From the IMG/VR virus record IMGVR_UViG_3300030372_003010: a stretch of 64,000 bases of DNA. One strand, given 5' to 3'. The stretch comes from an uncultured virus (IMG/VR IMGVR_UViG_3300030372_003010) (lineage: Duplodnaviria; Heunggongvirae; Uroviricota; Caudoviricetes). Positions 1 to 64,000 of this stretch are shown in pieces (position 1 is the stretch's first letter; each line of letters starts with the position of its first letter). The notes beneath the pieces were generated by a model. The model had not been told where the DNA came from and did no database searches. It saw only the letters and a program-made list of their open reading frames with translations. Both the position numbers and the translations under genes were made by a program.

Positions 1-1
1 C

Positions 2-694
2 ACTAATCCTTCAAAAAGACTTACATATCTTACAAATAAAGAAGAAAAAGTAAACTTTGAAATAGAAGGTACAGAAATGTTATTGAGAGAGCTGAACATC
101 TTTTGCACAACTACTGCTAATCACAGAGCTGTATTAGAACAATTAAAACAGTTGGCTATGAATAATAATACTACAGGTGCTAGTATTTATGATTTAGGTC
201 AAATCATTCAATCTGATTCTGTAGCTGAACTATCTCATGTATTAAAAGAAAGTCAAGATAAGCAAGAGCAACAAAAACAACAAGAGATGCAACAAATGCA
301 ACAAATGCAACAACAGCAGGCTCAAGCTCAACAACAGTTGCAACAAACTAAACTTGATGCTGATGCACAAGAAGCAGAAAAAGAAAGACAAAAGGATATT
401 CTTATTGCAGAAATTAGAGCTGCAGGTTATGGTTCTATGGTAGATATAGATAAAAACCAAATGAATGACTATAGAGACGCTATGTCAGAAATTAGAAAGA
501 CTGATCAATATGCTCAACAAACTAATATACAAAGACAAAAGTTAAGTGATGATATGGTCAAACATTCTCAAAAAATGAGTATTGAGGAACAAAGAATTCA
601 AGCTCAAAGAGAAGTAGCTGATAAACAATTGCAAATAGCTAGAGAGAATAAAAACAAGTATGATGTCAAAACTCCTAAAAAGAATAAGAAGTAA
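2..694 (+). CDS. Portal protein, C-terminal part (gene starts upstream of the window)
   Basis: The frame of ORF 77..694 is open back to position 2 (TNPSKRLTYLTNKEEKVNFEIEGTEM...). It has a Gln-rich coiled-coil C-terminus and lies upstream of the scaffold-like and capsid genes, as portal genes do in crAss-like phages. The call rests on synteny and composition. Confidence 0.7.
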   Translation, partial: TNPSKRLTYLTNKEEKVNFEIEGTEMLLRELNIFCTTTANHRAVLEQLKQLAMNNNTTGASIYDLGQIIQSDSVAELSHVLKESQDKQEQQKQQEMQQMQQMQQQQAQAQQQLQQTKLDADAQEAEKERQKDILIAEIRAAGYGSMVDIDKNQMNDYRDAMSEIRKTDQYAQQTNIQRQKLSDDMVKHSQKMSIEEQRIQAQREVADKQLQIARENKNKYDVKTPKKNKK

Positions 695-966
695 TGGATG
701 CCTTTGAAATATTAACACAATATGGGGTACTTGGTATCTGGGTTTTATATGCTATTACTAGAGAAAGATGGCTTCTTAGAAAAATTGAAGAAATATCCGA
801 AAGATCTACAAGAGAAAGAGAGACATGGCATAAGGAAAGAGAACAATTTTTAACACAATGTCATGCTGAAAGAGAAAACTTTATAAAAGAGGTTTCATTA
901 GTAAGATCTGAAGAAAGAGAATTTTACATAAAACAGCTTGAAAAAATATTTAAAAAACTAAAATAG
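694..966 (+). CDS. Small membrane protein, holin-like (one N-terminal TM helix plus charged coiled coil)
   Basis: N-terminal LTQYGVLGIWVLYAI followed by an E/R/K-rich helix, an architecture resembling BhlA-type holins. TAATG overlap with the portal stop codon. Confidence 0.45.
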   Translation: MDAFEILTQYGVLGIWVLYAITRERWLLRKIEEISERSTRERETWHKEREQFLTQCHAERENFIKEVSLVRSEEREFYIKQLEKIFKKLK

Positions 967-1026
967 CTATATAATGGGAAAAAAATGTATAAATTTTTAC
1001 CGTAATTTTAAATTTTTAAGATTTAT

Positions 1027-1038
1027 TTTAGTATATTA
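1027..1038 (+). promoter_or_regulatory. Putative phage late promoter motif TTTAGTATATTA
   Basis: The 12-mer recurs in intergenic gaps just upstream of + strand genes (also 7029, 8046, 13165, 16515, 34281). Confidence 0.6.
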
Positions 1039-1045
1039 AAGTAAT

Positions 1046-1055
1046 AACCAACAAA
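1046..1055 (+). promoter_or_regulatory. AACCAACAAA leader box
   Basis: Exact 10-mer ending 10 nt before ATG 1065, followed by the variant AACTAACAAA. The same box occurs at 4072, 4087 and 10123. Confidence 0.5.
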
Positions 1056-1064
1056 AACTAACAA

Positions 1065-2366
1065 ATGGCAGAAGAATTAAATGAGGAAACTCAAGTACAA
1101 GACTCTACAACGGTAGAGGAAGTAGATGTAAACCTTGATGAGATTTTTGGTCAACCAGGCGCTGAGAGTATAATGTTACCAGCAGAAGAAGTTGAACCGG
1201 AACCACAAGAAAAAAAGTCAAACATCTTCTCTAAACCAGAAGAACTTGACACAACGTTCATTGACAAGACTGAAACTACAACTGAAGAAGTAGGTGCAGA
1301 GACAGAGCAACCAGCAACGCCTGAACAAAAAAAGGAACTGGTTGATGAAGCACTAGCTGAACTAGATGATGCAATTACTGAAGAGGAAGTAGGAGAAACT
1401 AAACCAGGTAGACGTAAAACTGATAAAAGTGGTCTAGTTGATTTAGCTCATAAAATGATTGAAGAGGGTACTCTTTTTGGCTTTGATGATGATAAGCCTA
1501 TTGAAGAATACACTACTAAAGATTTTAGAGAACTGTTTGAAGCTAACTTTCAAGAAAGAGAAGCTCAAATTAGAGAAAATACTCCAAAAGAATTTTTTAA
1601 TTCATTGCCTTCTGAACTTCAAGTAGCTGCTAAATATGTTGCAGATGGTGGTACAGACATGAAAGGATTGTTTAGAACTTTATCACATGTTGAAGAAGTT
1701 ATACAACTAGATCCAGAAAATGAAAATCATCAAGCAGAGATTGCAAGACAATATCTTACAGCAACTAATTTTGGTACAGCAGAAGAAATAGAAGCAGAAA
1801 TACAAGATTGGGCAGATATTGAGAGGCTAGAGAAAAAAGCTAAACAGTTTAAACCAAAGCTTGATAAAATGCAAGAGAAGATGGTTGCTAATAAGTTAGC
1901 TGAACAAGAGCAAAAGAAAGTTCAACAAGAACAAGCTGCTGCACAGTATATGGATAATGTATATACTACACTTTCACAAGGCAAATTAGGAGACATTAAA
2001 TTAGATAGAAAGCTACAAAATCATTTATACTCTGGATTAGTACAACCTAATTATCCTTCTATATCAGGAAAGCCTACAAATTTATTAGGGCATCTTCTTG
2101 AAAAATATCAGTTTGTAGAACCAAGACATGACCTTATTGCAGAAGCACTTTGGTTACTTTCAGATCCAGACGGATATAAAAACAAAGTTAAAAGTCTTGG
2201 TAGTCAAGAAGCTGTTGCAGATACAGTAAGAAAACTGAAAACTGCACAGTCTAAGAAAATTAGTTCTTCATCTCAAGCACAAGCTTCTGGCAATGCTAAG
2301 AGAAAAGGGACAACAAGAAAACAACCAACAGTACAAAGAAAGAACAATATGTTCAAAAGATTTTAA
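1065..2366 (+). CDS. Acidic scaffold-like / head assembly protein
   Basis: Very acidic, probably disordered N-terminus, helical core and basic C-tail. It lies between the portal and major capsid genes, as the conserved crAss-like gene at this position does. Confidence 0.6.
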   Translation: MAEELNEETQVQDSTTVEEVDVNLDEIFGQPGAESIMLPAEEVEPEPQEKKSNIFSKPEELDTTFIDKTETTTEEVGAETEQPATPEQKKELVDEALAELDDAITEEEVGETKPGRRKTDKSGLVDLAHKMIEEGTLFGFDDDKPIEEYTTKDFRELFEANFQEREAQIRENTPKEFFNSLPSELQVAAKYVADGGTDMKGLFRTLSHVEEVIQLDPENENHQAEIARQYLTATNFGTAEEIEAEIQDWADIERLEKKAKQFKPKLDKMQEKMVANKLAEQEQKKVQQEQAAAQYMDNVYTTLSQGKLGDIKLDRKLQNHLYSGLVQPNYPSISGKPTNLLGHLLEKYQFVEPRHDLIAEALWLLSDPDGYKNKVKSLGSQEAVADTVRKLKTAQSKKISSSSQAQASGNAKRKGTTRKQPTVQRKNNMFKRF

Positions 2367-2394
2367 ATTAGTAAACAATAAAAACAAATAATAA

Positions 2395-4014
2395 ATGGCA
2401 ACTCCAGTTTTAAACAATGGTATCTTTCTACGGGATACAGCGTACAGCGCAAGTTCACACGTAGACTCTTACCACCTGGTTAACATGTTGAAGGATGCAG
2501 AACCAATGGATTTAGGTCCAGTGGACTTATGGGCAATGTCTCAGAAAGTTGAAATGCCTCTTTATCAAATGTCTAGCTTTGGTGGCAAAAATGTAATTGA
2601 AGTAGATAATGCTCGTGGAGAGTATAAGTGGCAAACACCTGTGTCAAGAGATCTTCCTTATATAATTGAGGATATTGATCCAACTTTGGCAAATACTAGA
2701 GGTGCTGATGGTACTACTTTCCGTATCAAGATGAGCTGCAGAGAATTTGGACATGGTGATATCATCACTTATGACAAATACAATGGAGCTGAACTTTACA
2801 TTACTGATGAGGATATTCTTCCTACAGGTGATGGGTTTATCTACACAGTTCAGATGGTTAATAATAATAACTCTGCAACTTTTGATTCTGCATTTTTAGC
2901 AAATGGAACTAAATACTTTAGAAAAGGTTCTGCTAGAGGTGAGTATGGTGAAAGATTTTCTGACATCACAACAGGAACAGGTTTCCGTGAATTCTACAAC
3001 TATGTAGGAGGAGCAGAAGCTCACGTTCACTACTCAGTTTCTTCTAGAGCTGATCTTATGATCAAAGGTGGAATGAATGCTGATGGTACTATTCCTGTAA
3101 CTGAGATCTGGAGATCTTCAGGAGATAGCATGGATAGTTCTATAACTTCATTAGAAGATATGGTATCAAAAATGGGTAAAGATGGTGTAAAGAAAGCATT
3201 TGATAATGGTGATCTTTCTAGATCTTTCCTTACTAACATGGAAGCTGCTCACTTAACTAAGGTATCAAATGATATTGAGTCTTACCTAATGTGGGGACAA
3301 GGTGGTAGAGTTAGACAAGACGGACCAGATGATTTAAGATTATCTGTAGGTCTTTGGCAACAACTTGATAACTCTTTCAAAAGAGTATACAATAAGAATA
3401 ACTTTAACCTTGACTTATTCCGTTCTGAGATTTATAACTTCTTTAATGGAAAAGTTGAATTCCAAGGTCCAGATCCAAGTAGACAATTGATTGTACAAAC
3501 TGGTATGGGTGGAATGAGAATGGTTAATGAAGCTATCAAACGTGAAGCTGTAGCATCAGGTCTTGTAATTCAAGCTGCTGATATAGGTGCAATCACTGGT
3601 CAAGGAATGGATCTTAACTTTGGTTTTGCTTACACTTCTTATGTGATTCCTTTCTTAGCTAACGTTAAGTTTGTACTTAACCCAGCATTTGATAATGTTA
3701 ATACTAATGATATTGAGAACCCAATTATTGATGGATTCCCATTATCTTCTTATTCATTCATTATCTTTGACATCACTGATAATACTAACGATAACATCTT
3801 CTTATTGAAGTTATCTTGGGATAATCAACTTAAGTGGTGGTATCAAAATGGTACAATGGACTACATGGGACGTAGCCAAGGATTCCAGTCTTCTGGTCAA
3901 TTCAATGGATACAGAGTCATGATGTCTCAAACAATGCCAGCTGTATGGGTAAAAGACCCAACTAAGGTATTGAAGATTGTTATGAGAAACCCAGTTACTG
4001 GAGGATCATTCTAA
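2395..4014 (+). CDS. Major capsid protein (crAss-like, HK97 fold)
   Basis: 539 aa; N-terminal DSYHL..L and EYKW motifs, a central LMWGQG and C-terminal VWVKDPTKV resemble crAss-like major capsid proteins. Followed by a strong terminator. Confidence 0.85.
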   Translation: MATPVLNNGIFLRDTAYSASSHVDSYHLVNMLKDAEPMDLGPVDLWAMSQKVEMPLYQMSSFGGKNVIEVDNARGEYKWQTPVSRDLPYIIEDIDPTLANTRGADGTTFRIKMSCREFGHGDIITYDKYNGAELYITDEDILPTGDGFIYTVQMVNNNNSATFDSAFLANGTKYFRKGSARGEYGERFSDITTGTGFREFYNYVGGAEAHVHYSVSSRADLMIKGGMNADGTIPVTEIWRSSGDSMDSSITSLEDMVSKMGKDGVKKAFDNGDLSRSFLTNMEAAHLTKVSNDIESYLMWGQGGRVRQDGPDDLRLSVGLWQQLDNSFKRVYNKNNFNLDLFRSEIYNFFNGKVEFQGPDPSRQLIVQTGMGGMRMVNEAIKREAVASGLVIQAADIGAITGQGMDLNFGFAYTSYVIPFLANVKFVLNPAFDNVNTNDIENPIIDGFPLSSYSFIIFDITDNTNDNIFLLKLSWDNQLKWWYQNGTMDYMGRSQGFQSSGQFNGYRVMMSQTMPAVWVKDPTKVLKIVMRNPVTGGSF

Positions 4015-4033
4015 TCTAACAATAGATTCTTAT

Positions 4034-4068
4034 AAAAGGGGGAGGGCTATTCCTCTCCCTTTTTTTTT
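4034..4068 (+). terminator. Rho-independent terminator after the capsid gene
   Basis: Stem GGGGGAGGG / TCCTCTCCC, loop CTAT, followed by a run of T. Confidence 0.85.
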
Positions 4069-4071
4069 AAT

Positions 4072-4096
4072 AACCAACAAAATAATAACCAACAAA
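4072..4096 (+). repeat. Two tandem AACCAACAAA leader boxes (TAATAACCAACAAAA unit)
   Basis: Exact copies at 4072-4081 and 4087-4096, between the terminator and ATG 4108. Confidence 0.7.
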
Positions 4097-4107
4097 AATA
4101 AAAACCA

Positions 4108-5127
4108 ATGGCAAAAGAACAATTTACAATGGTGGAAACACCATCAGCTAGTAGAGAATCAAAGATTACTATTAGACCCTATTTTGATGCAAGATCAGAA
4201 AATATGGGATTAGAAAATTATGGATTAAGTTTATTTGATGGAATAAAACATCAAGAACAATTAGCATGTCTAGAGATTAATGGAATTAATAGATATCTAA
4301 CAGGTCTTAATGAGTTTGCTCCAGAAGTCAAAAAACTTTCCAAAGAAGCTAGAGAAGCTAAGGTAAGACAGATTAGAGAATCTGTTGCAGATCTAGAAGC
4401 AGAATTAGCTTCTAACATACTTGATCCAGAAGACAAAGATTTTTGGAATAAAGTAAAATTATTAAAACCAGATAACAATGAATTCTGGAATAAGATAGAC
4501 ATAAGTGTAGGAAATGAACCTTTGTTTTTAAATATGTCTGATCCTTATGATAGAATTAAATTGCATGCTATTGAGGCAGGTGGGTTTTCTTTAATTGCAA
4601 AAAGTTATGAAGATGCAAAAGCAAAACCTAGACCACCTAAGTTTTATTTAGATAAAGATGCAGAAACTGTATCTAGTAGAACTGAATATAAGAAGCTTAG
4701 AAATAAAGCACTATCTGAGCTACAAAAGTTGTTTGATAAGAATAGTACTAAATTATTCTATGTAGCAAAAGTTGTAGATGCAAGTAGTACACAATATAAA
4801 AAGTCTACTCCACTGGATATTTTATATGAAAATATGGATACATATATTCACGGAGATGGAGCTGAAAGCAATATGGAAAGAGCGGTTAATACTTTCTTAG
4901 ATGTAGTAAATTCAGACATGGAATCATTAAAAATTAGAAGTATTGTTAAAGATTCCAGCTTTTTTAAGTATATTATTACTAAGAGCGATGGACATATCTA
5001 TCACAACAAGAAGAATGTCATGTTGGGAAGAAATGTTTCTGATACAGTTGAATTCTTAAAGAATCCTCTTAATGAAGATGTCTTAGATGATTTAACTAAA
5101 GAGTGTGAAAATTATTGGAAAAGTTAA
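4108..5127 (+). CDS. Conserved crAss-like morphogenesis protein downstream of the capsid gene
   Basis: 339 aa; FWNK repeats, a KFYL motif and C-terminal LGRN...EFLKNPLNEDV. Called by synteny with the gene following the capsid gene in crAss-like phages. Confidence 0.55.
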   Translation: MAKEQFTMVETPSASRESKITIRPYFDARSENMGLENYGLSLFDGIKHQEQLACLEINGINRYLTGLNEFAPEVKKLSKEAREAKVRQIRESVADLEAELASNILDPEDKDFWNKVKLLKPDNNEFWNKIDISVGNEPLFLNMSDPYDRIKLHAIEAGGFSLIAKSYEDAKAKPRPPKFYLDKDAETVSSRTEYKKLRNKALSELQKLFDKNSTKLFYVAKVVDASSTQYKKSTPLDILYENMDTYIHGDGAESNMERAVNTFLDVVNSDMESLKIRSIVKDSSFFKYIITKSDGHIYHNKKNVMLGRNVSDTVEFLKNPLNEDVLDDLTKECENYWKS

Positions 5128-5145
5128 ATTTAAAAAATAAAAGTT

Positions 5146-5616
5146 ATGCCAGGATATAGAAAAAAAATGATGTATGGAACAGGTGGTGCTAGTATGAAAG
5201 CTTATAAAAAAGGTGGAGTAAAGAAAATGAAAAAAAAGCTACCTAAAGCTCAACCAGGAAGACAAACAGGAAAAGCTATTCAAAATTTTTATAGCAAAGC
5301 TGATGCATTCTTAGATAATATGTTTCCAGGCCGTCAAGCAAGACAAGACATGAGAGGAGAAGCAAAAGCTTATAGACAAGCTGCTAGATTAGACAGAAAG
5401 AAAGGTAGAGTAGATGCTAGAATGCAAAAATTCTATAATAGAAAGTTTAAAGATCTAGAACCAAAAGACCAACCGTTTAATCCTCCACCAATTCCTCTTG
5501 GGCCACAGGAACCAAGCCCGGAACCAGAGTACTATACAAATATGAAAAAGGGTGGTAAATATGGACATGGTGGTCAATGGACAAGAAACCCAAAAGGTAG
5601 TAGAAGATGTATGTAA
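5146..5616 (+). CDS. Basic protein with repeated xxGG motifs (probable internal virion protein)
   Basis: K/R-rich; contains YGTGG, YKKGG, KAQPG, MKKGG and YGHGG. Confidence 0.55.
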   Translation: MPGYRKKMMYGTGGASMKAYKKGGVKKMKKKLPKAQPGRQTGKAIQNFYSKADAFLDNMFPGRQARQDMRGEAKAYRQAARLDRKKGRVDARMQKFYNRKFKDLEPKDQPFNPPPIPLGPQEPSPEPEYYTNMKKGGKYGHGGQWTRNPKGSRRCM

Positions 5617-5627
5617 AATTATAAGAT

Positions 5628-5843
5628 ATGGCACTAAAAGGAAACCAGTATAAACTGGACAAAAACAAAAATGGAAAGATTGATGCTCAAGATTTCAAAA
5701 TGATGAAAAAAATGAAATATGGTGGAGGCTGCGGTTGTGGTAAAACAATGCCTAAGTATTCTAATAATCCCAGAACTATTCAAGGAAGAACGCTTAGAAC
5801 TGGTGGAGTAGCTACACCTATGAAACAGTATAGAGTAAAATGA
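5628..5843 (+). CDS. Small basic protein with an EF-hand-like loop
   Basis: DKNKNGKIDAQDF matches the DxNxxGxIxxxD/E EF-hand/dockerin-type loop; also MKYGG and LRTGG motifs. Confidence 0.55.
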   Translation: MALKGNQYKLDKNKNGKIDAQDFKMMKKMKYGGGCGCGKTMPKYSNNPRTIQGRTLRTGGVATPMKQYRVK

Positions 5844-6070
5844 TTAAATTTACTAACACTATGACTAAAAAAGAAATGCGTGAGTTTGAAGTAGCTTCAG
5901 CAATGAGTACTTTACAAAGAGCTCAAGATATCCAAAAGGATACTAAATTAATGGCTGATATTAGAAAAGCTGCTATGGCTGAAGTTAAAAAACTACAGAC
6001 TATAGCTGGTAAATCATCTGCTGCACCTAAGAAAACTTTACCTAGAAAGAAAACCCTTAAAAGAAAATAA
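5840..6070 (+). CDS. Small basic helical protein
   Basis: ATGA overlap with the previous gene; EVASAMSTLQRAQDI core and a Lys-rich tail. Confidence 0.55.
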   Translation: MIKFTNTMTKKEMREFEVASAMSTLQRAQDIQKDTKLMADIRKAAMAEVKKLQTIAGKSSAAPKKTLPRKKTLKRK

Positions 6071-6071
6071 G

Positions 6072-6263
6072 ATGCCTGGTTACGGAAGAATTAATACTGA
6101 TGGTGAAATTTTAGAATATTTCAGAAAAGGAGGATCTAAGAAAAAAAAGTCTAAGAAAGATGCTTGCTATCATAAAGCTAAGGCTAAGTATAGAGTATTT
6201 CCATCTGCTTATGCAAGTGGATATATTGCTAAATGTAGAAAACGTAGAGGTAAGATAGGATAA
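6072..6263 (+). CDS. Small basic protein (KDACY...PSAYASG module)
   Basis: KDACYHKAKAKYRVFPSAYASGYIAKCRK is a module I recall from aquatic phages (DUF5872-like, unverified). An FRKGG motif precedes it. Confidence 0.6.
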   Translation: MPGYGRINTDGEILEYFRKGGSKKKKSKKDACYHKAKAKYRVFPSAYASGYIAKCRKRRGKIG

Positions 6264-6535
6264 TGGCAGTAAGAAAAACAGCTAAGGGTCTTGCACTGAA
6301 AAGGTGGTTTAAAGAAAAGTGGAAGGATGAGAAAGGAAATCCTTGCGGCTCTTCTAAGAATAAGAAAACTAAGAAGTGTAGACCTAGTAAAAAAATTTCT
6401 AAAAAGACTCCTAGAACCTGGGGTTCTATGTCTAAGTCACAAAAGACAAAAGCTGTTGCAGAAAAGAAAAGAGTTGGCATGGGTAGAAGAACCAGTGCTA
6501 TAAGAAAAAGAAAAACAACTAAAAAAAAGAAATAA
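6263..6535 (+). CDS. Small basic protein (LKRWFKEKW...CG...CRP module)
   Basis: LKRWFKEKW, PCG and KCRPSKKISKKTP motifs; TAATG coupling at both ends. Confidence 0.6.
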   Translation: MAVRKTAKGLALKRWFKEKWKDEKGNPCGSSKNKKTKKCRPSKKISKKTPRTWGSMSKSQKTKAVAEKKRVGMGRRTSAIRKRKTTKKKK

Positions 6536-6750
6536 TGGCATATGCAAAAGTAATGACTAAAGATGCTACTAAAATGGCTAAAATGAAAAAAGGTGGAGCT
6601 AAGAAAAGCACTGCTAAGAAGAAGTTTAAAGCTCACATGATGTATTCAAAATCAGGTAAAGCTGTTAGGGCTGGTACAATGAAAAAGCATCTTGAATTAA
6701 AAGCTAAAGGATATAATCACGATAAGCGTAGACTTAAAAAGAAAAAGTAA
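6535..6750 (+). CDS. Small basic protein (FKAHMMY...HL.LK..GY.H module)
   Basis: Lys-rich; MKKGG followed by the HMMY / HLELK / GYNH module; TAATG coupling. Confidence 0.6.
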   Translation: MAYAKVMTKDATKMAKMKKGGAKKSTAKKKFKAHMMYSKSGKAVRAGTMKKHLELKAKGYNHDKRRLKKKK

Positions 6751-7022
6751 TGGCAACTAAAAAAAGTAGTAAGAAAAAAGGAGCTATGAAAGGCTGTACA
6801 ATCAAGAATGGTTGTAAGTCTAAGAAAGGTGGTCTTACTGCTAAAGGCCGTAAAATGATTAATAGAAAGACTGGCTCTAATCTTAAAGCACCTCAACCAG
6901 GTGGTGGAGCTAGAAAGAAAAGTTATTGTGCAAGATCTCTTGGTCAAATGAAAAAGTTTCCTAAAGCTGCTAAAGATCCAAACAGCCGTTTGAGAAAAGC
7001 TAGGAGAAGATGGAAATGCTGA
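6750..7022 (+). CDS. Small basic protein (GGLTAKGR...SYCARS...RWKC module)
   Basis: The module resembles a family I recall as DUF6321-like (unverified); TAATG coupling. Confidence 0.6.
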   Translation: MATKKSSKKKGAMKGCTIKNGCKSKKGGLTAKGRKMINRKTGSNLKAPQPGGGARKKSYCARSLGQMKKFPKAAKDPNSRLRKARRRWKC

Positions 7023-7028
7023 TCATTT

Positions 7029-7040
7029 TTTTGTATATTA
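7029..7040 (+). promoter_or_regulatory. Putative phage promoter motif TTTTGTATATTA
   Basis: Variant of the recurring intergenic motif. Confidence 0.5.
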
Positions 7041-7044
7041 CTAT

Positions 7045-7110
7045 ATGAATAAAACTTTTAAAGAACCAGAAGAAGAAAATGATCAAATTTTTATCTACTG
7101 GGAATATTAA
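7045..7110 (+). CDS. 21-aa micro-ORF MNKTFKEPEEENDQIFIYWEY (not in the ORF track)
   Basis: Translated by hand. It fills the gap between the promoter motif and ATG 7113, and its stop lies 2 nt before the next start. Confidence 0.4.
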   Translation: MNKTFKEPEEENDQIFIYWEY

Positions 7111-7112
7111 AA

Positions 7113-7322
7113 ATGGCACAAAAGAAGAAGTTAAATATCAAGAAGGCAATCAAAAAGCCAGGTTCTCTTACAGCTACTGCTAAAAGACAAGGTGGTTATG
7201 ATAAAAAGAATAAGAGAATTAAAAAATCTTGGCTTAGAGAAAAAGCTAAGGGTAAAGGTAAGACTGCTCAACGTGCTAGATTTGCAATTACATTAGGTAA
7301 ACTAAGAAAGAAAAAGAAATAA
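7113..7322 (+). CDS. Small basic protein (IKKAIKKPGSL...QRARFA module)
   Basis: Highly K/R-rich; AIKKPG and RARFAITL motifs; TAATG coupling to the next gene. Confidence 0.6.
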   Translation: MAQKKKLNIKKAIKKPGSLTATAKRQGGYDKKNKRIKKSWLREKAKGKGKTAQRARFAITLGKLRKKKK

Positions 7323-8020
7323 TGTTAAATAGCGCAATAGTCATAAAATTAAAACAAAGAGTTAACAAGCTTGATAGTCAAGACTATGATAATATAGAAT
7401 GTTGGCAAGCTGTTGAGGCTTTTAATAAAGCACAAGTAGAATGGTGCAGAAGACAATTGCATGGTCTTAATATTGTTAAAGAAGGTGATGAACAATCTAC
7501 TAGAAGAAAAGATGATCTTCAGGTATTACTTTCTGATAATCAACTTTCATTGACTGATAAGAAAGATCATTTCCGAGGATCTATTCCTGAAAACTATTTA
7601 CAGTTTAAAAGAGTAGATGTATTTGCATGTCAGGATTGTTGTAAAGATAGAAGAATGACGGTATATCTTGCAGAGGAAGGTAATTTAAATCAATTGTTAA
7701 GAGATAAATCTAAGCAACCTTCATTTGAATGGGGAGAAACTTTTATTACATTAATTGATAATCAAATTCATATTTACACTAATGATGAATTTGAAATATC
7801 ACAAGCAGACTTAGTCTATTATAGACAACCTAGAAAAATTCAAATACAAGGTTGTGTAGATCCTTATACTAATCAAGAAACTTTGGTAGAAGTAGAATCT
7901 GAATTTAAGGATGATATTATTGAAGTAATTATTGATGAAGCTGTTAGTATATTAGCTGGAGATATAGAATCACCAGTACAATATCCAAGAGGTTCGCAAA
8001 CTGCTGAAAGAAATAATTAA
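7322..8020 (+). CDS. Putative head-tail adaptor / ring protein
   Basis: NKLDSQ...FNKAQ N-terminus, YYRQP, and C-terminal EVIIDEAVSIL are typical of adaptor/ring proteins; synteny supports this. Confidence 0.55.
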   Translation: MLNSAIVIKLKQRVNKLDSQDYDNIECWQAVEAFNKAQVEWCRRQLHGLNIVKEGDEQSTRRKDDLQVLLSDNQLSLTDKKDHFRGSIPENYLQFKRVDVFACQDCCKDRRMTVYLAEEGNLNQLLRDKSKQPSFEWGETFITLIDNQIHIYTNDEFEISQADLVYYRQPRKIQIQGCVDPYTNQETLVEVESEFKDDIIEVIIDEAVSILAGDIESPVQYPRGSQTAERNN

Positions 8021-8045
8021 TCTTAATTTGATTAATTAAAAAACT

Positions 8046-8067
8046 TTTAGTATATTATAGTATATTA
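8046..8067 (+). promoter_or_regulatory. Tandem putative promoter motif TTTAGTATATTA-TAGTATATTA
   Basis: Two adjacent copies of the TAGTATATTA core upstream of ATG 8101. Confidence 0.6.
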
Positions 8068-8100
8068 TTTATTTATTTATAAAATTAAAAACAAAAAACA

Positions 8101-9498
8101 ATGGCTTATTTTAATCACGCTTTTAGAAAGACATTCATTATGGATGCGTATGTTGATCCTGTAGTAGCTCCAGCTTCTACTGCCAGTGGTGCACTAACTT
8201 CAGGACAATTATCTTTGTATGATGCAAAGACTTGGGCTCCACTAGATGTGGCTACCCCATCAAAATGTCAATTTGTTATTGCATCAGGTGCTCCTTATGC
8301 AGATGACAAAGTTGGACCTTTTCACGGTGGATATACAGAATCAATTAAATCAAAAGGTATTAATCCTAAATTTATTACCAAAGTATGGACTAACAAAGCA
8401 AATCCTGCTCAACAGTCTATTTTAAATATTGGTACTACACCAAGTACTGTAGGTAATGCTGGTTGTTGTCCAACTTTCTTATGTGGTGAGAACTATCACT
8501 TAAGAGTAGATGTAAAAGGATCTGCTGCATTAAGAATGTTAAATCATCAAGCATATCAAGAAATTACTGCTTACACTGGATGTTGTCCAGATGGAGCTGT
8601 TGCTCCTGTTGCTGTAGATCCAGCGCTTGTAATGATTCAGTGGGCAAAAGGAATTAGTGAAAGTGTCATTCTTACAGGTGCTGGTCCTAATGGTAACTCT
8701 AATCCAGCTCCATTTATCATTCCTGTAGTTAGTGTAGCTTCTGCAGCTGATGTTGCTGCTGGTCATATAACTACACTTTTATATCCAGAAGGTTTTGATA
8801 TAGCTGCTGCTGGATTTGTAGCTGCTGCTCAAGCTGCAGTTCAAGCTGTAACTGGTCAAGGTGCTGGTCCAACTATTAGTACTGTAGATGCATATACATC
8901 AGCATTTGCTGTTGGAGATTGTGCAGGTTTAACACTAGTTGGTGCTTACGAAGAAACTAAGTTTGGAGATTGTACTTTCCAACCTTCAGATTTCTACGGA
9001 ACTGAGCCTCTAAGGTTATTTGCTTCTGAAGTAGATTTAAATGGTGATCCATGTGAGTTTACGGGAATATGTATTGAGCATGAGTGTAAAGGTAGAAAAC
9101 CACAAGGACTTGGTGAGACTGTAGCAAGAGATTTTATCTTATCTGAATCTTACAGACAAGTTCCTTTTGCAACTGACTTAAGAATCCGTGAGATTACTCA
9201 AGGAAATGATATGTTAGGTACTGCTGCTGGTCAAGTAAATAGAACTGCATTATATGACAGATTATTTATCTTACATAGCATTCCAAGATACAACAATCCA
9301 ACAGGTACATTTGATAATGATCAATACTTACTTGAGATTGCTGCTGAAACAGGTGCAGGTGCTGCATTAAATACTCAGCTTGTTAATCTTGCAGATGATA
9401 TTAAAGTTGTAACAGATGCTGTTGGTAATGACTGTGTTGCACAAGCTGCTGAGGCAGGTGTTGCATGTGCCGCTGCAAGTATTATTGTAGCAGTATAA
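8101..9498 (+). CDS. Abundant structural protein, probably auxiliary capsid / decoration protein
   Basis: 465 aa, Ala/Gly/Cys-rich. It has its own doubled promoter motif and its own terminator, suggesting high copy number. Position matches crAss-like auxiliary capsid genes. Confidence 0.55.
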   Translation: MAYFNHAFRKTFIMDAYVDPVVAPASTASGALTSGQLSLYDAKTWAPLDVATPSKCQFVIASGAPYADDKVGPFHGGYTESIKSKGINPKFITKVWTNKANPAQQSILNIGTTPSTVGNAGCCPTFLCGENYHLRVDVKGSAALRMLNHQAYQEITAYTGCCPDGAVAPVAVDPALVMIQWAKGISESVILTGAGPNGNSNPAPFIIPVVSVASAADVAAGHITTLLYPEGFDIAAAGFVAAAQAAVQAVTGQGAGPTISTVDAYTSAFAVGDCAGLTLVGAYEETKFGDCTFQPSDFYGTEPLRLFASEVDLNGDPCEFTGICIEHECKGRKPQGLGETVARDFILSESYRQVPFATDLRIREITQGNDMLGTAAGQVNRTALYDRLFILHSIPRYNNPTGTFDNDQYLLEIAAETGAGAALNTQLVNLADDIKVVTDAVGNDCVAQAAEAGVACAAASIIVAV

Positions 9499-9517
9499 TA
9501 TAATTAATTACTCATAT

Positions 9518-9556
9518 AAGGGAGAGTGAGATCTAATTTCTCCTCTCCCTTTTTTT
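9518..9556 (+). terminator. Rho-independent terminator
   Basis: AAGGGAGAG(T)GAGA / TCTCCTCTCCCTT stem plus T tract. Its 3' arm TCCTCTCCCTTTTTTT is identical to that of the 4034 terminator. Confidence 0.85.
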
Positions 9557-9568
9557 ATTTCATCTAAT

Positions 9569-10111
9569 ATGGCAAATCATGTATTAAGTTTAGAAATACC
9601 TCCTGTAGGAAATGCCTGTGTCATGAAGATTTTTGATACAAGTGTATATTCTGCACAGGTTGCTATTTTTGAACCAAAACTTCAAATTACAGTTCCTGGG
9701 TATACTTATGCTACAGAAGTTCATTTTCAACCTGAGTCATCTTGCAATTTAACAGCTTGTGATTTAGGATTGCAAACAGAACACTGCGGTCAATCATATG
9801 TGAATTTACCTGATGGAATTTATGTAATAAAATATGTAGTAGATCCAAATCATGTGGTCTATGTAGAGTATAACCATTTAAGAATGACTCAGGCTATGGA
9901 TTTATATCAAAAGATTTTATGTGATATAGATGTGGCAGATTGTGATCCACCTAAAGCTGTAAAAGATAAATTGAATCATCTTAGATTAATTAGAATGTAT
10001 TTAGATGCAGCAAAAGCTAAAGTAGAAACTTGTCATGAACAACAAGAAGGTATGACACTTTATAATTATGCACTAAAACTTTTAAATAAATTAGATTGTA
10101 GACATTGTTAA
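9569..10111 (+). CDS. Conserved crAss-like structural (ring / fibre-docking) protein
   Basis: Ig-like N-terminal part with LPDGIYVIKY and a helical C-terminus AAKAKVE...LYNYALKLL; synteny. Confidence 0.5.
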   Translation: MANHVLSLEIPPVGNACVMKIFDTSVYSAQVAIFEPKLQITVPGYTYATEVHFQPESSCNLTACDLGLQTEHCGQSYVNLPDGIYVIKYVVDPNHVVYVEYNHLRMTQAMDLYQKILCDIDVADCDPPKAVKDKLNHLRLIRMYLDAAKAKVETCHEQQEGMTLYNYALKLLNKLDCRHC

Positions 10112-10122
10112 ACCAAAATTAA

Positions 10123-10132
10123 AACCAACAAA
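10123..10132 (+). promoter_or_regulatory. AACCAACAAA leader box
   Basis: Exact copy ending 3 nt before ATG 10135. Confidence 0.5.
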
Positions 10133-10134
10133 TT

Positions 10135-10290
10135 ATGGCAGCAGGATCAAGATGTTCAAACTGTGGAAAACAATTATCATGCGGATGTCAAAAAAGAACG
10201 GCATCAGATGGAAGACAAGTTTGTTCAACATGTATAGCAGCTTATGAAGCTAAAATAAAACAAGGTAACTTAAACAAATTTGTAAAATAA
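10135..10290 (+). CDS. 51-aa Cys-rich (Zn-finger-like) protein, missing from the ORF track
   Basis: MAAGSRCSNCGKQLSCGCQKRTASDGRQVCSTCIAAYEAKIKQGNLNKFVK, with CxxC-CGC-CxxC. It fills the gap between two genes exactly. Confidence 0.75.
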   Translation: MAAGSRCSNCGKQLSCGCQKRTASDGRQVCSTCIAAYEAKIKQGNLNKFVK

Positions 10291-10291
10291 A

Positions 10292-13159
10292 ATGTCACTT
10301 ATATATTATCACTATAGAGTAACTGATTGTTGCAATGGTAGTAACGTTATAGATATTAGGTTAACAGTTGATCCAACAACACCCGATCCTACAGCATTAA
10401 GTGGTGTTTATACTTGGGATATTGCTGATACTATAGTAGCAGGAGCTGGTGGAATATTTGAATTTATTAATGGAAACTGTTATCTTTTTGAATTTAGAGC
10501 TTTAACAGGTCTTTTATATCCATTTATTAGTGATAGCTCAATAACAGCGGTATCTTTAGGAAAGTTTTCAGACTGTACTTCAGCTGGAGCCTTGTGCCCA
10601 GATTGTGGTCCAAAAGACCAAAATTATATAAAAGCAGACCCTTGTTGTGGAGGTCCTGCTATATTTTTTAGAGGTGAGCCTTATATAGGGGGGAGTCAAG
10701 GAGGTTCAATGCCTTCATTTAGTCTTTTACAATACACGGGTGTACAGCAATATAATATTGTTGCACCTCCTGTACAAGGGTATCCTTTATTTCCAGGAGA
10801 ATGTTATACTTGGTCAGTTGGTACAGTTGGTGATGGTTTACCTGGAGCACCTGCTGATATAGCAGAATATAATCTTTTATTTTATCCTCCAGATGCTAGC
10901 GCAGATATACAGTTTATACATGCTGATGATTGTACTTATTCTGATTCAGATGTAGGATGTCCAGTTTGTGATCCTATATGTTATCTATTAACTGCTTGTG
11001 ATGGAACACAAATACAAACTACTATAGAAGACTTTGCAGCTGCTGTAGGAACTTACGTTACACTAGCAGGTTCTACAGAATCTTGGTTTGTTGAAGTAAA
11101 TGAAGGTGTTTGTACAGATCCTGTGCTAACTTTAGAAATAACTAGTTTTGAAGCAGAACCTTGTCCTTGCAACTGTTATGAAATAATTAGTGCTCCAGGA
11201 TTAGTTACATATATTGATTGTAATGGTGATCCTCAGTCTACATATGCTCCAGATAAGTTTTGTGCTCAGTCACCTCCTTTAGTAAAAGAAGTTCCTGGTG
11301 AACCTTCAGCTGTTATTGTTGAAAGAGGTCTTTGTGAGGATGGAGTTTGTGTTGAAAGATGTTTTCAATTAATTAATTGTGAACCTGAAAAGTATCCAAA
11401 TCAAAATGCAATACTAACCTCAACGCTCCAAAGTTTATTTAAATATATAAATCCAAGTTCTGTAGTTGAATTAGCAGGATATGAAGGATGTTGGACTGTT
11501 ACAGAAGCAACCTGCTTATGTGTATCTGTTAGTATAAACGGAATATCATATTTAGCTAATTATTCAGGAAGTACGCATAATAATGAAAAAGTATTTATTT
11601 TAGAAGTACTTGGAGTTACTTATTATATTTGGGCAAATGCTGCTGCAGGTAGTTGGATAATTAGTCAAAATGTAGGTAGTACTATACCCGCACAAGTAAT
11701 AGGAGAAATAAAAGGAGGTATTACAAGTTGCCCAATAGCAGATGAAACCGTTTGGGTAGTAGGAGTTCTTCCTGATGGTAATCCTGTAACAGCAATAATA
11801 ACTTCACCATGTTCTGATGATAATGCTTGCAAATGTCCTGTAGATGTAACAGTATTACAAGAATATACTAGCTGTATAGAATGTATAGGTCCTATAGCAT
11901 ATAAATTAACGGATTGTGAAAGTGGAGAAGTTACATACAGCATTCAAGATTTATCTGCATATATAGGTAAAGTTATAAAAGATGATTGTAATTGCTGGTT
12001 TGTAGAACAGATTACGCATGAACCACCAAGCAGTGTTACTATAAGTAACATTATAGAGTTTACAGATTGCCCATCATGTCTAGCTACATTTTATACATTA
12101 ACGCCTTGTGATCCAGCACATGCAGATGCAATAATAATTACTCCTTCAAATTTATCACCTTATTTAAATCAAGTTGTTCAAGTAGAAGGTTGTATAGGTT
12201 GCTATACTGTTGAACTTTATGCAGGTGTAGGACAACCTCCTAGTCAACAGCCTGTAGAAGTAACAGTTGCTTTTGAAACATGTACAGATTGTGAAACTTT
12301 AGTAACAAGATGTTCAACTGTTTTTAATACAACTACAAAAGAACAAGTATATTCATACATAGATATTAATGGAGATACTGCATCTACAGAAACAGTTCCT
12401 TCAGGAAAGTCTTCTTTAAGACATTGTGTACAAAAATGGGATGAATCAATTCCTGGTATATTTAATTACTATGGAGATTGTAATGTATTTGAAGTAATTG
12501 GTGCTGCTAATGGTTGTGACTGTGTTACTATCTCAATTGAAGGAGAAGAAGGAGCATCTTTTATAGGTGATGCAAACTGGAATGGTACAACTAATGATGG
12601 TAAAAATGTTTATTCTTTTGAAATTACTGTATTAGGTGTAAACATCACTTATTATATATGGTATTCTCAAGCTCTTAATGGATGGTTTATAGGTCAAACT
12701 ATAGGTACAGTTGCTCCTAGTGACATAGGTAGTTTTGAATCAACAGAGGATTGTCCAATATTTACAGATGCACAGTGGGTAAAAGGTGTTTGGCCTGATG
12801 GTCAAGCTCTTATATTGTTAGAAACTATAGAGAGTGAAGAGTGTGTTAAACAAAAAACTAAAATAGGAGAGTGTCCGCAGTATTTTCCAAATAACAGAAA
12901 AGTAAAACCTGGATATAATACACCTATATGCTCTTCAGAAAAGTATGATAAAATTACATGTAACTTTGCAGAAATAGCTTATAAAGAAGCATTAGCATTA
13001 AGATACGGTATATCTAATTGCTGTCCTGAATTAAATGAAAAATGGTTAATAAGTAAAGAACTAATAGAATTACAAGCTTTAAATGATCCTCAGTTCCCAT
13101 GTCCTAAAACAACTGATAGTTGTGTTAAGACTGGGTCTAATTCTTCTTGCAATTCTTAA
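10292..13159 (+). CDS. Cys-rich modular structural / fibre protein
   Basis: Repeated (C/Y)xLxxC...CxxC modules, two copies of a ~100-aa beta domain, and a C-terminal LRYGISNCC motif. Confidence 0.55.
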   Translation: MSLIYYHYRVTDCCNGSNVIDIRLTVDPTTPDPTALSGVYTWDIADTIVAGAGGIFEFINGNCYLFEFRALTGLLYPFISDSSITAVSLGKFSDCTSAGALCPDCGPKDQNYIKADPCCGGPAIFFRGEPYIGGSQGGSMPSFSLLQYTGVQQYNIVAPPVQGYPLFPGECYTWSVGTVGDGLPGAPADIAEYNLLFYPPDASADIQFIHADDCTYSDSDVGCPVCDPICYLLTACDGTQIQTTIEDFAAAVGTYVTLAGSTESWFVEVNEGVCTDPVLTLEITSFEAEPCPCNCYEIISAPGLVTYIDCNGDPQSTYAPDKFCAQSPPLVKEVPGEPSAVIVERGLCEDGVCVERCFQLINCEPEKYPNQNAILTSTLQSLFKYINPSSVVELAGYEGCWTVTEATCLCVSVSINGISYLANYSGSTHNNEKVFILEVLGVTYYIWANAAAGSWIISQNVGSTIPAQVIGEIKGGITSCPIADETVWVVGVLPDGNPVTAIITSPCSDDNACKCPVDVTVLQEYTSCIECIGPIAYKLTDCESGEVTYSIQDLSAYIGKVIKDDCNCWFVEQITHEPPSSVTISNIIEFTDCPSCLATFYTLTPCDPAHADAIIITPSNLSPYLNQVVQVEGCIGCYTVELYAGVGQPPSQQPVEVTVAFETCTDCETLVTRCSTVFNTTTKEQVYSYIDINGDTASTETVPSGKSSLRHCVQKWDESIPGIFNYYGDCNVFEVIGAANGCDCVTISIEGEEGASFIGDANWNGTTNDGKNVYSFEITVLGVNITYYIWYSQALNGWFIGQTIGTVAPSDIGSFESTEDCPIFTDAQWVKGVWPDGQALILLETIESEECVKQKTKIGECPQYFPNNRKVKPGYNTPICSSEKYDKITCNFAEIAYKEALALRYGISNCCPELNEKWLISKELIELQALNDPQFPCPKTTDSCVKTGSNSSCNS

Positions 13160-13164
13160 TAATA

Positions 13165-13176
13165 ATTTGTATATTA
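13165..13176 (+). promoter_or_regulatory. Putative phage promoter motif ATTTGTATATTA
   Basis: Variant of the recurring motif in a 32-nt intergenic gap. Confidence 0.5.
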
Positions 13177-13191
13177 TAAATAACAAGAAAT

Positions 13192-14856
13192 ATGAAACCT
13201 TTAAATTTAGATAATAAACCTTGTAGCCCTATCTCTTCAAACTGTATAGTTTGGCAGGGACCTGACATTCCATGCATTAATTTATGTACTGGAGATAGTG
13301 TTTCTGAGGTAGTACATAAACTAGCTACAGAGCTTTGCGCAGTATTAGATACATTAAAAGTTTCTAACTATGATTTAACATGTTTTAGTACAATAGCTTG
13401 TGGTCCCCAAGACTTTCAAGCTTTAGTTCAGTTTATAATTGATCAGCTTTGTGCAGTTCAAAGTGGAACAACTGCTTCTTCAACTGCATCTTCTAAAGGA
13501 GCTACTTTTAGTATAGCTCGTGCTAGTGAAACTTGTCCAGATTGTGTAGTAACAGTGCCTGAAGAATTTGTGGTAGGTACTCAAAAAACAATGCAGTTAG
13601 TAGATTATGCTGTAACAATGGGTGAAAAAATTGCTAGCATTGTTTCAGAAATAAGTTTGATGAATGATCAAATTACTGACATAACTATCAGAGTAACAAA
13701 TTTAGAAAATAAACCAGATCCTACATTTCCCGCATTAACACTTCAGTCAAAATGTGATATTGGAACAGTACCTGCTTCAACAGATAGCGAGGTTCAGGTG
13801 ATTTTAGAACAGTTTTTTGATGCATTATGGTGTGATTTTTATACAGTAACAGGTACTATAGCTTCATTAACAACTGCTATTGGTAGTCAATCAATTGCAA
13901 ATACAGATCTTACATTAACTAATCCTGCTGCAAATTATCAAACTCAATATCCAACATGGGTCACAACTCCAGGAACAGTATCAGATACTATAACAAACAT
14001 ATGGTTAGCTATTTATGATATTTATGCAAGTTTACCACCTACAGCGGTAACTGTTCAAGAGACAAATACTGTACAATTAAGTATAACAGCAGATTTAGAA
14101 ATATCAGCAAAAGTTAAGGATACGGGTTGGGTAGATCTTAATGGGTTTGATTTTTATTCTGGAACAGCTACTAAACCTCAAGTAAGAAGAATAGGAAATG
14201 TTCTTCACTTTAGAGGGTATGTTTTTGTGCCACTTGATAATGGTGCAGGAGGTATTCATGGATTATCTAGTTATTCTGATTATAATAATATACCAACTTG
14301 TATTCCAGGAACTAGTGGAGCAGGTGCAGTATCAATTAGTACTGGTGGAGTAATTTCGTTTAATGGTGGATTAAGTGTAATACCTACAGCAGTAACAACA
14401 AATAATTTAGATGCTGATTATAGAATGCCTTATCCTGCTGTATTAAATAGACCTATTATAATTACAGGAACAGTAGGTACTTCTTTAACAGCTGCATCTA
14501 GAATAGCAATAACAGAAGCAGGTGTATTGTATATTGCATCTCTAAGAGATCAAGAACAAATTTCTTCTGCTACAGGAGTTATAGGAGGCTCTCATCTAAG
14601 ATTTATAACAAGTAATGTTAGATCAGGAGAAAGTATTCCTAATTATATTAATACTGATACTGATATTCATAACTTCCCAGCAGCAGGTGCAAATAACCTT
14701 GTTGGAGAAACTGACTTTGATGGATCAGATTATACATGGCCTTTTACATGTGATGCAGGAGACTCTGGTAACTTAGGAGGATTTTTTGCAACTATAGAAG
14801 GTTTAACTGCATTTTTAGCTTGTGATGCAGACATTGTAGAGACTACATGTTATTAA
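13192..14856 (+). CDS. Tail fibre / spike-like protein
   Basis: N-terminal CIVWQGPDIPC motif, coiled coil, and a DTGWVDL...VRRIGNVLHFRG motif typical of fibre head domains. Confidence 0.6.
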   Translation: MKPLNLDNKPCSPISSNCIVWQGPDIPCINLCTGDSVSEVVHKLATELCAVLDTLKVSNYDLTCFSTIACGPQDFQALVQFIIDQLCAVQSGTTASSTASSKGATFSIARASETCPDCVVTVPEEFVVGTQKTMQLVDYAVTMGEKIASIVSEISLMNDQITDITIRVTNLENKPDPTFPALTLQSKCDIGTVPASTDSEVQVILEQFFDALWCDFYTVTGTIASLTTAIGSQSIANTDLTLTNPAANYQTQYPTWVTTPGTVSDTITNIWLAIYDIYASLPPTAVTVQETNTVQLSITADLEISAKVKDTGWVDLNGFDFYSGTATKPQVRRIGNVLHFRGYVFVPLDNGAGGIHGLSSYSDYNNIPTCIPGTSGAGAVSISTGGVISFNGGLSVIPTAVTTNNLDADYRMPYPAVLNRPIIITGTVGTSLTAASRIAITEAGVLYIASLRDQEQISSATGVIGGSHLRFITSNVRSGESIPNYINTDTDIHNFPAAGANNLVGETDFDGSDYTWPFTCDAGDSGNLGGFFATIEGLTAFLACDADIVETTCY

Positions 14857-14903
14857 AAAGTAAAAAATTAAAAATTATATATATAAATTAAAATAAAAAT
14901 AAA

Positions 14904-16403
14904 ATGGCTTGTACAAATTGTAATACCCCTAGTTGTGGATGCTCTGGAACTCATGTGGTTTCAGTAACGTGTCCACCAGCCTGCTCTGAAGTGTTTAACA
15001 TGCAATGCATTGTTTATACAGGAGTAGATTTAACGTGTGATGGAGATACTGTAATTTCTAGAAATGATTATTTAGATGAGGCTATCACAAAATTAGTAAA
15101 CTATGTATGTAGTAAAGTGGCACCACCTGCTAGTGTAGTAGCGGGTAGCACGTTTATTGATGTAGTTCCTACAACAGATCCTGTTACAGATGTAACAACT
15201 TATACTGTATCTGCTGATATGGCTCAATTTGAAGTATACTTTGCTCCCATCATTACTAATCAAATTTTAGCAAAAATATTAGCTGGACCTGCAATTGATG
15301 TAGCAGTAGATACTGGAGCAGGAACAGTAACTATATCTCATCAAGATACATCTACTGTGGTTTCTCCACTAGCTGTTACTGGTACAGGTAATACCTTTTT
15401 ACAAGCTGCTAGTTTTAGTTTTGATACATTTGGTCATGTAACGGGTGCAGCATTTACAACTGGTACAGTTACTCACCAAAATAATTTTGTAACTGCTAAA
15501 ATTAATCCAGATGCAGGATTTACATGGGGACCAAATAATAATCCTACAGATCTTCAAACTGCAGAGGCTCCTGGAGATACATTAAACTTTGTAGCAGGTG
15601 AAGCAATCTATTTAAATGGAAGCACCGTTCCTAGTACAGATGCGATTAGAATTTCATTTGCAGGTTTATCAATAGATTCTGCTTCTGGTCTTAGCGGTGA
15701 TGGTACTGCAGCTAGTCCATTGGTAAATAGTAAAAATGTATGGACAAGATTTACTGCTGATGATGGTACTTTAGTAAATGCTGATACTACTAATGATGTC
15801 TTAGCTGTTGTTGGAAATGGAGGTGGTATTCAAACTACAATAGACCCACTAACAGATACTTTAAAAATTGAAAACACGCTTCCAAATGTTGATCAAAATG
15901 TATGGACAAGGTTTGTTGGTGATGTTGGTGCTGTAGATGCTGATACTGACACTGATATTTTAAATGTTATTGGGGCAGGTGGTATTACAACTACAATAGA
16001 TCCTGCAACGGATACTTTGGAAATTGAAAATACTTCTCCAGCAACAAGTGTAGCATTAACTTCAGCTGGAGGTACTGAAACTTTAGTAAATGATGGTACA
16101 GGACCTGCGTTGGCAAATAAAGGTCTTACTGCTGGTGATGGTATTAGTCTTAGTAGTGATGCAGTTTCTGTTACTATAGTTGCTGATGTACAAAGACAAC
16201 TGCTATCTGGTGTTGGTTGGACTGCTGGAACCGTTACTCCACTTTCTATTACTCACGGTGTTGGTGAGACTTATGTTCAAATAAGAGCCTTTGATGGTTT
16301 AAATGATGTAACAGAAGGTTTACTTATAGCTTTGGTAAATTCTACAACTTTTACAATAGATCATCCTACTAGAAATGTAACTGACTTATTAGTTATAGGA
16401 TAA
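14904..16403 (+). CDS. Tail / head fibre protein with internal repeats
   Basis: N-terminal CIVYTGVDLTC (paralogous to ORF 13192), DTFGHVT motif, tandem ~50-aa repeats, and a C-terminal ITHG...VQI domain. Confidence 0.6.
   Translation: MACTNCNTPSCGCSGTHVVSVTCPPACSEVFNMQCIVYTGVDLTCDGDTVISRNDYLDEAITKLVNYVCSKVAPPASVVAGSTFIDVVPTTDPVTDVTTYTVSADMAQFEVYFAPIITNQILAKILAGPAIDVAVDTGAGTVTISHQDTSTVVSPLAVTGTGNTFLQAASFSFDTFGHVTGAAFTTGTVTHQNNFVTAKINPDAGFTWGPNNNPTDLQTAEAPGDTLNFVAGEAIYLNGSTVPSTDAIRISFAGLSIDSASGLSGDGTAASPLVNSKNVWTRFTADDGTLVNADTTNDVLAVVGNGGGIQTTIDPLTDTLKIENTLPNVDQNVWTRFVGDVGAVDADTDTDILNVIGAGGITTTIDPATDTLEIENTSPATSVALTSAGGTETLVNDGTGPALANKGLTAGDGISLSSDAVSVTIVADVQRQLLSGVGWTAGTVTPLSITHGVGETYVQIRAFDGLNDVTEGLLIALVNSTTFTIDHPTRNVTDLLVIG
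15735..16034 (+). repeat. Tandem ~50-aa coding repeat (NVWTRF...AD...D.L..G.GGI.TTIDP.TDTL.IENT x2)
   Basis: Two copies starting at 15735 and 15897, similar at both DNA and protein level. Confidence 0.8.
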
Positions 16404-16410
16404 TAAAACT

Positions 16411-16480
16411 GTCGCAGGTTTGTTGGTTTCTGTGGCTAACAACAAGAAAGCCCTCACACTAGTGGGGGTTTTCTTTTTTT
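16411..16480 (+). ncRNA. Candidate structured 3'-UTR RNA / sRNA: hairpin with loop UUUGUUGGUU, then a terminator
   Basis: Stem GTCGCAGG (16411-18) pairs with TCTGTGGC (16429-36). The loop is the exact reverse complement of the AACCAACAAA leader box. Confidence 0.45.
16444..16480 (+). terminator. Rho-independent terminator
   Basis: 14-bp stem AAGAAAGCCCTCAC / GTGGGGGTTTTCTT, loop ACTA, followed by a T tract. Confidence 0.85.
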
Positions 16481-16514
16481 ACTATATTTGTTATACTTGC
16501 TAATCTCATTAATT

Positions 16515-16526
16515 TTTAGTATATTA
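16515..16526 (+). promoter_or_regulatory. Putative phage promoter motif TTTAGTATATTA
   Basis: Exact copy immediately after a terminator and 10 nt upstream of ATG 16537. Confidence 0.65.
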
Positions 16527-16536
16527 TTTACATAGT

Positions 16537-17118
16537 ATGGAACCATTTAAAACACCAAACTTACAGGCTCCTAGATTTAGAGCAGACACTTATGAAGTTC
16601 TAAATAAAGAGTTCTTTGACAGATTTAGAGAAAAATATCCTAGGTATAATAAATTAAAGGATAAAGAAATAAGATCAATTATTAAATCTTTTAATAAATT
16701 GGCTTTTGAAACAGTGATTGATAATAGAAATGGTGTAGAACTACCTGAGTCATTAGGTTGGCTTTTTATAGGAACTTGTCAAGCTAGTAAAAAGAAAAAT
16801 GTTGATTACGCTAAATCTAGAAAATACGGTGTTAAGGTTTCAAATAAAAATTGGGACAGTGATGGTAAGCTAGCTAAGATTTTTTTTACAAACCGTGAAA
16901 TAAAACATAAATTTAGAAATAGAGAGTTTTGGGGATTCATAGCTTGTAGAGAATTTAAAAGAGCAGTTGCTAAAACATATCCAGAAAACTGGAACAACTA
17001 TATAGTAGTTGATCCAAGACAAAAATTAAAATTTGCTTTTGGTAAAAAAGTAGCTAATGAAATAAGATTAAAAAAGCAAGAACATGCTTTAAAGGACTAT
17101 AATGAATTTGACTTATGA
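16537..17118 (+). CDS. IHF/HU-like DNA-binding protein
   Basis: Basic 193-aa protein. Helices followed by GVELPESLGWLFI resemble the HU/IHF 'V.L.GFG.F' segment. IHF-like genes precede tail genes in crAss-like phages. Confidence 0.5.
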   Translation: MEPFKTPNLQAPRFRADTYEVLNKEFFDRFREKYPRYNKLKDKEIRSIIKSFNKLAFETVIDNRNGVELPESLGWLFIGTCQASKKKNVDYAKSRKYGVKVSNKNWDSDGKLAKIFFTNREIKHKFRNREFWGFIACREFKRAVAKTYPENWNNYIVVDPRQKLKFAFGKKVANEIRLKKQEHALKDYNEFDL

Positions 17119-17780
17119 GCACAACAGTTGGAGAAGCAATATCTAGAGTAAGAAATACTCTTAAAGCTGTTAAGGAAGATCCTTTCTTAACTGATAGAAC
17201 TATTTACTATTCTATTCTTAAATACGGTCAGTCTCTTATGAAGAGAGAAGATAACCAACTTAGGTTAATGAAGATTAGCAATATTTTTAAAACAATGCCT
17301 TATGTTGAACTTATTGAAGTAGATAAGGTAGATGCTGCTTGTTATGGGGTATACTCAGGATGTTATTTTAAAAGAACAAAAGAAAAGCTTCCAAATCTTT
17401 TAACTGGTATACAGGGACCTATATTTAGAACAGTATCTTCAATTGACGGTTCTAAAGAATTATTTAGAACTGATCCCGGTACTTTTGTTTCTATGACTAA
17501 AACTACAACTTTTAAATATAATAAAAGACAATACTTTTGGTTTCTTGACGGCTATCTATACTTTCCTAACTTAGAATGGGATGCAGTTAAAATTGAAGCA
17601 ATATTTGAGAATGATGTTGAAACATGTGACTCTGATAAGTGCATTATACGTCAAGACCAATCATTAAATATACCAGACTATTTATTTTCTGAAATAGAAC
17701 AATACGTAGTAAAAGAATTAACCATGACCATGCAAGTTCCTACAGATGGACAGGATGATGGACAAAATACACTTAGATAA
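17115..17780 (+). CDS. Tail ring / adaptor protein
   Basis: 221 aa; YFWFLDGYLYFPN and IEAIFE motifs; synteny within the tail module. Confidence 0.5.
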   Translation: MSTTVGEAISRVRNTLKAVKEDPFLTDRTIYYSILKYGQSLMKREDNQLRLMKISNIFKTMPYVELIEVDKVDAACYGVYSGCYFKRTKEKLPNLLTGIQGPIFRTVSSIDGSKELFRTDPGTFVSMTKTTTFKYNKRQYFWFLDGYLYFPNLEWDAVKIEAIFENDVETCDSDKCIIRQDQSLNIPDYLFSEIEQYVVKELTMTMQVPTDGQDDGQNTLR

Positions 17781-18814
17781 TGGATTATAACTATACTTTA
17801 AAATATAGAACCTTTGATCAACTTTTAGAAGATGTAACTGTAGATTTAAGTTCATTAGCTTTAGAAAATATGATTGAGCCGCAGCAGCTAATTAAGCTTG
17901 CTAAAAAACTTAATTATGATTTAGGGCTTAGAATTAATCAACAAAAAGAGGTTATACTTGATGTTTGTCATGGTAAAGTAAAACTACCTGATGACTTTTA
18001 TACATTCAACTATGCATTAATTTGCGGAGACTATGAAAGAAAAATTGGTTATGATGGTATAGCTGGGGGAACTACTATGATAGAAGTACCAATTACAACA
18101 GGCACTCTTCCTGTAACATATGATGACTTTCCAAAAGATGTTCCTGATCCTTGTGATACAAATGAACCAACACCTTGTTGCGATGATAAAGGTAATGAAG
18201 GCACGTGTTTGGTTAATAATCCTAATAAACCTTATGGAGATGCTAATGTAAAACCTAGAGTTTTTATGAACTGTAAGGGAGAATCTTATGAATTAATTCA
18301 AGTAATTAATGCTTCAGAAACTTTACTATATAAACAACTGCTTCCTTTGAAAATGAAGGCTAGTCAGAATATTGATTGTGAGTGTCCCAACTTATATCAT
18401 AATACTGAAAATGAAGGTTGGATTAAACATGGATTTCTTTTTACAAACTTTAAAACAGGTAAAGTATATTTAAACTACCAAGGTCAGATGGAAGATGAAG
18501 AAGGTAACTTGCTAGTACCTGATCATGATCTAATAAATGAATATTATGAATATGCATTTAAATCTAGAATTCTTGAAAATCTTTATATGAATGGTGAAGA
18601 TGTTGCTCAAAGAATGCAACTTGTTGAACAAAGATTGAGAGGCGCTAGAAATAATGCATTAAGCGTAGTTAATACACCTAACTTTAGAGAGTTAAAAGAA
18701 ATAACAAATGCTAATAGAAAAGCAATGTATGCTAGGTATTACAACATGTTTAGTTCTCATTCTCCAAATTTAATTAATAGACGTGTAAGACATAATATTC
18801 ACAGCAATGGCTAA
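17780..18814 (+). CDS. Tail tubular protein
   Basis: VKLPDDF, TNFKTGKVYLNY and DEEGNLLVPD motifs; directly upstream of the stabilisation/muzzle gene, as in crAss-like phages. Confidence 0.6.
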   Translation: MDYNYTLKYRTFDQLLEDVTVDLSSLALENMIEPQQLIKLAKKLNYDLGLRINQQKEVILDVCHGKVKLPDDFYTFNYALICGDYERKIGYDGIAGGTTMIEVPITTGTLPVTYDDFPKDVPDPCDTNEPTPCCDDKGNEGTCLVNNPNKPYGDANVKPRVFMNCKGESYELIQVINASETLLYKQLLPLKMKASQNIDCECPNLYHNTENEGWIKHGFLFTNFKTGKVYLNYQGQMEDEEGNLLVPDHDLINEYYEYAFKSRILENLYMNGEDVAQRMQLVEQRLRGARNNALSVVNTPNFRELKEITNANRKAMYARYYNMFSSHSPNLINRRVRHNIHSNG

Positions 18815-21800
18815 ACAAAGGAAACAAGGAAAAACTCCTAATACAGGAAATGTCCAAACTAATACTTTTATTAAAGGGTTAAATAAAGATTCTGATCCTT
18901 CTTTTGTAAAAGCTGGAATGTGGACACATGCTAGAAATGCTAGCAATAATACATCTAGTGGAGATTTAGGAACTGTTTCTAATGAAGAGTCAAATGCTTT
19001 ATGTGCTAAAGCAATGTTTGCATCTACAGGTACTAATAAAGATATTATTGGTACAATACATTTATATAGCGATAAGTGGGTAATATACAGTGTACAGTAT
19101 GATGCCCTAGGTTCAAATGTAATAGCATCTGAAATAGGATTATTTGAAGAAGATCCTTGTAGATATAGAGTTATAGTAAATGATAAATGTTTAAACTTTG
19201 ATAAGTTATATTTAATTACAGGAGCATCTAGATTATTAGATAATTGTTCATGGCAAGTATATTGGGCTGACAATTTTAACCCTGATAGATATATGAATAT
19301 TGGAGATCCAAAACTTTGGATTGACGAACCTTTTACATACATGAATGGTCAACCAGGTTCAGCTACAGTAAATTACTACACAAATGGAGCTACTCAAGTA
19401 TTATGGCCAGGAGTGATTTGGGAGAAAGATTTACAAAATCCATTAACTCCAGATCCATGTGAAACTTACCCAGATTCAAATAAAGTAGATTGTGATAAAT
19501 TAAGATTAGCAAGATTGCTTAAAACTCCTTCTACTAATATTAAACGTGGAGAACAACCCGGATCCTTACCTAATGGATCTTATGCAGTAGCAATTGCATA
19601 TACTATAGATCAAGTAAGGGTAACTAATTATTTTTCTGTGGGTCATCCTCAACCTATTTATTATGATCCAGATTTAAGAGGATCTTTAGATATAGAAATT
19701 GATGTAGATGAAGAAGCTTTTGATGAATTTGAATTAGTTGTTGTAAGGTTTACTAATCAAAATGAAGATAACAAAATTATAGGTTTTTACTCAACTAAAA
19801 CAAAAAGAGTTATAGTAGATTTATTTAATGATCAGTTTGAACCCGTAGATAAATTAACCATTTTAAATAGAGATTATGTGTTTGAAAAATCAGAGCAAAT
19901 GCTTTCTGCAAACAACTATCTATTAAGAATCGGACCTACTTCTAAATTTAATTTTAATTATCAACCTTTAGCAAATTTAATTGAGGCAGAATGGGTATCT
20001 GTAGAATATGATGAAAAGTATTATACAGATGGAGGAAAGAATGCAGGTTATTTAAGAGATGAGATATATGCATTCTTCATAAGATGGGTATATGATACAG
20101 GGGATAAGTCTGCATCATATCATATTCCGGGTAGACCTCCGGGAGATTATGTAACTCCGGCAGGTGTATCAACAACAGACATAGCTACTCTTGATGATCA
20201 GAACAGTGTAGGTACAACTCCATTATATGAAGACAATCAAATCTTTCATGTACTAAATACAGCCACACAAACTTCATCAGCTATAGAACCATTAGAGGAT
20301 GGTGGTCAAATAATTGCAGCTGGTAAAATGGGTTACTGGCAGTCAAGTGAATTCTATCCTGATAACCAACCTGAAATATGGAACTCTAGTTCTCAGTGTT
20401 GGACAGGTGTACCTCTACCACCCACTAATGATCCTCCTAATGCTCCTAGTCGTAGATTTGATTTATGTGGAAAACCTATAAGACATCATAGGTTTCCAGA
20501 TAATGATTTAACAGAATCTACTTATCACTTTAAAAAGAATAGTGACGGGCAGTTTAAGATTAGACTTATGGGAGTAAGATTTAAGAATATCATTATGCCA
20601 AAAGATAATGATGGTAATGATATTCCTAATGTAGTTGGATATGAAATTTTAAGAGGTTCTAGAAATGGTAATAAAACTATTCTAGCTAAAGGTATGATAA
20701 ATAACTTTAGAAACTATAGCATAAAGGGAAGCCCAGAAAGTATTGATAATACGCCTACAATAGGTCTTTATGCAAACTATCCATATAACTGTTTAATACC
20801 TAGAGCTAATCAAGGTGTGTTTACAGGTCGTGCTGATTATTTATATAATGATCCTTTCATGCTTAGAAGAGCTGTACCCTCAGATGCTGCAAAGGATGGT
20901 AAAAGAATAGCTCAAAATATTCCTATAGACATACAATCATTTCATTCACCAGATACAAGTTATAATAATCCCGCTCTTACCGCATCTGAATTAAAAGTTT
21001 ATGGGTTTTTAAAAGGTAAAGCTGTTCAACAGTTTATTGAACCAGAAAAACATCCAGAGTTTAAATTGCTTGGAAATGAAATATTGCTTATTACTATATT
21101 AGGCGGTTTAATTAATGTAATTCTAAATGTAACGGGAGAGCTTAATATAAACTATCCAGAAGTAAATTATACTGTTCCTAGATATCCTGTAATGGCAGGA
21201 AGTAGTACAACAGGTCTATCATTTCCAGATCCTGGAGGGCCTCCCCCTGGACCTCCAGCTCTTCCTGGTGGTTTGACAGGTTTAGTAGCAGGTAATGTAT
21301 CATTAGGAACATATATGAATACGGCATTACCTGGATATATTAACGGTGGTGGATTTTTTACTGATGTTATAGCTGGTGGAAACGGTTTAGTAACTGCACA
21401 AACGGCAGCATCAAATGCAATTAGTGGCGCAACAGGTCAACTAACATTACCAGGATATGATAAAACTTACACAGCATACCAGTTATTACCTGCAATTTTT
21501 ACAAACGCAAATGCTATAGGTAACCTTATTCCTGGGTTCACTATGTTAGGTCAGTCTGTATATTATTTTGCAGAAGGAGCTAAAGATACTGTAGATGTAT
21601 TATATTCAATAGTTAGAACTAGGCAGTATGCTCTTCAAGGAATTGGTCATGGTGAGTATACTAAATTTCGCCCTTCAAACAGTAATGAAAACTGGGATAA
21701 TGTAAATAGATTTAGATTACCTGTGGGATCATATGTAAAAGATCAGGTATTTCAGTTTCCTACATATCAAGCTCAAAATTATAATTATAGTTTTCCTTAT

Positions 21801-24374
21801 TCAACATATAATGGTGAGGTAAATTATAGAATAAATAATTTATTAAGACCTGAATTAGTTGTACTTAGAACTACAGATGATGATGAAAATCCAGATGGTC
21901 CAAACTTTCTTACTACCGGTGTTGCTGGTATAAACTTTCAGTTTATTAAAAGTGTTGACCAATCCTCTATGACTTTAGGTTTAGTTCAAAAAGATATAGG
22001 TTTAGGTTGGAAAGATTTATTTTTAGATGGAGAAGCTTTTAGAGAAAACAATAAATCAAATGAGTTTGAAACAATAATTGCAAGTCATTATGTAGGTTTA
22101 AAATATACATTTAGAAATTTATATAGACAACTAGGATCTATCATTCAAGTTATGACAACTCCTCATGAACAAAGAATAGATTTTAGAGAAAACTTGCCAG
22201 ATCCTAATACTATACAAATATCCTCTCTTCCTAATGTTTGTGGTAGTTTAAGTTTTGAACATACTAAAATAAAAACCACTCCTGCATTTTTTGGAGGAGA
22301 TACTTATGTCACAAGACATACTGAAAAAACTATGATGCCTTTCTTCTATGAATGGCTTTATGATAAACCAGATAATACTAGGTTTAATTATTTTAGAAGA
22401 CAAATGATTCCTGAACCTAGATTTATGGTTAACAGCAATAGATGGGATATAAGTGATCTAAATTTTGATAACTTACTAAATATATTTCAAGCGGGTTCTT
22501 CTGGTGTAGGTGAAGGATTATTTCCAAGATCTTATTACAACTTAGACGCTCCTCCACCTTTTGGTTATGATGAAGCATTTAATTTTGTTACTAGATATCC
22601 TGGTTTAATAGGTGTAAAGAATTCATATTTCTATACATCAGTAAGTGGTATAAAAGACTTCTTTGTAGAAAGTGAAGTAATTACAGACTGGAGATTTGCA
22701 GGTAGAAGTGCTGAAGAAAAGTCTTATAACAAATGGTTGTTTACAGATCTGCAACAATTGTTTAGTCAGAACCCTGCTATATTTACCAAAGGTAATTTTT
22801 TTAGATATGATTATTCTTTAAGTGCGTCAAGATTCTTATTTAGTCAGTACTACAATAATGGAGCTTTACAAGGAACTAATTATGATCCAGAAACAGCTGA
22901 ACTGTGTTATACAAGTTTTCCAAATAGAATTCAATATTCAAAACCTTTACAAGAGCATGAAGCTTATGATTCATGGTTAATGTTCTTGGCTTTGAATAAA
23001 GTAGATTTTAAAAGTGAATTAAATACCGTTAAGACATTTGGTAAAACAGGTTTGTTAGTTACATTTAAAAATAACAGTCCTCTGGTATTCCAAGGTGTAG
23101 ATCAAAGAGAAACTTATTTAGGAGTTAAAGCTACTATAGGTGATGGTGGATTATTTGCTACTACGCCTCAAAATGTAGTAGTATCAGATCAACCTTATCA
23201 ATATGGTTCTTGCCAAGATATATATTCTGTAATATCTACTCCAGCAGGTATATACTTTATATCACAAGAGCAAGGTAAAATCTTTGCTTATACAGGAAAA
23301 CTAGAAGAGATATCTCAAACTGGAATGAAGTGGTGGTTTGATAAATTTTTACCATTTAAGCTTTTAGAAGAGTTTCCAAATTATCCTCATACAAATAATC
23401 CTGTAGCGGGTATAGGCTGTTCTGCAACTTATGATAACTCAAATTCTGTTTTGTACTTTTCTAAAAGAGACTTCATGGTTAAAAAAGAATTTGTAGGAAT
23501 TCTTGATTTTGACCCAAGTACAAATAGATTTAAATTAAAAGATCAAGTTAATTATACTATAACATTAGGAGATTCTAGATTTTTTAAAGATGCGTCTTGG
23601 ACAGTAAGTTATGATCCTAAAAATAAATTATGGATTTCATTCCATGATTGGAACCCTGGTTTATACATACCAAGTAAAGGACATTTCCTTACTACTAAAA
23701 AAGATGGTATATGGAAACATAATAGTGCTTGTAATGATTACTGTAATTTTTACGGTGTGCAATATCCTTTTGAAATAGAGATACCTGTACCAACGGGACA
23801 AACAGTTACCACTATGAGAAGTATTGAATATGTTCTTGAATGTTATAGAAAAGATATTCAACTATGTAGCGATCAGTTCCATGTATTAGATTATAATTTT
23901 AATAAAGCTATAATTAGTAACTCAGAACAGGCTTCAGGAATTCTTAACTTAAATATATTCCCAAAGAATAATGTAGCTTTATCTCAAACATATCCTAAAC
24001 TAGGATCTAACCTTGCTTCATTTGATATATTATTTTCAAAAGAAGAAAACAAATATAGATTTAATCAGTTCTGGGATATTACTAAAGATAGAGGAGAGTT
24101 TCCTCAAGGATCTGATTATCCTCCTACAGGACCATTAATTCCAGGTACAACTGAACTTTTAGGAAGTTATCCTCAAAATAATATATGGATTACTGAACCT
24201 AATGGTTATGTAAAAAATCTAAATGACTTTAATCTTAACTATAGTAAACCATTACTACAAAGAAAGAAGTTTAGACATTACTTAAACTTTGTTAAGTTAA
24301 TTAGAGATGATTCACGAAATACAAACATGATCCTAAAGATTGTAAATACTAAATCCCAATTAAGTCAGAGATAA
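18807..24374 (+). CDS. Tail stabilisation / muzzle protein
   Basis: 1855 aa; KGLNKD...ARNA N-terminus, YLRDEIYAF, FGGDTY, and a beta-propeller-like C-terminus with WTVSY...WISFHDW. Confidence 0.7.
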   Translation: MAKQRKQGKTPNTGNVQTNTFIKGLNKDSDPSFVKAGMWTHARNASNNTSSGDLGTVSNEESNALCAKAMFASTGTNKDIIGTIHLYSDKWVIYSVQYDALGSNVIASEIGLFEEDPCRYRVIVNDKCLNFDKLYLITGASRLLDNCSWQVYWADNFNPDRYMNIGDPKLWIDEPFTYMNGQPGSATVNYYTNGATQVLWPGVIWEKDLQNPLTPDPCETYPDSNKVDCDKLRLARLLKTPSTNIKRGEQPGSLPNGSYAVAIAYTIDQVRVTNYFSVGHPQPIYYDPDLRGSLDIEIDVDEEAFDEFELVVVRFTNQNEDNKIIGFYSTKTKRVIVDLFNDQFEPVDKLTILNRDYVFEKSEQMLSANNYLLRIGPTSKFNFNYQPLANLIEAEWVSVEYDEKYYTDGGKNAGYLRDEIYAFFIRWVYDTGDKSASYHIPGRPPGDYVTPAGVSTTDIATLDDQNSVGTTPLYEDNQIFHVLNTATQTSSAIEPLEDGGQIIAAGKMGYWQSSEFYPDNQPEIWNSSSQCWTGVPLPPTNDPPNAPSRRFDLCGKPIRHHRFPDNDLTESTYHFKKNSDGQFKIRLMGVRFKNIIMPKDNDGNDIPNVVGYEILRGSRNGNKTILAKGMINNFRNYSIKGSPESIDNTPTIGLYANYPYNCLIPRANQGVFTGRADYLYNDPFMLRRAVPSDAAKDGKRIAQNIPIDIQSFHSPDTSYNNPALTASELKVYGFLKGKAVQQFIEPEKHPEFKLLGNEILLITILGGLINVILNVTGELNINYPEVNYTVPRYPVMAGSSTTGLSFPDPGGPPPGPPALPGGLTGLVAGNVSLGTYMNTALPGYINGGGFFTDVIAGGNGLVTAQTAASNAISGATGQLTLPGYDKTYTAYQLLPAIFTNANAIGNLIPGFTMLGQSVYYFAEGAKDTVDVLYSIVRTRQYALQGIGHGEYTKFRPSNSNENWDNVNRFRLPVGSYVKDQVFQFPTYQAQNYNYSFPYSTYNGEVNYRINNLLRPELVVLRTTDDDENPDGPNFLTTGVAGINFQFIKSVDQSSMTLGLVQKDIGLGWKDLFLDGEAFRENNKSNEFETIIASHYVGLKYTFRNLYRQLGSIIQVMTTPHEQRIDFRENLPDPNTIQISSLPNVCGSLSFEHTKIKTTPAFFGGDTYVTRHTEKTMMPFFYEWLYDKPDNTRFNYFRRQMIPEPRFMVNSNRWDISDLNFDNLLNIFQAGSSGVGEGLFPRSYYNLDAPPPFGYDEAFNFVTRYPGLIGVKNSYFYTSVSGIKDFFVESEVITDWRFAGRSAEEKSYNKWLFTDLQQLFSQNPAIFTKGNFFRYDYSLSASRFLFSQYYNNGALQGTNYDPETAELCYTSFPNRIQYSKPLQEHEAYDSWLMFLALNKVDFKSELNTVKTFGKTGLLVTFKNNSPLVFQGVDQRETYLGVKATIGDGGLFATTPQNVVVSDQPYQYGSCQDIYSVISTPAGIYFISQEQGKIFAYTGKLEEISQTGMKWWFDKFLPFKLLEEFPNYPHTNNPVAGIGCSATYDNSNSVLYFSKRDFMVKKEFVGILDFDPSTNRFKLKDQVNYTITLGDSRFFKDASWTVSYDPKNKLWISFHDWNPGLYIPSKGHFLTTKKDGIWKHNSACNDYCNFYGVQYPFEIEIPVPTGQTVTTMRSIEYVLECYRKDIQLCSDQFHVLDYNFNKAIISNSEQASGILNLNIFPKNNVALSQTYPKLGSNLASFDILFSKEENKYRFNQFWDITKDRGEFPQGSDYPPTGPLIPGTTELLGSYPQNNIWITEPNGYVKNLNDFNLNYSKPLLQRKKFRHYLNFVKLIRDDSRNTNMILKIVNTKSQLSQR

Positions 24375-26560
24375 TGAAATTTAAGAAAAGTAAATACGGA
24401 CAGTGGGAGTTTCCTGGAGAGAATACATTAATTCCAAATGTAGGGGGAAGCATAACTATGAAAGGAGTAAACTATCCTGTATTAGGTATTGATGATGAAG
24501 GTAATCAACAAATGATGATGCCTGGTTATGATTATCAATTTCCGGGAAATTCTGTTTATGAAATACCAATGTATGATAATGGTGGGAATGTATCTTGGAA
24601 CTTTAAGGGTAAAACATATTCAGGAACTTTAATACCTAGTATGGAAACTGATAAGGCTAGATATGCTAGAACTCATAATGGTAATATAAAGACATTACCT
24701 AAAAGAAATCTTGGAGGATCTTTAGAATTTATAGACGTGGAACTCACTGAAAAGGAAGCTGATGAATATGCAAAAGGAGGTTATATTTTAGAAGAGCTAA
24801 ATGAAGGTGGAGAACTTCCTAAAGCTCAATTTGGTATACCAGGTGTAATAGATATGCAATCTATTCCAAAACCTGAAGAGCCTAAGCCTGATAAGAATTT
24901 GCTGGATGGAGCTAATGAGAGTTTAACAAATTGGGCTGATGAAAACCGTAAGGATATACTTAGAGGACTTGGAGAGTGGACAGGTTGGTATCCACATTCA
25001 AAATATAATAAAATATATTTTGATGTAGAAGATTATAATAAGAGAGAAGATGAGAAAAGAAGAAAACGTATTTTTAAAGAAGCTACAAAAAAAGGAGTGT
25101 CATCACCATGTAACGAAGGTATGATATATGATCATCAAACTAAAAACTGCATTAGTGAGGAAGAATATTTTGAAAAATATCCAAGAACAGAAAAAATCAA
25201 TAAAGCTATTAAAGAAGCTAATGAAAGTTTTCCTAAAGATGTACAATGGTTTAGAGATTATATGAATTCTCCTATGTATAAGCAAATGCTTATGCAATCA
25301 ATGGAAGCTGATTTTGAAAAAGATGTTGCTGATGGTAAACCAAGAGTATCTCCTCAGCGGGGTGCTCAATCTATAGCTGAACAAAGAATGTTTAATTTAT
25401 CAAATATGCCAGCTCCTAAGTATAGACAGAAAATGATACATGATCAAGATACTCATGAAGAAATTCCTGATCCCGACCAGCCAATTGCTTGGATTGAACA
25501 TTCTGGACAAGTTGGTCATAATCCTGAAAACTTAGAACATTATGGTCATTCCAATATACATGAGATTAGTCATTCTACAGATATATCTTTAGAAAATTCT
25601 GGTAGGTTAATTCCTGATTCTGATATAGCTTATATGGATAAAGCTGCGGCTAAGAAATATTATAGAAGTCCTGCTTGGTATAAAAGAAGAAAACAGTTTG
25701 AAGATGAAGGATGGTTTCCTGAAGGTGTAGATACTCCTAGAAAACAATGGCAATGGTATAAAAAAAAGTATCCTGATTATGTAAAACGTAAGGAAAGGAC
25801 AATGAATTATGTTGAAAGACCCACTGAGACTAGAGCAAGATTAATGGAGATTAGACAAGTAGCTCAAAAGGCAGGCATATATGATCCTTTTACACAAAAA
25901 GTAGATAAGAAAGCTTATAAAAAACTAAAAAGATTAAAAAATCCTTATGACGGAGAACGGCTTGATCCTATGGATCAACTTAAAAAATCATACAGTGATG
26001 AAGAGATAATGTGGATGTTAAATAATATATCTAAAAATGAAGCTCCACAAGTAGAAGGGGATGATATGCAAATGGCAAAAGAAGGAATGTTTCTAGATAT
26101 AGAACTTACAAAAGATGAAGCTGCAGAATACGCAAAAGGTGGATATATACTAGAAGAGATGGAAGAAGGTGAACGTAAGAAAAAAGGTTATAGAAGAGTT
26201 TATGAAGAAGATTCAGGATCTACAGAGTTTGGAGAAAGAAAAGTAGTTGATGTATATAGACCAAATAGAGGAGTAAGTAAAACCTTAACTAAAGATATTA
26301 CTTATAAAACAGAAGATACACCTAGAGTTAAATTTACTGAAAGAGAAGTTACACGTAGATATAAAGATGGAAGTATTAAATCATATAAAAATATTAGACG
26401 TAAAAATGGAAAACTTATTGAAGATGCTTCAACAAAGAAAGTAAAATATAAGAAAGGTGTAAAATATAAGAAAGGTGGTGAGCATAAAATAGGAGATGAA
26501 ATAGATGAAGCTACTATGAGAAGATTAAAGAAACAAGGTTATACATTTGAAAAGATATAA
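24374..26560 (+). CDS. Modular cargo protein with a zincin metalloprotease domain
   Basis: HEISH (25559-25573) plus downstream PTETRARL; N-terminal ITMKGV domain; repeated xxGG motifs and tag domains. Confidence 0.6.
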   Translation: MKFKKSKYGQWEFPGENTLIPNVGGSITMKGVNYPVLGIDDEGNQQMMMPGYDYQFPGNSVYEIPMYDNGGNVSWNFKGKTYSGTLIPSMETDKARYARTHNGNIKTLPKRNLGGSLEFIDVELTEKEADEYAKGGYILEELNEGGELPKAQFGIPGVIDMQSIPKPEEPKPDKNLLDGANESLTNWADENRKDILRGLGEWTGWYPHSKYNKIYFDVEDYNKREDEKRRKRIFKEATKKGVSSPCNEGMIYDHQTKNCISEEEYFEKYPRTEKINKAIKEANESFPKDVQWFRDYMNSPMYKQMLMQSMEADFEKDVADGKPRVSPQRGAQSIAEQRMFNLSNMPAPKYRQKMIHDQDTHEEIPDPDQPIAWIEHSGQVGHNPENLEHYGHSNIHEISHSTDISLENSGRLIPDSDIAYMDKAAAKKYYRSPAWYKRRKQFEDEGWFPEGVDTPRKQWQWYKKKYPDYVKRKERTMNYVERPTETRARLMEIRQVAQKAGIYDPFTQKVDKKAYKKLKRLKNPYDGERLDPMDQLKKSYSDEEIMWMLNNISKNEAPQVEGDDMQMAKEGMFLDIELTKDEAAEYAKGGYILEEMEEGERKKKGYRRVYEEDSGSTEFGERKVVDVYRPNRGVSKTLTKDITYKTEDTPRVKFTEREVTRRYKDGSIKSYKNIRRKNGKLIEDASTKKVKYKKGVKYKKGGEHKIGDEIDEATMRRLKKQGYTFEKI
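26441..26476 (+). repeat. Perfect 18-nt tandem duplication GTAAAATATAAGAAAGGT x2 (VKYKKG)
   Basis: Seen directly in the sequence. Confidence 0.85.
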
Positions 26561-26562
26561 TA

Positions 26563-29500
26563 ATGGCTAAGTATAAAATAACAGGATTGCCTAAGATGCA
26601 AAATGGAGCTCAATCAAAAGGTAAATTGGCAAAAACAACTACATCAGAAGAAAAAGATACACCAGAAAAAATAGTTCCTCTTGGGGATATTCTTAAATAC
26701 AGTGTAGAAAAAACAGGTAGTGTACTAGAAGATTATTTTTCAGATCCTAAACTGCAGGGTGATAAAAGATTTAGACCAAGTTTAGTTATTAATAAACAGA
26801 TAAGTGATGTATACGTTGATAGTTATAATAGCTATGTAAAATATCAAAAAAGATTAAAAGATAAAAACATAATGTCTTTTCCTCAATATATGATGAAGAA
26901 GGAACTTATGGACATAGCTATTGAACATGGTGCAGATTTAGGAGCTACTGAAACTACAATGATGTGGCCATCTTTAAATGAGGATGGTACAATATCTTTA
27001 TATGACTTTGAGAAGATAGATAATATAATTTGGAAAAAAGGAAGAAAGGCACAGCAACTTAGTGATTTAGGTTTAGGTAGTGAAGAAGATCTTAATACTC
27101 AGTTTGGACAACAGTTTTATAATCATACAGTTGCTTATAATGATAGAGTTCGAAGGTATGTTGCTGAGATGTTTAATGAAGGTAAATTTCTTAAAAAAGA
27201 TATTATAGATGGTCTTACAAAAAGAGGTTTAGGTTATCCAAAATATTTAGATATTGATTTTGGTAAAGATATATCTTTTATGCAAAATCAACTTGAAAAT
27301 CTTCATAAAGCAAATTTAGATAAAGTTCAAGAAGAACTTGCAAAAAATATGCAAGCTAAAGCGGATCAACAGAAAGCGGCTAATAAGTTGTCAGTTGAGA
27401 AAACATACTATGATAAAAAACTCTGGGAAGATCAGGATAGTAATAATCCTGCCAATTATTCTCCAGGTAATACTAATCTTAACATTCCTACTATTGAAGA
27501 GCAAATGAAAGAGAATACTCAATGGCTTGCAGATAATAGAACTTATATAGGATCACCAGGAGTATCACGACTACCTGAAACTGATGCTGAGTATGAAGAA
27601 GCTGGTTACATGAAAGTAGGTGATAACTGGGTCACTGCTGATCAATTTCTTCAAGCCACTGCACAACTTGAAAATAAGAGAATAGCAGACGTTAAAAAAA
27701 CATTAAAAGATAATCCTTATGCAGTTTTAGGATTTGCACAGAATGAAGATGAGTTAAAGTTTCTTAGAGATTTAATACGTATGCCAGGTGCTTGGAAAGA
27801 AAGAGAATTAACAAATAAAGAACGTAACATACTTCGAGATAATCAAAATATAAAAGGTTTCTTTGAGTTTGTAATAAATGAAAATGAAGATGGTACAATA
27901 GACTTTAGATCTACAGAAGAATTTCTTAAACTTATGAAAGATCCTGAAGCACTTTATAATCTTGGTTTACAACTAAATCCTAGCTCTGAAGATATGACAT
28001 CAGTTAGTCTTAGAGAGCAGCGAAGATCTCTTACTTATCAGATAAATAAAGCTAAAGAAAATAAAGACTATGATACACTTGAGGAACTAAGACAAGTAAA
28101 AAATGAATTAGATGAATTAACAGCTCAAGATAAAATAGATAATCCTAATTATTATAAAAATATAACAGGAATAGCAGAATTTCCAATGTATGGTCATCAT
28201 ACTATAGGTAAGGATGGTTTGACTTATATATACAATCCTAATAGTGATAATGAAGACTTTTATGAATCTGATAATAGCATGTATAGTCCATACTATACTC
28301 CTTACTGGGCTACTCAGCCAGCATCAGGATGGGCACCACAAGTTTATCCTGAGTTACTATTCATTGGAGGACCGCAAAAAAGTGCTGCTGGTTTAGGATT
28401 TAAAGCAGCTACAAGTTTAACTAAACGTTCACTTAATTTTTTAAGTAAACCACTTCTTAATATTGGTACAAAATTACCAGGTGTTAGTGGTGCAGTAACA
28501 AGAGGTCTTTTAACTCCTGGTAATTGGTTCTTACCTGAGATGGCTACACATGCAGTTAAAGAAGATATTCCTAATCTTTATCAAAGTATAAAAGATAAAG
28601 ATGCTTTGGGTATAACTAAGAATGCTGCTTTAACTTTATTTAATACTGCTCCTTTTCTTGGCACTGCTAAAAATATAGCTGTTGGAGGTAATAAACTTAT
28701 TAGCACACCTTATAATATAGCAAACAAAAGTAATACTATTACAAGTCTTAGCTTTCCAAGTCTTTTACAATCAGCTACTTTAGGAAAACTTGGTAAACCA
28801 TCAAGATTTGATGTTATGCCTATACAGCAAGGAAGAAGTTTTAATAGAGGATCTTTTTTACAAAAAACTTATCAACCTAAATTTGATATAAATAATGTAG
28901 ATCTTGTGCCTATAAATCAAAAGACAACAGGGTTTTTAAATACGTTAGGTAACTTTAATATCAATAGATTTAATATAACTCCTGCAAAACCTAGATTAGA
29001 TTTTACTAAATCAAATACAACTTTAAAAAAATTAGGCAAATATCAAAGTAAAGGTGAGGTAGTAGTTAAAGGAACAGAAGCAGTAATAGAAGGAGGAAAA
29101 AAAATTGTTCCATATGTTACTGAAACTATAAATGCACTTAGTAAAGGTGGTAAATATGCAGGTCAGGCAAGCCGTGTTGCTAAAACTGTAGGTGGTATGC
29201 AGTATATTAATGAAGGGCTTTTAAATGCTGGAATAGATGTTGCAAACAAAGAGGCAGTACAAAATTATATAATAACTGAATTTTCAAAACCGGAGTTTAA
29301 AGATATAGACTTTACAGAGTTTGTTAACAAAGACTCACAGGTTAAAGGTCAGCTTAAGTCTAATGCTAATATTAAAATTGAACCACAAGAAGAAACAGTT
29401 CCTTTATATAGAGTTCAACCTTTTAAGTTTAATTTATTTCAAGGTGCTAATAACTATACTAAAAGTGCATTTGGTAACCCTTATCCAGATTTAGGACATT

Positions 29501-32500
29501 TTCAATTAGATCTACCATATAGAGGAGACTTTTCTTTATTTCCTAGAAAGCGTAGTAATTTTTTAGAGTTTAGTGAATACCCTATGGATGGTAGTGCAGT
29601 TTCAGGTTCTGATTATATAAGACCTATTTATTCAGATTATATAAACTTTGGAAACTATTTTGCAAGACCTAAGACACTTGATTTTCCAGAAGGTTATAGT
29701 ACAATTCCTAGTTTAATAGAAGCTCCAGGATTGTCAGTAAATCCTTGGCAGAATGAGATAGTGAAAATAGAAGTTCCAAAACTTCATATAGAAAGTTATA
29801 GAGGTAATAGTAGATTAGGATCTCAGGATCCTAACATAGATCCTATGTATGGAACTATTATTAAAAAAGATAAATTTGGTAGAAATATTGAAATTCCAAA
29901 TGATGCAATTAATCCGGGAGAGTATGTTGTACCTTTTTGGAATAAGTATTTTACTGAAGCCAGACAAATACCAGATCCTGAAAAAGATCCTGAAGGATAT
30001 AAGAAGTTAATGGATAATCCATTCTTTAGTTTTGGTATTCATGCACTTACAGGATATGGTGCTGCATCTCAACAAGAAGAAACAGAAGATAAAATAAAAG
30101 CAGGTCTCTTAGGTTCATTTGGTTTGAAAAAAGTATCACCATCAACTATTAAGTTCTTTAGTAGAATGACAGGTACTGCAAAGTCAGGTGCAAAAGCTGC
30201 ATATGATGTTACATATGGTGTAAGTACTATAGTATCTAACTTGCTTACTTCTAAAGAGTCTTTTAAATTAAGAAGAACTTTATCAAAAATAGAAAAAGAG
30301 TTAAAACCTTTAACAAAAGAAACAGATGATTTTTATGAGTTTCTTACAAGTTCAGATTTAGGTAGACAAATAATTAAGAATATAGATAATTTAACAGGTG
30401 GTAAATATAACTATCCTTTAGATTGGGAATCAAAAGCAAGCCAAGGTACTGTGTTATGGGATCAAATTAGAAAACAAAGAGATTTATTTGGTAGTAGTAA
30501 TATATATTCACCGGAAAGTATCCTAGATCCATCAGAATATTTTACTAATGACGAAATTGCTCAATTAGGAGGATATGATAAAGTAATGAGAGGATTAGAA
30601 GCTTTAGTAGGTAGCACTGGTAAAATTAAAGATTATGAAAAACTTAGTGACTTAACAGAAGAAGGTTATTTTGCTGAAGAGCTTATTCCAAAAAAAATAA
30701 AAAAGAAAAGAGGATCGTCTCTTACAAGTGGTTCATCATTTGAAGAAATGGGTGCTATGAGTGGATTTCCTTTATGGGCATTAAAAAAACTAGGAATTAC
30801 AAAAGATATAAGTAAGCAAACAACACCAATAGTTTTTATACCAACTAAAGAATTTTTTAGTGAGCTTAAATCTAATATTAAGGAACTTCAAAAAGCAATA
30901 AAGTCAGATGAGATAGCAGTAAAAGATTTGTCTTTTTCAGGAAGGGATAAAAGTGGAACATCTACATTTTTATTAAAAAATAAAGTTAGTGAAGGATTAT
31001 TGAAATTAGAAGGTTTTAATTTAACTAGAAATATTTATGATTTTGAAAAAACCTTCAATACTTTAATTGATGATAAACTTAAAAAAGTTGAAGAATTAAG
31101 AAAAAGAGCTAAAGTAAAACCTAAAGCTATTAAAGGTAAGCCTGGTGGTCATAGTCAAACATCTTTTGAGAAGGCTTTTGAAAGTAATAAATTTTATGAT
31201 GCTTATGAAAAGGACTTAGAAACAATCCGTAAAAATGCAGTTGAATTAAAAGAAAAGATAAGAAAAGACTTGAATATAACTCAAGCTTTTAATGAGTCAA
31301 CGGCTACTTTTAAAGATGAATATGGAAATGCAACAGATAAGGATACAATTCTTACAAATCGGTTTAAAGAACTTAATAAATTAATAGCTGAAGAAACTGA
31401 ACTCATAAGTTCAAAACTTGAACGAGTTATAAATCACTATGAGGGAGGTATATCTAGAAAAGAATTAGGAAAATTTAAAAATATAGATGGAAATGTTGTT
31501 GCACAAGATCCTTCTATAGGATCTTTATATAAAGATGTTAACATAGATCCAAAGGCTACTTTTAAAATAGGAGAACAGGGTGTTTGGGATATGGCAAAAG
31601 GAGAGTATGTTAATATAAAACTAGAGGCACCTTCTGGATCTGTTGAGTATAAGTTAAATCCTGAAACAAATAAACTTGTAAGAACAACTATAGATAAATC
31701 AACCTATAAAACTGCAGATGATTTAAAACTTTTAGAAGTAAACACTTCAAATATAAATCTTCTTAATAATGAAACAGGAGCTATGGTATACGGATCATCA
31801 TTATATCCTGAGTTAGGTATATCATCTTTTTCTGGAGATTTAGATGCTATAATAACAGATGTAGACTTTGCAAAAAATGTTATTGGTAATCCAAACTTTG
31901 TAGAACGAGGTTATGGTATTGGTGGCTGGGAAAATATGTCTGATGCTCAAACATTTAAGTATGGTAACACTGAAATTGATCTTAATATAATTCATACAAG
32001 AAAAGGTGCTGATGGAAAATTATACTTAGACCCTAAGTTAAGTAGAAGTGGAGAAAGATCTCTTGAAATAGAATTAATAAAACAATTTTTTCCAGATGAA
32101 TGGAAAGCTGCTCAAGATAAATTTCTACAAAAGGCACTTAAAAATAAAGAAGATCTTCCTTATGGTAGTCAAGGTATAATGGGAAAGGCATTGGAACTTG
32201 ATCTTAATATATCTTTAGATGAGTTTAATAAAAGATTTGATCCTCAAGTTAAAACTGTAATAGATGCTTATTATAATACTAAAGATAAAGGTCTAGCTCG
32301 TATAGATGAATTAATAATGATGGGTGATTCAGAGAAAATTGCTAAAGGTCAACAAGCATTTCTTAACTCTATAGGTGGTTCAGGAGTATTTAAATTAAAA
32401 ACTTATGACAAAAGTGTATTTAAAGATAAAGAAAAAAATCTTGAATTATTAAATGCGATGGGTTATAATCTCCGGTCACAAAGTATGTATAAAGATGCTA

Positions 32501-34251
32501 TTAACAGTCCTGAAAAAATGAATCTACTTGTTAATGATTATATACTAAACAATAGCATACTTTCTAGATATATTACATTGGATCTTAATAAACAGAAATC
32601 ATTAAAGGATGTATATAGTGCTATGGGTGTAGAAGGATGGAATCCAGCAATCACAAATAGAGGAGGTAGTGCTTGGGGATTTGGAGTAAATACAACTACA
32701 CTAGGGGATCCTAATTTTGGAGGAAATATTTTTGGAAACATTGTTTTAAATAATAACAAGTTAAACAAAATGAATGATCCTTTTGAAACTGTTAAATTTT
32801 TAAGAGAACGAAGAGATGGTAATAAAGAATTAACAAATGCAGAAGTAGATTTAGCATATAAAGCATTAGCTGATGCATTTAAACCTTATATAGGAGATAC
32901 AAGTGTAGAGGAATTTGCAACTATTCTTAAAGATAATTCTCAAAAACCTAAGCGTATGGGTGAGTTACTACTTCAAAAGTTTCCAGAACAGTTTATAATG
33001 AATACAAATGTTACTACAACGTATCCTAAAATGTTAGATGCGGCAATATCTTCTGGTGGTAATCCTTTAGTAAAAGACAACTTTTTAACACTTTGGAAGA
33101 CTTTTGCAGAAAATGTAAGTAAAGCATTTGACACAAAAGCAATTACTGGTAAGCATTATGGTAAGTCAATGTATGCTGCATTAATCAAAAATTTAGATAT
33201 TACAAAGCCTATAAAAATTCCAAATCAAAATGAAATTGAACTGGCTGAAGATTTAGTTGTTTTAGGAATGTTAGGACATATTGAGGCAGCACAATCTTCT
33301 TGGCAAAGATCTCAAAAACTTATAACAGAAGAAGCAAGAGCGGCAGAAGAAGGTACTCCTATGGAGATGTTTGAAGTTGCAAGTCAACTAAATCCTTTAA
33401 ATAAAGCTAATGTTCAAAGACTGCAACAGAAACGATTAGGATATTCTTATACAATAAAACCTGAAGATATACCTAATGAAGAACTTGTAGGAGCATTTAA
33501 CTATTTACAACAAAACTTAAAAAACTCTTCTAGAAAAACATTAGAAATGTTAAAACCATATGAAGATGCTATAGCTAAATTGTTAAATGTAGAAAGAGTA
33601 AATTTTGAAAATCCAGAAAGTTTAGAAAAAATTATTGAAGAAATTACAACTCTTGAAGCAAAGACTATACAACTTGAAGAAACTACAAAAAAAGTTCTTA
33701 ATAATGTAAAACCTCATTTAGCAAACTTAGTTAAAATAAGAGAAAAAGAAGAGAAGTTTTCACAGGTAATAGATGATTATGATAGAGTTATAACTTATAT
33801 AGTACTTGGTGGAGGAGCAGCTGCAGTATTAGGTGGTACTGGATATGGTGTGTTTAACTATCAAGATAAGAAAAGAAAGAAAATAAAGCGACAAGGTCAA
33901 GAATATCAACAAGGTTTAGAAAAAATCATTAAAGATCCACTTGAGATAGAACAATTCAAAAAAGATTTAAGAAAAGCAACTAGCTGGTATGGTGGTAAAA
34001 GAAGGGGTGTAGAAAGTGAAATAATGGGCAACACATCAAAAGCTAAATTAAAAACTTATATTGACAAGTATCCAGAGTTATTAGATCTTCCAGGTGTAAG
34101 AAGACAGCTATATGGTGAGGATGAAGATGATCAAGATAGAAAAGATTATTTTAAATTTGCAGAAGGAGGACAATTTATAGAGATGGAACTAGACGAAGAT
34201 GAGTTACAAAAAATGATAGAAGGCGGGTATAGAATAGAGGAAATAGATTAA
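26563..34251 (+). CDS. Giant modular cargo protein (ART-like and nucleotidyltransferase-like domains, C-terminal TM helix)
   Basis: 2562 aa; LYRVQP...GNYFA...GEYVVP; YGSS...GDLD...EIDL; hydrophobic VITYIVLGGGAAAVLGGTGYGVF; C-terminal tag domain. Confidence 0.55.
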   Translation: MAKYKITGLPKMQNGAQSKGKLAKTTTSEEKDTPEKIVPLGDILKYSVEKTGSVLEDYFSDPKLQGDKRFRPSLVINKQISDVYVDSYNSYVKYQKRLKDKNIMSFPQYMMKKELMDIAIEHGADLGATETTMMWPSLNEDGTISLYDFEKIDNIIWKKGRKAQQLSDLGLGSEEDLNTQFGQQFYNHTVAYNDRVRRYVAEMFNEGKFLKKDIIDGLTKRGLGYPKYLDIDFGKDISFMQNQLENLHKANLDKVQEELAKNMQAKADQQKAANKLSVEKTYYDKKLWEDQDSNNPANYSPGNTNLNIPTIEEQMKENTQWLADNRTYIGSPGVSRLPETDAEYEEAGYMKVGDNWVTADQFLQATAQLENKRIADVKKTLKDNPYAVLGFAQNEDELKFLRDLIRMPGAWKERELTNKERNILRDNQNIKGFFEFVINENEDGTIDFRSTEEFLKLMKDPEALYNLGLQLNPSSEDMTSVSLREQRRSLTYQINKAKENKDYDTLEELRQVKNELDELTAQDKIDNPNYYKNITGIAEFPMYGHHTIGKDGLTYIYNPNSDNEDFYESDNSMYSPYYTPYWATQPASGWAPQVYPELLFIGGPQKSAAGLGFKAATSLTKRSLNFLSKPLLNIGTKLPGVSGAVTRGLLTPGNWFLPEMATHAVKEDIPNLYQSIKDKDALGITKNAALTLFNTAPFLGTAKNIAVGGNKLISTPYNIANKSNTITSLSFPSLLQSATLGKLGKPSRFDVMPIQQGRSFNRGSFLQKTYQPKFDINNVDLVPINQKTTGFLNTLGNFNINRFNITPAKPRLDFTKSNTTLKKLGKYQSKGEVVVKGTEAVIEGGKKIVPYVTETINALSKGGKYAGQASRVAKTVGGMQYINEGLLNAGIDVANKEAVQNYIITEFSKPEFKDIDFTEFVNKDSQVKGQLKSNANIKIEPQEETVPLYRVQPFKFNLFQGANNYTKSAFGNPYPDLGHFQLDLPYRGDFSLFPRKRSNFLEFSEYPMDGSAVSGSDYIRPIYSDYINFGNYFARPKTLDFPEGYSTIPSLIEAPGLSVNPWQNEIVKIEVPKLHIESYRGNSRLGSQDPNIDPMYGTIIKKDKFGRNIEIPNDAINPGEYVVPFWNKYFTEARQIPDPEKDPEGYKKLMDNPFFSFGIHALTGYGAASQQEETEDKIKAGLLGSFGLKKVSPSTIKFFSRMTGTAKSGAKAAYDVTYGVSTIVSNLLTSKESFKLRRTLSKIEKELKPLTKETDDFYEFLTSSDLGRQIIKNIDNLTGGKYNYPLDWESKASQGTVLWDQIRKQRDLFGSSNIYSPESILDPSEYFTNDEIAQLGGYDKVMRGLEALVGSTGKIKDYEKLSDLTEEGYFAEELIPKKIKKKRGSSLTSGSSFEEMGAMSGFPLWALKKLGITKDISKQTTPIVFIPTKEFFSELKSNIKELQKAIKSDEIAVKDLSFSGRDKSGTSTFLLKNKVSEGLLKLEGFNLTRNIYDFEKTFNTLIDDKLKKVEELRKRAKVKPKAIKGKPGGHSQTSFEKAFESNKFYDAYEKDLETIRKNAVELKEKIRKDLNITQAFNESTATFKDEYGNATDKDTILTNRFKELNKLIAEETELISSKLERVINHYEGGISRKELGKFKNIDGNVVAQDPSIGSLYKDVNIDPKATFKIGEQGVWDMAKGEYVNIKLEAPSGSVEYKLNPETNKLVRTTIDKSTYKTADDLKLLEVNTSNINLLNNETGAMVYGSSLYPELGISSFSGDLDAIITDVDFAKNVIGNPNFVERGYGIGGWENMSDAQTFKYGNTEIDLNIIHTRKGADGKLYLDPKLSRSGERSLEIELIKQFFPDEWKAAQDKFLQKALKNKEDLPYGSQGIMGKALELDLNISLDEFNKRFDPQVKTVIDAYYNTKDKGLARIDELIMMGDSEKIAKGQQAFLNSIGGSGVFKLKTYDKSVFKDKEKNLELLNAMGYNLRSQSMYKDAINSPEKMNLLVNDYILNNSILSRYITLDLNKQKSLKDVYSAMGVEGWNPAITNRGGSAWGFGVNTTTLGDPNFGGNIFGNIVLNNNKLNKMNDPFETVKFLRERRDGNKELTNAEVDLAYKALADAFKPYIGDTSVEEFATILKDNSQKPKRMGELLLQKFPEQFIMNTNVTTTYPKMLDAAISSGGNPLVKDNFLTLWKTFAENVSKAFDTKAITGKHYGKSMYAALIKNLDITKPIKIPNQNEIELAEDLVVLGMLGHIEAAQSSWQRSQKLITEEARAAEEGTPMEMFEVASQLNPLNKANVQRLQQKRLGYSYTIKPEDIPNEELVGAFNYLQQNLKNSSRKTLEMLKPYEDAIAKLLNVERVNFENPESLEKIIEEITTLEAKTIQLEETTKKVLNNVKPHLANLVKIREKEEKFSQVIDDYDRVITYIVLGGGAAAVLGGTGYGVFNYQDKKRKKIKRQGQEYQQGLEKIIKDPLEIEQFKKDLRKATSWYGGKRRGVESEIMGNTSKAKLKTYIDKYPELLDLPGVRRQLYGEDEDDQDRKDYFKFAEGGQFIEMELDEDELQKMIEGGYRIEEID

Positions 34252-34280
34252 ACATTTAAGGTTTAAACATTAAACTAAAT

Positions 34281-34292
34281 TTTAGTATATTA
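34281..34292 (+). promoter_or_regulatory. Putative phage promoter motif TTTAGTATATTA
   Basis: Exact copy 16 nt upstream of ATG 34309. Confidence 0.65.
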
Positions 34293-34308
34293 TTATAAGA
34301 ATTATAAA

Positions 34309-37300
34309 ATGGCAAAGAAAAGATATAGAGTATACAGAGATGGTGGACAGACTGGACAGCAACCATCAGCTTTAAACAAGTTTGTTGAAGGTGGTATGAC
34401 TAGTGATGATCAGCAAATGCAGCTAATCATGCAAACAATTTATAGCATGATAAAAGATGAAGGTCTTGATAAGACTGCTGTTTTTGCTAGGCTTCAATCT
34501 ACAGGACTACCATCAGATTTTTTATTAAAAGCAATTGATGGAGTATATTCATATATGAACTCTATAGGAGAAAGCTTTGATGTTGATGATTCATTTAATG
34601 CTATAGCTCCATCTGCAGATGCTCCTGAACAACCCACTGAAGATCAAGGTGATGATCAAATGCAACAGATGCAAGATATGTCAATGGAAGTTGCTTCAGA
34701 AGATGATGATGAAGCTTTAGATATTGTAATGTCTGATGAAATGAGATATGGTGGAGAGCCAAATCAGTATCAAGGATTAAATAAATATTTTCAAGCAGGT
34801 GGTGAACAAACTGAGCAGCAAGAACCTGTTGAAGTTTACTTCCCAAATATGGATATAATGACTTCAACTGAAGATACACCTTATATGAAAAAGGGTGGTA
34901 TGACTAAAAAGAAGTTCATGAAGAACATTCTTAAAAGATTTGAAGAGGGTGGTGAAGAAGATGAGAATGTTAAATTAGAAAGTGCTGATAAGAAAGATAC
35001 ACCTGAAGGAAGTGTAAAAAAATATACTCAAGGATTTCTTGGAGCTATTAAGAATAAAGCTACAACTGCTGAAACAGAGAAGCTTTACAAGCTTGCAAAG
35101 CAGTCTGGTGATCCAAAGCTTATGCAAATATTAGGAGAGAATCCTGAACAAGGTCAAGGACAGCCTATGCAACCACAGCAACCTATGGCAAAGTATGGTA
35201 TGCAGAAGTATCAAGATGAAGGTGAAGTTACTAACTATAACTTAGTAGATAATAATGGTAATATAATACCTCCAGATCCTAATTATATACCACCAGGAGT
35301 TCCTACATATCCAGATTTTTCAAATTGGGATAATATGGATAGGGGTACACAATTTAGAATAATTCAACAAATGATTGCGGATCCTACTCAATTTAATCCT
35401 GAAGATATTAAAAAGTATGGACCGCAAAAGATGACTCAGGAACAAATGGATATTATTAATAGAGAAAATGCTAATAGACCTCCTGTAAGAATATCACAAG
35501 AAAGATATGGTGGAACACTACCTGCTTATCAAAAGAAAGGTGAAGTTACATTAGATGACTATATAAATACACTGATGGACTTTGAAACTAGACGAGGAAG
35601 TAGAACAGGAGGGTATTTACCAAACTATGGTATTAATATACCTAAGTATACTGATCCTGCAAAATACGGAACTAAGTATGACTATTTAGCTGATGGTGTA
35701 AGTGGTGAAGAAGCTAGAAAATTTATAATGGATGAATACTACAATGAAGGTATAGAAAATTTTGATCCAAGTGTAGCAGGTAGACTTATAGATTATAGAT
35801 ACAATACTGGTAGAAACTATAAAGACTTTTTATTATTAGATGCAGGATTAATTACTTTAGATGAGATAGCATCTGGTGACCCGGCTGTTAGAACTAAGCT
35901 AGATAATCTATGGACAACTAATGAAGCTAAGTTGATATCAGCAATGGATGATGAAGGTTATCTAAAACACTTTGATCAAACTAGAGATGAGCTTGCTAAA
36001 GATTATCAAGCTAGAATGTTAAAGAAGAATCCAAACTATGGAGATCCTTATGGAAAATCTTGGCATGATAGATCTACAATTTATTCAGGTCTTGACTATG
36101 CTAAAATAAAAGAAGCTGAGAAACGTGGATTACTAACTAAAGAAGAATCTGATAAACTTCTTAAAGAAGGGACAGCTGGTAAAGATTACATACTAGGAAC
36201 ACCAAGTTATGAGTATATTACAAGAGGCCAAGATCCTAGCTATTATGGGTATCACAATATGTTTGAGTTCTTGTTTCCTGGAAACTTTAATTATCCTGGA
36301 GGACAAAAATATACAGCACCATCTTCTTGGGGTAAACCTGTAGCTAGAGATGTATACAAGACACGTAGTATGGGATGGAATAAAGGTCAGCCAAAAAAAT
36401 GGATAGAGTATTATGAAGTACCTGAAGGAATGAATCCTGAAGATATGAAAATGATCACTCCAAAAGGTATGAGAAAAGCTGGTAGAGAGCTTAGAAAAAA
36501 TCTTAAAAAAGCTTACAGACGTGATGGTGCAAAAGGTGCGGCAAATGTATTTAGAAATGCTATGAATGCTGTATCAGGAAAGCAAGGTGAAGAAGACTCT
36601 GAAATGGATCCTACATCTAAAGACAGACAAGTTTCTAATAAACAAAGTAATCTTTCTAAAACAGAGTTGATAGATCAACAACTTATGAAAGATTCTTATT
36701 TTAAAGAGAATTGGGATGATATGTCTAACAAAGAAAAAAGAGAGGCTAGAAGAACTTTTGCTTTTGACAATGAAGAATATAGAAGACCTCGTGATAAATT
36801 TGTTTTTGGAGCACAAGGAACAAGATATAAAGAATCTAAAAGTTCAAGAAAACAAAAGATGTTTGGAGGTGAATTACCTAAAGCTCAGCTTGGGGAGGAA
36901 CATGATATGATGAAAAGTCTGGCTAAAATGATGACTGATCCTACTAATCCAATTTTAAATCCTGAAGGGTTTTCACAAAATATTGTAGATAATGCAAATT
37001 TTGTAACTCCTGGAGTTCAAGTAAATTCATCTACAGAAGCTAAAGATAATCCTGTAGCACATGACCATTCAAATCCAGATTTTAAATTTTATGAACATCC
37101 TGGAGTAAGAGATGAAAAGAAAAAGAAACAATATGTAGGTTTTAAAAACAGATCTAAAAATCAAAGAAGACTTGGTAGAGATGCTCAGTTAGGTCTTTTT
37201 AATAATGCTAGTAATATGGCTCTTGGTGTTGGAGAGGATATTAATCAAAACTGGAATGCAGCTTCATATGTTCCTGATAATTTAGGTAATGTGATGGATC

Positions 37301-37500
37301 CGACTCCTATGGTAAATCAAAGAGGAGACTATACTACTCAAGGTGACTTTAGACCTGATGAACAAGGGTATAGAGAGAGTGCAAACAATCCAGGATTTGC
37401 TAAATATGGTGGAGCATTAAGAGATGGTGATGTACGTGAATTAACTCTTGATGAAATAAGAAAGATTATGGATGAGGGTGGACTAATAGAATTTATTTAA
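34309..37500 (+). CDS. Cargo protein with a lysozyme-like (GH108-like) domain
   Basis: MDFE...NYGI...EEARKFI..EYY...VAGRLIDYRYNTG pattern; many xxGG motifs; C-terminal tag domain. Confidence 0.55.
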   Translation: MAKKRYRVYRDGGQTGQQPSALNKFVEGGMTSDDQQMQLIMQTIYSMIKDEGLDKTAVFARLQSTGLPSDFLLKAIDGVYSYMNSIGESFDVDDSFNAIAPSADAPEQPTEDQGDDQMQQMQDMSMEVASEDDDEALDIVMSDEMRYGGEPNQYQGLNKYFQAGGEQTEQQEPVEVYFPNMDIMTSTEDTPYMKKGGMTKKKFMKNILKRFEEGGEEDENVKLESADKKDTPEGSVKKYTQGFLGAIKNKATTAETEKLYKLAKQSGDPKLMQILGENPEQGQGQPMQPQQPMAKYGMQKYQDEGEVTNYNLVDNNGNIIPPDPNYIPPGVPTYPDFSNWDNMDRGTQFRIIQQMIADPTQFNPEDIKKYGPQKMTQEQMDIINRENANRPPVRISQERYGGTLPAYQKKGEVTLDDYINTLMDFETRRGSRTGGYLPNYGINIPKYTDPAKYGTKYDYLADGVSGEEARKFIMDEYYNEGIENFDPSVAGRLIDYRYNTGRNYKDFLLLDAGLITLDEIASGDPAVRTKLDNLWTTNEAKLISAMDDEGYLKHFDQTRDELAKDYQARMLKKNPNYGDPYGKSWHDRSTIYSGLDYAKIKEAEKRGLLTKEESDKLLKEGTAGKDYILGTPSYEYITRGQDPSYYGYHNMFEFLFPGNFNYPGGQKYTAPSSWGKPVARDVYKTRSMGWNKGQPKKWIEYYEVPEGMNPEDMKMITPKGMRKAGRELRKNLKKAYRRDGAKGAANVFRNAMNAVSGKQGEEDSEMDPTSKDRQVSNKQSNLSKTELIDQQLMKDSYFKENWDDMSNKEKREARRTFAFDNEEYRRPRDKFVFGAQGTRYKESKSSRKQKMFGGELPKAQLGEEHDMMKSLAKMMTDPTNPILNPEGFSQNIVDNANFVTPGVQVNSSTEAKDNPVAHDHSNPDFKFYEHPGVRDEKKKKQYVGFKNRSKNQRRLGRDAQLGLFNNASNMALGVGEDINQNWNAASYVPDNLGNVMDPTPMVNQRGDYTTQGDFRPDEQGYRESANNPGFAKYGGALRDGDVRELTLDEIRKIMDEGGLIEFI

Positions 37501-37510
37501 TTAATTATAG

Positions 37511-40500
37511 ATGAAGTATAAAGTAAGAATAAAGAGAGCTCCTATGCAAAAGGCACGTACTGGTGCACAAGTTGATTATGGACTAAGTACTCCTGTTACT
37601 GCAATGGGTGGGGCTGATTACGGAAGGCAGCCTAAATCTGAATATGCTACTACAAGTACTATAGGTGCAATTGATAGAGAAGATGCAAACTTAGAAGCTG
37701 AAAGTGGTGAGATTGTTTTTGGAGATATCAATGGAGATACATTTCCTGAAACAAATAAGATTGTTGGTAAAAGACATTCTGAAGGAGGTGTGCCTTTAAA
37801 TTTACCATCAGGTACTTTTATATTCAGTGATACTAAATCAATGAAAATTAAAGATTGTGAAATCTTAAAAATGTTTAATAAACCATGTGGTAAAAGATCT
37901 TATACTCCGGCAAAGCTTGCTCAAGTATTTGATATAAATGCATATAGAGAAATACTACAAGATCCTAACTCTGATAAAATAGATGTCAGAACTGCAGAGA
38001 GAATGATAAGAAACTATACTGTAAAGTTAGGGGCCTTAGCATTAGCTCAAGAATCTTTAAAAGGATTTCCTGATGGTATTCCAGAAGTAGCTAAACCTTA
38101 CATGGAAGTAGCAGGAATAAAAGAAGAAGATGTTTTACCTCCTCCAGAACTTACACAAACTATAGAAGCTGTAGAAAACGAGGTGCAAAAAAAGCAGCCT
38201 GGTAATCCTGATGAGCAAACTGGTGCTCCTAATCAAGACATGATGGCTTCAGCTGAAGAAATGAATCAAGGTAATCCTGTAGCTGCACCAATGAATCCGC
38301 AAGGTCAACCTTCTCCTATGGCAGAACCTGGTATGATGCAACCTCAAGATCAAATGATGAGATTTGGTGGAAACTATAGTGGTCTAGATAAATTCTTAGG
38401 TAGAGCTCAAGAAGGAATGCAGCAACCATCTCCTGAAGAAATGATGATGATGGAGCAACAAGCTATGCAAGAGCAAGGTCAGCCTCAGATGCAGGATGGT
38501 CAAGAACAGATAATGCAATTAATGCAAGCTGTAGGACAAGCTTTAGAACAAGGTCAAGATCCTGTTGAAGTTATGGCTCAGTTAATACAAGATCAACTTC
38601 CACCGGAAATAATTGTTCAGATATTTACACAACTTGGAATGCCTGAAGAAGAGGTTGTACAGAGTTTACAAATGATAATGCAACAAATGCAAGGTGGTCA
38701 ACCTTCACAAGAAGAAATGATGATGCCCCCTCAACAACAGATGATGGAGTATGGTGGAAGCTATTCTAATTTAAATAAGTTTATAGATGGTGGGGAAGAA
38801 ATGATGATGCAGGAACAGGCTATGGCAGAAGAAGCTCCTATGAATCAAGCAGCTGGTCAAGATGAAATGATGCAATTAGTGCAAGGTGTAATGCAAGCAC
38901 TAGAATCAGGTATGCCTTTAGAAGAATTAACAATGAATGTATTAAGCTCAGGAATTTCACCTGAACTTTTAATGCAAGTATTAGTTGAAGTTGGAATTGA
39001 TGAAAGAGAAGCAATGGAAGCTGTACAAAATGCTGTAGCTGAGATGAGTGTAGCAATGCAAGAAGGTGCATCTATGCAAGAAGAAATGCCTATGGAACAA
39101 ATGGCTATGATGAGAGATGGAGGATCTCTTCCTTCTTACCAAAGTGAAGGTGAGGTAGTTGAGCTAAATAGAGATGATTTTGATACTGAAAAACAATTTA
39201 GAAGAGCAATTTTTGATGCAAGAAGGGATGGGAAAAAAATTGTAGATTCTAAAGGTAGACCTTTAAGTGAAGAAAGAGAGTACATGCCTTATGATGCGGA
39301 AAAAATGGATCCTAAAGGATATTATGCACACAAGTTTGGTAAAAAGAATGCAGATGGTGAATATGTAATGACCGATGATCAAAAAAATATAGCAGTACAA
39401 TCTTATTTAATGGATAAGATGTTAGAAGATGATGATGCTGTAGATCTATGGATGGCTGAAGTAGATGATATTGCTGCAGTTTATAATGATCCTGACCGAG
39501 TAGATCTTAAAAAGAAATATTGGAAAAATGGTATGAGTCCGGATAAGGTAGCTCAAGAACTTATGGGAGATTCAAGTGCTACATGGGCAGGTTTAGATCC
39601 TGATGTTAAAAGAAAGGCTATGGTAAATTCATACCGTAAGCAATCTGATCAAGCTTTGTATCTGCAAGCTAATAAGGTTGATCCAAGGATGTGGAAAAAT
39701 AATGGAGATAAATATAAAACTTTTGCTGATATACAAGCATTTAATAATGATCCTAAAAATAAAGGTGCGGAAATTAAAAATCCAGAAACAGGAGAACCTA
39801 TAACAACTGCTGCTGAATATACTAATGTTCAAAACTGGTATAAAACAAATGTAGGTTTAGATGCTGATGATGCTGATCATAATCTTAGGAATCATTTTTC
39901 TAGTAAAACATTATTTGCAGATAATGTAGATGCAGACGGTAGACCTATATATGGTGATAACCCAAGATATGGTAAAAAAACTGTATTAGCAGAACAAATG
40001 GGTCATTTAGGTTTTTCATCAGTTGCTCAAAAGAAAAGATTTGCTAAAGAAGGGAAACCTGGAGGTTATACAGATCCAGATAAAATATTTCATTCTCAAG
40101 GTTTTAAAATTGCAGAAGCTGGGGACGGTGATGAAACTGCAATGTTTGGTAATAAACATGCAACTTCTATAGATGATGTAGAAGGTAATACAGATGTTGG
40201 TATGGGTAATGCTTATATACCTGTCGGTTTAAAATGGGGTGAAGCTCCCAAAAAAGATGCAATACCTTGTTATTGTATGAATAAGGATGGTGAAAAAGTT
40301 CTTACAGGAGAGTATGAAGAAGAAGGTAAACCATGTAAACCATGTCCTCCAATAAAAATTGAAAAAGATCCTCCTGCAAAAGCTGGATGGTGGCTTCAAG
40401 ATACTATTAATACTATGGGTGCATTTGGAGATGCTAGTTTTGCTGGTAAAGGTATGATGCCTTTCCATCAGCAAGTTGAGTTAGCAAATGCAAGAGCTAC

Positions 40501-41224
40501 TTATTTAGATCCAACTAAGAAAGCTGCAGATATACAATCTCAGTATGCTCAGAACTTAAAAACAGCATCTTCATTTGCCGGACCTCAAGCTTTAGGTTCA
40601 ACTATGTCTAGAATGTCTGGTGATGCTGCATCAAAATCTACAGCTGAAATTAATAAAACAGGCATGGATAATGTTAATCTTTCTAATCAGTTTGCTTTAA
40701 AGACTGCTGAAACGTTAAATAAACAAAACCTTATGAATACTAAGTTGGATAAAACTTATTATGATGAGCTTGCAACAAAAGATGCTAGAGATAGACAAGA
40801 AAAACTTGCAGCTAGAATAAATAGAAGAAAACTTTATACAACAGCAATAGGAAATAGAGCTCAGACACAAGCATTAAATACAATAAATCAAGAGTATAAT
40901 GTAGATCCTACTACTGGTGGATTTGTAACTAGAACTAATACTACTAGAACTCCTAGTGGTGCTGGAGGTGGAATGACAAAATTACAATTGATGGAGATGT
41001 TTATAAATAGAGGGTATTCTAAAGAAGAAGCTACAAATGCAGCTAACTCTATATATGATAATCAGGGCAAAACTTCAAATACTAATGCTGATTATGATCT
41101 TATAAAACAAAATAAAGGTTATGGAACTTCTGGATTAAATCCTAGCAAGGGTGCTATGAGTAGATATGGTGGACAAATGCCTTTAGACTTATTTGTTAAT
41201 GGAGGCAATGTGTATCCATTTTAA
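37511..41224 (+). CDS. Cargo / ejection protein (EAExGE...GKRHSEGG...IFSD domain, Met/Gln-rich repeats)
   Basis: N-terminal ANLEAESGE / HSEGGV / FIFSD domain, as I recall from crAss-like cargo proteins; MQ-rich helical repeats; coiled-coil C-terminus. Confidence 0.55.
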   Translation: MKYKVRIKRAPMQKARTGAQVDYGLSTPVTAMGGADYGRQPKSEYATTSTIGAIDREDANLEAESGEIVFGDINGDTFPETNKIVGKRHSEGGVPLNLPSGTFIFSDTKSMKIKDCEILKMFNKPCGKRSYTPAKLAQVFDINAYREILQDPNSDKIDVRTAERMIRNYTVKLGALALAQESLKGFPDGIPEVAKPYMEVAGIKEEDVLPPPELTQTIEAVENEVQKKQPGNPDEQTGAPNQDMMASAEEMNQGNPVAAPMNPQGQPSPMAEPGMMQPQDQMMRFGGNYSGLDKFLGRAQEGMQQPSPEEMMMMEQQAMQEQGQPQMQDGQEQIMQLMQAVGQALEQGQDPVEVMAQLIQDQLPPEIIVQIFTQLGMPEEEVVQSLQMIMQQMQGGQPSQEEMMMPPQQQMMEYGGSYSNLNKFIDGGEEMMMQEQAMAEEAPMNQAAGQDEMMQLVQGVMQALESGMPLEELTMNVLSSGISPELLMQVLVEVGIDEREAMEAVQNAVAEMSVAMQEGASMQEEMPMEQMAMMRDGGSLPSYQSEGEVVELNRDDFDTEKQFRRAIFDARRDGKKIVDSKGRPLSEEREYMPYDAEKMDPKGYYAHKFGKKNADGEYVMTDDQKNIAVQSYLMDKMLEDDDAVDLWMAEVDDIAAVYNDPDRVDLKKKYWKNGMSPDKVAQELMGDSSATWAGLDPDVKRKAMVNSYRKQSDQALYLQANKVDPRMWKNNGDKYKTFADIQAFNNDPKNKGAEIKNPETGEPITTAAEYTNVQNWYKTNVGLDADDADHNLRNHFSSKTLFADNVDADGRPIYGDNPRYGKKTVLAEQMGHLGFSSVAQKKRFAKEGKPGGYTDPDKIFHSQGFKIAEAGDGDETAMFGNKHATSIDDVEGNTDVGMGNAYIPVGLKWGEAPKKDAIPCYCMNKDGEKVLTGEYEEEGKPCKPCPPIKIEKDPPAKAGWWLQDTINTMGAFGDASFAGKGMMPFHQQVELANARATYLDPTKKAADIQSQYAQNLKTASSFAGPQALGSTMSRMSGDAASKSTAEINKTGMDNVNLSNQFALKTAETLNKQNLMNTKLDKTYYDELATKDARDRQEKLAARINRRKLYTTAIGNRAQTQALNTINQEYNVDPTTGGFVTRTNTTRTPSGAGGGMTKLQLMEMFINRGYSKEEATNAANSIYDNQGKTSNTNADYDLIKQNKGYGTSGLNPSKGAMSRYGGQMPLDLFVNGGNVYPF

Positions 41225-41288
41225 ATTTTAAATGTTTAATAAACTTATAAAATATAAATATATTTATAACGAAGAATTTTAGAAGAAT

Positions 41289-44200
41289 ATGGCAACTTAT
41301 TTACAGGGGGTAAAACCTTACATACCGGACTATCAGCCTTTTCAACCTGATTTAAATTTCTATGCAAATGTTTTGCAAACTAAACAGAATCAGTATGATA
41401 CTAATTGGAATAAATTAAACAATGTTTATAGTCAATTTTTTAATGCTGATGTAATTAGACCTGGAGATATAAAAAAGAAAGATGAACTTCTGAAGCAAAT
41501 AGATTTTGAATTAAGAAGAGTGTCTGGATTAGATTTGTCATTAGAACAAAACTTGCAACAAGCTCAACAAGTATTCAAACCTTTCTATGAAGATAAGGTT
41601 TTAATGCATGATATGGCTTATGTTAAAAATTTTAATAGTAGATATAGCCAAGCACAAGCTCTTAATAAAAGTACAGATGAAAAAGTAAGAGAAACTTATA
41701 ATCCTATAGGAATAAGATATATGGATTATATGAAAGAGGATTTTATAAATTCAACTGATGATGAGTCTTTAAATATGTTTGCTCCGCAGTATACTCCAAG
41801 AGTTAATGCTATTAAACATTATACTGAGATGGCAAAGGAGCTTGGAATAAGTTCTGAAATAACTAAGCCTGGACAGAAGTATTTTGTTAAAATGAAAAAT
41901 GGAAGCTTGATATACCAACCTCTTATTAAAATGTTTGAGTCAGAGTATGCTAATAGTCCACAACTTCAGGAAATGTATAAAGTTGAAGCTATAGTAAACA
42001 GAAGAGACTCCATGAAAAAGATTGGAGGAGATCCTGTTCAAGCTGAGATGCAATATTTAACTGATCAACAAAAACTTATTGAAACTTATTATGATAAAGC
42101 AAATAAGAATAATGCTAAAACTGTTAAAAACATAGAGACAAATCTTAAAAAAGTAGATGAGAAAATAAATACAGGAAGAGCAAATGTTTTTTCATGGCAT
42201 GATAAAGAAGCTTATAATGCTACATTAGGAATAGCAACAGCTAATTCTAAGTTTACTCAATCTATACAAGAAGGTATATCAAATAAACAAAACTCTACAG
42301 TTGTAACTAAAGGTGCTCCACCAAGTACTGATCTAGAGGTATTAAGATTTAAAGTTGACTTAGGAACAGCAGGAATGCTAGCAAATCAAGATATAGCAGA
42401 TGCAGCTTATAGATATTCAAAAGTTGGTGAAAAAGTTGATTACTCACTAAATCCACTTTATGTAGCTCAAGTAAAGAGTGGCTATAAAAAACAAGAGATA
42501 GCTATGGCTAATAAAGCCAAGTACAAACTTGCTATGGATAAAAAAGCAGTAGAAGATGGTAGAAAAATTTTTAAAGAAGTTCCCGATCCAGACAATCCTG
42601 GACAGAATATGGTTATTGCTATAGATAACCCTGCATTATCTGAACTTAATAAATTATCAACACAGTCATTTACTACAGATAAAATTACTAATGTTATTGC
42701 TGGTAATGAAAAATATAGAAGTGATCAAGAAAGAAGAAGTGGAAAGCCTGGTTTAATTAATGATATTAATTTTATAATAGAAGGAATAGAACAAGGTTTG
42801 ATTGATAAAGCTACTGGTTATGCAGCTATATTTGGTAAAGGTATGAATCCTCAAGTTAAACAAGCTTTGGTTGCACAAATAGGTGAACAAGCTTTTGAAG
42901 ACTTATCAAGAAAGTATTCTCCGAGTCAAGGTTATTCAACTGGAAATACTGGAATAGATCAACTTATAGCATCAACTTATGGTAATACTACAACTACTGA
43001 AGACATAAGAATGGTACTATCTCAAACTGGTATGGGTGGTAAGTATGCTCAAGCACCAGGTTATGGTATGGAAGAAGTTATGATGGACCGTGTAAAATCA
43101 GACTTTCAACCTTATGGTAGATTCATGACAAATAATGAAGATCCTGGTGTAAATGAAATAGCTAAGTCTATTGTATATTCTAGTGTAACAGATAATATGG
43201 ATTTAAATGAATTAAAGAGTATTATAAATAACAGTCATCTTTTAACTGGTTCAAAAAGTAATACTCCTTTGGAGCAGACATTTGAACCTTATGAACTTAT
43301 TCAACTTCATAAAAATGCTACAAATATTGCAACCCAATTCAGAGGTACAGATTTAGCTGAAAATTATTACAAAAAAAATAATGCTTTAGAATATGATAGT
43401 TATTTAACTTTCTATGAGAATATAGACTTTGTTAGAAATAAGAATAAAGCAATGCTTGTTAAAAATATGATGAGTAATGTAGCTTTAAATGCTTTAGTTA
43501 AAACTTATCAAGGTGGAATGGAACTAAGAAAAGCAATTTCTAATGGAATGCTTGGTCCTAATAATAATCTTATAGATCTAGCAACATTTAAGGGAGAGTT
43601 TACTGATATATTAACAAAAAATTCAAAACTTGCAAATGGAACAAGAATAGATATTAATGGAAGAAGTTATACAGTTTCGGGAAATTTTGAAAGAAGGCAG
43701 CCTTTTGTAAAAGGAAAAGGTAAACAAGGTTGGAATTTTACAGAAGAAGATTTAAAAAATATTAATGACTTAACTGAAAGAGCATGGAATCAAGGTTTAT
43801 ATAAAAATCCAAATATAACTTTATTTGGAAAGAATTCTGGTGATAGTTATCAGTATGAACCTAATAACAAAAGGGGTCCTTATGTAATGTGGAAATCAGT
43901 TGGACAAGGAAGTAGAAGAGGAAGGAAGCCTACATTTTACAAAGATCCAAATCAGCTGAAAGCTGCTTGGAAAGAAATGTATAAAGAAAATGCATCGAGA
44001 GATTATGCTAGGGCAGTAAATGGTTTAGTTACAGGAAATCCTTCTAGTCAATTAGAGGTTGTATTTAAAGCTCTAACAAAAGATTATAAAGAGGCAGCTC
44101 AAAATAGTAGAGAGTTAATTTCTTATACTCCTATAGTTAATCCTCAAGGTAATGCATATGGTTTTACTAATGTTATGGGTTACAATGTAATTGGTACAGC

Positions 44201-44993
44201 AGGTATTGATCAACCAGGAGCAAAAGACTTTAGAGAGTTTGTAAATCAAGGTATGAATAATATACAGTGGGATGACATTACTACTAATACGGTAATGTTT
44301 GGAGAAGTTACACCAAGCTCTAGAACTAAGCAACTTGGAGATACACCATCTTTTGTAAATAGAGCTAATGCAAACAAAGCTTCTTATATTTTAAATGATA
44401 TAAAAACTAAACTAGGAACTAAAAATGCTGTGGACTTTTCAATTGGTGTTGTTGGAGGTGGTGTCTTAGAAGATCCTAATAAAGTTATGGTTTCAATAAA
44501 ACCTTCTTTTGAGTATTTATCTAAGAACTTTGTTAAGTCTAGTGAAAAATCAGAAAAAGGTATTATTACTGCGGAGGAAGCTCGACTAGCATCTTTAGGA
44601 GGCATTAACTTTGTAACAGATAGAAAAAATTTAGAGAGTTTAGATTTAATGAAGTCTGCTCAAATAGATGGAATTGAGGCTATACTAAATACAGGTCAAA
44701 CGGTTTCTCATACTAATATGTACAATGCAGGAACATTTGTATTTGAACCTAATGTACTTGATCCTTCAACTCCGGTAAATATTAGAGGTGTTATTCAAGG
44801 TTTAAATCCTAAAACAGGAGAGTGGGAAACACATGCTCTCCCTCTTCCTAATACAAGATATAATTATTCTGAAATGTATATACAGTTAAAACAACAAATA
44901 GCATCTGTTGCTGAACAAAATAATCATATAATGAGAATGTTAGTTAAACAGGGTAAAACTGTGAGTGTTGCTCCAGATCTTTCAAATTATTAA
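41289..44993 (+). CDS. Large ejection / cargo protein
   Basis: 1234 aa; N-terminal YQPFQPD...KQNQYD...GLDLS; apparently Cys-free; upstream of the vRNAP cluster. Confidence 0.55.
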   Translation: MATYLQGVKPYIPDYQPFQPDLNFYANVLQTKQNQYDTNWNKLNNVYSQFFNADVIRPGDIKKKDELLKQIDFELRRVSGLDLSLEQNLQQAQQVFKPFYEDKVLMHDMAYVKNFNSRYSQAQALNKSTDEKVRETYNPIGIRYMDYMKEDFINSTDDESLNMFAPQYTPRVNAIKHYTEMAKELGISSEITKPGQKYFVKMKNGSLIYQPLIKMFESEYANSPQLQEMYKVEAIVNRRDSMKKIGGDPVQAEMQYLTDQQKLIETYYDKANKNNAKTVKNIETNLKKVDEKINTGRANVFSWHDKEAYNATLGIATANSKFTQSIQEGISNKQNSTVVTKGAPPSTDLEVLRFKVDLGTAGMLANQDIADAAYRYSKVGEKVDYSLNPLYVAQVKSGYKKQEIAMANKAKYKLAMDKKAVEDGRKIFKEVPDPDNPGQNMVIAIDNPALSELNKLSTQSFTTDKITNVIAGNEKYRSDQERRSGKPGLINDINFIIEGIEQGLIDKATGYAAIFGKGMNPQVKQALVAQIGEQAFEDLSRKYSPSQGYSTGNTGIDQLIASTYGNTTTTEDIRMVLSQTGMGGKYAQAPGYGMEEVMMDRVKSDFQPYGRFMTNNEDPGVNEIAKSIVYSSVTDNMDLNELKSIINNSHLLTGSKSNTPLEQTFEPYELIQLHKNATNIATQFRGTDLAENYYKKNNALEYDSYLTFYENIDFVRNKNKAMLVKNMMSNVALNALVKTYQGGMELRKAISNGMLGPNNNLIDLATFKGEFTDILTKNSKLANGTRIDINGRSYTVSGNFERRQPFVKGKGKQGWNFTEEDLKNINDLTERAWNQGLYKNPNITLFGKNSGDSYQYEPNNKRGPYVMWKSVGQGSRRGRKPTFYKDPNQLKAAWKEMYKENASRDYARAVNGLVTGNPSSQLEVVFKALTKDYKEAAQNSRELISYTPIVNPQGNAYGFTNVMGYNVIGTAGIDQPGAKDFREFVNQGMNNIQWDDITTNTVMFGEVTPSSRTKQLGDTPSFVNRANANKASYILNDIKTKLGTKNAVDFSIGVVGGGVLEDPNKVMVSIKPSFEYLSKNFVKSSEKSEKGIITAEEARLASLGGINFVTDRKNLESLDLMKSAQIDGIEAILNTGQTVSHTNMYNAGTFVFEPNVLDPSTPVNIRGVIQGLNPKTGEWETHALPLPNTRYNYSEMYIQLKQQIASVAEQNNHIMRMLVKQGKTVSVAPDLSNY

Positions 44994-44999
44994 ACAACC

Positions 45000-47900
45000 A
45001 TGGCAGAAGATATAAATAACATACAGGATTCAATGGAAGATGATCCTAAAAATTCAGGATCTTACATTAGAGAGGGAACTACAAACATTGAAAATTTTAT
45101 GCCTATAACAGGTAATCCACCTACTGTAGATTTAAGTACACCTGTTCCACAATCAAATAGATCTGCTACACTTCCTTATAATCAACTTAGAGATAATGTT
45201 ACCGGATTTCCTCCATACTCTTCTAACCAAATACCAAAAGAAGAAAATTGGCTTCAAAATGCAGCAGACTATATAGGTCAAACTGCATACCATCAAACAG
45301 ATCAAGGTTCATACTCAAAGCCCTATATGTATGATGCTAGTGCTCAAGGAACACAAAGAGCTAGATATAAAGCCTATGGTCAAGAAACTTTTGATAAAGT
45401 TGGTTTTAATCCTACTTTAAATAATGAAGATATATTTAATGCTAATACTACTATAGTAGATGATTTCATAAGAATGGGTACTAAAGCTTTCTTACCAATG
45501 TACGGTAATGGTTTATTAGCTGGGCCCAAAAGTTATGGTGATGCTATAGGATTAGATTTTGGACAAGATACTGAACAAGCAGATTCTTATGAAGAATATA
45601 ATAACATAGGTTATTCTTCTAAAGGTGGAGTCGGAGGATTTGTAAATAATCTATTTAACAGTGTTGCATATAGTGCAGGTGTATTAACTGAAGCTGCTGC
45701 AGAATATGCTTTAATAGGAATGGTTGAAGGTGCTGTAGCTGGGCCTCAAGGAGCTGCTGGAGGAGCTGCTGCTGGAGGATTATTTGGTATTTTAAAGTCT
45801 ATTCCTCAAATGGGAAAAGCTCTTTATCAAATGACCAAGTATGGTGGTAAAATGAGTGCTCAATTAAAAAACCTAAGAAAATATTCTGAAGCAAGAAAAC
45901 TTTGGGCAACCGCATCTAGAACAACTGCAGATTTTATAAATCCTTTAGGACAAACCGGTAGAGCTTTTCAAAGAAACATTCTTAGTAATGCAGATAATTT
46001 AAGCAATCTTGCTAGAGGTACACGTACAGCAGCAGGATTTTTTAGAGATGTTAGTATGCTTAATGCAGGTTTATCTGAGGGAAGACTTGAAGGTGGTTTT
46101 GTAGAAAATAATACTTACCGTAATGGTTATGATAGATTCTGGAAAGAACATGGTAGAGCTCCAAATGCAGATGAACAACTAGATCTTAGAAAGGTAGCTA
46201 AGCTAGCTGGGTTTCAAGCAACTTGGAAAAATGCATTGTTAGTAAATTATACTAATAAGTTAGCATTCCCTAATCTATTTAGAGGAAGTTTTATGAAAGG
46301 TGCTTCAGCTAATATCAGAAAAGTTGGTAATGAATTTAACTTAGTATATGAAGCTGCTAAAAAAGGTGCTGCTATGGGCCAGTACAAGCTTATAGATTAT
46401 AATTTAAGAAATGCTTTAAAAGGTTTTATTAAACCAAAAAACTTTGGAAAAGCTAGTTTAAATTACTTTAAGTTAAATGTAGTTGAGGGAGCTCAAGAAG
46501 TTTTACAAGATGTTATAGCTACTTCAACAGAAAATTATTATTTAGATAGTTATTTTGATCCATCAAAAAAGAGTTTTGATCACTCTATGGCAACATTAAA
46601 AGATGCTTTTGGAGACATGTATGGTGAGAGAGGATTTGAAACATTTGCTTCAGGTTTCTTTATGGGAGGTTTGTTAAGACCTTTTGGTGGTGCAGTACCT
46701 AGATTTAGAGATAAACTTATAAGTAAAGTTCTTAAAAACGAAGCTGTTTATGAACAAGACATTGCTGAAAGAAAAGCAGATGGTACTAGAATGGTTAATG
46801 CATTAAATAATATGAATAAGAATGCAGCAGAATTCTTAAACCATAGACTATTTAATTATGGTAATCAAGCTATCATATCTAAAAATTCTAATTCAAATGA
46901 AACTGATACTAAACAACATAAAGATAATGTTACTGCATCATTAGTTTCTGATGTAATTACTACTTTAAATTCAGGAACATTTGATGTATGGACTGATAAT
47001 TTAAAACAACTTAAACAACTAGATGCAAAAGGTTTAGAAGATGCGTTAGATTTAGAAGCAGGGCAAGGTGAAAAAGCAAGAATAGCTCTTGATAATTTTC
47101 TAAAAAGAGCAGAGAAGATTGCCAAGAACTGGAAGTTTGGTCAAGAAAACTTAGGTACACAGAGAGTTTCTCTTACTGGTTTAAAAGAAGGTACACCAGA
47201 ATATGATCAAGCTGCCATTCAAAACAAAGCAATTGATGCTGCTATATTTAATTTAACTTTTCTTCAAGAATCTTTTAATGATAATTTAGAAAGAGTTAAT
47301 GAGTTGTATCAGAAGTTTAATAATTTAGGTATGTTCCAAAAACTACCTGGTGCACAGTTTCAACAGATTGCTGATCAAAGATTATTAGCACAAGAAATTG
47401 AAATGCTTACTAAAGCTGTTGAAGTAAATCAACAAGCTTATGATGCATCTCCATCTTCAGAAATGAGTAATCAAATTACGGAACAACGTAATCTTTTAGA
47501 TGCTCTTATTTCTTTTCAGAAAGCACAGCAAGAATATGAAGGTATTCGTAAAGCTATGGAGATTTTGAAAGAAGCTAAGAAAGAAGGAGGCCTTGAAGAT
47601 CAGGATGCTAGTATACAGGCACTTGATGAAATTCTAACTGAATATGAAAATAACTATGATCCTAACTTAAATTACAAATTAGCTTTTGAAAACTTATTAA
47701 AACAGTTGGTAAATAATGATGTAGAGTTTCAAAAGCTTATGGACACTATTGGTAGTGAACAGTTTGATAATTTATATGCAGCATTAATTGATATACACAA
47801 GCTTAATTATGAAGCAGAAAATCTGATACCTTATATAAATCTTTTACTAAATCCTGCAGGATTTGGAGAGCATGTTAAGAGAAACTTTGATTGGATGAGA

Positions 47901-50900
47901 CATCTTTGGTTAACTAGAGATGACTACTATAAAGATATTATTAATAAATCTGTAGAGTTACAGGAGTATAATGATTTATTATTCTCTTTATCTCAGGATA
48001 ATATCTATATAGACCTTGAAGAGTTTGCAAAATGGGTAGAAGATAAGTCATACCAACCTGAAGAGTTTATTGATTCAACAGCTGGAAGTGAAAGAATAAT
48101 TCCAAAAGGAAGTTTGCTTTATGATAAATACTATAGTCAATTAAAAGTTGTTGCTGATATGCAGAAGGTAAAACCTGCAGGGGAAACTTCTGATACTAGA
48201 GAACAAAGAGATAAAGCTATAGAAGATTTAGCTAAACAAAAAGAAGACGAATTAACAGAACTTCGTAAGACATATGAAAATGATATTAAATCAGAAACGG
48301 GTAAAGACTTAAGTCAGCTTGAAGCTCTTCAAGTTAAACCAATTGTAGATCAAGATAAGAATAAGAAAAGCATTAAATTAAAAAAGGAAAGAGTTCGTTT
48401 ACTTAAGTCTCAACTTCAAGAGATAGAAGATATTTTCAAAGCAGCAGATGCTGAAGCTCTTGAAACTTATTTTAAAGATAAGATGATAAGAAAAGAGTAT
48501 GATATATCTACTGAAGATTATATGAATACTTATGCAGAAGCTACTGCTAATCTTATTCAAGAGACACCAGAGTTAAACAAAAAGTTTTTTGACTTTGTAA
48601 ATGCTTCAGAATTTACAGATACGGAGTTTGTGCAAGGTGCTGCTATTGGAGGAATCTTTCTTCAAGATATAATAAATTCTGAAATAACAGAACTTGAAGA
48701 AGCTCTCGAAGATCAAGAATCTAGAACTGATGCTGCAGAAGCTGAGGTAAATGAAATAGAACAGACTCAATCTTATAAGGATTATCAAAAGGCTTTAGCT
48801 GAAATAGAATCTAAGTATACTAATCTAATAGATGAGGTAAATAACAGCTTTAGAAAAAGAGGTGCTGTAATTGAAGAGGTAGAATCTGAAGTTAAAGTTA
48901 CAGATGATTGGAACTCTTTACCAGAAGATTTAAAATCTCAGTTACAGAAGAGTTGGGAAAAAGATCTTAATGACCCTACTTTAGAAGAGCTTTATCCTGA
49001 AGAGTATGTAAGAAGAAGACAAGCTTGGTTTGCAGAACAGTTTGAGGTTGTTCAAGCATATAATGATAGAAAGAATATTGAGAGAATTAAAGCTGAGAGA
49101 GAAGCAGTAACTATAAGAGAACCTAAACTTAAGTTTAAAACTTATAAAGATGTGTCTAAGAAAACTCTTAGAGAGATTAGAGCAATCAGAGATTCTCTTG
49201 AAACAAACTTAGAAACAAAAGCTAAAAAAGTAAAAGGTAAAGTTACACCTCTTGACAAAAAAGATATTGCAAATATTAAAAATGATATTAGAGAGCTTGA
49301 CCTTTTAATAGATAAAAAGAGAACTTCTTTAGAAGAGATTTCTGACTTTACTGAATCTATAAATATTTTTAAAGAAAAGATCTTAGACAAGGAAGGTGAG
49401 ATTGAAGTAGCTAGAGATGAGAATGGAAATGTCATAGAAAGAAGAATAGATGGTAGACCTACAGAAAGAGTTACTAAACTTGCTGAAAAAATTCAACAAG
49501 ATATCTATGAAAAAGATCCATTTGTATACAAGTATATAGATGAAAGAGAAGGTAAGGTATCACCAGTTTTAGAAAACTTTGATGAAATATTAGCTGATGA
49601 TTCTATTACAGACAAGGTAACTACATTTATTACATTCTTTAAAAGTTTAAATCTGCCAGAGTTTAAAAATTTAAATAAAGTAAAAGAGTTAGAAGACAGA
49701 TTAAAAAATAACTTTAGTAGGGAGAACGTATATAATTCAATTGCTGAATTAGCATATGTAGAATCTTCTGAAGCGGGGACATCTATTGATGAGTTACTAA
49801 AAGATTTCTTAACTAGAGAAGGTACAGGGTTTAAACAAATCACTAGACCTGATAATATAAGTGAGGAAGCTTTTGATCAACTGTTTGGAAAGAGAGGTAT
49901 ACTCACAGAGTTTAGAGATGGTATGATTGATGGAGAGTTTACAATTGTTGGTACAGGTAACTTAGTCTTTGATAAAGAAACATTAAGAAACGGTATTGTA
50001 GGTGAGACAGATTTAATAGCTGTAAACAGTGATGGAGAATTCATGATTGTTGATCTTAAAGCGGCTGGAATAAATACTTGGAGAAACTTCAATAAGAAAG
50101 AAGATTTAGAAGCAGCTGAAGCAAAGCTTACAGAAGAAGGTAAAACTGAAGAACTTGAGAAATTAAAAAGAGATGCACTACGTTCTAAGAAAGATTACTT
50201 TAGATTACAACAATCATTATATAGAAACTTGTTTTATAACATGTCAGGTATAATGCCTAAAAGAATTGGTCTTCTACCTATAGAAATTAAAATAGATAGA
50301 AAGACTGGTCAAGTTGTATCCGCTAAAAGACCTAGCATTCTTAGTAAAGGTTTTGATACTGTTGAATTACCATACAATGATATAGTTGAAAACTATGTTC
50401 CTTTAAGAGAGCCATCAGTTAAACCAGAATCATCTGTAGAAACTGTAGAAGCTTTGCCTGAAGATGAATTTTTATTTATTGATGAATATGCTAAGTCAAA
50501 CAAGATAAAAGATAACTTAAATAAAAATGTTATCTATAATGGAAAAGTAGGGAAACTAGTTCTTACTCCTGACGGAACATATGGTGTAGAGTTTACAGAA
50601 ACTACCGGAGGTGCTAAGATAATAATAGATGTTCTTGATGGTGTGATGCCTACAAGCAATGGTGAGATAACTTTTAGAAGTGTAGCACTTGATAAAATAC
50701 AAGCAACAGATAATATATCTCAGCAAGCATTAATAGAAGGTGAGCCAATCAATGCTAAGTTTACAAATGATTTAAATACTGAGGCTGAAATAAACGGTGT
50801 TAGTTATAAAGTAAATAGAAACAAGGAAGGTTTAATAGTATCTCTTACTTATGAGAGTAATGCAAAAGCTATTAATAAATTAAATGCTGAGATAGATAGT

Positions 50901-52235
50901 GTTAGAGATGATATATTTATTCTTAGAAATAAAAGTAGAGTTTCTCCAGAACTTCTTGTTGATTCAATCTCTCAGTTAAACACAAAGGTGGCAGACCTAA
51001 ACTCTCAAGTTACAGCACTAAAAAGAACTAATGCAACAAGAACTGCTAGAGGTGGAAATGCAAGCTCTTTAATCTTTGCATTAAATAGACTTCCAGGAAA
51101 TTTCAAAACAGATACAAAGCATAAAACTTCAATACATGAGCAAAGAGATCTTGATACTATAAGTAGATTAGCAAGTGTATCTGAAGAGATATCTAATACT
51201 ATGACAGGTATATTAGCTAAGCAATATCCTGCGGTATTAGATCAGCTTATAGAGAAGGGTCCTTCAGGTATTAAGGAATCTGATTATTTAAAAATACAAC
51301 TATGGGCAGAAGATGCTGTTGCAGCATTAGAAGAGTTGATGAGCACTGTTGTAAATAAAGGAGACTTAGCAACAGATATAGAACAACAAATATATGCAGT
51401 CAAAGAATTGCAAAATGACTTAGAATTAATTAAACTAACTAAAGATGGCAAAATCAGTAGACAACAAAAAGAAGCAAGAAAAGTTTTCGGACCCAAAGGC
51501 AGGTTACAGACCGGGTCTAGTGTATCTCAGGTTCAAGAGTCTAAATCAGGACCGTCAGAGGGAGTATCTGGATCAGATGAACAATCCGGAGGAGCCAAAA
51601 GAAAACCCACAGATGGAGAAGTAAAATCTCTTGTTAAAGAGATATATACAAAAAAAGGTGAGATAGATATATTAGCAGGTGAAAAAGTTGAGGATCCTGT
51701 AGACAGGTTGATTAAAAAGATAAATGATGCTACTAAGGATACAATAGAAGATGTATTCTATAAAGCAAGTATCGAATCAGGTCAGAATGCTAAAGTTACT
51801 GAAGCTTATAACCAAAAGCTTCAAGCTTTACAAACTGAAATCAATCAAAAAGATTTATCTATTGGTGATCATTTAGTATCAAAAAACCCTATCTTTGATA
51901 GTAAGGGTGATGTTACTGTAAGAGTTACTAATGTGTTTAAAAATGGTAACGTAAATATAGTAGACATAAATAACTCTGATAACAAAATGAAAGTGAATAT
52001 GGAAGAGTTAAAGAATGATTTTGAAAGACCGGCTAAAGCTGCTTTAGAGACTAGTGATGTTGATATAACTGATGAAGATCAAGGATCTTCTGAAATAAGT
52101 GATGAGAATCTTAATGAGTATCTTAAAGGTGCTGAAGGTATCATTACTGATATTGATAACATGAGTTCTGAAGAATTAGAAGCAAGAGCTGCAGAAGGTA
52201 GAGAGTTGTTAAGAAAAAGAAAATGTGATAATTAA
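45000..52235 (+). CDS. Giant ejection protein with Gly/Ala-rich membrane segments and a PD-(D/E)xK nuclease-like domain
   Basis: Hydrophobic segments near 45700-45800 and 46645-46680; GTSID...GETDLI...IVDLK...QQSLY at about 49775-50225. Confidence 0.6.
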   Translation: MAEDINNIQDSMEDDPKNSGSYIREGTTNIENFMPITGNPPTVDLSTPVPQSNRSATLPYNQLRDNVTGFPPYSSNQIPKEENWLQNAADYIGQTAYHQTDQGSYSKPYMYDASAQGTQRARYKAYGQETFDKVGFNPTLNNEDIFNANTTIVDDFIRMGTKAFLPMYGNGLLAGPKSYGDAIGLDFGQDTEQADSYEEYNNIGYSSKGGVGGFVNNLFNSVAYSAGVLTEAAAEYALIGMVEGAVAGPQGAAGGAAAGGLFGILKSIPQMGKALYQMTKYGGKMSAQLKNLRKYSEARKLWATASRTTADFINPLGQTGRAFQRNILSNADNLSNLARGTRTAAGFFRDVSMLNAGLSEGRLEGGFVENNTYRNGYDRFWKEHGRAPNADEQLDLRKVAKLAGFQATWKNALLVNYTNKLAFPNLFRGSFMKGASANIRKVGNEFNLVYEAAKKGAAMGQYKLIDYNLRNALKGFIKPKNFGKASLNYFKLNVVEGAQEVLQDVIATSTENYYLDSYFDPSKKSFDHSMATLKDAFGDMYGERGFETFASGFFMGGLLRPFGGAVPRFRDKLISKVLKNEAVYEQDIAERKADGTRMVNALNNMNKNAAEFLNHRLFNYGNQAIISKNSNSNETDTKQHKDNVTASLVSDVITTLNSGTFDVWTDNLKQLKQLDAKGLEDALDLEAGQGEKARIALDNFLKRAEKIAKNWKFGQENLGTQRVSLTGLKEGTPEYDQAAIQNKAIDAAIFNLTFLQESFNDNLERVNELYQKFNNLGMFQKLPGAQFQQIADQRLLAQEIEMLTKAVEVNQQAYDASPSSEMSNQITEQRNLLDALISFQKAQQEYEGIRKAMEILKEAKKEGGLEDQDASIQALDEILTEYENNYDPNLNYKLAFENLLKQLVNNDVEFQKLMDTIGSEQFDNLYAALIDIHKLNYEAENLIPYINLLLNPAGFGEHVKRNFDWMRHLWLTRDDYYKDIINKSVELQEYNDLLFSLSQDNIYIDLEEFAKWVEDKSYQPEEFIDSTAGSERIIPKGSLLYDKYYSQLKVVADMQKVKPAGETSDTREQRDKAIEDLAKQKEDELTELRKTYENDIKSETGKDLSQLEALQVKPIVDQDKNKKSIKLKKERVRLLKSQLQEIEDIFKAADAEALETYFKDKMIRKEYDISTEDYMNTYAEATANLIQETPELNKKFFDFVNASEFTDTEFVQGAAIGGIFLQDIINSEITELEEALEDQESRTDAAEAEVNEIEQTQSYKDYQKALAEIESKYTNLIDEVNNSFRKRGAVIEEVESEVKVTDDWNSLPEDLKSQLQKSWEKDLNDPTLEELYPEEYVRRRQAWFAEQFEVVQAYNDRKNIERIKAEREAVTIREPKLKFKTYKDVSKKTLREIRAIRDSLETNLETKAKKVKGKVTPLDKKDIANIKNDIRELDLLIDKKRTSLEEISDFTESINIFKEKILDKEGEIEVARDENGNVIERRIDGRPTERVTKLAEKIQQDIYEKDPFVYKYIDEREGKVSPVLENFDEILADDSITDKVTTFITFFKSLNLPEFKNLNKVKELEDRLKNNFSRENVYNSIAELAYVESSEAGTSIDELLKDFLTREGTGFKQITRPDNISEEAFDQLFGKRGILTEFRDGMIDGEFTIVGTGNLVFDKETLRNGIVGETDLIAVNSDGEFMIVDLKAAGINTWRNFNKKEDLEAAEAKLTEEGKTEELEKLKRDALRSKKDYFRLQQSLYRNLFYNMSGIMPKRIGLLPIEIKIDRKTGQVVSAKRPSILSKGFDTVELPYNDIVENYVPLREPSVKPESSVETVEALPEDEFLFIDEYAKSNKIKDNLNKNVIYNGKVGKLVLTPDGTYGVEFTETTGGAKIIIDVLDGVMPTSNGEITFRSVALDKIQATDNISQQALIEGEPINAKFTNDLNTEAEINGVSYKVNRNKEGLIVSLTYESNAKAINKLNAEIDSVRDDIFILRNKSRVSPELLVDSISQLNTKVADLNSQVTALKRTNATRTARGGNASSLIFALNRLPGNFKTDTKHKTSIHEQRDLDTISRLASVSEEISNTMTGILAKQYPAVLDQLIEKGPSGIKESDYLKIQLWAEDAVAALEELMSTVVNKGDLATDIEQQIYAVKELQNDLELIKLTKDGKISRQQKEARKVFGPKGRLQTGSSVSQVQESKSGPSEGVSGSDEQSGGAKRKPTDGEVKSLVKEIYTKKGEIDILAGEKVEDPVDRLIKKINDATKDTIEDVFYKASIESGQNAKVTEAYNQKLQALQTEINQKDLSIGDHLVSKNPIFDSKGDVTVRVTNVFKNGNVNIVDINNSDNKMKVNMEELKNDFERPAKAALETSDVDITDEDQGSSEISDENLNEYLKGAEGIITDIDNMSSEELEARAAEGRELLRKRKCDN

Positions 52236-52241
52236 TAAGAT

Positions 52242-55200
52242 ATGGCTTGTGCATTAGACAATGAATCAATTGGAGCTTTATATGAAGATATTTATTTAGA
52301 TATTAAGTCTAGAATTGATAAAAGAAAGAAGGGTGTTTTTGATATGAAAGACTACTCTAAAAATCTTTACAACAGTATTGTAAATGAAGAAGATCCTGTC
52401 TCTGCTTTACAGGTAGTACAGGTTGTTCCTAAAATTTTAAATTCTATTATAAATAGTTCAGAAGCTGTTCAAGATTATTTTTTAGAAAATGATATTCCTA
52501 CATCTTATATAAAAGAATCTAAAGACTTTAGAGACTTAAATAATGTAGCAAAGTATGTTCAAAAAACTGGTAAGAGATTACAAGTTATAGAGCAAGAAAT
52601 TGAAAGAGCTCAGAAGAATAGAAACAATGTTATTCTACGTAACCCTGATAATAATACTTTAAAAAAAAGTTCTAGAAATACAGCTAAGGTAGAAGATCCT
52701 GCATCTACATCATTCTTTTATTATTTAAGTGGTAAGCCTGGTGCTAAGACTGTAAGAGATCCACAAAAAGATTACATCTATACTGTAATTAGAAAAATCA
52801 AAACTCTAACTGAAGATTTAATTGGAGATGAAACTCAAGTTGTATATGATGATATACCCATTGCTATTAAGCCAACATCTATATTAAATATAGATGAGAA
52901 CTATTTAGTAGATGATGATAAGAAATTTAAAAAAGAAAAGCCTGCATTAGCAGCAGACCTATTATTATCTGTTGTAACTGATACAGATGGTAACCTATTA
53001 TTCTTTGACCAAGATGGAAATGTAAGTACAGAAAAGACAATGACTAATGGAATTGTCTATCAGTACATTAGAAAAGTTAAAAAGGTAGGAAAGGAATATG
53101 TTATTACTAATAGATCTAACTACCAAGATCTTCTTTTAACACCTGAAGAGATAGTAGACAGGGAAATAAAAAGAGAAGAGTCAGAACTTGAAGGAGACTT
53201 TGGTATTCAACCTTCTATAAGAAAACAAAGAATAGAAGATAAGAAGAAAATTCAACAGGAGCAATTAGAGAATATATACAACATGCAAAATGTTGTTTTA
53301 AACAATCCTGATGAAACTTATTTATTGGAAATAAATGGGGGTAGTTATGGTGTAGTAGATACAGCTTACATACCTTTATCAGAAACACCAATAGAGATTG
53401 AGGATCTATCTGCTCCTATTGTTAGTGGTAAGTTATCTGGATACATGTCTGTGAATGCTAAGTATAGAGATGAAAAAGGTACAGTTACAGAAGGTAACTT
53501 GCTTTTACAAAGAGGTGACATGAGTCAAGAACTTGCAGATAAGATTGCAGATATAGTTACAACTACTGCAAAGTTTAATGGTAGAGAACTTACTTTAGAT
53601 GAAAGACTAACATATGTTGATATATTCTTAAAAGGTACTTCTAAAGGTAATAAGATTACAATAAGTTCTCAAAACATTAATTCAGTTGAACTTATGTATT
53701 TAAATATTGATGGAGAATATATTGCCCCTGAAGATATACAAACAAATGAAACTAAGGAAAAGATATCTAATCATCTAATGAATGCTAAAGTTTTAGATAA
53801 CGGAGATGTTTATCCAGCAGATGTAAGTTATAATTCAGATGTTATTGGATCTGAATTCATAGACTATAACATAGAGGGAAATAAGATAACTACAACAAGT
53901 ACCAAGTACAATGACTTTATTAAACCTTTTGTAAAAATTGAATTTAGTAATAAGTCTGGAGGACAGTTTGTAGGAAAGAATTCTTATTTAACTTATTCAA
54001 TACCCAAAGAGATAAATGACATTAAGGAAAGAGCATTTGATATAAATTCAGTATTGCCTGAAAAAGAAGAAGTAAAACCTCTTCAGATTACAGAAGATAT
54101 TACTTTAGGAGTAATTAATCCTGTATTAGTAAAGCAAGCTAGAGCTTCTGTCCTTCAAAAAAATATTAATGATTCAGATGTAGTACTGAATTTAAGTACT
54201 AAGAAAGCATTCAAAGATACAAAAGATGAGTCTGGTTATTCTATTAGAAATGCTAAGGATAAATATATCCCAATGGAATTAGCAAATAGAAAGACTGCAA
54301 GTAAAGCAGTAGCGGATGCATTTACTAAAAAACTTAATGAGAAGAATGCAAGAGTTATAAATATTACGGGTAACAATATTTATAATTTAAGAAGTTCAAA
54401 TATAACACAAGCAACAATTGATGGATTTGTTAAAAGTTTGTTAGAACAAATTGTTCCTAATCTAAATACAGCTAAGGAAGATTTAGTTATAATAGCAACA
54501 GGTCAGTCTGGTGTTTCTGAAGCAGCCATTAAAGCAGCTAAAGATTTAGGGGTTACAGTTATAATGAACATACCAAAGAACTATGAAATAGTAACAGCTA
54601 GAAAATCTAAAAATAGAATAGTAGCTGGTTTATCAAATACTAAAGCTGCATTTCTTGAAAGGTTTGAAGAAACTAAAAGAACTAGAAAAGTTACATCTAA
54701 ACCTGTAAATAAAAAATCTGCTAAAACAAAAGGTGCAGGAAGTAAAACTAAGTTTACTGGTAAGAAAAGAAAGTATACTAAAGCTAAGACTACTTCTAAA
54801 AAGAAGAAAGCTAAAAAAGGTTTAACGAAGAAACAAGAAGCTGAGATTTTACAAAAGCTTAATCAAAGTAATGAAAATCTTAAGCAAGCTAAAGATAGAA
54901 GTTCTTTGTTTTCAGATTTAGAAAGAAGTAAAGGTGTCTCAACATTCTTTGATAGATTGTTTACTAGCAAAGCTGATAAAAAGAAAGCTCTTGATTGGTA
55001 TAATAATGAGTCTAACTTAAAAGGTATTATACCTTTAGAAGTTATAACAGAGATAGTTAATTCAAATGCATTTGCTAAATGGAGCAAAGATGGTATCACA
55101 TTATATGAAGCAGACGGAGGAACTCCTGTTGATCTTTATCATGAGGCATGGCATGGATTTAGTCAATTATTTTTAACTGTTCCTCAGAAAGAATCACTAT

Positions 55201-58200
55201 ATGCAAGTATAAAAAATACTATTCCTAAATTTAAGAATGCTGAGCCTATAACTATAGAGGAAGCATTAGCAGAAGACTTTAGAAGTTATGCAAAAGGTCA
55301 AAAGAAATTTAAAGGAATAGTTGGTAAGATATTTAATCTTATTAATAAGTTTCTTAAATGGATGTATGGTGGAGTAACTAGGACAGATATGACTAGTTTG
55401 AGAGATATACCTAGGGTAAAAGAACTGTATAACCAATTATACAAGGGTGAGATACTAGATTTAAAACCTAGCACGCAAAATATATATGAAGATTTCCATG
55501 TACTGAATAGCTTACAAAATACTATAAAGCTTACTAAAAAAGATCAAGATAACTTTGACGAGTTTACAATTGATGAGACTAATATTGTTTTAAATACTTT
55601 TGATAATATTGTAGCAGATATTATTAAGAGTTCTTCAATATCTAATAATGATCTTAATATATTTAAGAAAGTTTTAAATACAAAGAGTGAGATTCTTTTT
55701 GATGCTGTTTATGAGGAGCTGTCAGAAACAAGAGATGGTTTATTTGAACAAGTTGAAAAGTTAAATATTACAGAAGATAGTTCTCCAGAAGATCTTTTTG
55801 AAGAAGAAAGACTTTTTGATAAAATTGATCTGCTAAATAAAACATTGAATAATTTTGGAGATGTAACTTTATCACTAGAAGGTAAGCAAAAAACAGGAGT
55901 AGTTGCATTCTATCTTAATTCAGGAAGATTTTCATTAGTAAAAGAAATTTATAAGGATGATATTGCTGATGAAGGTCAATTAGATATAGATGATACAACT
56001 TCTGTTGAAGACATGCAGCAGTATAGAGATGATAAAGCTAATTTATTTAATCCTCAAACACTTGCAAGTCAAGACACCTTAAGCTTATTATCTTTAATAA
56101 CTCAAGTAGAAAAGAATGCTAAAGGCGAGTATACACAAATACCAGATTATTTTGGCTATCCTCAAGTAGAAGACATAGGAATTATATGGAACAGGGTATC
56201 TAAGGTTACAGAAGGTTCATTTAGTTATGCTGATTTTTATAAAAGACTTATAGAAAATTCAACAAACTATCCGCAACTTCAGCAGCTAGCAGATATATTA
56301 AAACCTCCCGGTGAAGCATATAAAAATAATTCCGAGTTTAATACTGAAACAAATTTGTATCAAGACTTATCTAAACCAAGAGTTCGTTTTAGACAATTAA
56401 ATATTATTAAAAGTGTTCTTAGAAGAGAAACTGAATTCACTGAAGAAGTAGCTGAGTTTGATATAGGAGTTGCTGATGCATCTTTCTCTACAAGAGGTGT
56501 TATAGCAGACTGGACTAATCAATTCGCAACATCTACTAAGTTCACCAATCCTTATGTAGAGCTTAATGGTTTAGAGCCTGTACTTAATGTTAAAAAAATA
56601 ATTAAAGACTTTAGTAATTCTAAGACAGGTTTATTTAAAAAGAATTTATCATTACCATTTTTAAGAGCTTTAGGTATAGCATTAGATCCAACAAGTGCAG
56701 AGATACAAGCTGAAGCAGCTAATGTAAATTCTTTCTATTCAGGATATAGAATTGATTTAATATTTGATTCAATTAAACTAGTTAATAAAGCTTTGAATTC
56801 TGATTCTGTTGCAGATATTTCATCAGCAGAAAAGTTTATTAAAAGTCCTATTGAGTATTTAAGAAAAGGACTTCCTAAAAATATAAGACTTTCACCGGAG
56901 CAAAACAACAATGTTAAAAACAGAATAAATCAATTAGCAGAATTGCAAGTTAAATATTCAGATAAGTATTCTAATTTTAGTACAACATTGCCTACAGATG
57001 ATAGAGTTTGGGAACAGCAAAATGCTAGTGCAATAGTTAGAAGAGTTCAAGCATTAAATAATGCTGATAACTTTCAACAACTTACAACTCCAGAAGCAGA
57101 TCCAGATGGTATTTACAAACATATGTACTTTTTAGCTGAAAATAATAATACATTTTCTAAGTACTCTCGTATATTGAATTCATTATTTGTATTAGATAAT
57201 GAAGCAAACTATGGAGAAAGAAGAACTATGTTAGTTGATGGTAAACAAGCCCCTGTTACACTAGATACATATAATATAGGAGGTACTAAATACATAGATA
57301 CAGATAACTTCTCAAACAATCAAGGTGCTAAAACATCTAGGATAGAGGTTACTGGTAAGTTTTTACAAGAGTTAAATAGCATGCTTTTAAATGGAGTAGA
57401 GGAGTTTATGAGACATGCTTCTAAGAATACTGCAATGGGAATAGGTGTTAGTAAGATATTTGGAAATAATACTACGAAACATTTATACATAGATGTAAAA
57501 GACTTTGGTCCTATTAAAGGTAATGCTGGAAAATTAAAAGGTGTTGATATAGTTAATGGATATCTTAAAGCTGAACTAGAACGTATGTTTAAATATACAA
57601 AGTTTAAAGATACAAAGTTTAAAGATTTTTCAGGTTATAATAGAAAGGTTCTTAAGAAGGATGGTTCAGGTAAATTTATTGAAGCAGGTTCAGCATTTAC
57701 TATTTTTGATGATATATTAACTGAGGAAGTTCAGAAGGATCTTTATGATATGGTAGATAAAGCTATAGCAAATAAAACTGTTATGGAATCAATACCTGAA
57801 GAACTTCAAGAAAGAGTTAATAAAGACATGCTAGAATATTTTGATAAAGTTGTAGATAATAATGTCAAATTATTTAATAAGGCCGGATATGTTTCAGAGC
57901 AATTGATAGATATTGTTCAAACACCTGGTATGGCACCATCTATAATAACTAGATCTTTAATGTCTGCTTATACTTTTAATTCTTTTATACATAAAGTAGA
58001 GACCACAATCCTAGGTTATGGTGATGCTGTACAGTACGATCATTCTAAAGAAGAGTTTCATAAAAGAAATTCTTGGTTAGCAACAGGTGCTAGAAACTTA
58101 AGATCTGATATTGATGCACAAAATTTTATTAATACTATTTATAAGTTTAGACATGCTGCTAAACATGGCTATAGTGTAAATCCTTACAACGGGACATTTA

Positions 58201-61200
58201 ATGCAGGTATAATAAAAGAAAAAGTTATTGAAAAATCAGAATACTATGAAGAGTATTTAGATGCTGTAGCTAATGCTATAAATAAAAGAATTAAGAATAA
58301 AAAGAAATCTAAAGAGCTTGCAGAAAAAGTACTATCTGAATATCTAGGTATTAAAGAAGGTGACGGTCAAGGTTATATTCCTATTGAGTATTATAGAATG
58401 ATGCAAGATTTAGCTGGTCTATGGTCTCCTGAACAAGAAGCTTTATACAATGATATAGTTTCAGGTGTAGAAATAAATCCTGAAGAAGTTACTCAGATGT
58501 TCCCTCCTTTAAAGTATCAATACTCAGGAAATCTTAAAACAGAAGGTTTACCTTTAACAGCACAGCATAAGTTTTCTTTAACTCCAATAGTACCTGAACT
58601 TTTACCTGAAGGTTCTAATCTTTTAAAACTACATGATAGTATGGTTAAGCAAAATATTGCTTATTCAACTTTTGAGTCCGGTTCTAAGATTGCTCATTTA
58701 GGTACACCAACAAATTTACTTAACGAAGATGGTTCTTATAATGAAGAAGCACAGTTTACTCCTAATGTTATTTATGCAGACTATCTTAAAAGTCAAGTTA
58801 ATGTAAATAAAGAATTTAAAGGTAATGTTGTTTTCTCTACTCAGATGAGAAAATTAGTCTTAGAAGGTTTATTTAATAAAGGTAAGTTAAAGCCTGGAGC
58901 AAAATCCATACATGATTCTTATATTAAAAACATACGTGACTATACTGAGTTAGTTGAGTTTGAGTTTTTAGAAGAGATAGGTTTTGAAAAAAGAGGAGAT
59001 AAATATTTTATGAAAGATAAATCAAGTATAAGAAACTTGGTTAACCTTGTAAGAAATAGTCTCTTAAATCAAGATGTTCTAGGAGATCATTTAATAAACA
59101 TAATAGATATTACTGCTAATAATAATCTATCTTTAGATTTATCTTTACATCCTCAAGCAGATAGAATAGAGAAGTTAATATTGTCTCTAATCAATAAAAG
59201 AATTATTAAACAAAAGTTTAATGGAGAACCATTAGTTCAAATGGCTCCAACATTTGCTGAGGGAATGTTCTCAGAGCCTGAAAGTAAATTAAAGAAAGGT
59301 ACTGCTGAATACATTAAGAAACTAAAAGGTAGTAATTTCTTACCAACATATCACGAGACTGTAAGAGCTAATAAAAAAGTTACTGCAGCTACTAAGGTTG
59401 TATTAACTATGCAAGGAGATTTCTTTAATCTTCTAAATATAGAGTATGAAGGAGAAGTGATAGGCACAGTTGAAAAACTTAATGAGTTACTAAAGGAAGA
59501 TGACTTTGTAGATAAATACAGAGATCAGATTTCAATAGTAGGTGTACGTATTCCAGTGCAAGGTCTAAACTCTATGGAGTTTGCTGAAGTATTTCATTTC
59601 TTACCACCAGGTAATTCTAATGTAATTATTTCTGCATCAGAGCTAGTTGCAAAATCAGGAGGTGACTTTGACGTGGATAAATTAACTACATATTTTCCAA
59701 ATATAAATGAGGAAGGTGCTCTTGTGGGTAAAGCATTTAATTCATTAGCTGAATTGAAAAAAGACTTTGCTGAGAGAGCAGATGGGTCTATCAAGTATGA
59801 TTTAATGAAGCAGCAAAAAGCTGCTATACAAAATAGTATTATAAAAGACTTAAGAAATATTTTAGAACTTCCTCAAAATTTTGCAAGTCTAATTACACCT
59901 AATGCAACTTCATTACTATTACCTATTGCAGAAGAGTTAGCTGAATATGTTATGGAATATAATCCTAAGCAATCTTTAATGACTCAAGCTAATGTTAAAG
60001 AAGATGGTAAAGAAATTATTAGTCCAACTAGAATTTTTGAAGCAGAGTATAACCTGTATAAACATGAATCAAATAATATAGGTAAAAGAACATTAGGTTT
60101 AGGTGCTGTAGAAAATACATTTAATACCTTAATGACAGGTCTAGGTGCATACATGCCTGCTCAATTTATGCAAGGGCAAGGTAGAAGCTTAGAAAAAAGA
60201 AATAGCAATCTATTCTTAAATCATAATGTTACAAAAGACAAAGCGGGTAATGAAGTTATTTCAGTATCTAATGAGTATGATGTAAATAATGAAAATAGAG
60301 TAGGAGAAGTTATCTCTCAAATGATGAATGGTTGGGTAGATGTTGAAAAAGATGCATGGATATTCTACATTCAAGGAAACTATGAGGTTGCACCTCAATT
60401 ACTTTATTTACTTAAAGCAGGTGTTCCTGTTAGAGAAGCAATATTCTTTGTGTCAAATCCATTAGTAAGAACATATGTTAAAGAACAACAACTTGCTAAC
60501 AGTCCCTATAATGAAATGCTAGGTACAAAACCAGCTGAGCCACAATTTGCAAAGTTTAAAGCTGCAACAGAAACTCTTGCTACAGTAGCTAAATTTGCAG
60601 GCAATCCTTATGATGCAAAAAAAGGTATAGGATCAAATAGAGCAAGATATCAAAAAGGGTTATCATTAGCTGACAGACATCTTAGAAACGGAGTGTTTCC
60701 TTTAAGTAAAATGGAAGCACTTGTTAAGACAGATGTAAATGAATTAACAGATAGTCAAAAAGATTTTGCAACTGCTATGTTCTTACATTATCTAGCTATT
60801 GAACAACAAATTTCAGATTTAACTAAATTAAAAATAACTATGAATCCTGATACTAACAGTAGAACAGGAGGAGCAATTATTGAGCAATCCGAACTTAATA
60901 TTGAAGAGCTTAAAGGTAGTAGTAAATTAATGCCAGGTATAATTGAAAAATTTGAAAATGATAGTGTTATTGGTTCTTACTTTAAAAATGATTTATCAGC
61001 TAAAATTTTAGAGGCTATATTTCCTTTGAGATTTAATGAAAACTTTGTTTCATTAATGATGTTAAATAATGAGGAGCTTAAAAAACTATCAAGAATAAAA
61101 TATGGTACAGTTGACATACAAAAGATAAGCTCATTTTTTAGAGATGAATTTGTAAATTATATATTCCAAAATGTTTTAAGAACTCCTGTAATAAAAGATA

Positions 61201-62753
61201 ACTATAAGAGTTATGTATTAAAAACTAATACTAAAGTTTCTAAAACTATTAAGTTAAACTTTGGAGCATTTGTCAAAGACGGTGTATTATATACTAATGA
61301 AAAAGCATTAGAGAAAGAATTCAAAGATGAACTTTGGGTAAAAGGAAACACAGAGCAAGGTAACTATGAATCAAGAGGTTTATATGCATTAAACCCTGCT
61401 ACATTTAAATCATCAAAGGGTACAAACTTTACTCAGTACAAGCACTTTGTTTTAGAAAGAGAAACTTTGAGATCTATCACAAGTATGGAAGATCTTGAGT
61501 CTACAACTTTATTTAAAAAAGAACTAAAGAGTATTTCAGAACTAGACCCTACTAAGGGTAACCCTAAGAAATATGTTTATGAAAAGATACTAGCTAACAA
61601 AGCTTTATCTAATATCTTTAATCCATATCATTTGTTTAATGATCCGGTAAATGCATACTCTGTAGAATACTCACAACTAATGGATAAGTTTGGAGACAAG
61701 CTTTCTAAATATACGGTTCTTGAAAAGTTAAAACCTGAAACTAATAAAAAAATAAATAGTTATAACTTGTATTTAGCAGAAAAAGATTTTGATAATAATC
61801 TATCTACTTTATATAATAAAAACTTAAAAGACTTAGCTAATCCTCAGATACTTAAAGTACCTAATTATGAAGATAACTTATATATAAGTGAATTCTTTAG
61901 TAGACTTCCTTTAGTAGGATTTTTACAATCCGGTGTATCAGCAGGAAAATATAACTTTACAAATATATTAGAACCAAGCGATTATCTATTTATTGTAAAA
62001 GACTCTGCTAATAGAATCAATGATTTATTAACAGGGAAAGTTCAATCAGATATGGTTGATATCTTTAATGGCTTTATGAAGAGTTTTGTAAATGTTAATG
62101 ATATTAAACCAGGAGCATCAAAAAGAACTAAACCTATATTTAAAGATTACTTAGTTGAGTATGATATATTCAAGCCTGATGTAACAGTAGAAGAAACTTC
62201 TGAAGATTTAATTGAAGGTGCTGTACCTGGAGTAGTTCTGTATGATGACAGTAAGGATGGTACAAAATACTATGAGAACTTAGTAAACAATAATCCAAAT
62301 ACTTTCTTTGTGTATAGTTACTTTTTAACTAATGTTAAAACTACAAATCCTGTTCCTTATAGAAAGTCTGGATTAATATCTAAACTTTCAGAAGATTTAT
62401 CAATGGGAATTCCTGTTGGAGTAAATGGATACACAGATAATTTTTCTACCTTTAATCCTGAAAGATATGATCAGGTAAAAGAAGTGTGGTCAAAAAAGTT
62501 TAATACTTTAAGTAAGCTTATAAAAGGTGGTGTCACAATAGCATTACCTAAATCAGGCTTTGGATCAACTACAATGCCTAGTGAACTATATATAGATTTA
62601 TCTAAACAGATGTTGAAGTTTGGAGTTTTAAATCCTGACTCAGCACAATATAAAGATGTAGAAGAAACAATAGGGGATGTTCAAGGAATATCCGATGCAG
62701 AAATAATAACAGAACTAGGATTAGAAGAAGATCCTTTTGTTTGTAAATTTTAA
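52242..62753 (+). CDS. Virion-packaged DNA-dependent RNA polymerase (crAss / phi14:2 gp66 type) with accessory domains
   Basis: 3503 aa; DGQGY (about 58360), RIPVQG (59547) and the catalytic GGDFDVDK loop (DFDVD 59664-59678); also a zincin HEAWH motif (55140-55154). Confidence 0.9.
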   Translation: MACALDNESIGALYEDIYLDIKSRIDKRKKGVFDMKDYSKNLYNSIVNEEDPVSALQVVQVVPKILNSIINSSEAVQDYFLENDIPTSYIKESKDFRDLNNVAKYVQKTGKRLQVIEQEIERAQKNRNNVILRNPDNNTLKKSSRNTAKVEDPASTSFFYYLSGKPGAKTVRDPQKDYIYTVIRKIKTLTEDLIGDETQVVYDDIPIAIKPTSILNIDENYLVDDDKKFKKEKPALAADLLLSVVTDTDGNLLFFDQDGNVSTEKTMTNGIVYQYIRKVKKVGKEYVITNRSNYQDLLLTPEEIVDREIKREESELEGDFGIQPSIRKQRIEDKKKIQQEQLENIYNMQNVVLNNPDETYLLEINGGSYGVVDTAYIPLSETPIEIEDLSAPIVSGKLSGYMSVNAKYRDEKGTVTEGNLLLQRGDMSQELADKIADIVTTTAKFNGRELTLDERLTYVDIFLKGTSKGNKITISSQNINSVELMYLNIDGEYIAPEDIQTNETKEKISNHLMNAKVLDNGDVYPADVSYNSDVIGSEFIDYNIEGNKITTTSTKYNDFIKPFVKIEFSNKSGGQFVGKNSYLTYSIPKEINDIKERAFDINSVLPEKEEVKPLQITEDITLGVINPVLVKQARASVLQKNINDSDVVLNLSTKKAFKDTKDESGYSIRNAKDKYIPMELANRKTASKAVADAFTKKLNEKNARVINITGNNIYNLRSSNITQATIDGFVKSLLEQIVPNLNTAKEDLVIIATGQSGVSEAAIKAAKDLGVTVIMNIPKNYEIVTARKSKNRIVAGLSNTKAAFLERFEETKRTRKVTSKPVNKKSAKTKGAGSKTKFTGKKRKYTKAKTTSKKKKAKKGLTKKQEAEILQKLNQSNENLKQAKDRSSLFSDLERSKGVSTFFDRLFTSKADKKKALDWYNNESNLKGIIPLEVITEIVNSNAFAKWSKDGITLYEADGGTPVDLYHEAWHGFSQLFLTVPQKESLYASIKNTIPKFKNAEPITIEEALAEDFRSYAKGQKKFKGIVGKIFNLINKFLKWMYGGVTRTDMTSLRDIPRVKELYNQLYKGEILDLKPSTQNIYEDFHVLNSLQNTIKLTKKDQDNFDEFTIDETNIVLNTFDNIVADIIKSSSISNNDLNIFKKVLNTKSEILFDAVYEELSETRDGLFEQVEKLNITEDSSPEDLFEEERLFDKIDLLNKTLNNFGDVTLSLEGKQKTGVVAFYLNSGRFSLVKEIYKDDIADEGQLDIDDTTSVEDMQQYRDDKANLFNPQTLASQDTLSLLSLITQVEKNAKGEYTQIPDYFGYPQVEDIGIIWNRVSKVTEGSFSYADFYKRLIENSTNYPQLQQLADILKPPGEAYKNNSEFNTETNLYQDLSKPRVRFRQLNIIKSVLRRETEFTEEVAEFDIGVADASFSTRGVIADWTNQFATSTKFTNPYVELNGLEPVLNVKKIIKDFSNSKTGLFKKNLSLPFLRALGIALDPTSAEIQAEAANVNSFYSGYRIDLIFDSIKLVNKALNSDSVADISSAEKFIKSPIEYLRKGLPKNIRLSPEQNNNVKNRINQLAELQVKYSDKYSNFSTTLPTDDRVWEQQNASAIVRRVQALNNADNFQQLTTPEADPDGIYKHMYFLAENNNTFSKYSRILNSLFVLDNEANYGERRTMLVDGKQAPVTLDTYNIGGTKYIDTDNFSNNQGAKTSRIEVTGKFLQELNSMLLNGVEEFMRHASKNTAMGIGVSKIFGNNTTKHLYIDVKDFGPIKGNAGKLKGVDIVNGYLKAELERMFKYTKFKDTKFKDFSGYNRKVLKKDGSGKFIEAGSAFTIFDDILTEEVQKDLYDMVDKAIANKTVMESIPEELQERVNKDMLEYFDKVVDNNVKLFNKAGYVSEQLIDIVQTPGMAPSIITRSLMSAYTFNSFIHKVETTILGYGDAVQYDHSKEEFHKRNSWLATGARNLRSDIDAQNFINTIYKFRHAAKHGYSVNPYNGTFNAGIIKEKVIEKSEYYEEYLDAVANAINKRIKNKKKSKELAEKVLSEYLGIKEGDGQGYIPIEYYRMMQDLAGLWSPEQEALYNDIVSGVEINPEEVTQMFPPLKYQYSGNLKTEGLPLTAQHKFSLTPIVPELLPEGSNLLKLHDSMVKQNIAYSTFESGSKIAHLGTPTNLLNEDGSYNEEAQFTPNVIYADYLKSQVNVNKEFKGNVVFSTQMRKLVLEGLFNKGKLKPGAKSIHDSYIKNIRDYTELVEFEFLEEIGFEKRGDKYFMKDKSSIRNLVNLVRNSLLNQDVLGDHLINIIDITANNNLSLDLSLHPQADRIEKLILSLINKRIIKQKFNGEPLVQMAPTFAEGMFSEPESKLKKGTAEYIKKLKGSNFLPTYHETVRANKKVTAATKVVLTMQGDFFNLLNIEYEGEVIGTVEKLNELLKEDDFVDKYRDQISIVGVRIPVQGLNSMEFAEVFHFLPPGNSNVIISASELVAKSGGDFDVDKLTTYFPNINEEGALVGKAFNSLAELKKDFAERADGSIKYDLMKQQKAAIQNSIIKDLRNILELPQNFASLITPNATSLLLPIAEELAEYVMEYNPKQSLMTQANVKEDGKEIISPTRIFEAEYNLYKHESNNIGKRTLGLGAVENTFNTLMTGLGAYMPAQFMQGQGRSLEKRNSNLFLNHNVTKDKAGNEVISVSNEYDVNNENRVGEVISQMMNGWVDVEKDAWIFYIQGNYEVAPQLLYLLKAGVPVREAIFFVSNPLVRTYVKEQQLANSPYNEMLGTKPAEPQFAKFKAATETLATVAKFAGNPYDAKKGIGSNRARYQKGLSLADRHLRNGVFPLSKMEALVKTDVNELTDSQKDFATAMFLHYLAIEQQISDLTKLKITMNPDTNSRTGGAIIEQSELNIEELKGSSKLMPGIIEKFENDSVIGSYFKNDLSAKILEAIFPLRFNENFVSLMMLNNEELKKLSRIKYGTVDIQKISSFFRDEFVNYIFQNVLRTPVIKDNYKSYVLKTNTKVSKTIKLNFGAFVKDGVLYTNEKALEKEFKDELWVKGNTEQGNYESRGLYALNPATFKSSKGTNFTQYKHFVLERETLRSITSMEDLESTTLFKKELKSISELDPTKGNPKKYVYEKILANKALSNIFNPYHLFNDPVNAYSVEYSQLMDKFGDKLSKYTVLEKLKPETNKKINSYNLYLAEKDFDNNLSTLYNKNLKDLANPQILKVPNYEDNLYISEFFSRLPLVGFLQSGVSAGKYNFTNILEPSDYLFIVKDSANRINDLLTGKVQSDMVDIFNGFMKSFVNVNDIKPGASKRTKPIFKDYLVEYDIFKPDVTVEETSEDLIEGAVPGVVLYDDSKDGTKYYENLVNNNPNTFFVYSYFLTNVKTTNPVPYRKSGLISKLSEDLSMGIPVGVNGYTDNFSTFNPERYDQVKEVWSKKFNTLSKLIKGGVTIALPKSGFGSTTMPSELYIDLSKQMLKFGVLNPDSAQYKDVEETIGDVQGISDAEIITELGLEEDPFVCKF

Positions 62754-62764
62754 ATTAAAAAGAA

Positions 62765-64000
62765 ATGGCTTGTATAGCGAGAGATAATGCAATAAAGCAT
62801 CTAATAGATAAAGGAGCAATTGATGATACGAGAAAGATCTTGGATCTAAAACTGTATGAAGATCTAAATAAAAAGTTAACTGAGATTGCAGTTAGAAAAT
62901 ACAACTTAGATACATTAGGTAATGAATTGTTTGCCATTAATGCATATGATGCTACATACTCAAGGCCGGTAACAACTGGAAGAGAACTTACATTCAAGGT
63001 AAGACGAGCTGTTCCTAACTCAGTTTTATTTGAGACTTTAGATGAAAAAATAAAAACATACGAGGAGAGATCTTCACAACCTGTTGTTGTTCCTGAAGAA
63101 ACTATAGAAGTTGTAGAAGATACTGTAGAGGATACTGTTCTAGAACCAACAGGAGAGCAACTTGAATTTAACTTCCTAGAAGACAATAGTGTTGAGATAA
63201 ACTTAGAAGACCTTAAGAGCCAAAGATCTAGACAACTAGGATCTGCAATAGCAGAAAGATTAGCACTAGGAATGAACTACAACTTCGAGAACATAACAGA
63301 GGAGAGAGCTGTAGAGATATTAAAAAGTAGAGTAGTAGGATACAGAGGAGAACCCGCTTTTAATTTTGCAGGAACTGTTTATGTAGTAGGAGACAATGTA
63401 ACGCTAAATACTGTACTACATGAGTTTGGTCATCCATTAATAAGATCAGTAAGACAGTTGAATGATAAACTGTATAATAATCTGTACGAGGAGTTGATGG
63501 GTACTACTGAGGGGGAAGTTATAGAAGAGGCCGTGCTAGCAGAGTATCCTGAATTAAAAGACTCACCTGTATTTTTAAAAGATGAAATCTTAACATATGC
63601 ACTACAACTAAAATCAGCAAACCAAGTAAACAATGAAATAGAAACAAAGGGATTTGATAATGTTATAAGGAAACTTTTAGCTGCCATTAAAGATTTACTA
63701 CGAGGTATATTTGGTAGAAAAATAAAAGTCTCCAAAATAAATGTTGACACTACACTAGAAGAACTCGGTACCATAATGCTGTCAGATCAAATAGACCTGC
63801 AGACAGACATGTTGACTGAAGAGGATGTGGTTGCATATGGAAAAGATTTAATAGAAAGAGTTAAGGTATTAACTGATAACGCTAAAGCTGAGACTATTAA
63901 CCAGGCAATCACTGAAATATTTGAAGCTAACAAAGAAGTGTTAATGAATGCAAGGAAGACTAAGTTAGATCCTGCAACTAAAGAAATATTAAAGAGATCC
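62765..64000 (+). CDS. Next giant virion protein with a zincin motif (truncated by the window end; absent from the ORF track)
   Basis: ATG 62765 MACIARDNAIKHL...; in-frame VLHEFGHPLI (HEFGH 63419-63433); no stop seen before the window end. Confidence 0.8.
   Translation, partial: MACIARDNAIKHLIDKGAIDDTRKILDLKLYEDLNKKLTEIAVRKYNLDTLGNELFAINAYDATYSRPVTTGRELTFKVRRAVPNSVLFETLDEKIKTYEERSSQPVVVPEETIEVVEDTVEDTVLEPTGEQLEFNFLEDNSVEINLEDLKSQRSRQLGSAIAERLALGMNYNFENITEERAVEILKSRVVGYRGEPAFNFAGTVYVVGDNVTLNTVLHEFGHPLIRSVRQLNDKLYNNLYEELMGTTEGEVIEEAVLAEYPELKDSPVFLKDEILTYALQLKSANQVNNEIETKGFDNVIRKLLAAIKDLLRGIFGRKIKVSKINVDTTLEELGTIMLSDQIDLQTDMLTEEDVVAYGKDLIERVKVLTDNAKAETINQAITEIFEANKEVLMNARKTKLDPATKEILKRS

Follow-up and report, generated by a model that had tools for sequence, protein, structure and literature searches.

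A conserved 3′-UTR hairpin with a loop complementary to a box in assembly-gene leaders: a candidate trans-acting RNA of crAss-like phages

Within the genome of an uncultured tailed phage (IMG/VR record IMGVR_UViG_3300030372_003010), a hairpin lies between the stop codon of a variable gene and the terminator behind it, and its loop is the exact reverse complement of a box that stands directly upstream of several start codons. The locus thus raises the question whether loop and box pair as RNA and, if they do, what such pairing would bring about. The initial annotation of a stretch of 64,000 nucleotides, referred to here as the window, had proposed a phage-encoded trans-acting RNA or a long-range mRNA–mRNA contact that represses or activates the translation of selected morphogenesis genes, possibly with a switch based on pairing of the loop in cis. 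Upon re-examination, the positions given there for the stop codon (16403), the stem, the loop, the terminator and the boxes proved correct throughout (Table 1).

Table 1. Positions of the hairpin, the boxes and neighbouring features, counted from the first nucleotide of the window
Feature	Position	Strand	Basis or remark
Portal C-terminus	77-691	+	PHROGs
Copies of the motif TTAGTATATTA	1028-1038, 7944-7954, 8047-8067, 16516-16526, 34282-34292		near-matches at 7030 and 13166
Box AACCAACAAA in the leader of the scaffold-like gene (ATG 1065)	1046-1055	+	8 nt after promoter-like TATATT
Second, imperfect box AACTAACAAA, abutting ATG 1065	1056-1065	+	1 mismatch
Partial box AACCAACA in the 3′ coding end of the scaffold-like gene	2323-2330	+	65 nt before the capsid ATG
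Major head protein (capsid)	2395-4011	+	PHROGs
Terminator behind the capsid gene	4034-4063	+	tandem boxes directly 3′
Two tandem boxes before ATG 4108 (gene after the capsid gene)	4072-4081, 4087-4096	+	
Box in the leader of the 51-aa Cys-rich (Zn-ribbon-like) gene (ATG 10135)	10123-10132	+	
RNA hairpin	16411-16436	+	fold prediction, conservation, covariance model
Hairpin 5′ arm GTCGCAGG	16411-16418	+	
Hairpin loop TTTGTTGGTT, the 'anti-box' UUUGUUGGUU	16419-16428	+	10 nt
Hairpin 3′ arm TCTGTGGC	16429-16436	+	
Single-stranded linker with conserved AACAA (16438-16442)	16437-16443	+	
Intrinsic terminator, 14-pair stem-loop (16444-16475), then T run to 16480	16444-16480	+	
Promoter-like block for the next gene (ATG 16537): TATATTTG, then TTGCTA, 17 nt, TATATT	16483-16525	+	

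The hairpin and its setting

The window belongs to an IMG/VR contig of 110,525 bp with a completeness rating of 97%, and the runs in which this contig occurs carry the labels marine, seawater, sponge or marine-sediment metagenome. All long open reading frames (ORFs) of the window lie on the + strand, and the genes are tightly packed behind leaders that are A/C-rich and free of GGAG-type sites. Several virion structural proteins are named by PHROGs, an 1855-aa protein among them. Among isolates, the capsid protein comes nearest to its counterpart in Leptolyngbya phage Lbo-JY46 (28.5% identity), and with crAss-like capsid proteins it shares 22–26% identity over part of its length only; 'crAss-like' is accordingly used here as a broad-sense label. 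Searches among isolated phages returned no match, neither at near-identity with positions 14000–18000 nor at the protein level with the 193-aa gene that neighbours the hairpin. After the structural genes, giant ORFs of 1855, 2562, 2411 and 3503 aa follow in succession (18807–62753), the first of which matches virion structural PHROGs; the 2562-aa ORF has no PHROG family. ATGGC (Met-Ala) is found at 15 of the 27 gene starts examined in the window, which suggests a preference at positions +4 and +5.

The ORF 14904–16403, which ends with the stop codon 16401–16403, had been called a fibre gene. What stands of this label is the position of the gene and its variability between relatives, exemplified by 52% identity at unequal lengths to positions 3001–4350 of the related locus L002, and these two properties are its only basis: no family match to the product was obtained in PHROGs or Pfam. 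The intergenic block and the next gene of L002, unlike the upstream gene, are 88–100% identical to those of the window. As the upstream gene has diverged while the intergenic block has been kept, the hairpin has at its 5′ edge what looks like a boundary of recombination, and the variable gene upstream of it is probably a receptor-binding gene. The promoter-like block that follows the terminator belongs to the conserved block and lies outside the RNA element. Its motif TTAGTATATTA has 20 matches at no more than one mismatch (7.8 expected), mostly before an ATG and in several cases with a TTG-type hexamer 17 nt upstream; it is also conserved in relatives and probably denotes promoters of the middle or late class, of the kind reported for phi14:2.

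Three of the eight pairs of the hairpin stem are G-U. The hairpin by itself has a folding energy of −9.3 kcal/mol (z = −2.9), and hairpin plus terminator constitute the minimum-energy fold (z = −5.25), with the linker 64–95% unpaired in the ensemble. The stretch 16444–16480 shows the hallmarks of an intrinsic (Rho-independent) terminator, namely a G+C-rich stem-loop, with G-C at six of its 14 pairs, followed by a T run. Like 3′-UTR-derived base-pairing sRNAs, the hairpin is located behind a stop codon and shares the terminator of the mRNA. Since no sigma-70-like promoter is predicted upstream of it, the release of a small RNA would need processing.

For comparison, related loci were collected as the sequence upstream of the 193-aa neighbour gene from IMG/VR (32 loci), from five more distant genomes and from metagenome contigs, the last found by protein alignment with the 193-aa gene (best 80 of 436 relatives). 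Loci were counted if they contained at least 120 nt of upstream sequence, by which six shorter ones were excluded. The hairpin is present in 112 of 112 loci, with neighbour proteins 50–100% identical to that of the window; 110 were found by pattern match and two by eye, namely L212 with one stem mismatch and L272 with a longer loop. Because some contigs occur in both collections, the independent count is that of the 67 distinct 84-nt sequences to which the 112 loci reduce. The order of stop codon, hairpin and terminator is the same in all relatives.

Seven stem pairs enter the alignment of the 67 distinct sequences, and 99.6% of their cells are paired. Three pairs are invariant, two vary on one side (U-G 37 / U-A 30 and G-U 44 / A-U 22) and one varies on both sides (C-G 37, U-G 23, U-A 7); these changes are pair-preserving transitions, including the series from C-G to U-G to U-A. 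In a control in which the 3′ partners were slid by 1–3 columns, paired cells dropped to 43–58%. G-U pairs are possible in the + strand RNA only and amount to mismatches in a DNA palindrome or on the other strand. The hairpin is a conserved sense-strand RNA structure under strong selection. The loop columns TTGTTGG are invariant in all 67 sequences, with conservation of at least 90% in the T's on either side. The adjacent terminator stem and spacer, by contrast, vary. The terminator stem also covaries (one pair, for example, is A-U 38 / G-C 21 / G-U 8) and has been rebuilt several times with compensatory changes. The linker columns A34–A38 of the alignment of relatives (A2), corresponding to AACAA, are invariant or nearly so. 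When three whole genomes were scanned with a covariance model built from the alignment, each gave exactly one strong match (97, 63.9 and 60.5 bits, the next match scoring at most 23.6). No lineage with an altered loop was found among these relatives, and a protein search started from a distant member added one new lineage with the same loop. Conservation of the stem-loop in relatives, with an invariant loop on a stem that changes in a pair-preserving manner, had been named in the initial annotation as a test of its proposal, and the hairpin has passed it.

Across the ensemble the loop stays about 90% unpaired, and it costs 0.12 kcal/mol to open; the element thus possesses an accessible seed that is conserved more strictly than its remainder, as is characteristic of 3′-UTR-derived sRNAs. 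The same openness disfavours the switch that had been envisaged on the basis of cis pairing between the loop and AACAA. The corresponding pseudoknot is improbable on account of both ensemble and geometry, since the 0–2 nt between stem and AACAA cannot span a helix of 7–8 bp.

The box in gene leaders

The box AACCAACAAA has five matches on both strands of the window where 0.36 are expected, and none of 100 shuffles reached this number. On the + strand it occurs, as had been claimed, at 1046, 4072, 4087 and 10123, and it occurs nowhere else on this strand; each time it is present as the exact reverse complement of the loop; these copies lie 2–11 nt before the ATGs at 1065, 4108 and 10135, and the fifth match is the inverted copy in the hairpin loop. 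All five exact copies fall within about 0.7 kb of clear intergenic DNA, calculated as the sum of the intergenic gaps minus three gaps with small ORFs. The mismatch of the imperfect copy AACTAACAAA is a C to T change with which G-U pairing to the loop is still possible. Over the whole 110,525-bp genome the 9-mer is found seven times: once in the loop and six times in a sense-strand leader right before an ATG. The box is therefore far more common in leaders than base composition predicts, which had been posed as a further test. The leaders outside the window are those of a 99-aa gene and a 65-aa gene (other strand); each box is in the sense of its own gene, and both genes are located far outside the late operon. 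A designation of the 99-aa gene as 'GroES-like' was considered and rejected, as no Pfam family is found at E ≤ 0.01 and sequence matches in the PDB reach only E values of 0.58–0.59.

No box adjoins the ATG of the capsid gene. Partial copies had been noted before this gene, at 2323, and before ORF 45000, and both are present. Whether the former belongs to the box set is uncertain, as conservation of the protein sequence Q/K-P-T could explain it. In the segment 2310–2335 and in the relatives L121–L124, one or two further copies of AACCAACA are seen about 65 nt before the capsid ATG; in L121–L124 they are kept despite differing surrounding protein sequence, and they could represent a distal site or simply conserved Q/K-P-T. 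The 51-aa Cys-rich ORF (10135–10290), with the arrangement CxxC ... CxC ... CxxC, is conserved and has no family match; its product could bind RNA or DNA and act as a partner in the hairpin–box system.

Post-capsid leaders were examined in the best 80 of 620 capsid relatives; 76 of them allowed delimitation of the leader, which yielded 59 distinct sequences. The exact 9-mer is present in 50 of these 59 (once in 26, twice in 23, three times in one) and absent from nine. In 42 of the 50 box-bearing leaders the last box ends 1–4 nt before the ATG. The succession of capsid stop codon, terminator and box is kept in relatives, while the terminator stems differ. In wide related loci, the Cys-rich gene has the box in 11 of 11 cases and the scaffold-like gene in seven of 11, an eighth locus (L130) having a copy that abuts an ATG. 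Two genomes at 50–53% identity carry the box of the scaffold-like gene within its first codons rather than before the ATG; in these (ATGGAAAATGTAAACCAACAAGAG) it lies at position 40985 of G004 and at position 16097, on the minus strand, of G003. In G004, TATATA is found just before the ATG of the scaffold-like gene, and either the true start codon or the start of the transcript may therefore differ from the one assigned. One lineage has the post-capsid box AACCAACAC together with an unchanged loop. Among internal box variants, transitions that preserve pairing are in excess by 8:4, a weak signal that is uncorrected for kinship. In the outgroup phage Lbo-JY46 the 8-mer is not enriched (six copies versus ten of the control), and two of its leaders that were read are A/C-rich and without a box.

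Candidate pairing and competing explanations

Both partners are accessible, as opening a box costs 0.18–1.1 kcal/mol compared with a median of 3.4 kcal/mol for 60 random 10-mers. The predicted net energy of loop–box pairing amounts to −11.3 to −13.4 kcal/mol. The box at 10123 and its flank can form 11 pairs with the loop, which is the longest match, and this box also provides the best predicted duplex (−14.6 kcal/mol). When start regions of 101 crudely called genes of the genome were compared, the box genes took the first five places for predicted duplex energy with the loop, separated from the sixth candidate by a small margin (−11.9 versus −11.5 kcal/mol). The seed is thus complementary to start regions over 9–11 nt at five gene starts, a further trait of 3′-UTR-derived sRNAs. 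Against full pairing it counts that a hairpin loop of 10–11 nt does not form a complete 10-bp helix without strain.

Because chance complementarity is very unlikely and a site in double-stranded DNA fits the data poorly, pairing between RNAs is the best reading of loop and box. The most probable mechanism, to which a probability of roughly 55% is assigned, is that an RNA derived from the 3′-UTR pairs in trans with the boxes, most likely repressing translation. The stretch 16411–16480 would represent the conserved 3′ end of a transcript carrying the variable tail genes 13192–16403, from which a species of about 70 nt may be released. The loop UUUGUUGGUU(U), which consists of U and G only, would act as the seed of a base-pairing regulatory RNA and form 9–11 pairs in trans with the box AACCAACAA(A), situated 1–13 nt before the start codon or, in some relatives, in the first codons. 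The predicted targets are the scaffold-like gene, the gene after the capsid gene, the small Cys-rich gene, the 99-aa gene and the 65-aa gene. Two of them cannot share the transcript of the hairpin, and pairing would consequently act in trans; of the two possibilities first put forward, the trans-acting RNA is favoured over a contact within one mRNA by the distant box genes, one of which is on the other strand, and the cis switch finds little support. Since the leaders lack structure of their own and the 30S subunit would cover the site of the duplex, repression of initiation is likelier than activation. Should the tail-gene transcript accumulate late in infection, the head-assembly genes would be turned down at that stage, and virion stoichiometry might be tuned in this way.

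Transcripts of the phage or its relatives were found in two marine metatranscriptome runs, as contigs of 89–621 nt that show neither RNA ends nor levels. Most of them cover the capsid gene (2900–4020) and derive from diverged relatives (most of them less than 95% alike), an excess that is as expected because of high capsid expression. Short contigs that differ at no more than one position are three in number and cover 11916–12075, 15448–15604 and 16254–16418; a metatranscriptome contig of 168 nt ends at 16418.

A more specific version of the trans-acting mechanism can be offered only tentatively. Here the AACCAACAA box would be a dedicated Shine-Dalgarno-independent ribosome-loading signal, masked by an RNA from the phage's own tail transcript, so that the system might serve a large aquatic crAss-like family as an RNA-based assembly timer: late transcription of the tail genes would shut off the scaffold and the other box genes, and the box-less capsid gene would stay on.

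The alternative that survives best, itself unlikely, separates the two elements. The box would be the family's Shine-Dalgarno-independent start signal, recognized by bS1 or a segment of rRNA, the hairpin would have a function of its own in protein binding or 3′-end stabilization, and the two would never pair, their complementarity being accidental or a relic of common origin. The leaders of the phage, A/C-rich and without GGAG-type sites, agree with such a signal, as does the locking of the box at 1–4 nt before the ATG that would be expected for a site read by the ribosome. C/A-rich translation enhancers exist in enterobacteria, the leaders of the outgroup Lbo-JY46 are likewise A/C-rich and lack the box, and five Bacteroidota genomes show a mild excess of box-plus-ATG (103 versus 64 for the control pattern). 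However, two conserved, exactly reverse-complementary sequences of 9–10 nt are estimated to arise by chance about once in 10^4 to 10^5, and the invariance of the loop would be left without explanation. Moreover, no loop-like stretch of at least 8 nt occurs in the 16S and 23S rRNAs of one Lutibacter and one Pedobacter genome, which may not be the host's, and the capsid gene, expectedly the most translated, lacks a box beside its ATG.

Next in rank, and also improbable, is a role of the hairpin as a cis-acting 3′-end element, either a protein site that modulates termination or read-through at 16444–16480 in the manner of a nut-type boxB–boxA or a structure protecting the 3′ end of the mRNA, the loop being recognized by a protein rather than by RNA. 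Protein-bound hairpins typically combine a variable stem with an invariant loop, the hairpin always precedes the terminator by 7–12 nt with the conserved AACAA after it, and it marks the border between two transcription units. This explanation does not account for the exact complementarity of the loop to a second conserved motif. The boxA-like motif of the Bacteroidota rRNA operons inspected, GTTC(A/T)TT(G/A)A(C/A)A, is unlike the phage sequence CTGTGGCTAACAAC, and no alternative pairing between the hairpin and an arm of the terminator has been kept, since the terminators are entirely different in sequence from one lineage to another.

Least probable is a double-stranded DNA site, at which a phage DNA-binding protein would read AACCAACAA in either orientation before certain genes and upstream of the promoter at 16497–16525. 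In its favour, loop and boxes make up one duplex site in opposite orientations, the promoter-like block begins about 70 nt downstream of the inverted copy, and one box has the gene of a small Cys-rich protein next to it. Against it, each of the six leader copies follows the sense of the gene it precedes, also where this gene is on the other strand; the boxes are located between promoter or terminator and ATG and hence in transcribed leader; and 37 + 23 + 44 stem cells are G-U, which would be mismatched half-sites in a DNA palindrome.

Known counterparts and significance

An Rfam search of the whole window yielded no family at its gathering score, GcvB and the c4 RNA of P1 and P7 included; sub-threshold matches around 16374–16515 (MicC, 31 bits versus a threshold of 90) overlap the terminator-like stretch. 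Scanning of bacterial and archaeal genomes with the loop plus one arm gave 59 matches, none of them in a hairpin–terminator context. Three further candidates found no support. For the loop as an rRNA mimic, the longest similar stretches measure 7 nt (16S) and 6 nt (partial 23S) in Lutibacter and 6 nt (16S and 23S) in Pedobacter, and none of them is at the 3′ end of 16S rRNA, with the proviso that these may not be the host's rRNAs. For a boxA/nut element, the rRNA leaders and spacers of one Lutibacter and one Pedobacter genome, which may not be hosts and thus provide a weak test, have a motif different from CTGTGGCTAACAAC. For the box as a general host leader motif, enrichment is only about 1.6-fold in five Bacteroidota genomes picked through chance matches, which are not known hosts.

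The closest likeness in way of working is to 3′-UTR-derived and G/U-seeded sRNAs of enterobacteria. DapZ was reportedly described as a base-pairing sRNA from a 3′-UTR by Chao and colleagues in 2012, and the G/U-rich R1 seed of GcvB is said to target C/A-rich elements at the start sites of ABC-transporter genes (Sharma and colleagues in 2007). Like these, the phage element is situated at the 3′ end of a coding transcript whose terminator it shares, and its seed, the most strictly kept part, is made up of G and U only and is complementary to C/A-rich sequences beside several starts. Unlike them, it shows no sequence relation to a known family at the Rfam gathering score, it carries its seed in a hairpin loop rather than in a single-stranded 5′ stretch, and it belongs to a lytic-type phage, whose own assembly genes would be its targets. 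To our knowledge, the probable host phylum, unlike the hosts of DapZ and GcvB, has neither Hfq nor Shine-Dalgarno pairing.

RNAIII and RsaE-type regulators of S. aureus mask the Shine-Dalgarno sequences of many mRNAs by means of C-rich hairpin loops. By analogy, one conserved hairpin loop may serve here as the common seed against a ribosome-loading motif shared by a regulon. The chemistry is the opposite, however, with a U/G loop and an A/C box; the box is not complementary to the 3′ end of 16S rRNA in Lutibacter and Pedobacter, which may not be hosts, and the regulator is of phage origin.

A precedent among phages is the c4 antisense RNA of P1 and P7 (Citron and Schuster 1990), of which a 2025 review states that loop-borne complements are thought to pair around a ribosome-binding site and thereby block translation (PMC12197685). 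The element shares with c4 that it is a phage-encoded candidate RNA containing a predicted complement to translation-start regions, whereas c4 has one target (ant) and acts in the immunity of temperate phages, compared with at least five virion or assembly genes here. Also unlike c4, the phage box is not a Shine-Dalgarno site, and no homology of sequence or structure is detected in Rfam. The element thus appears, by analogy, to resemble 3′-UTR sRNAs and c4 in its working without membership in their sequence families.

Control by base-pairing RNAs in phages is known mainly from temperate enterobacterial phages. The terms 'crAss', 'Bacteroid' and 'capsid' are absent from the searched text of the 2025 review on phage sRNAs (PMC12197685). 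Among the papers listed by literature searches, none deals with such an element in crAss-like phages, and a search with the box sequence brought up only unrelated primer sequences among the matches listed. The family in question is sizeable, with 620 capsid relatives and 436 relatives found through the neighbouring gene. Loop and box constitute a simple, directly testable pair of 10-nt sequences. If their pairing is real, it would show translation control where Shine-Dalgarno pairing is not used, and it would amount to an RNA regulon serving virion morphogenesis throughout a family within an abundant group of uncultivated phages.

Follow-up and report, generated by a model that had tools for sequence, protein, structure and literature searches.

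The three giant proteins encoded side by side in this Crassvirales phage, an RNA polymerase (RNAP, protein B) flanked by two RNAP-associated cargo proteins (A and C), appear to be linked in the order of their genes, likely through disulfides between single cysteines at their facing ends, a reading well supported by comparison with related loci. The window is the whole 64,000-nucleotide stretch of DNA analyzed, from an uncultured virus (IMG/VR IMGVR_UViG_3300030372_003010), and contains the following features:

45000..52235, + strand: gene A, RNAP-associated cargo protein, 2411 aa, in the position of crAss001 gp47 / phi14:2 gp67
52224..52226, + strand: codon of A Cys2409 (tail cysteine, junction A-B)
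52242..62753, + strand: gene B, virion RNA polymerase, 3503 aa, orthologue of phi14:2 gp66 / crAss001 gp50
52248..52250, + strand: codon of B Cys3 (head cysteine, junction A-B)
59664..59678, + strand: catalytic DFDVD motif (B residues 2475-2479) of the two-barrel RNAP
62742..62744, + strand: codon of B Cys3501 (tail cysteine, junction B-C)
62765..64000, + strand: start of gene C, RNAP-associated cargo protein, orthologue of phi14:2 gp65 / crAss001 gp49
62771..62773, + strand: codon of C Cys3 (head cysteine, junction B-C)

An earlier note on this DNA had taken the terminal cysteines, by eye, as the only ones in the 2411- and 3503-aa proteins, and exact counts agree. The sole cysteine of A is residue 2409 (...KRKCDN), while B has only residues 3 and 3501 (MAC..., ...FVCKF). 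In protein C (1978 aa), whose ORF (62765-68701 on the 75,163-bp contig) ends beyond the window, the sole cysteine is residue 3. The three proteins together have 7892 residues and four cysteines, all at the third position counted from a facing end, with none at the outer ends (the N-terminus of A and the C-terminus of C). If four cysteines were placed at random, the probability of one lying at each of these ends would be about 5e-13 for a distance of up to three residues and 6e-11 for up to ten, values computed post hoc with the pattern already seen and to be taken as a guide only.

Crassviruses are the most abundant gut phages, and the window DNA belongs to one of them. Major capsid, ring, muzzle and portal proteins of Crassvirales type were recognized in it, with matches to crassvirus structural Pfam families (PF23898, E 1e-29; PF25702, E 1e-22; PF24228, E 1e-11; PF25731, E 2e-29) and a portal match to phrog_6547. 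No Rfam RNA or tRNA was found within the window. The identification of B as an RNAP, also made in that note, is confirmed by the GGDFDVD motif at residue 2475 and by the match of a B profile to phi14:2 gp66 (E 1.6e-16; tblastn of B, E 3e-5). A profile of A homologues matched crAss001 gp47 (E 1.8e-20) and gave no match to phi14:2 gp67, and the C profile matched phi14:2 gp65 (E 1.1e-26, N-terminal 141 positions included); the window proteins are homologous to the gp66-type Crassvirales RNAP and its cargo trio. Searches of PDB, Pfam, PHROGs and NCBIfam assigned A to no family and gave for B nothing beyond weak matches to accessory domains. A phmmer search of B straight against PDB gave no match, nor did single-sequence scans of the loci using the B tail and the B core. 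Profile-profile comparison revealed no significant kinship between the head modules of B and C (E 0.045, probability 1%) or between the two tail modules (E 0.3). The proteins gp67/gp66/gp65 of phi14:2, gp47/gp50/gp49 of crAss001 and gp45/gp44 of crAssphage are orthologous and share the terminal-cysteine rule. In the published accounts available in part, Crassvirales RNAP-associated proteins are described as virion cargo, fused in some phages, and the crAss001 orthologues were found in virions by mass spectrometry; those of phi14:2 are annotated as virion cargo. By analogy with these orthologues, the window trio would also be packaged and ejected.

The terminal cysteines, on whose conservation the proposed linkage hangs, proved to be almost totally conserved in relatives. 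All A homologues (120/120) had a cysteine within ten residues of the C-terminus and none (0/120) had one at the start. Among B homologues, 119 of 120 had the tail cysteine and 109 of 120 the head cysteine, all 12 misses being fragments. The head cysteine of C was found in 109/120, the 11 misses lacking the first 18-208 residues, and a tail cysteine in 1/120, with an aberrant end. Internal cysteines numbered 2 in 299,625 residues of A homologues, 16 in 406,204 of B and 17 in 273,311 of C; the trio is otherwise purged of cysteine, to about 0.004%. Gut lineages are less strict, with 165 internal cysteines in 122,082 residues. Both C3 and C3501 of B were invariant in 45 aligned full-length homologues, as were D2475, D2477 and D2479 in the same alignment, and Cys3 of C was invariant in 50 aligned sequences picked for an intact start. 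When 150 cluster representatives (50% identity) were considered, the tail cysteine was present in 145 and the head cysteine in 131; the 24 misses fell in 22 proteins and 23 of them were fragments or late starts, the remaining one (P0438) being an A+B fusion without the head cysteine. In 58 related IMG/VR loci, cysteines were present at the facing ends in 203/203 complete cases and at the outer ends in 1/94, the single case being a likely start miscall.

The same distribution was observed in 24 reference loci (phi14:2, crAss001, crAssphage and others), in which 53/54 facing free ends and 0/44 outer ends had the cysteine, a tally of 49 proteins that omits the polymerases of cr108_1, cr116_1 and IAS, which are interrupted, and the A proteins of cr85_1, cr106_1 and cr116_1, cut by the locus edge; these three A proteins all end in cysteine. 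In cr273_1 the last cysteine lies 50 residues from the end. The polymerase of IAS and cr116_1 occupies two ORFs, the first ending in cysteine and the second without a cysteine start, a break that may stem from ambiguous bases together with a likely intron where the catalytic motif lies. The position of the cysteine varies among relatives from -1 to -10 in tails and from 3 to 6 in heads, and the cysteine persists in loci with A relocated in inverted orientation (crAss001, DAC15, cr85_1, cr106_1, IAS and cr116_1). Applied to cultured phages, the rule names exact residue pairs: gp47 C2339-gp50 C5 and gp50 C2404-gp49 C5 in crAss001, and gp67 C1797-gp66 C3 and gp66 C2179-gp65 C3 in phi14:2.

Either junction, A-B or B-C, is a permanent peptide bond in some other lineages, and in fused-gene lineages the cysteine pair is kept only at the remaining split. 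The positions of fusion junctions are approximate and were not placed by a profile of C heads; cr4_1 has one cysteine (2180) at the estimated position of its fused A-B junction, and four of seven B+C fusions have one 787-852 residues past the catalytic motif. Because the relatives share ancestry, the number of independent fusions could be as low as 2 to 5. The reverse event was also found. Three distant phages (L039, L087 and L088) share, at 95-96% identity, an 860-bp GIY-YIG cassette that splits a chain gene and supplies a new cysteine tail and a new cysteine head; in L039, whose intact relative P0255 is 94-99% identical, the split and its cysteine pair are new. The L039 cassette has spacers of 51 and 2 bases. 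No group I/II intron was matched in L039:20500-23500 and no intein family was found by a Pfam scan; an intron- or intein-borne homing endonuclease is thus not supported. The ORF past the cassette in L087 is 201 aa long and lacks a cysteine at its end, and the ORF preceding it in L116 has none at its start. Breaks without cysteine in L031 and L083 look like frameshift errors and were not counted as true splits.

It must be noted that a free-end role of any kind predicts cysteine loss on fusion, so loss alone names no partner. It would be equally expected if the cysteines formed disulfides outside an A-B-C chain, joining copies of the same protein, closing B on itself or reaching portal, tail or host Dsb partners. 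According to the literature available in part, each cargo protein could fit into the capsid in several copies, and interchain disulfides occur elsewhere in crAss001 virions, in tail proteins (PMC10172136). The accessible parts of that work describe virions run reduced and non-reduced with one band excised, and report no result on the cargo trio; the RNAP-associated cargo proteins are not resolved in the crAss001 map. Nevertheless, we consider disulfides outside the chain unlikely, since the outer ends, apart from the one likely miscall, gain no cysteine in either set of loci, a new split gains tail and head cysteines together, both ends of B are acidic, and the one solved case, that of cyanophage A4 in the accessible report, joins tail to head between neighbors.

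The same ordered chain could instead be held by a metal ion such as zinc shared by each cysteine pair, possibly already in the reducing cytoplasm. The site of assembly disfavors disulfides, the cysteine is often the final residue and so offers a thiol and a carboxylate, and the B tail has conserved acids (EEDPFxC). A metal bridge is, however, less likely than a disulfide and on the whole quite improbable, given that no conserved histidine, second cysteine or acid lies by the cysteine of the A tail, B head or C head, that the position of the cysteine is variable, and that the model of the A4 pair contains a disulfide, according to the report available in part. Non-covalent docking, with the cysteine as a mere conserved contact or oxidized by air after purification and without a role in infection, would suit the many hosts that are gut anaerobes and the endonuclease-derived tails of Aeh1 NrdA, described in the accessible account as plain interaction domains. 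By eye, three upstream genes in the window also encode a similar-looking helix-Gly-strand tail without cysteine. Even so, docking without a bond is hardly probable, as the cysteine is the sole invariant residue at facing ends whose neighbors vary freely, in proteins purged of cysteine. Lipoprotein or intein chemistry was rejected, since the head cysteine lies at 3-6 and is not the first residue of a mature protein, and inspection by eye showed no signal peptide. Finally, a DNA or RNA junction signal (translational coupling or an overlapping motif) that reads as cysteine by chance, suggested by genes 1-11 bases apart and by TGT as 191/199 cysteine codons, is barely credible and has been disproved for the most part by the inverted loci, since the cysteine persists with A moved or other genes between the partners, it lies at variable distances from the stop, TGC is used too, the TGT bias fits 32% G+C, and the gene upstream of A has no such cysteine (0/43 IMG/VR loci) though its junction is equally tight.

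Ordered end-to-end docking of A with B and of B with C, sealed by disulfides and standing in for gene fusion, is the explanation that we hold to be probable. Facing ends likely dock tail to head and would make a chain of roughly 7,900 residues in place of a fused gene. Judging from orthology and published work, the trio would be packed in the capsid and would have to unfold partly for tail passage. A C-terminal helix ending in cysteine may dock on the N-terminal module of the protein that follows, during assembly in the reducing cytoplasm; capsids assemble there and disulfides are not favored, so docking probably precedes oxidation. The A tail is basic, the B head and B tail are acidic and the C head is neutral to basic, charges that would favor A-B and B-C over self-closure of B. 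Once the particle is mature the cysteine pair would oxidize, as it does in cyanophage A4. The bonded pairs would then hold the unfolding proteins in order through the tail and the oxidizing periplasm, with the remaining cysteines purged to prevent wrong bonds. A junction that reaches the cytoplasm might, speculatively, be reduced there, freeing the polymerase. Protein C may stay in the periplasm because it carries a LysM domain (residues 1657-1699, outside the window), which, together with the peptide-bonded junctions of other lineages, counts against cytoplasmic release at each junction. Purified phi14:2 gp66 transcribes by itself in DTT and the link is therefore dispensable for catalysis. 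Of the linkage by disulfides or metal bridges put forward in the earlier note, the gene order and the disulfide are thus supported by conservation, loss on fusion, gain on splitting and the A4 precedent, and the metal has become less likely; that the proteins are packaged as one covalent string and released in the cytoplasm, as the note also proposed, is more tentative.

We regard as about evenly balanced the broader proposal that a modular clip of cysteine tail and cysteine head is a general crassvirus substitute for the peptide bond. It would form a reversible polyprotein of 6,000-8,000 residues that sets the exit order of ejection machine and RNA polymerase, freely interchangeable with gene fusion and captured by a homing-endonuclease cassette to cut a cargo gene non-lethally, a splice-free counterpart of the split intein. 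The rule bears on how crassviruses order and thread a polymerase complex of ~0.7-0.9 MDa through a tail <50 A wide, dimensions taken from partly available accounts, and it gives an assembly order for the trio, whose ejection order is left undecided in the published accounts as far as accessible. It also helps to spot fragments and miscalled start codons in annotations, and the cassette points to a mobile element that mends, through the proteins themselves, the damage that it causes.

A tail-to-head disulfide of ejection proteins is already known from cyanophage A4 (Anabaena phage A-4L). Our literature searches returned no report of the terminal-cysteine rule for Crassvirales, and no mention of cysteines was found in the accessible parts of the literature on their cargo proteins. 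As described in the available portions of the A4 report, gp27, a 1717-aa protein whose sole cysteine is residue 1715, and gp26, a 1114-aa protein whose sole cysteine is residue 5, are joined by a C1715-C5 disulfide in the virion cryo-EM structure, the C-terminal helix of gp27 inserting into gp26 (PMC12002296, PDB 9K3A). Those portions call the bond stabilizing and hold nothing on conservation, cysteine purge or exchange with gene fusion. Pf-WMP3 retains the A4-type layout. Both systems have adjacent ejection genes and otherwise cysteine-free proteins with a single cysteine per facing end, but A4 is a T7-like cyanophage with one link between two proteins and no RNAP. A tblastn search with A4 gp27 returned 11 cyanophage records only and no crassvirus; the trio would thus resemble the A4-type link in its working and, as far as the gp27 search goes, not by descent. 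The Schitoviridae N4 and DEV likewise eject a giant polymerase with cysteine suppressed for passage through the periplasm, but theirs is a single polypeptide of T7 type with flanking domains, in which cysteine is suppressed throughout and no conserved exceptions are reported. With regard to the cassette, fractured genes with split inteins (PMC2677866) are listed here as gene-splitting kin, and in nrdA-a/mobE/nrdA-b of Aeh1 (PMC3045599) a free-standing endonuclease likewise splits a gene and supplies tails that join the function of the halves. In contrast to both, as far as their accessible accounts go, the cassette has no intein-like or splicing signal, its tails end or start in cysteine and recur in distant phages, and the joint that it makes matches that between its host's own cargo genes.

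Crassvirus portal, major capsid, two ring proteins and muzzle were located by family and profile matches at 77-24374 of the window (the first 64,000 bases of a 75,163-bp contig; 32% G+C), which was therefore assigned to a Crassvirales phage. Eight long genes lie downstream of the muzzle. The last three, here A, B and C, are listed below and are followed by replication genes on the opposite strand.

Giant cargo genes of the window contig
45000-52235, plus strand: gene A, 2411 aa
52242-62753, plus strand: gene B, virion RNA polymerase (RNAP), 3503 aa, GGDFDVD at residue 2475
62765-68701 of the contig, running past the window end, plus strand: gene C, 1978 aa

Among 49 reference proteins, homologue-built profiles matched A to crAss001 gp47 (E 1.8e-20), B to phi14:2 gp66 (E 1.6e-16) and C to phi14:2 gp65 (E 1.1e-26). 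The accessible text of the gp66 preprint (bioRxiv 10.1101/2020.03.07.982082) reports gp66 as a proven virion RNAP, and that of PMC10172136 describes crAss001 gp47, gp49 and gp50 as virion cargo whose passage through the tail requires partial unfolding. C carries a LysM domain (residues 1657-1699; PF01476, E 7.5e-6; L025:2766-8702), which suggests that it forms the periplasmic end of the chain; LysM was also listed for a few A homologues. An invariant HExxH followed by a conserved Glu was present in B (HEAWH, residues 967-971, window 55140-55154) and in C (HEFSH, residues 219-223, window 63419-63433); we take both to be zincin-like, giving two such domains per chain. Accessory domains (AAA_33 kinase, cpYpsA, DUF7831, PF08719, PF13532, PF18760, GNAT) are present in some homologues and absent from others, at a few positions close to the B and C termini; the chain would thus seem to deliver optional cargo to the host.

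The earlier note had read the terminal cysteines of A and B by eye as their only ones, and exact counting agreed: the single Cys of A is residue 2409 of 2411, those of B are residues 3 and 3501, and that of C is residue 3. Together these are 4 Cys per 7892 residues, each in the third position counted from an end that faces the neighbouring gene, and the outer ends (A head, or N-terminus, and C tail, or C-terminus) are Cys-free. A post-hoc estimate put the chance of this placement at ~5e-13. Genes 26563, 34309 and 41289 are wholly Cys-free, and a 955-aa protein with 58 Cys (window 10292-13159), for which family searches gave no match, lies among the structural genes.

The homologue sets comprised the best 120 of 183 (A), 995 (B) and 164 (C) matches, included the window protein or a near copy, and were rich in near-identical ends (62-95 distinct 20-mers). 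In A, Cys was found at 120/120 tails and 0/120 heads, and 2 further Cys lay at internal positions among 299,625 residues. In B, 119/120 tails and 109/120 heads had it (16 internal in 406,204); the 11 head misses start at B residue 439-1714 and the lone tail miss ends near 2933. In C, it was present at 109/120 heads, all 11 misses being without the first 18-208 residues, and at one aberrant tail of 120 (17 internal in 273,311). When the sampling was widened to the best 150 of 2023 cluster representatives (50% identity), 145/150 tails and 131/150 heads had Cys; all five tail misses end early and 18 of the 19 head misses begin late, the remaining one (P0438) being an A+B fusion whose sole Cys is the last residue. 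In 58 IMG/VR loci, drawn from the best 80 of 234 matches, the complete facing ends (A tail, B head, B tail, C head) had Cys in 48/48, 50/50, 53/53 and 52/52 cases. The C tail had none (0/51), nor did the tail of the gene preceding A (0/43), and the A head had one (1/43; L067), likely an upstream start miscall. In alignments of rows picked for intact ends, the terminal Cys was invariant and the flanking residues variable. The terminal cysteines of the earlier note are conserved in orthologues almost throughout: at 120/120 A tails, 203/203 complete facing ends of the IMG/VR loci and 53/54 free facing ends of the reference phages.

These reference phages, 24 loci of named phages, showed three layouts: separate genes (phi14:2, crAss001, DAC15 and others), B fused to C (seven Intestiviridae, crAssphage among them) and A fused to B (nine loci: seven Suoliviridae, Dulem virus 42 and Fpv3). 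By BLAST, 7/7 BC fusions matched C proteins and 7/9 AB fusions matched crAss001 gp47. None of the 24 loci had a triple fusion, which the consulted text of the gp66 preprint (bioRxiv 10.1101/2020.03.07.982082) reports for some phages. Cys was found at 53/54 free facing ends, the sole miss being cr273_1 (last Cys 50 residues short of the end), and at 0/44 outer ends. The phi14:2 pattern is identical to that of the window (gp67 C1797, the last residue; gp66 C3 and C2179; gp65 C3; no other Cys). The rule was also kept in crAss001, DAC15, cr85_1, cr106_1, IAS and cr116_1, in which A has the opposite orientation and is separated from B; the signal is therefore one of the protein and not of the DNA junction.

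Cysteines are lost with fusion. The Fpv3 and P0438 fusions have zero internal Cys, that of cr55_1 is Cys-free before residue 4026, and those of cr3_1, cr107_1 and jaberico are so from residue 2108 to about 4050, fused-junction positions being estimates. Against this loss, however, cr4_1 has one Cys at the estimated junction and four BC fusions have one Cys each 787-852 residues past the motif, which look to fall within the polymerase body. The fusions compared may represent few events. The two Flavobacteriaceae phages had 1 internal Cys per 11,171 residues, against 165 per 122,082 for the remaining 44 proteins, which come mostly from gut phages; purging may be weaker in anaerobic hosts. The polymerase gene is interrupted exactly at the catalytic GSDFD motif in cr108_1 (L004, 17380) and cr116_1 (L023, 16049), likely an intron site.

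Conversely, cysteines are gained with splitting. In locus L039, a free-standing GIY-YIG gene interrupts gene C. The part before it is 396 aa long and has Cys at residues 3 and 395 only; the part after it is 2232 aa long and opens MAC. An unsplit relative (P0255), 94-99% identical, has no Cys at the split site. The 860-bp cassette of new tail, endonuclease and new head is 95-96% identical in L086 (the same as L039), L087 and L088, whose polymerases are only distantly related. It is inserted after an RRILEVQSD-type motif, unbroken in 12/120 C homologues (best 120 of 164). Looser versions were found in L116 and in L089, there just upstream of an RNAP-homologous ORF.

Positions of the cassette or its looser versions
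L039:20710-29246
L086, L087 and L088:5230-6097
L089:5323-6080
L116:4914-6100

No intron was found around the cassette, with no space for one and no Rfam match. Every piece bore the expected Cys in 3/5 cassette phages, and L087 and L116 each had one piece missing it. Judged by its sequence, the cassette is a mobile element that splits chain genes of distant crAss-like phages, and it serves as evidence of Cys gain. The closest published case is that of Aeh1, whose split nrdA was rescued by tails that arrived with mobE, according to the text available of PMC3045599.

We propose that each tail would dock to the next head in the order A-B-C, aided by charge. Mean net charge over the 10-20 residues near the Cys was +1.6 to +1.9 (A tail) and -1.2 to -2.7 (B head) at one junction, and -1.9 to -4.6 (B tail) and -0.1 to +0.8 (C head) at the other. 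The terminal Cys pairs would then oxidise in the mature particle, and the oxidised link could act as a tether keeping the unfolding proteins in order through ejection. The earlier note had the string packaged covalently; phage capsid assembly occurs in the cytoplasm, and covalent packaging is therefore doubtful. Its release by reduction in the cytoplasm might, speculatively, free the polymerase, but is not required at every junction, since for each of them a lineage exists in which the two proteins are fused. By eye, genes 24374, 26563 and 34309 (window 24374-41224) share a similar acidic helix-Gly-strand tail, e.g., ELDEDELQKMIEGGYRIEEID, and the genes downstream of them open with a basic strand (MAKYKITG, MAKKRYRVY, MKYKVRIK). 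Apart from lacking the Cys, these tails and heads resemble those of the cassette and may represent a clip that works without a covalent bond.

Full-text searches of the openly accessible literature gave no report of terminal cysteines in crassvirus cargo proteins. The word cysteine does not appear in the accessible portions of the gp66 preprint, the crAss001 atlas, the crAss001 isolation paper (PMC6235969) or a 2023 review (PMC10136315), and the available part of an N4 paper terms crassvirus ejection proteins unresolved (PMC13434306). Excerpts of the literature document Cys suppression in ejected proteins of N4-like phages (PMC11445570) and interchain disulfides in the crAss001 virion tail (crAss001 atlas).

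The type of link is already known from one pair, in cyanopodophage A4, where, in the text seen of PMC12002296, the gp27 C-terminal helix goes into gp26 and is locked by a Cys1715-Cys5 disulfide. A sequence check showed that the two genes adjoin and that gp27 (1717 aa) and gp26 (1114 aa) have only that one Cys each, a layout shared by Pf-WMP3. A4 gp28 (L026:25321-28497) and its Pf-WMP3 counterpart (L085:633-3617) have only two Cys, as CxxC ~20 residues before the C-terminus. The A4 pair has the same facing-end layout as the crassvirus chain, although a gp27 search found no sequence kinship with crassviruses. The crassvirus case is therefore a variant and not a wholly new link; compared with A4, it would have several links instead of one and a polymerase among the linked proteins, its rule extends over the whole order, gene fusion can take the place of a link, and the link is also carried by a mobile cassette.
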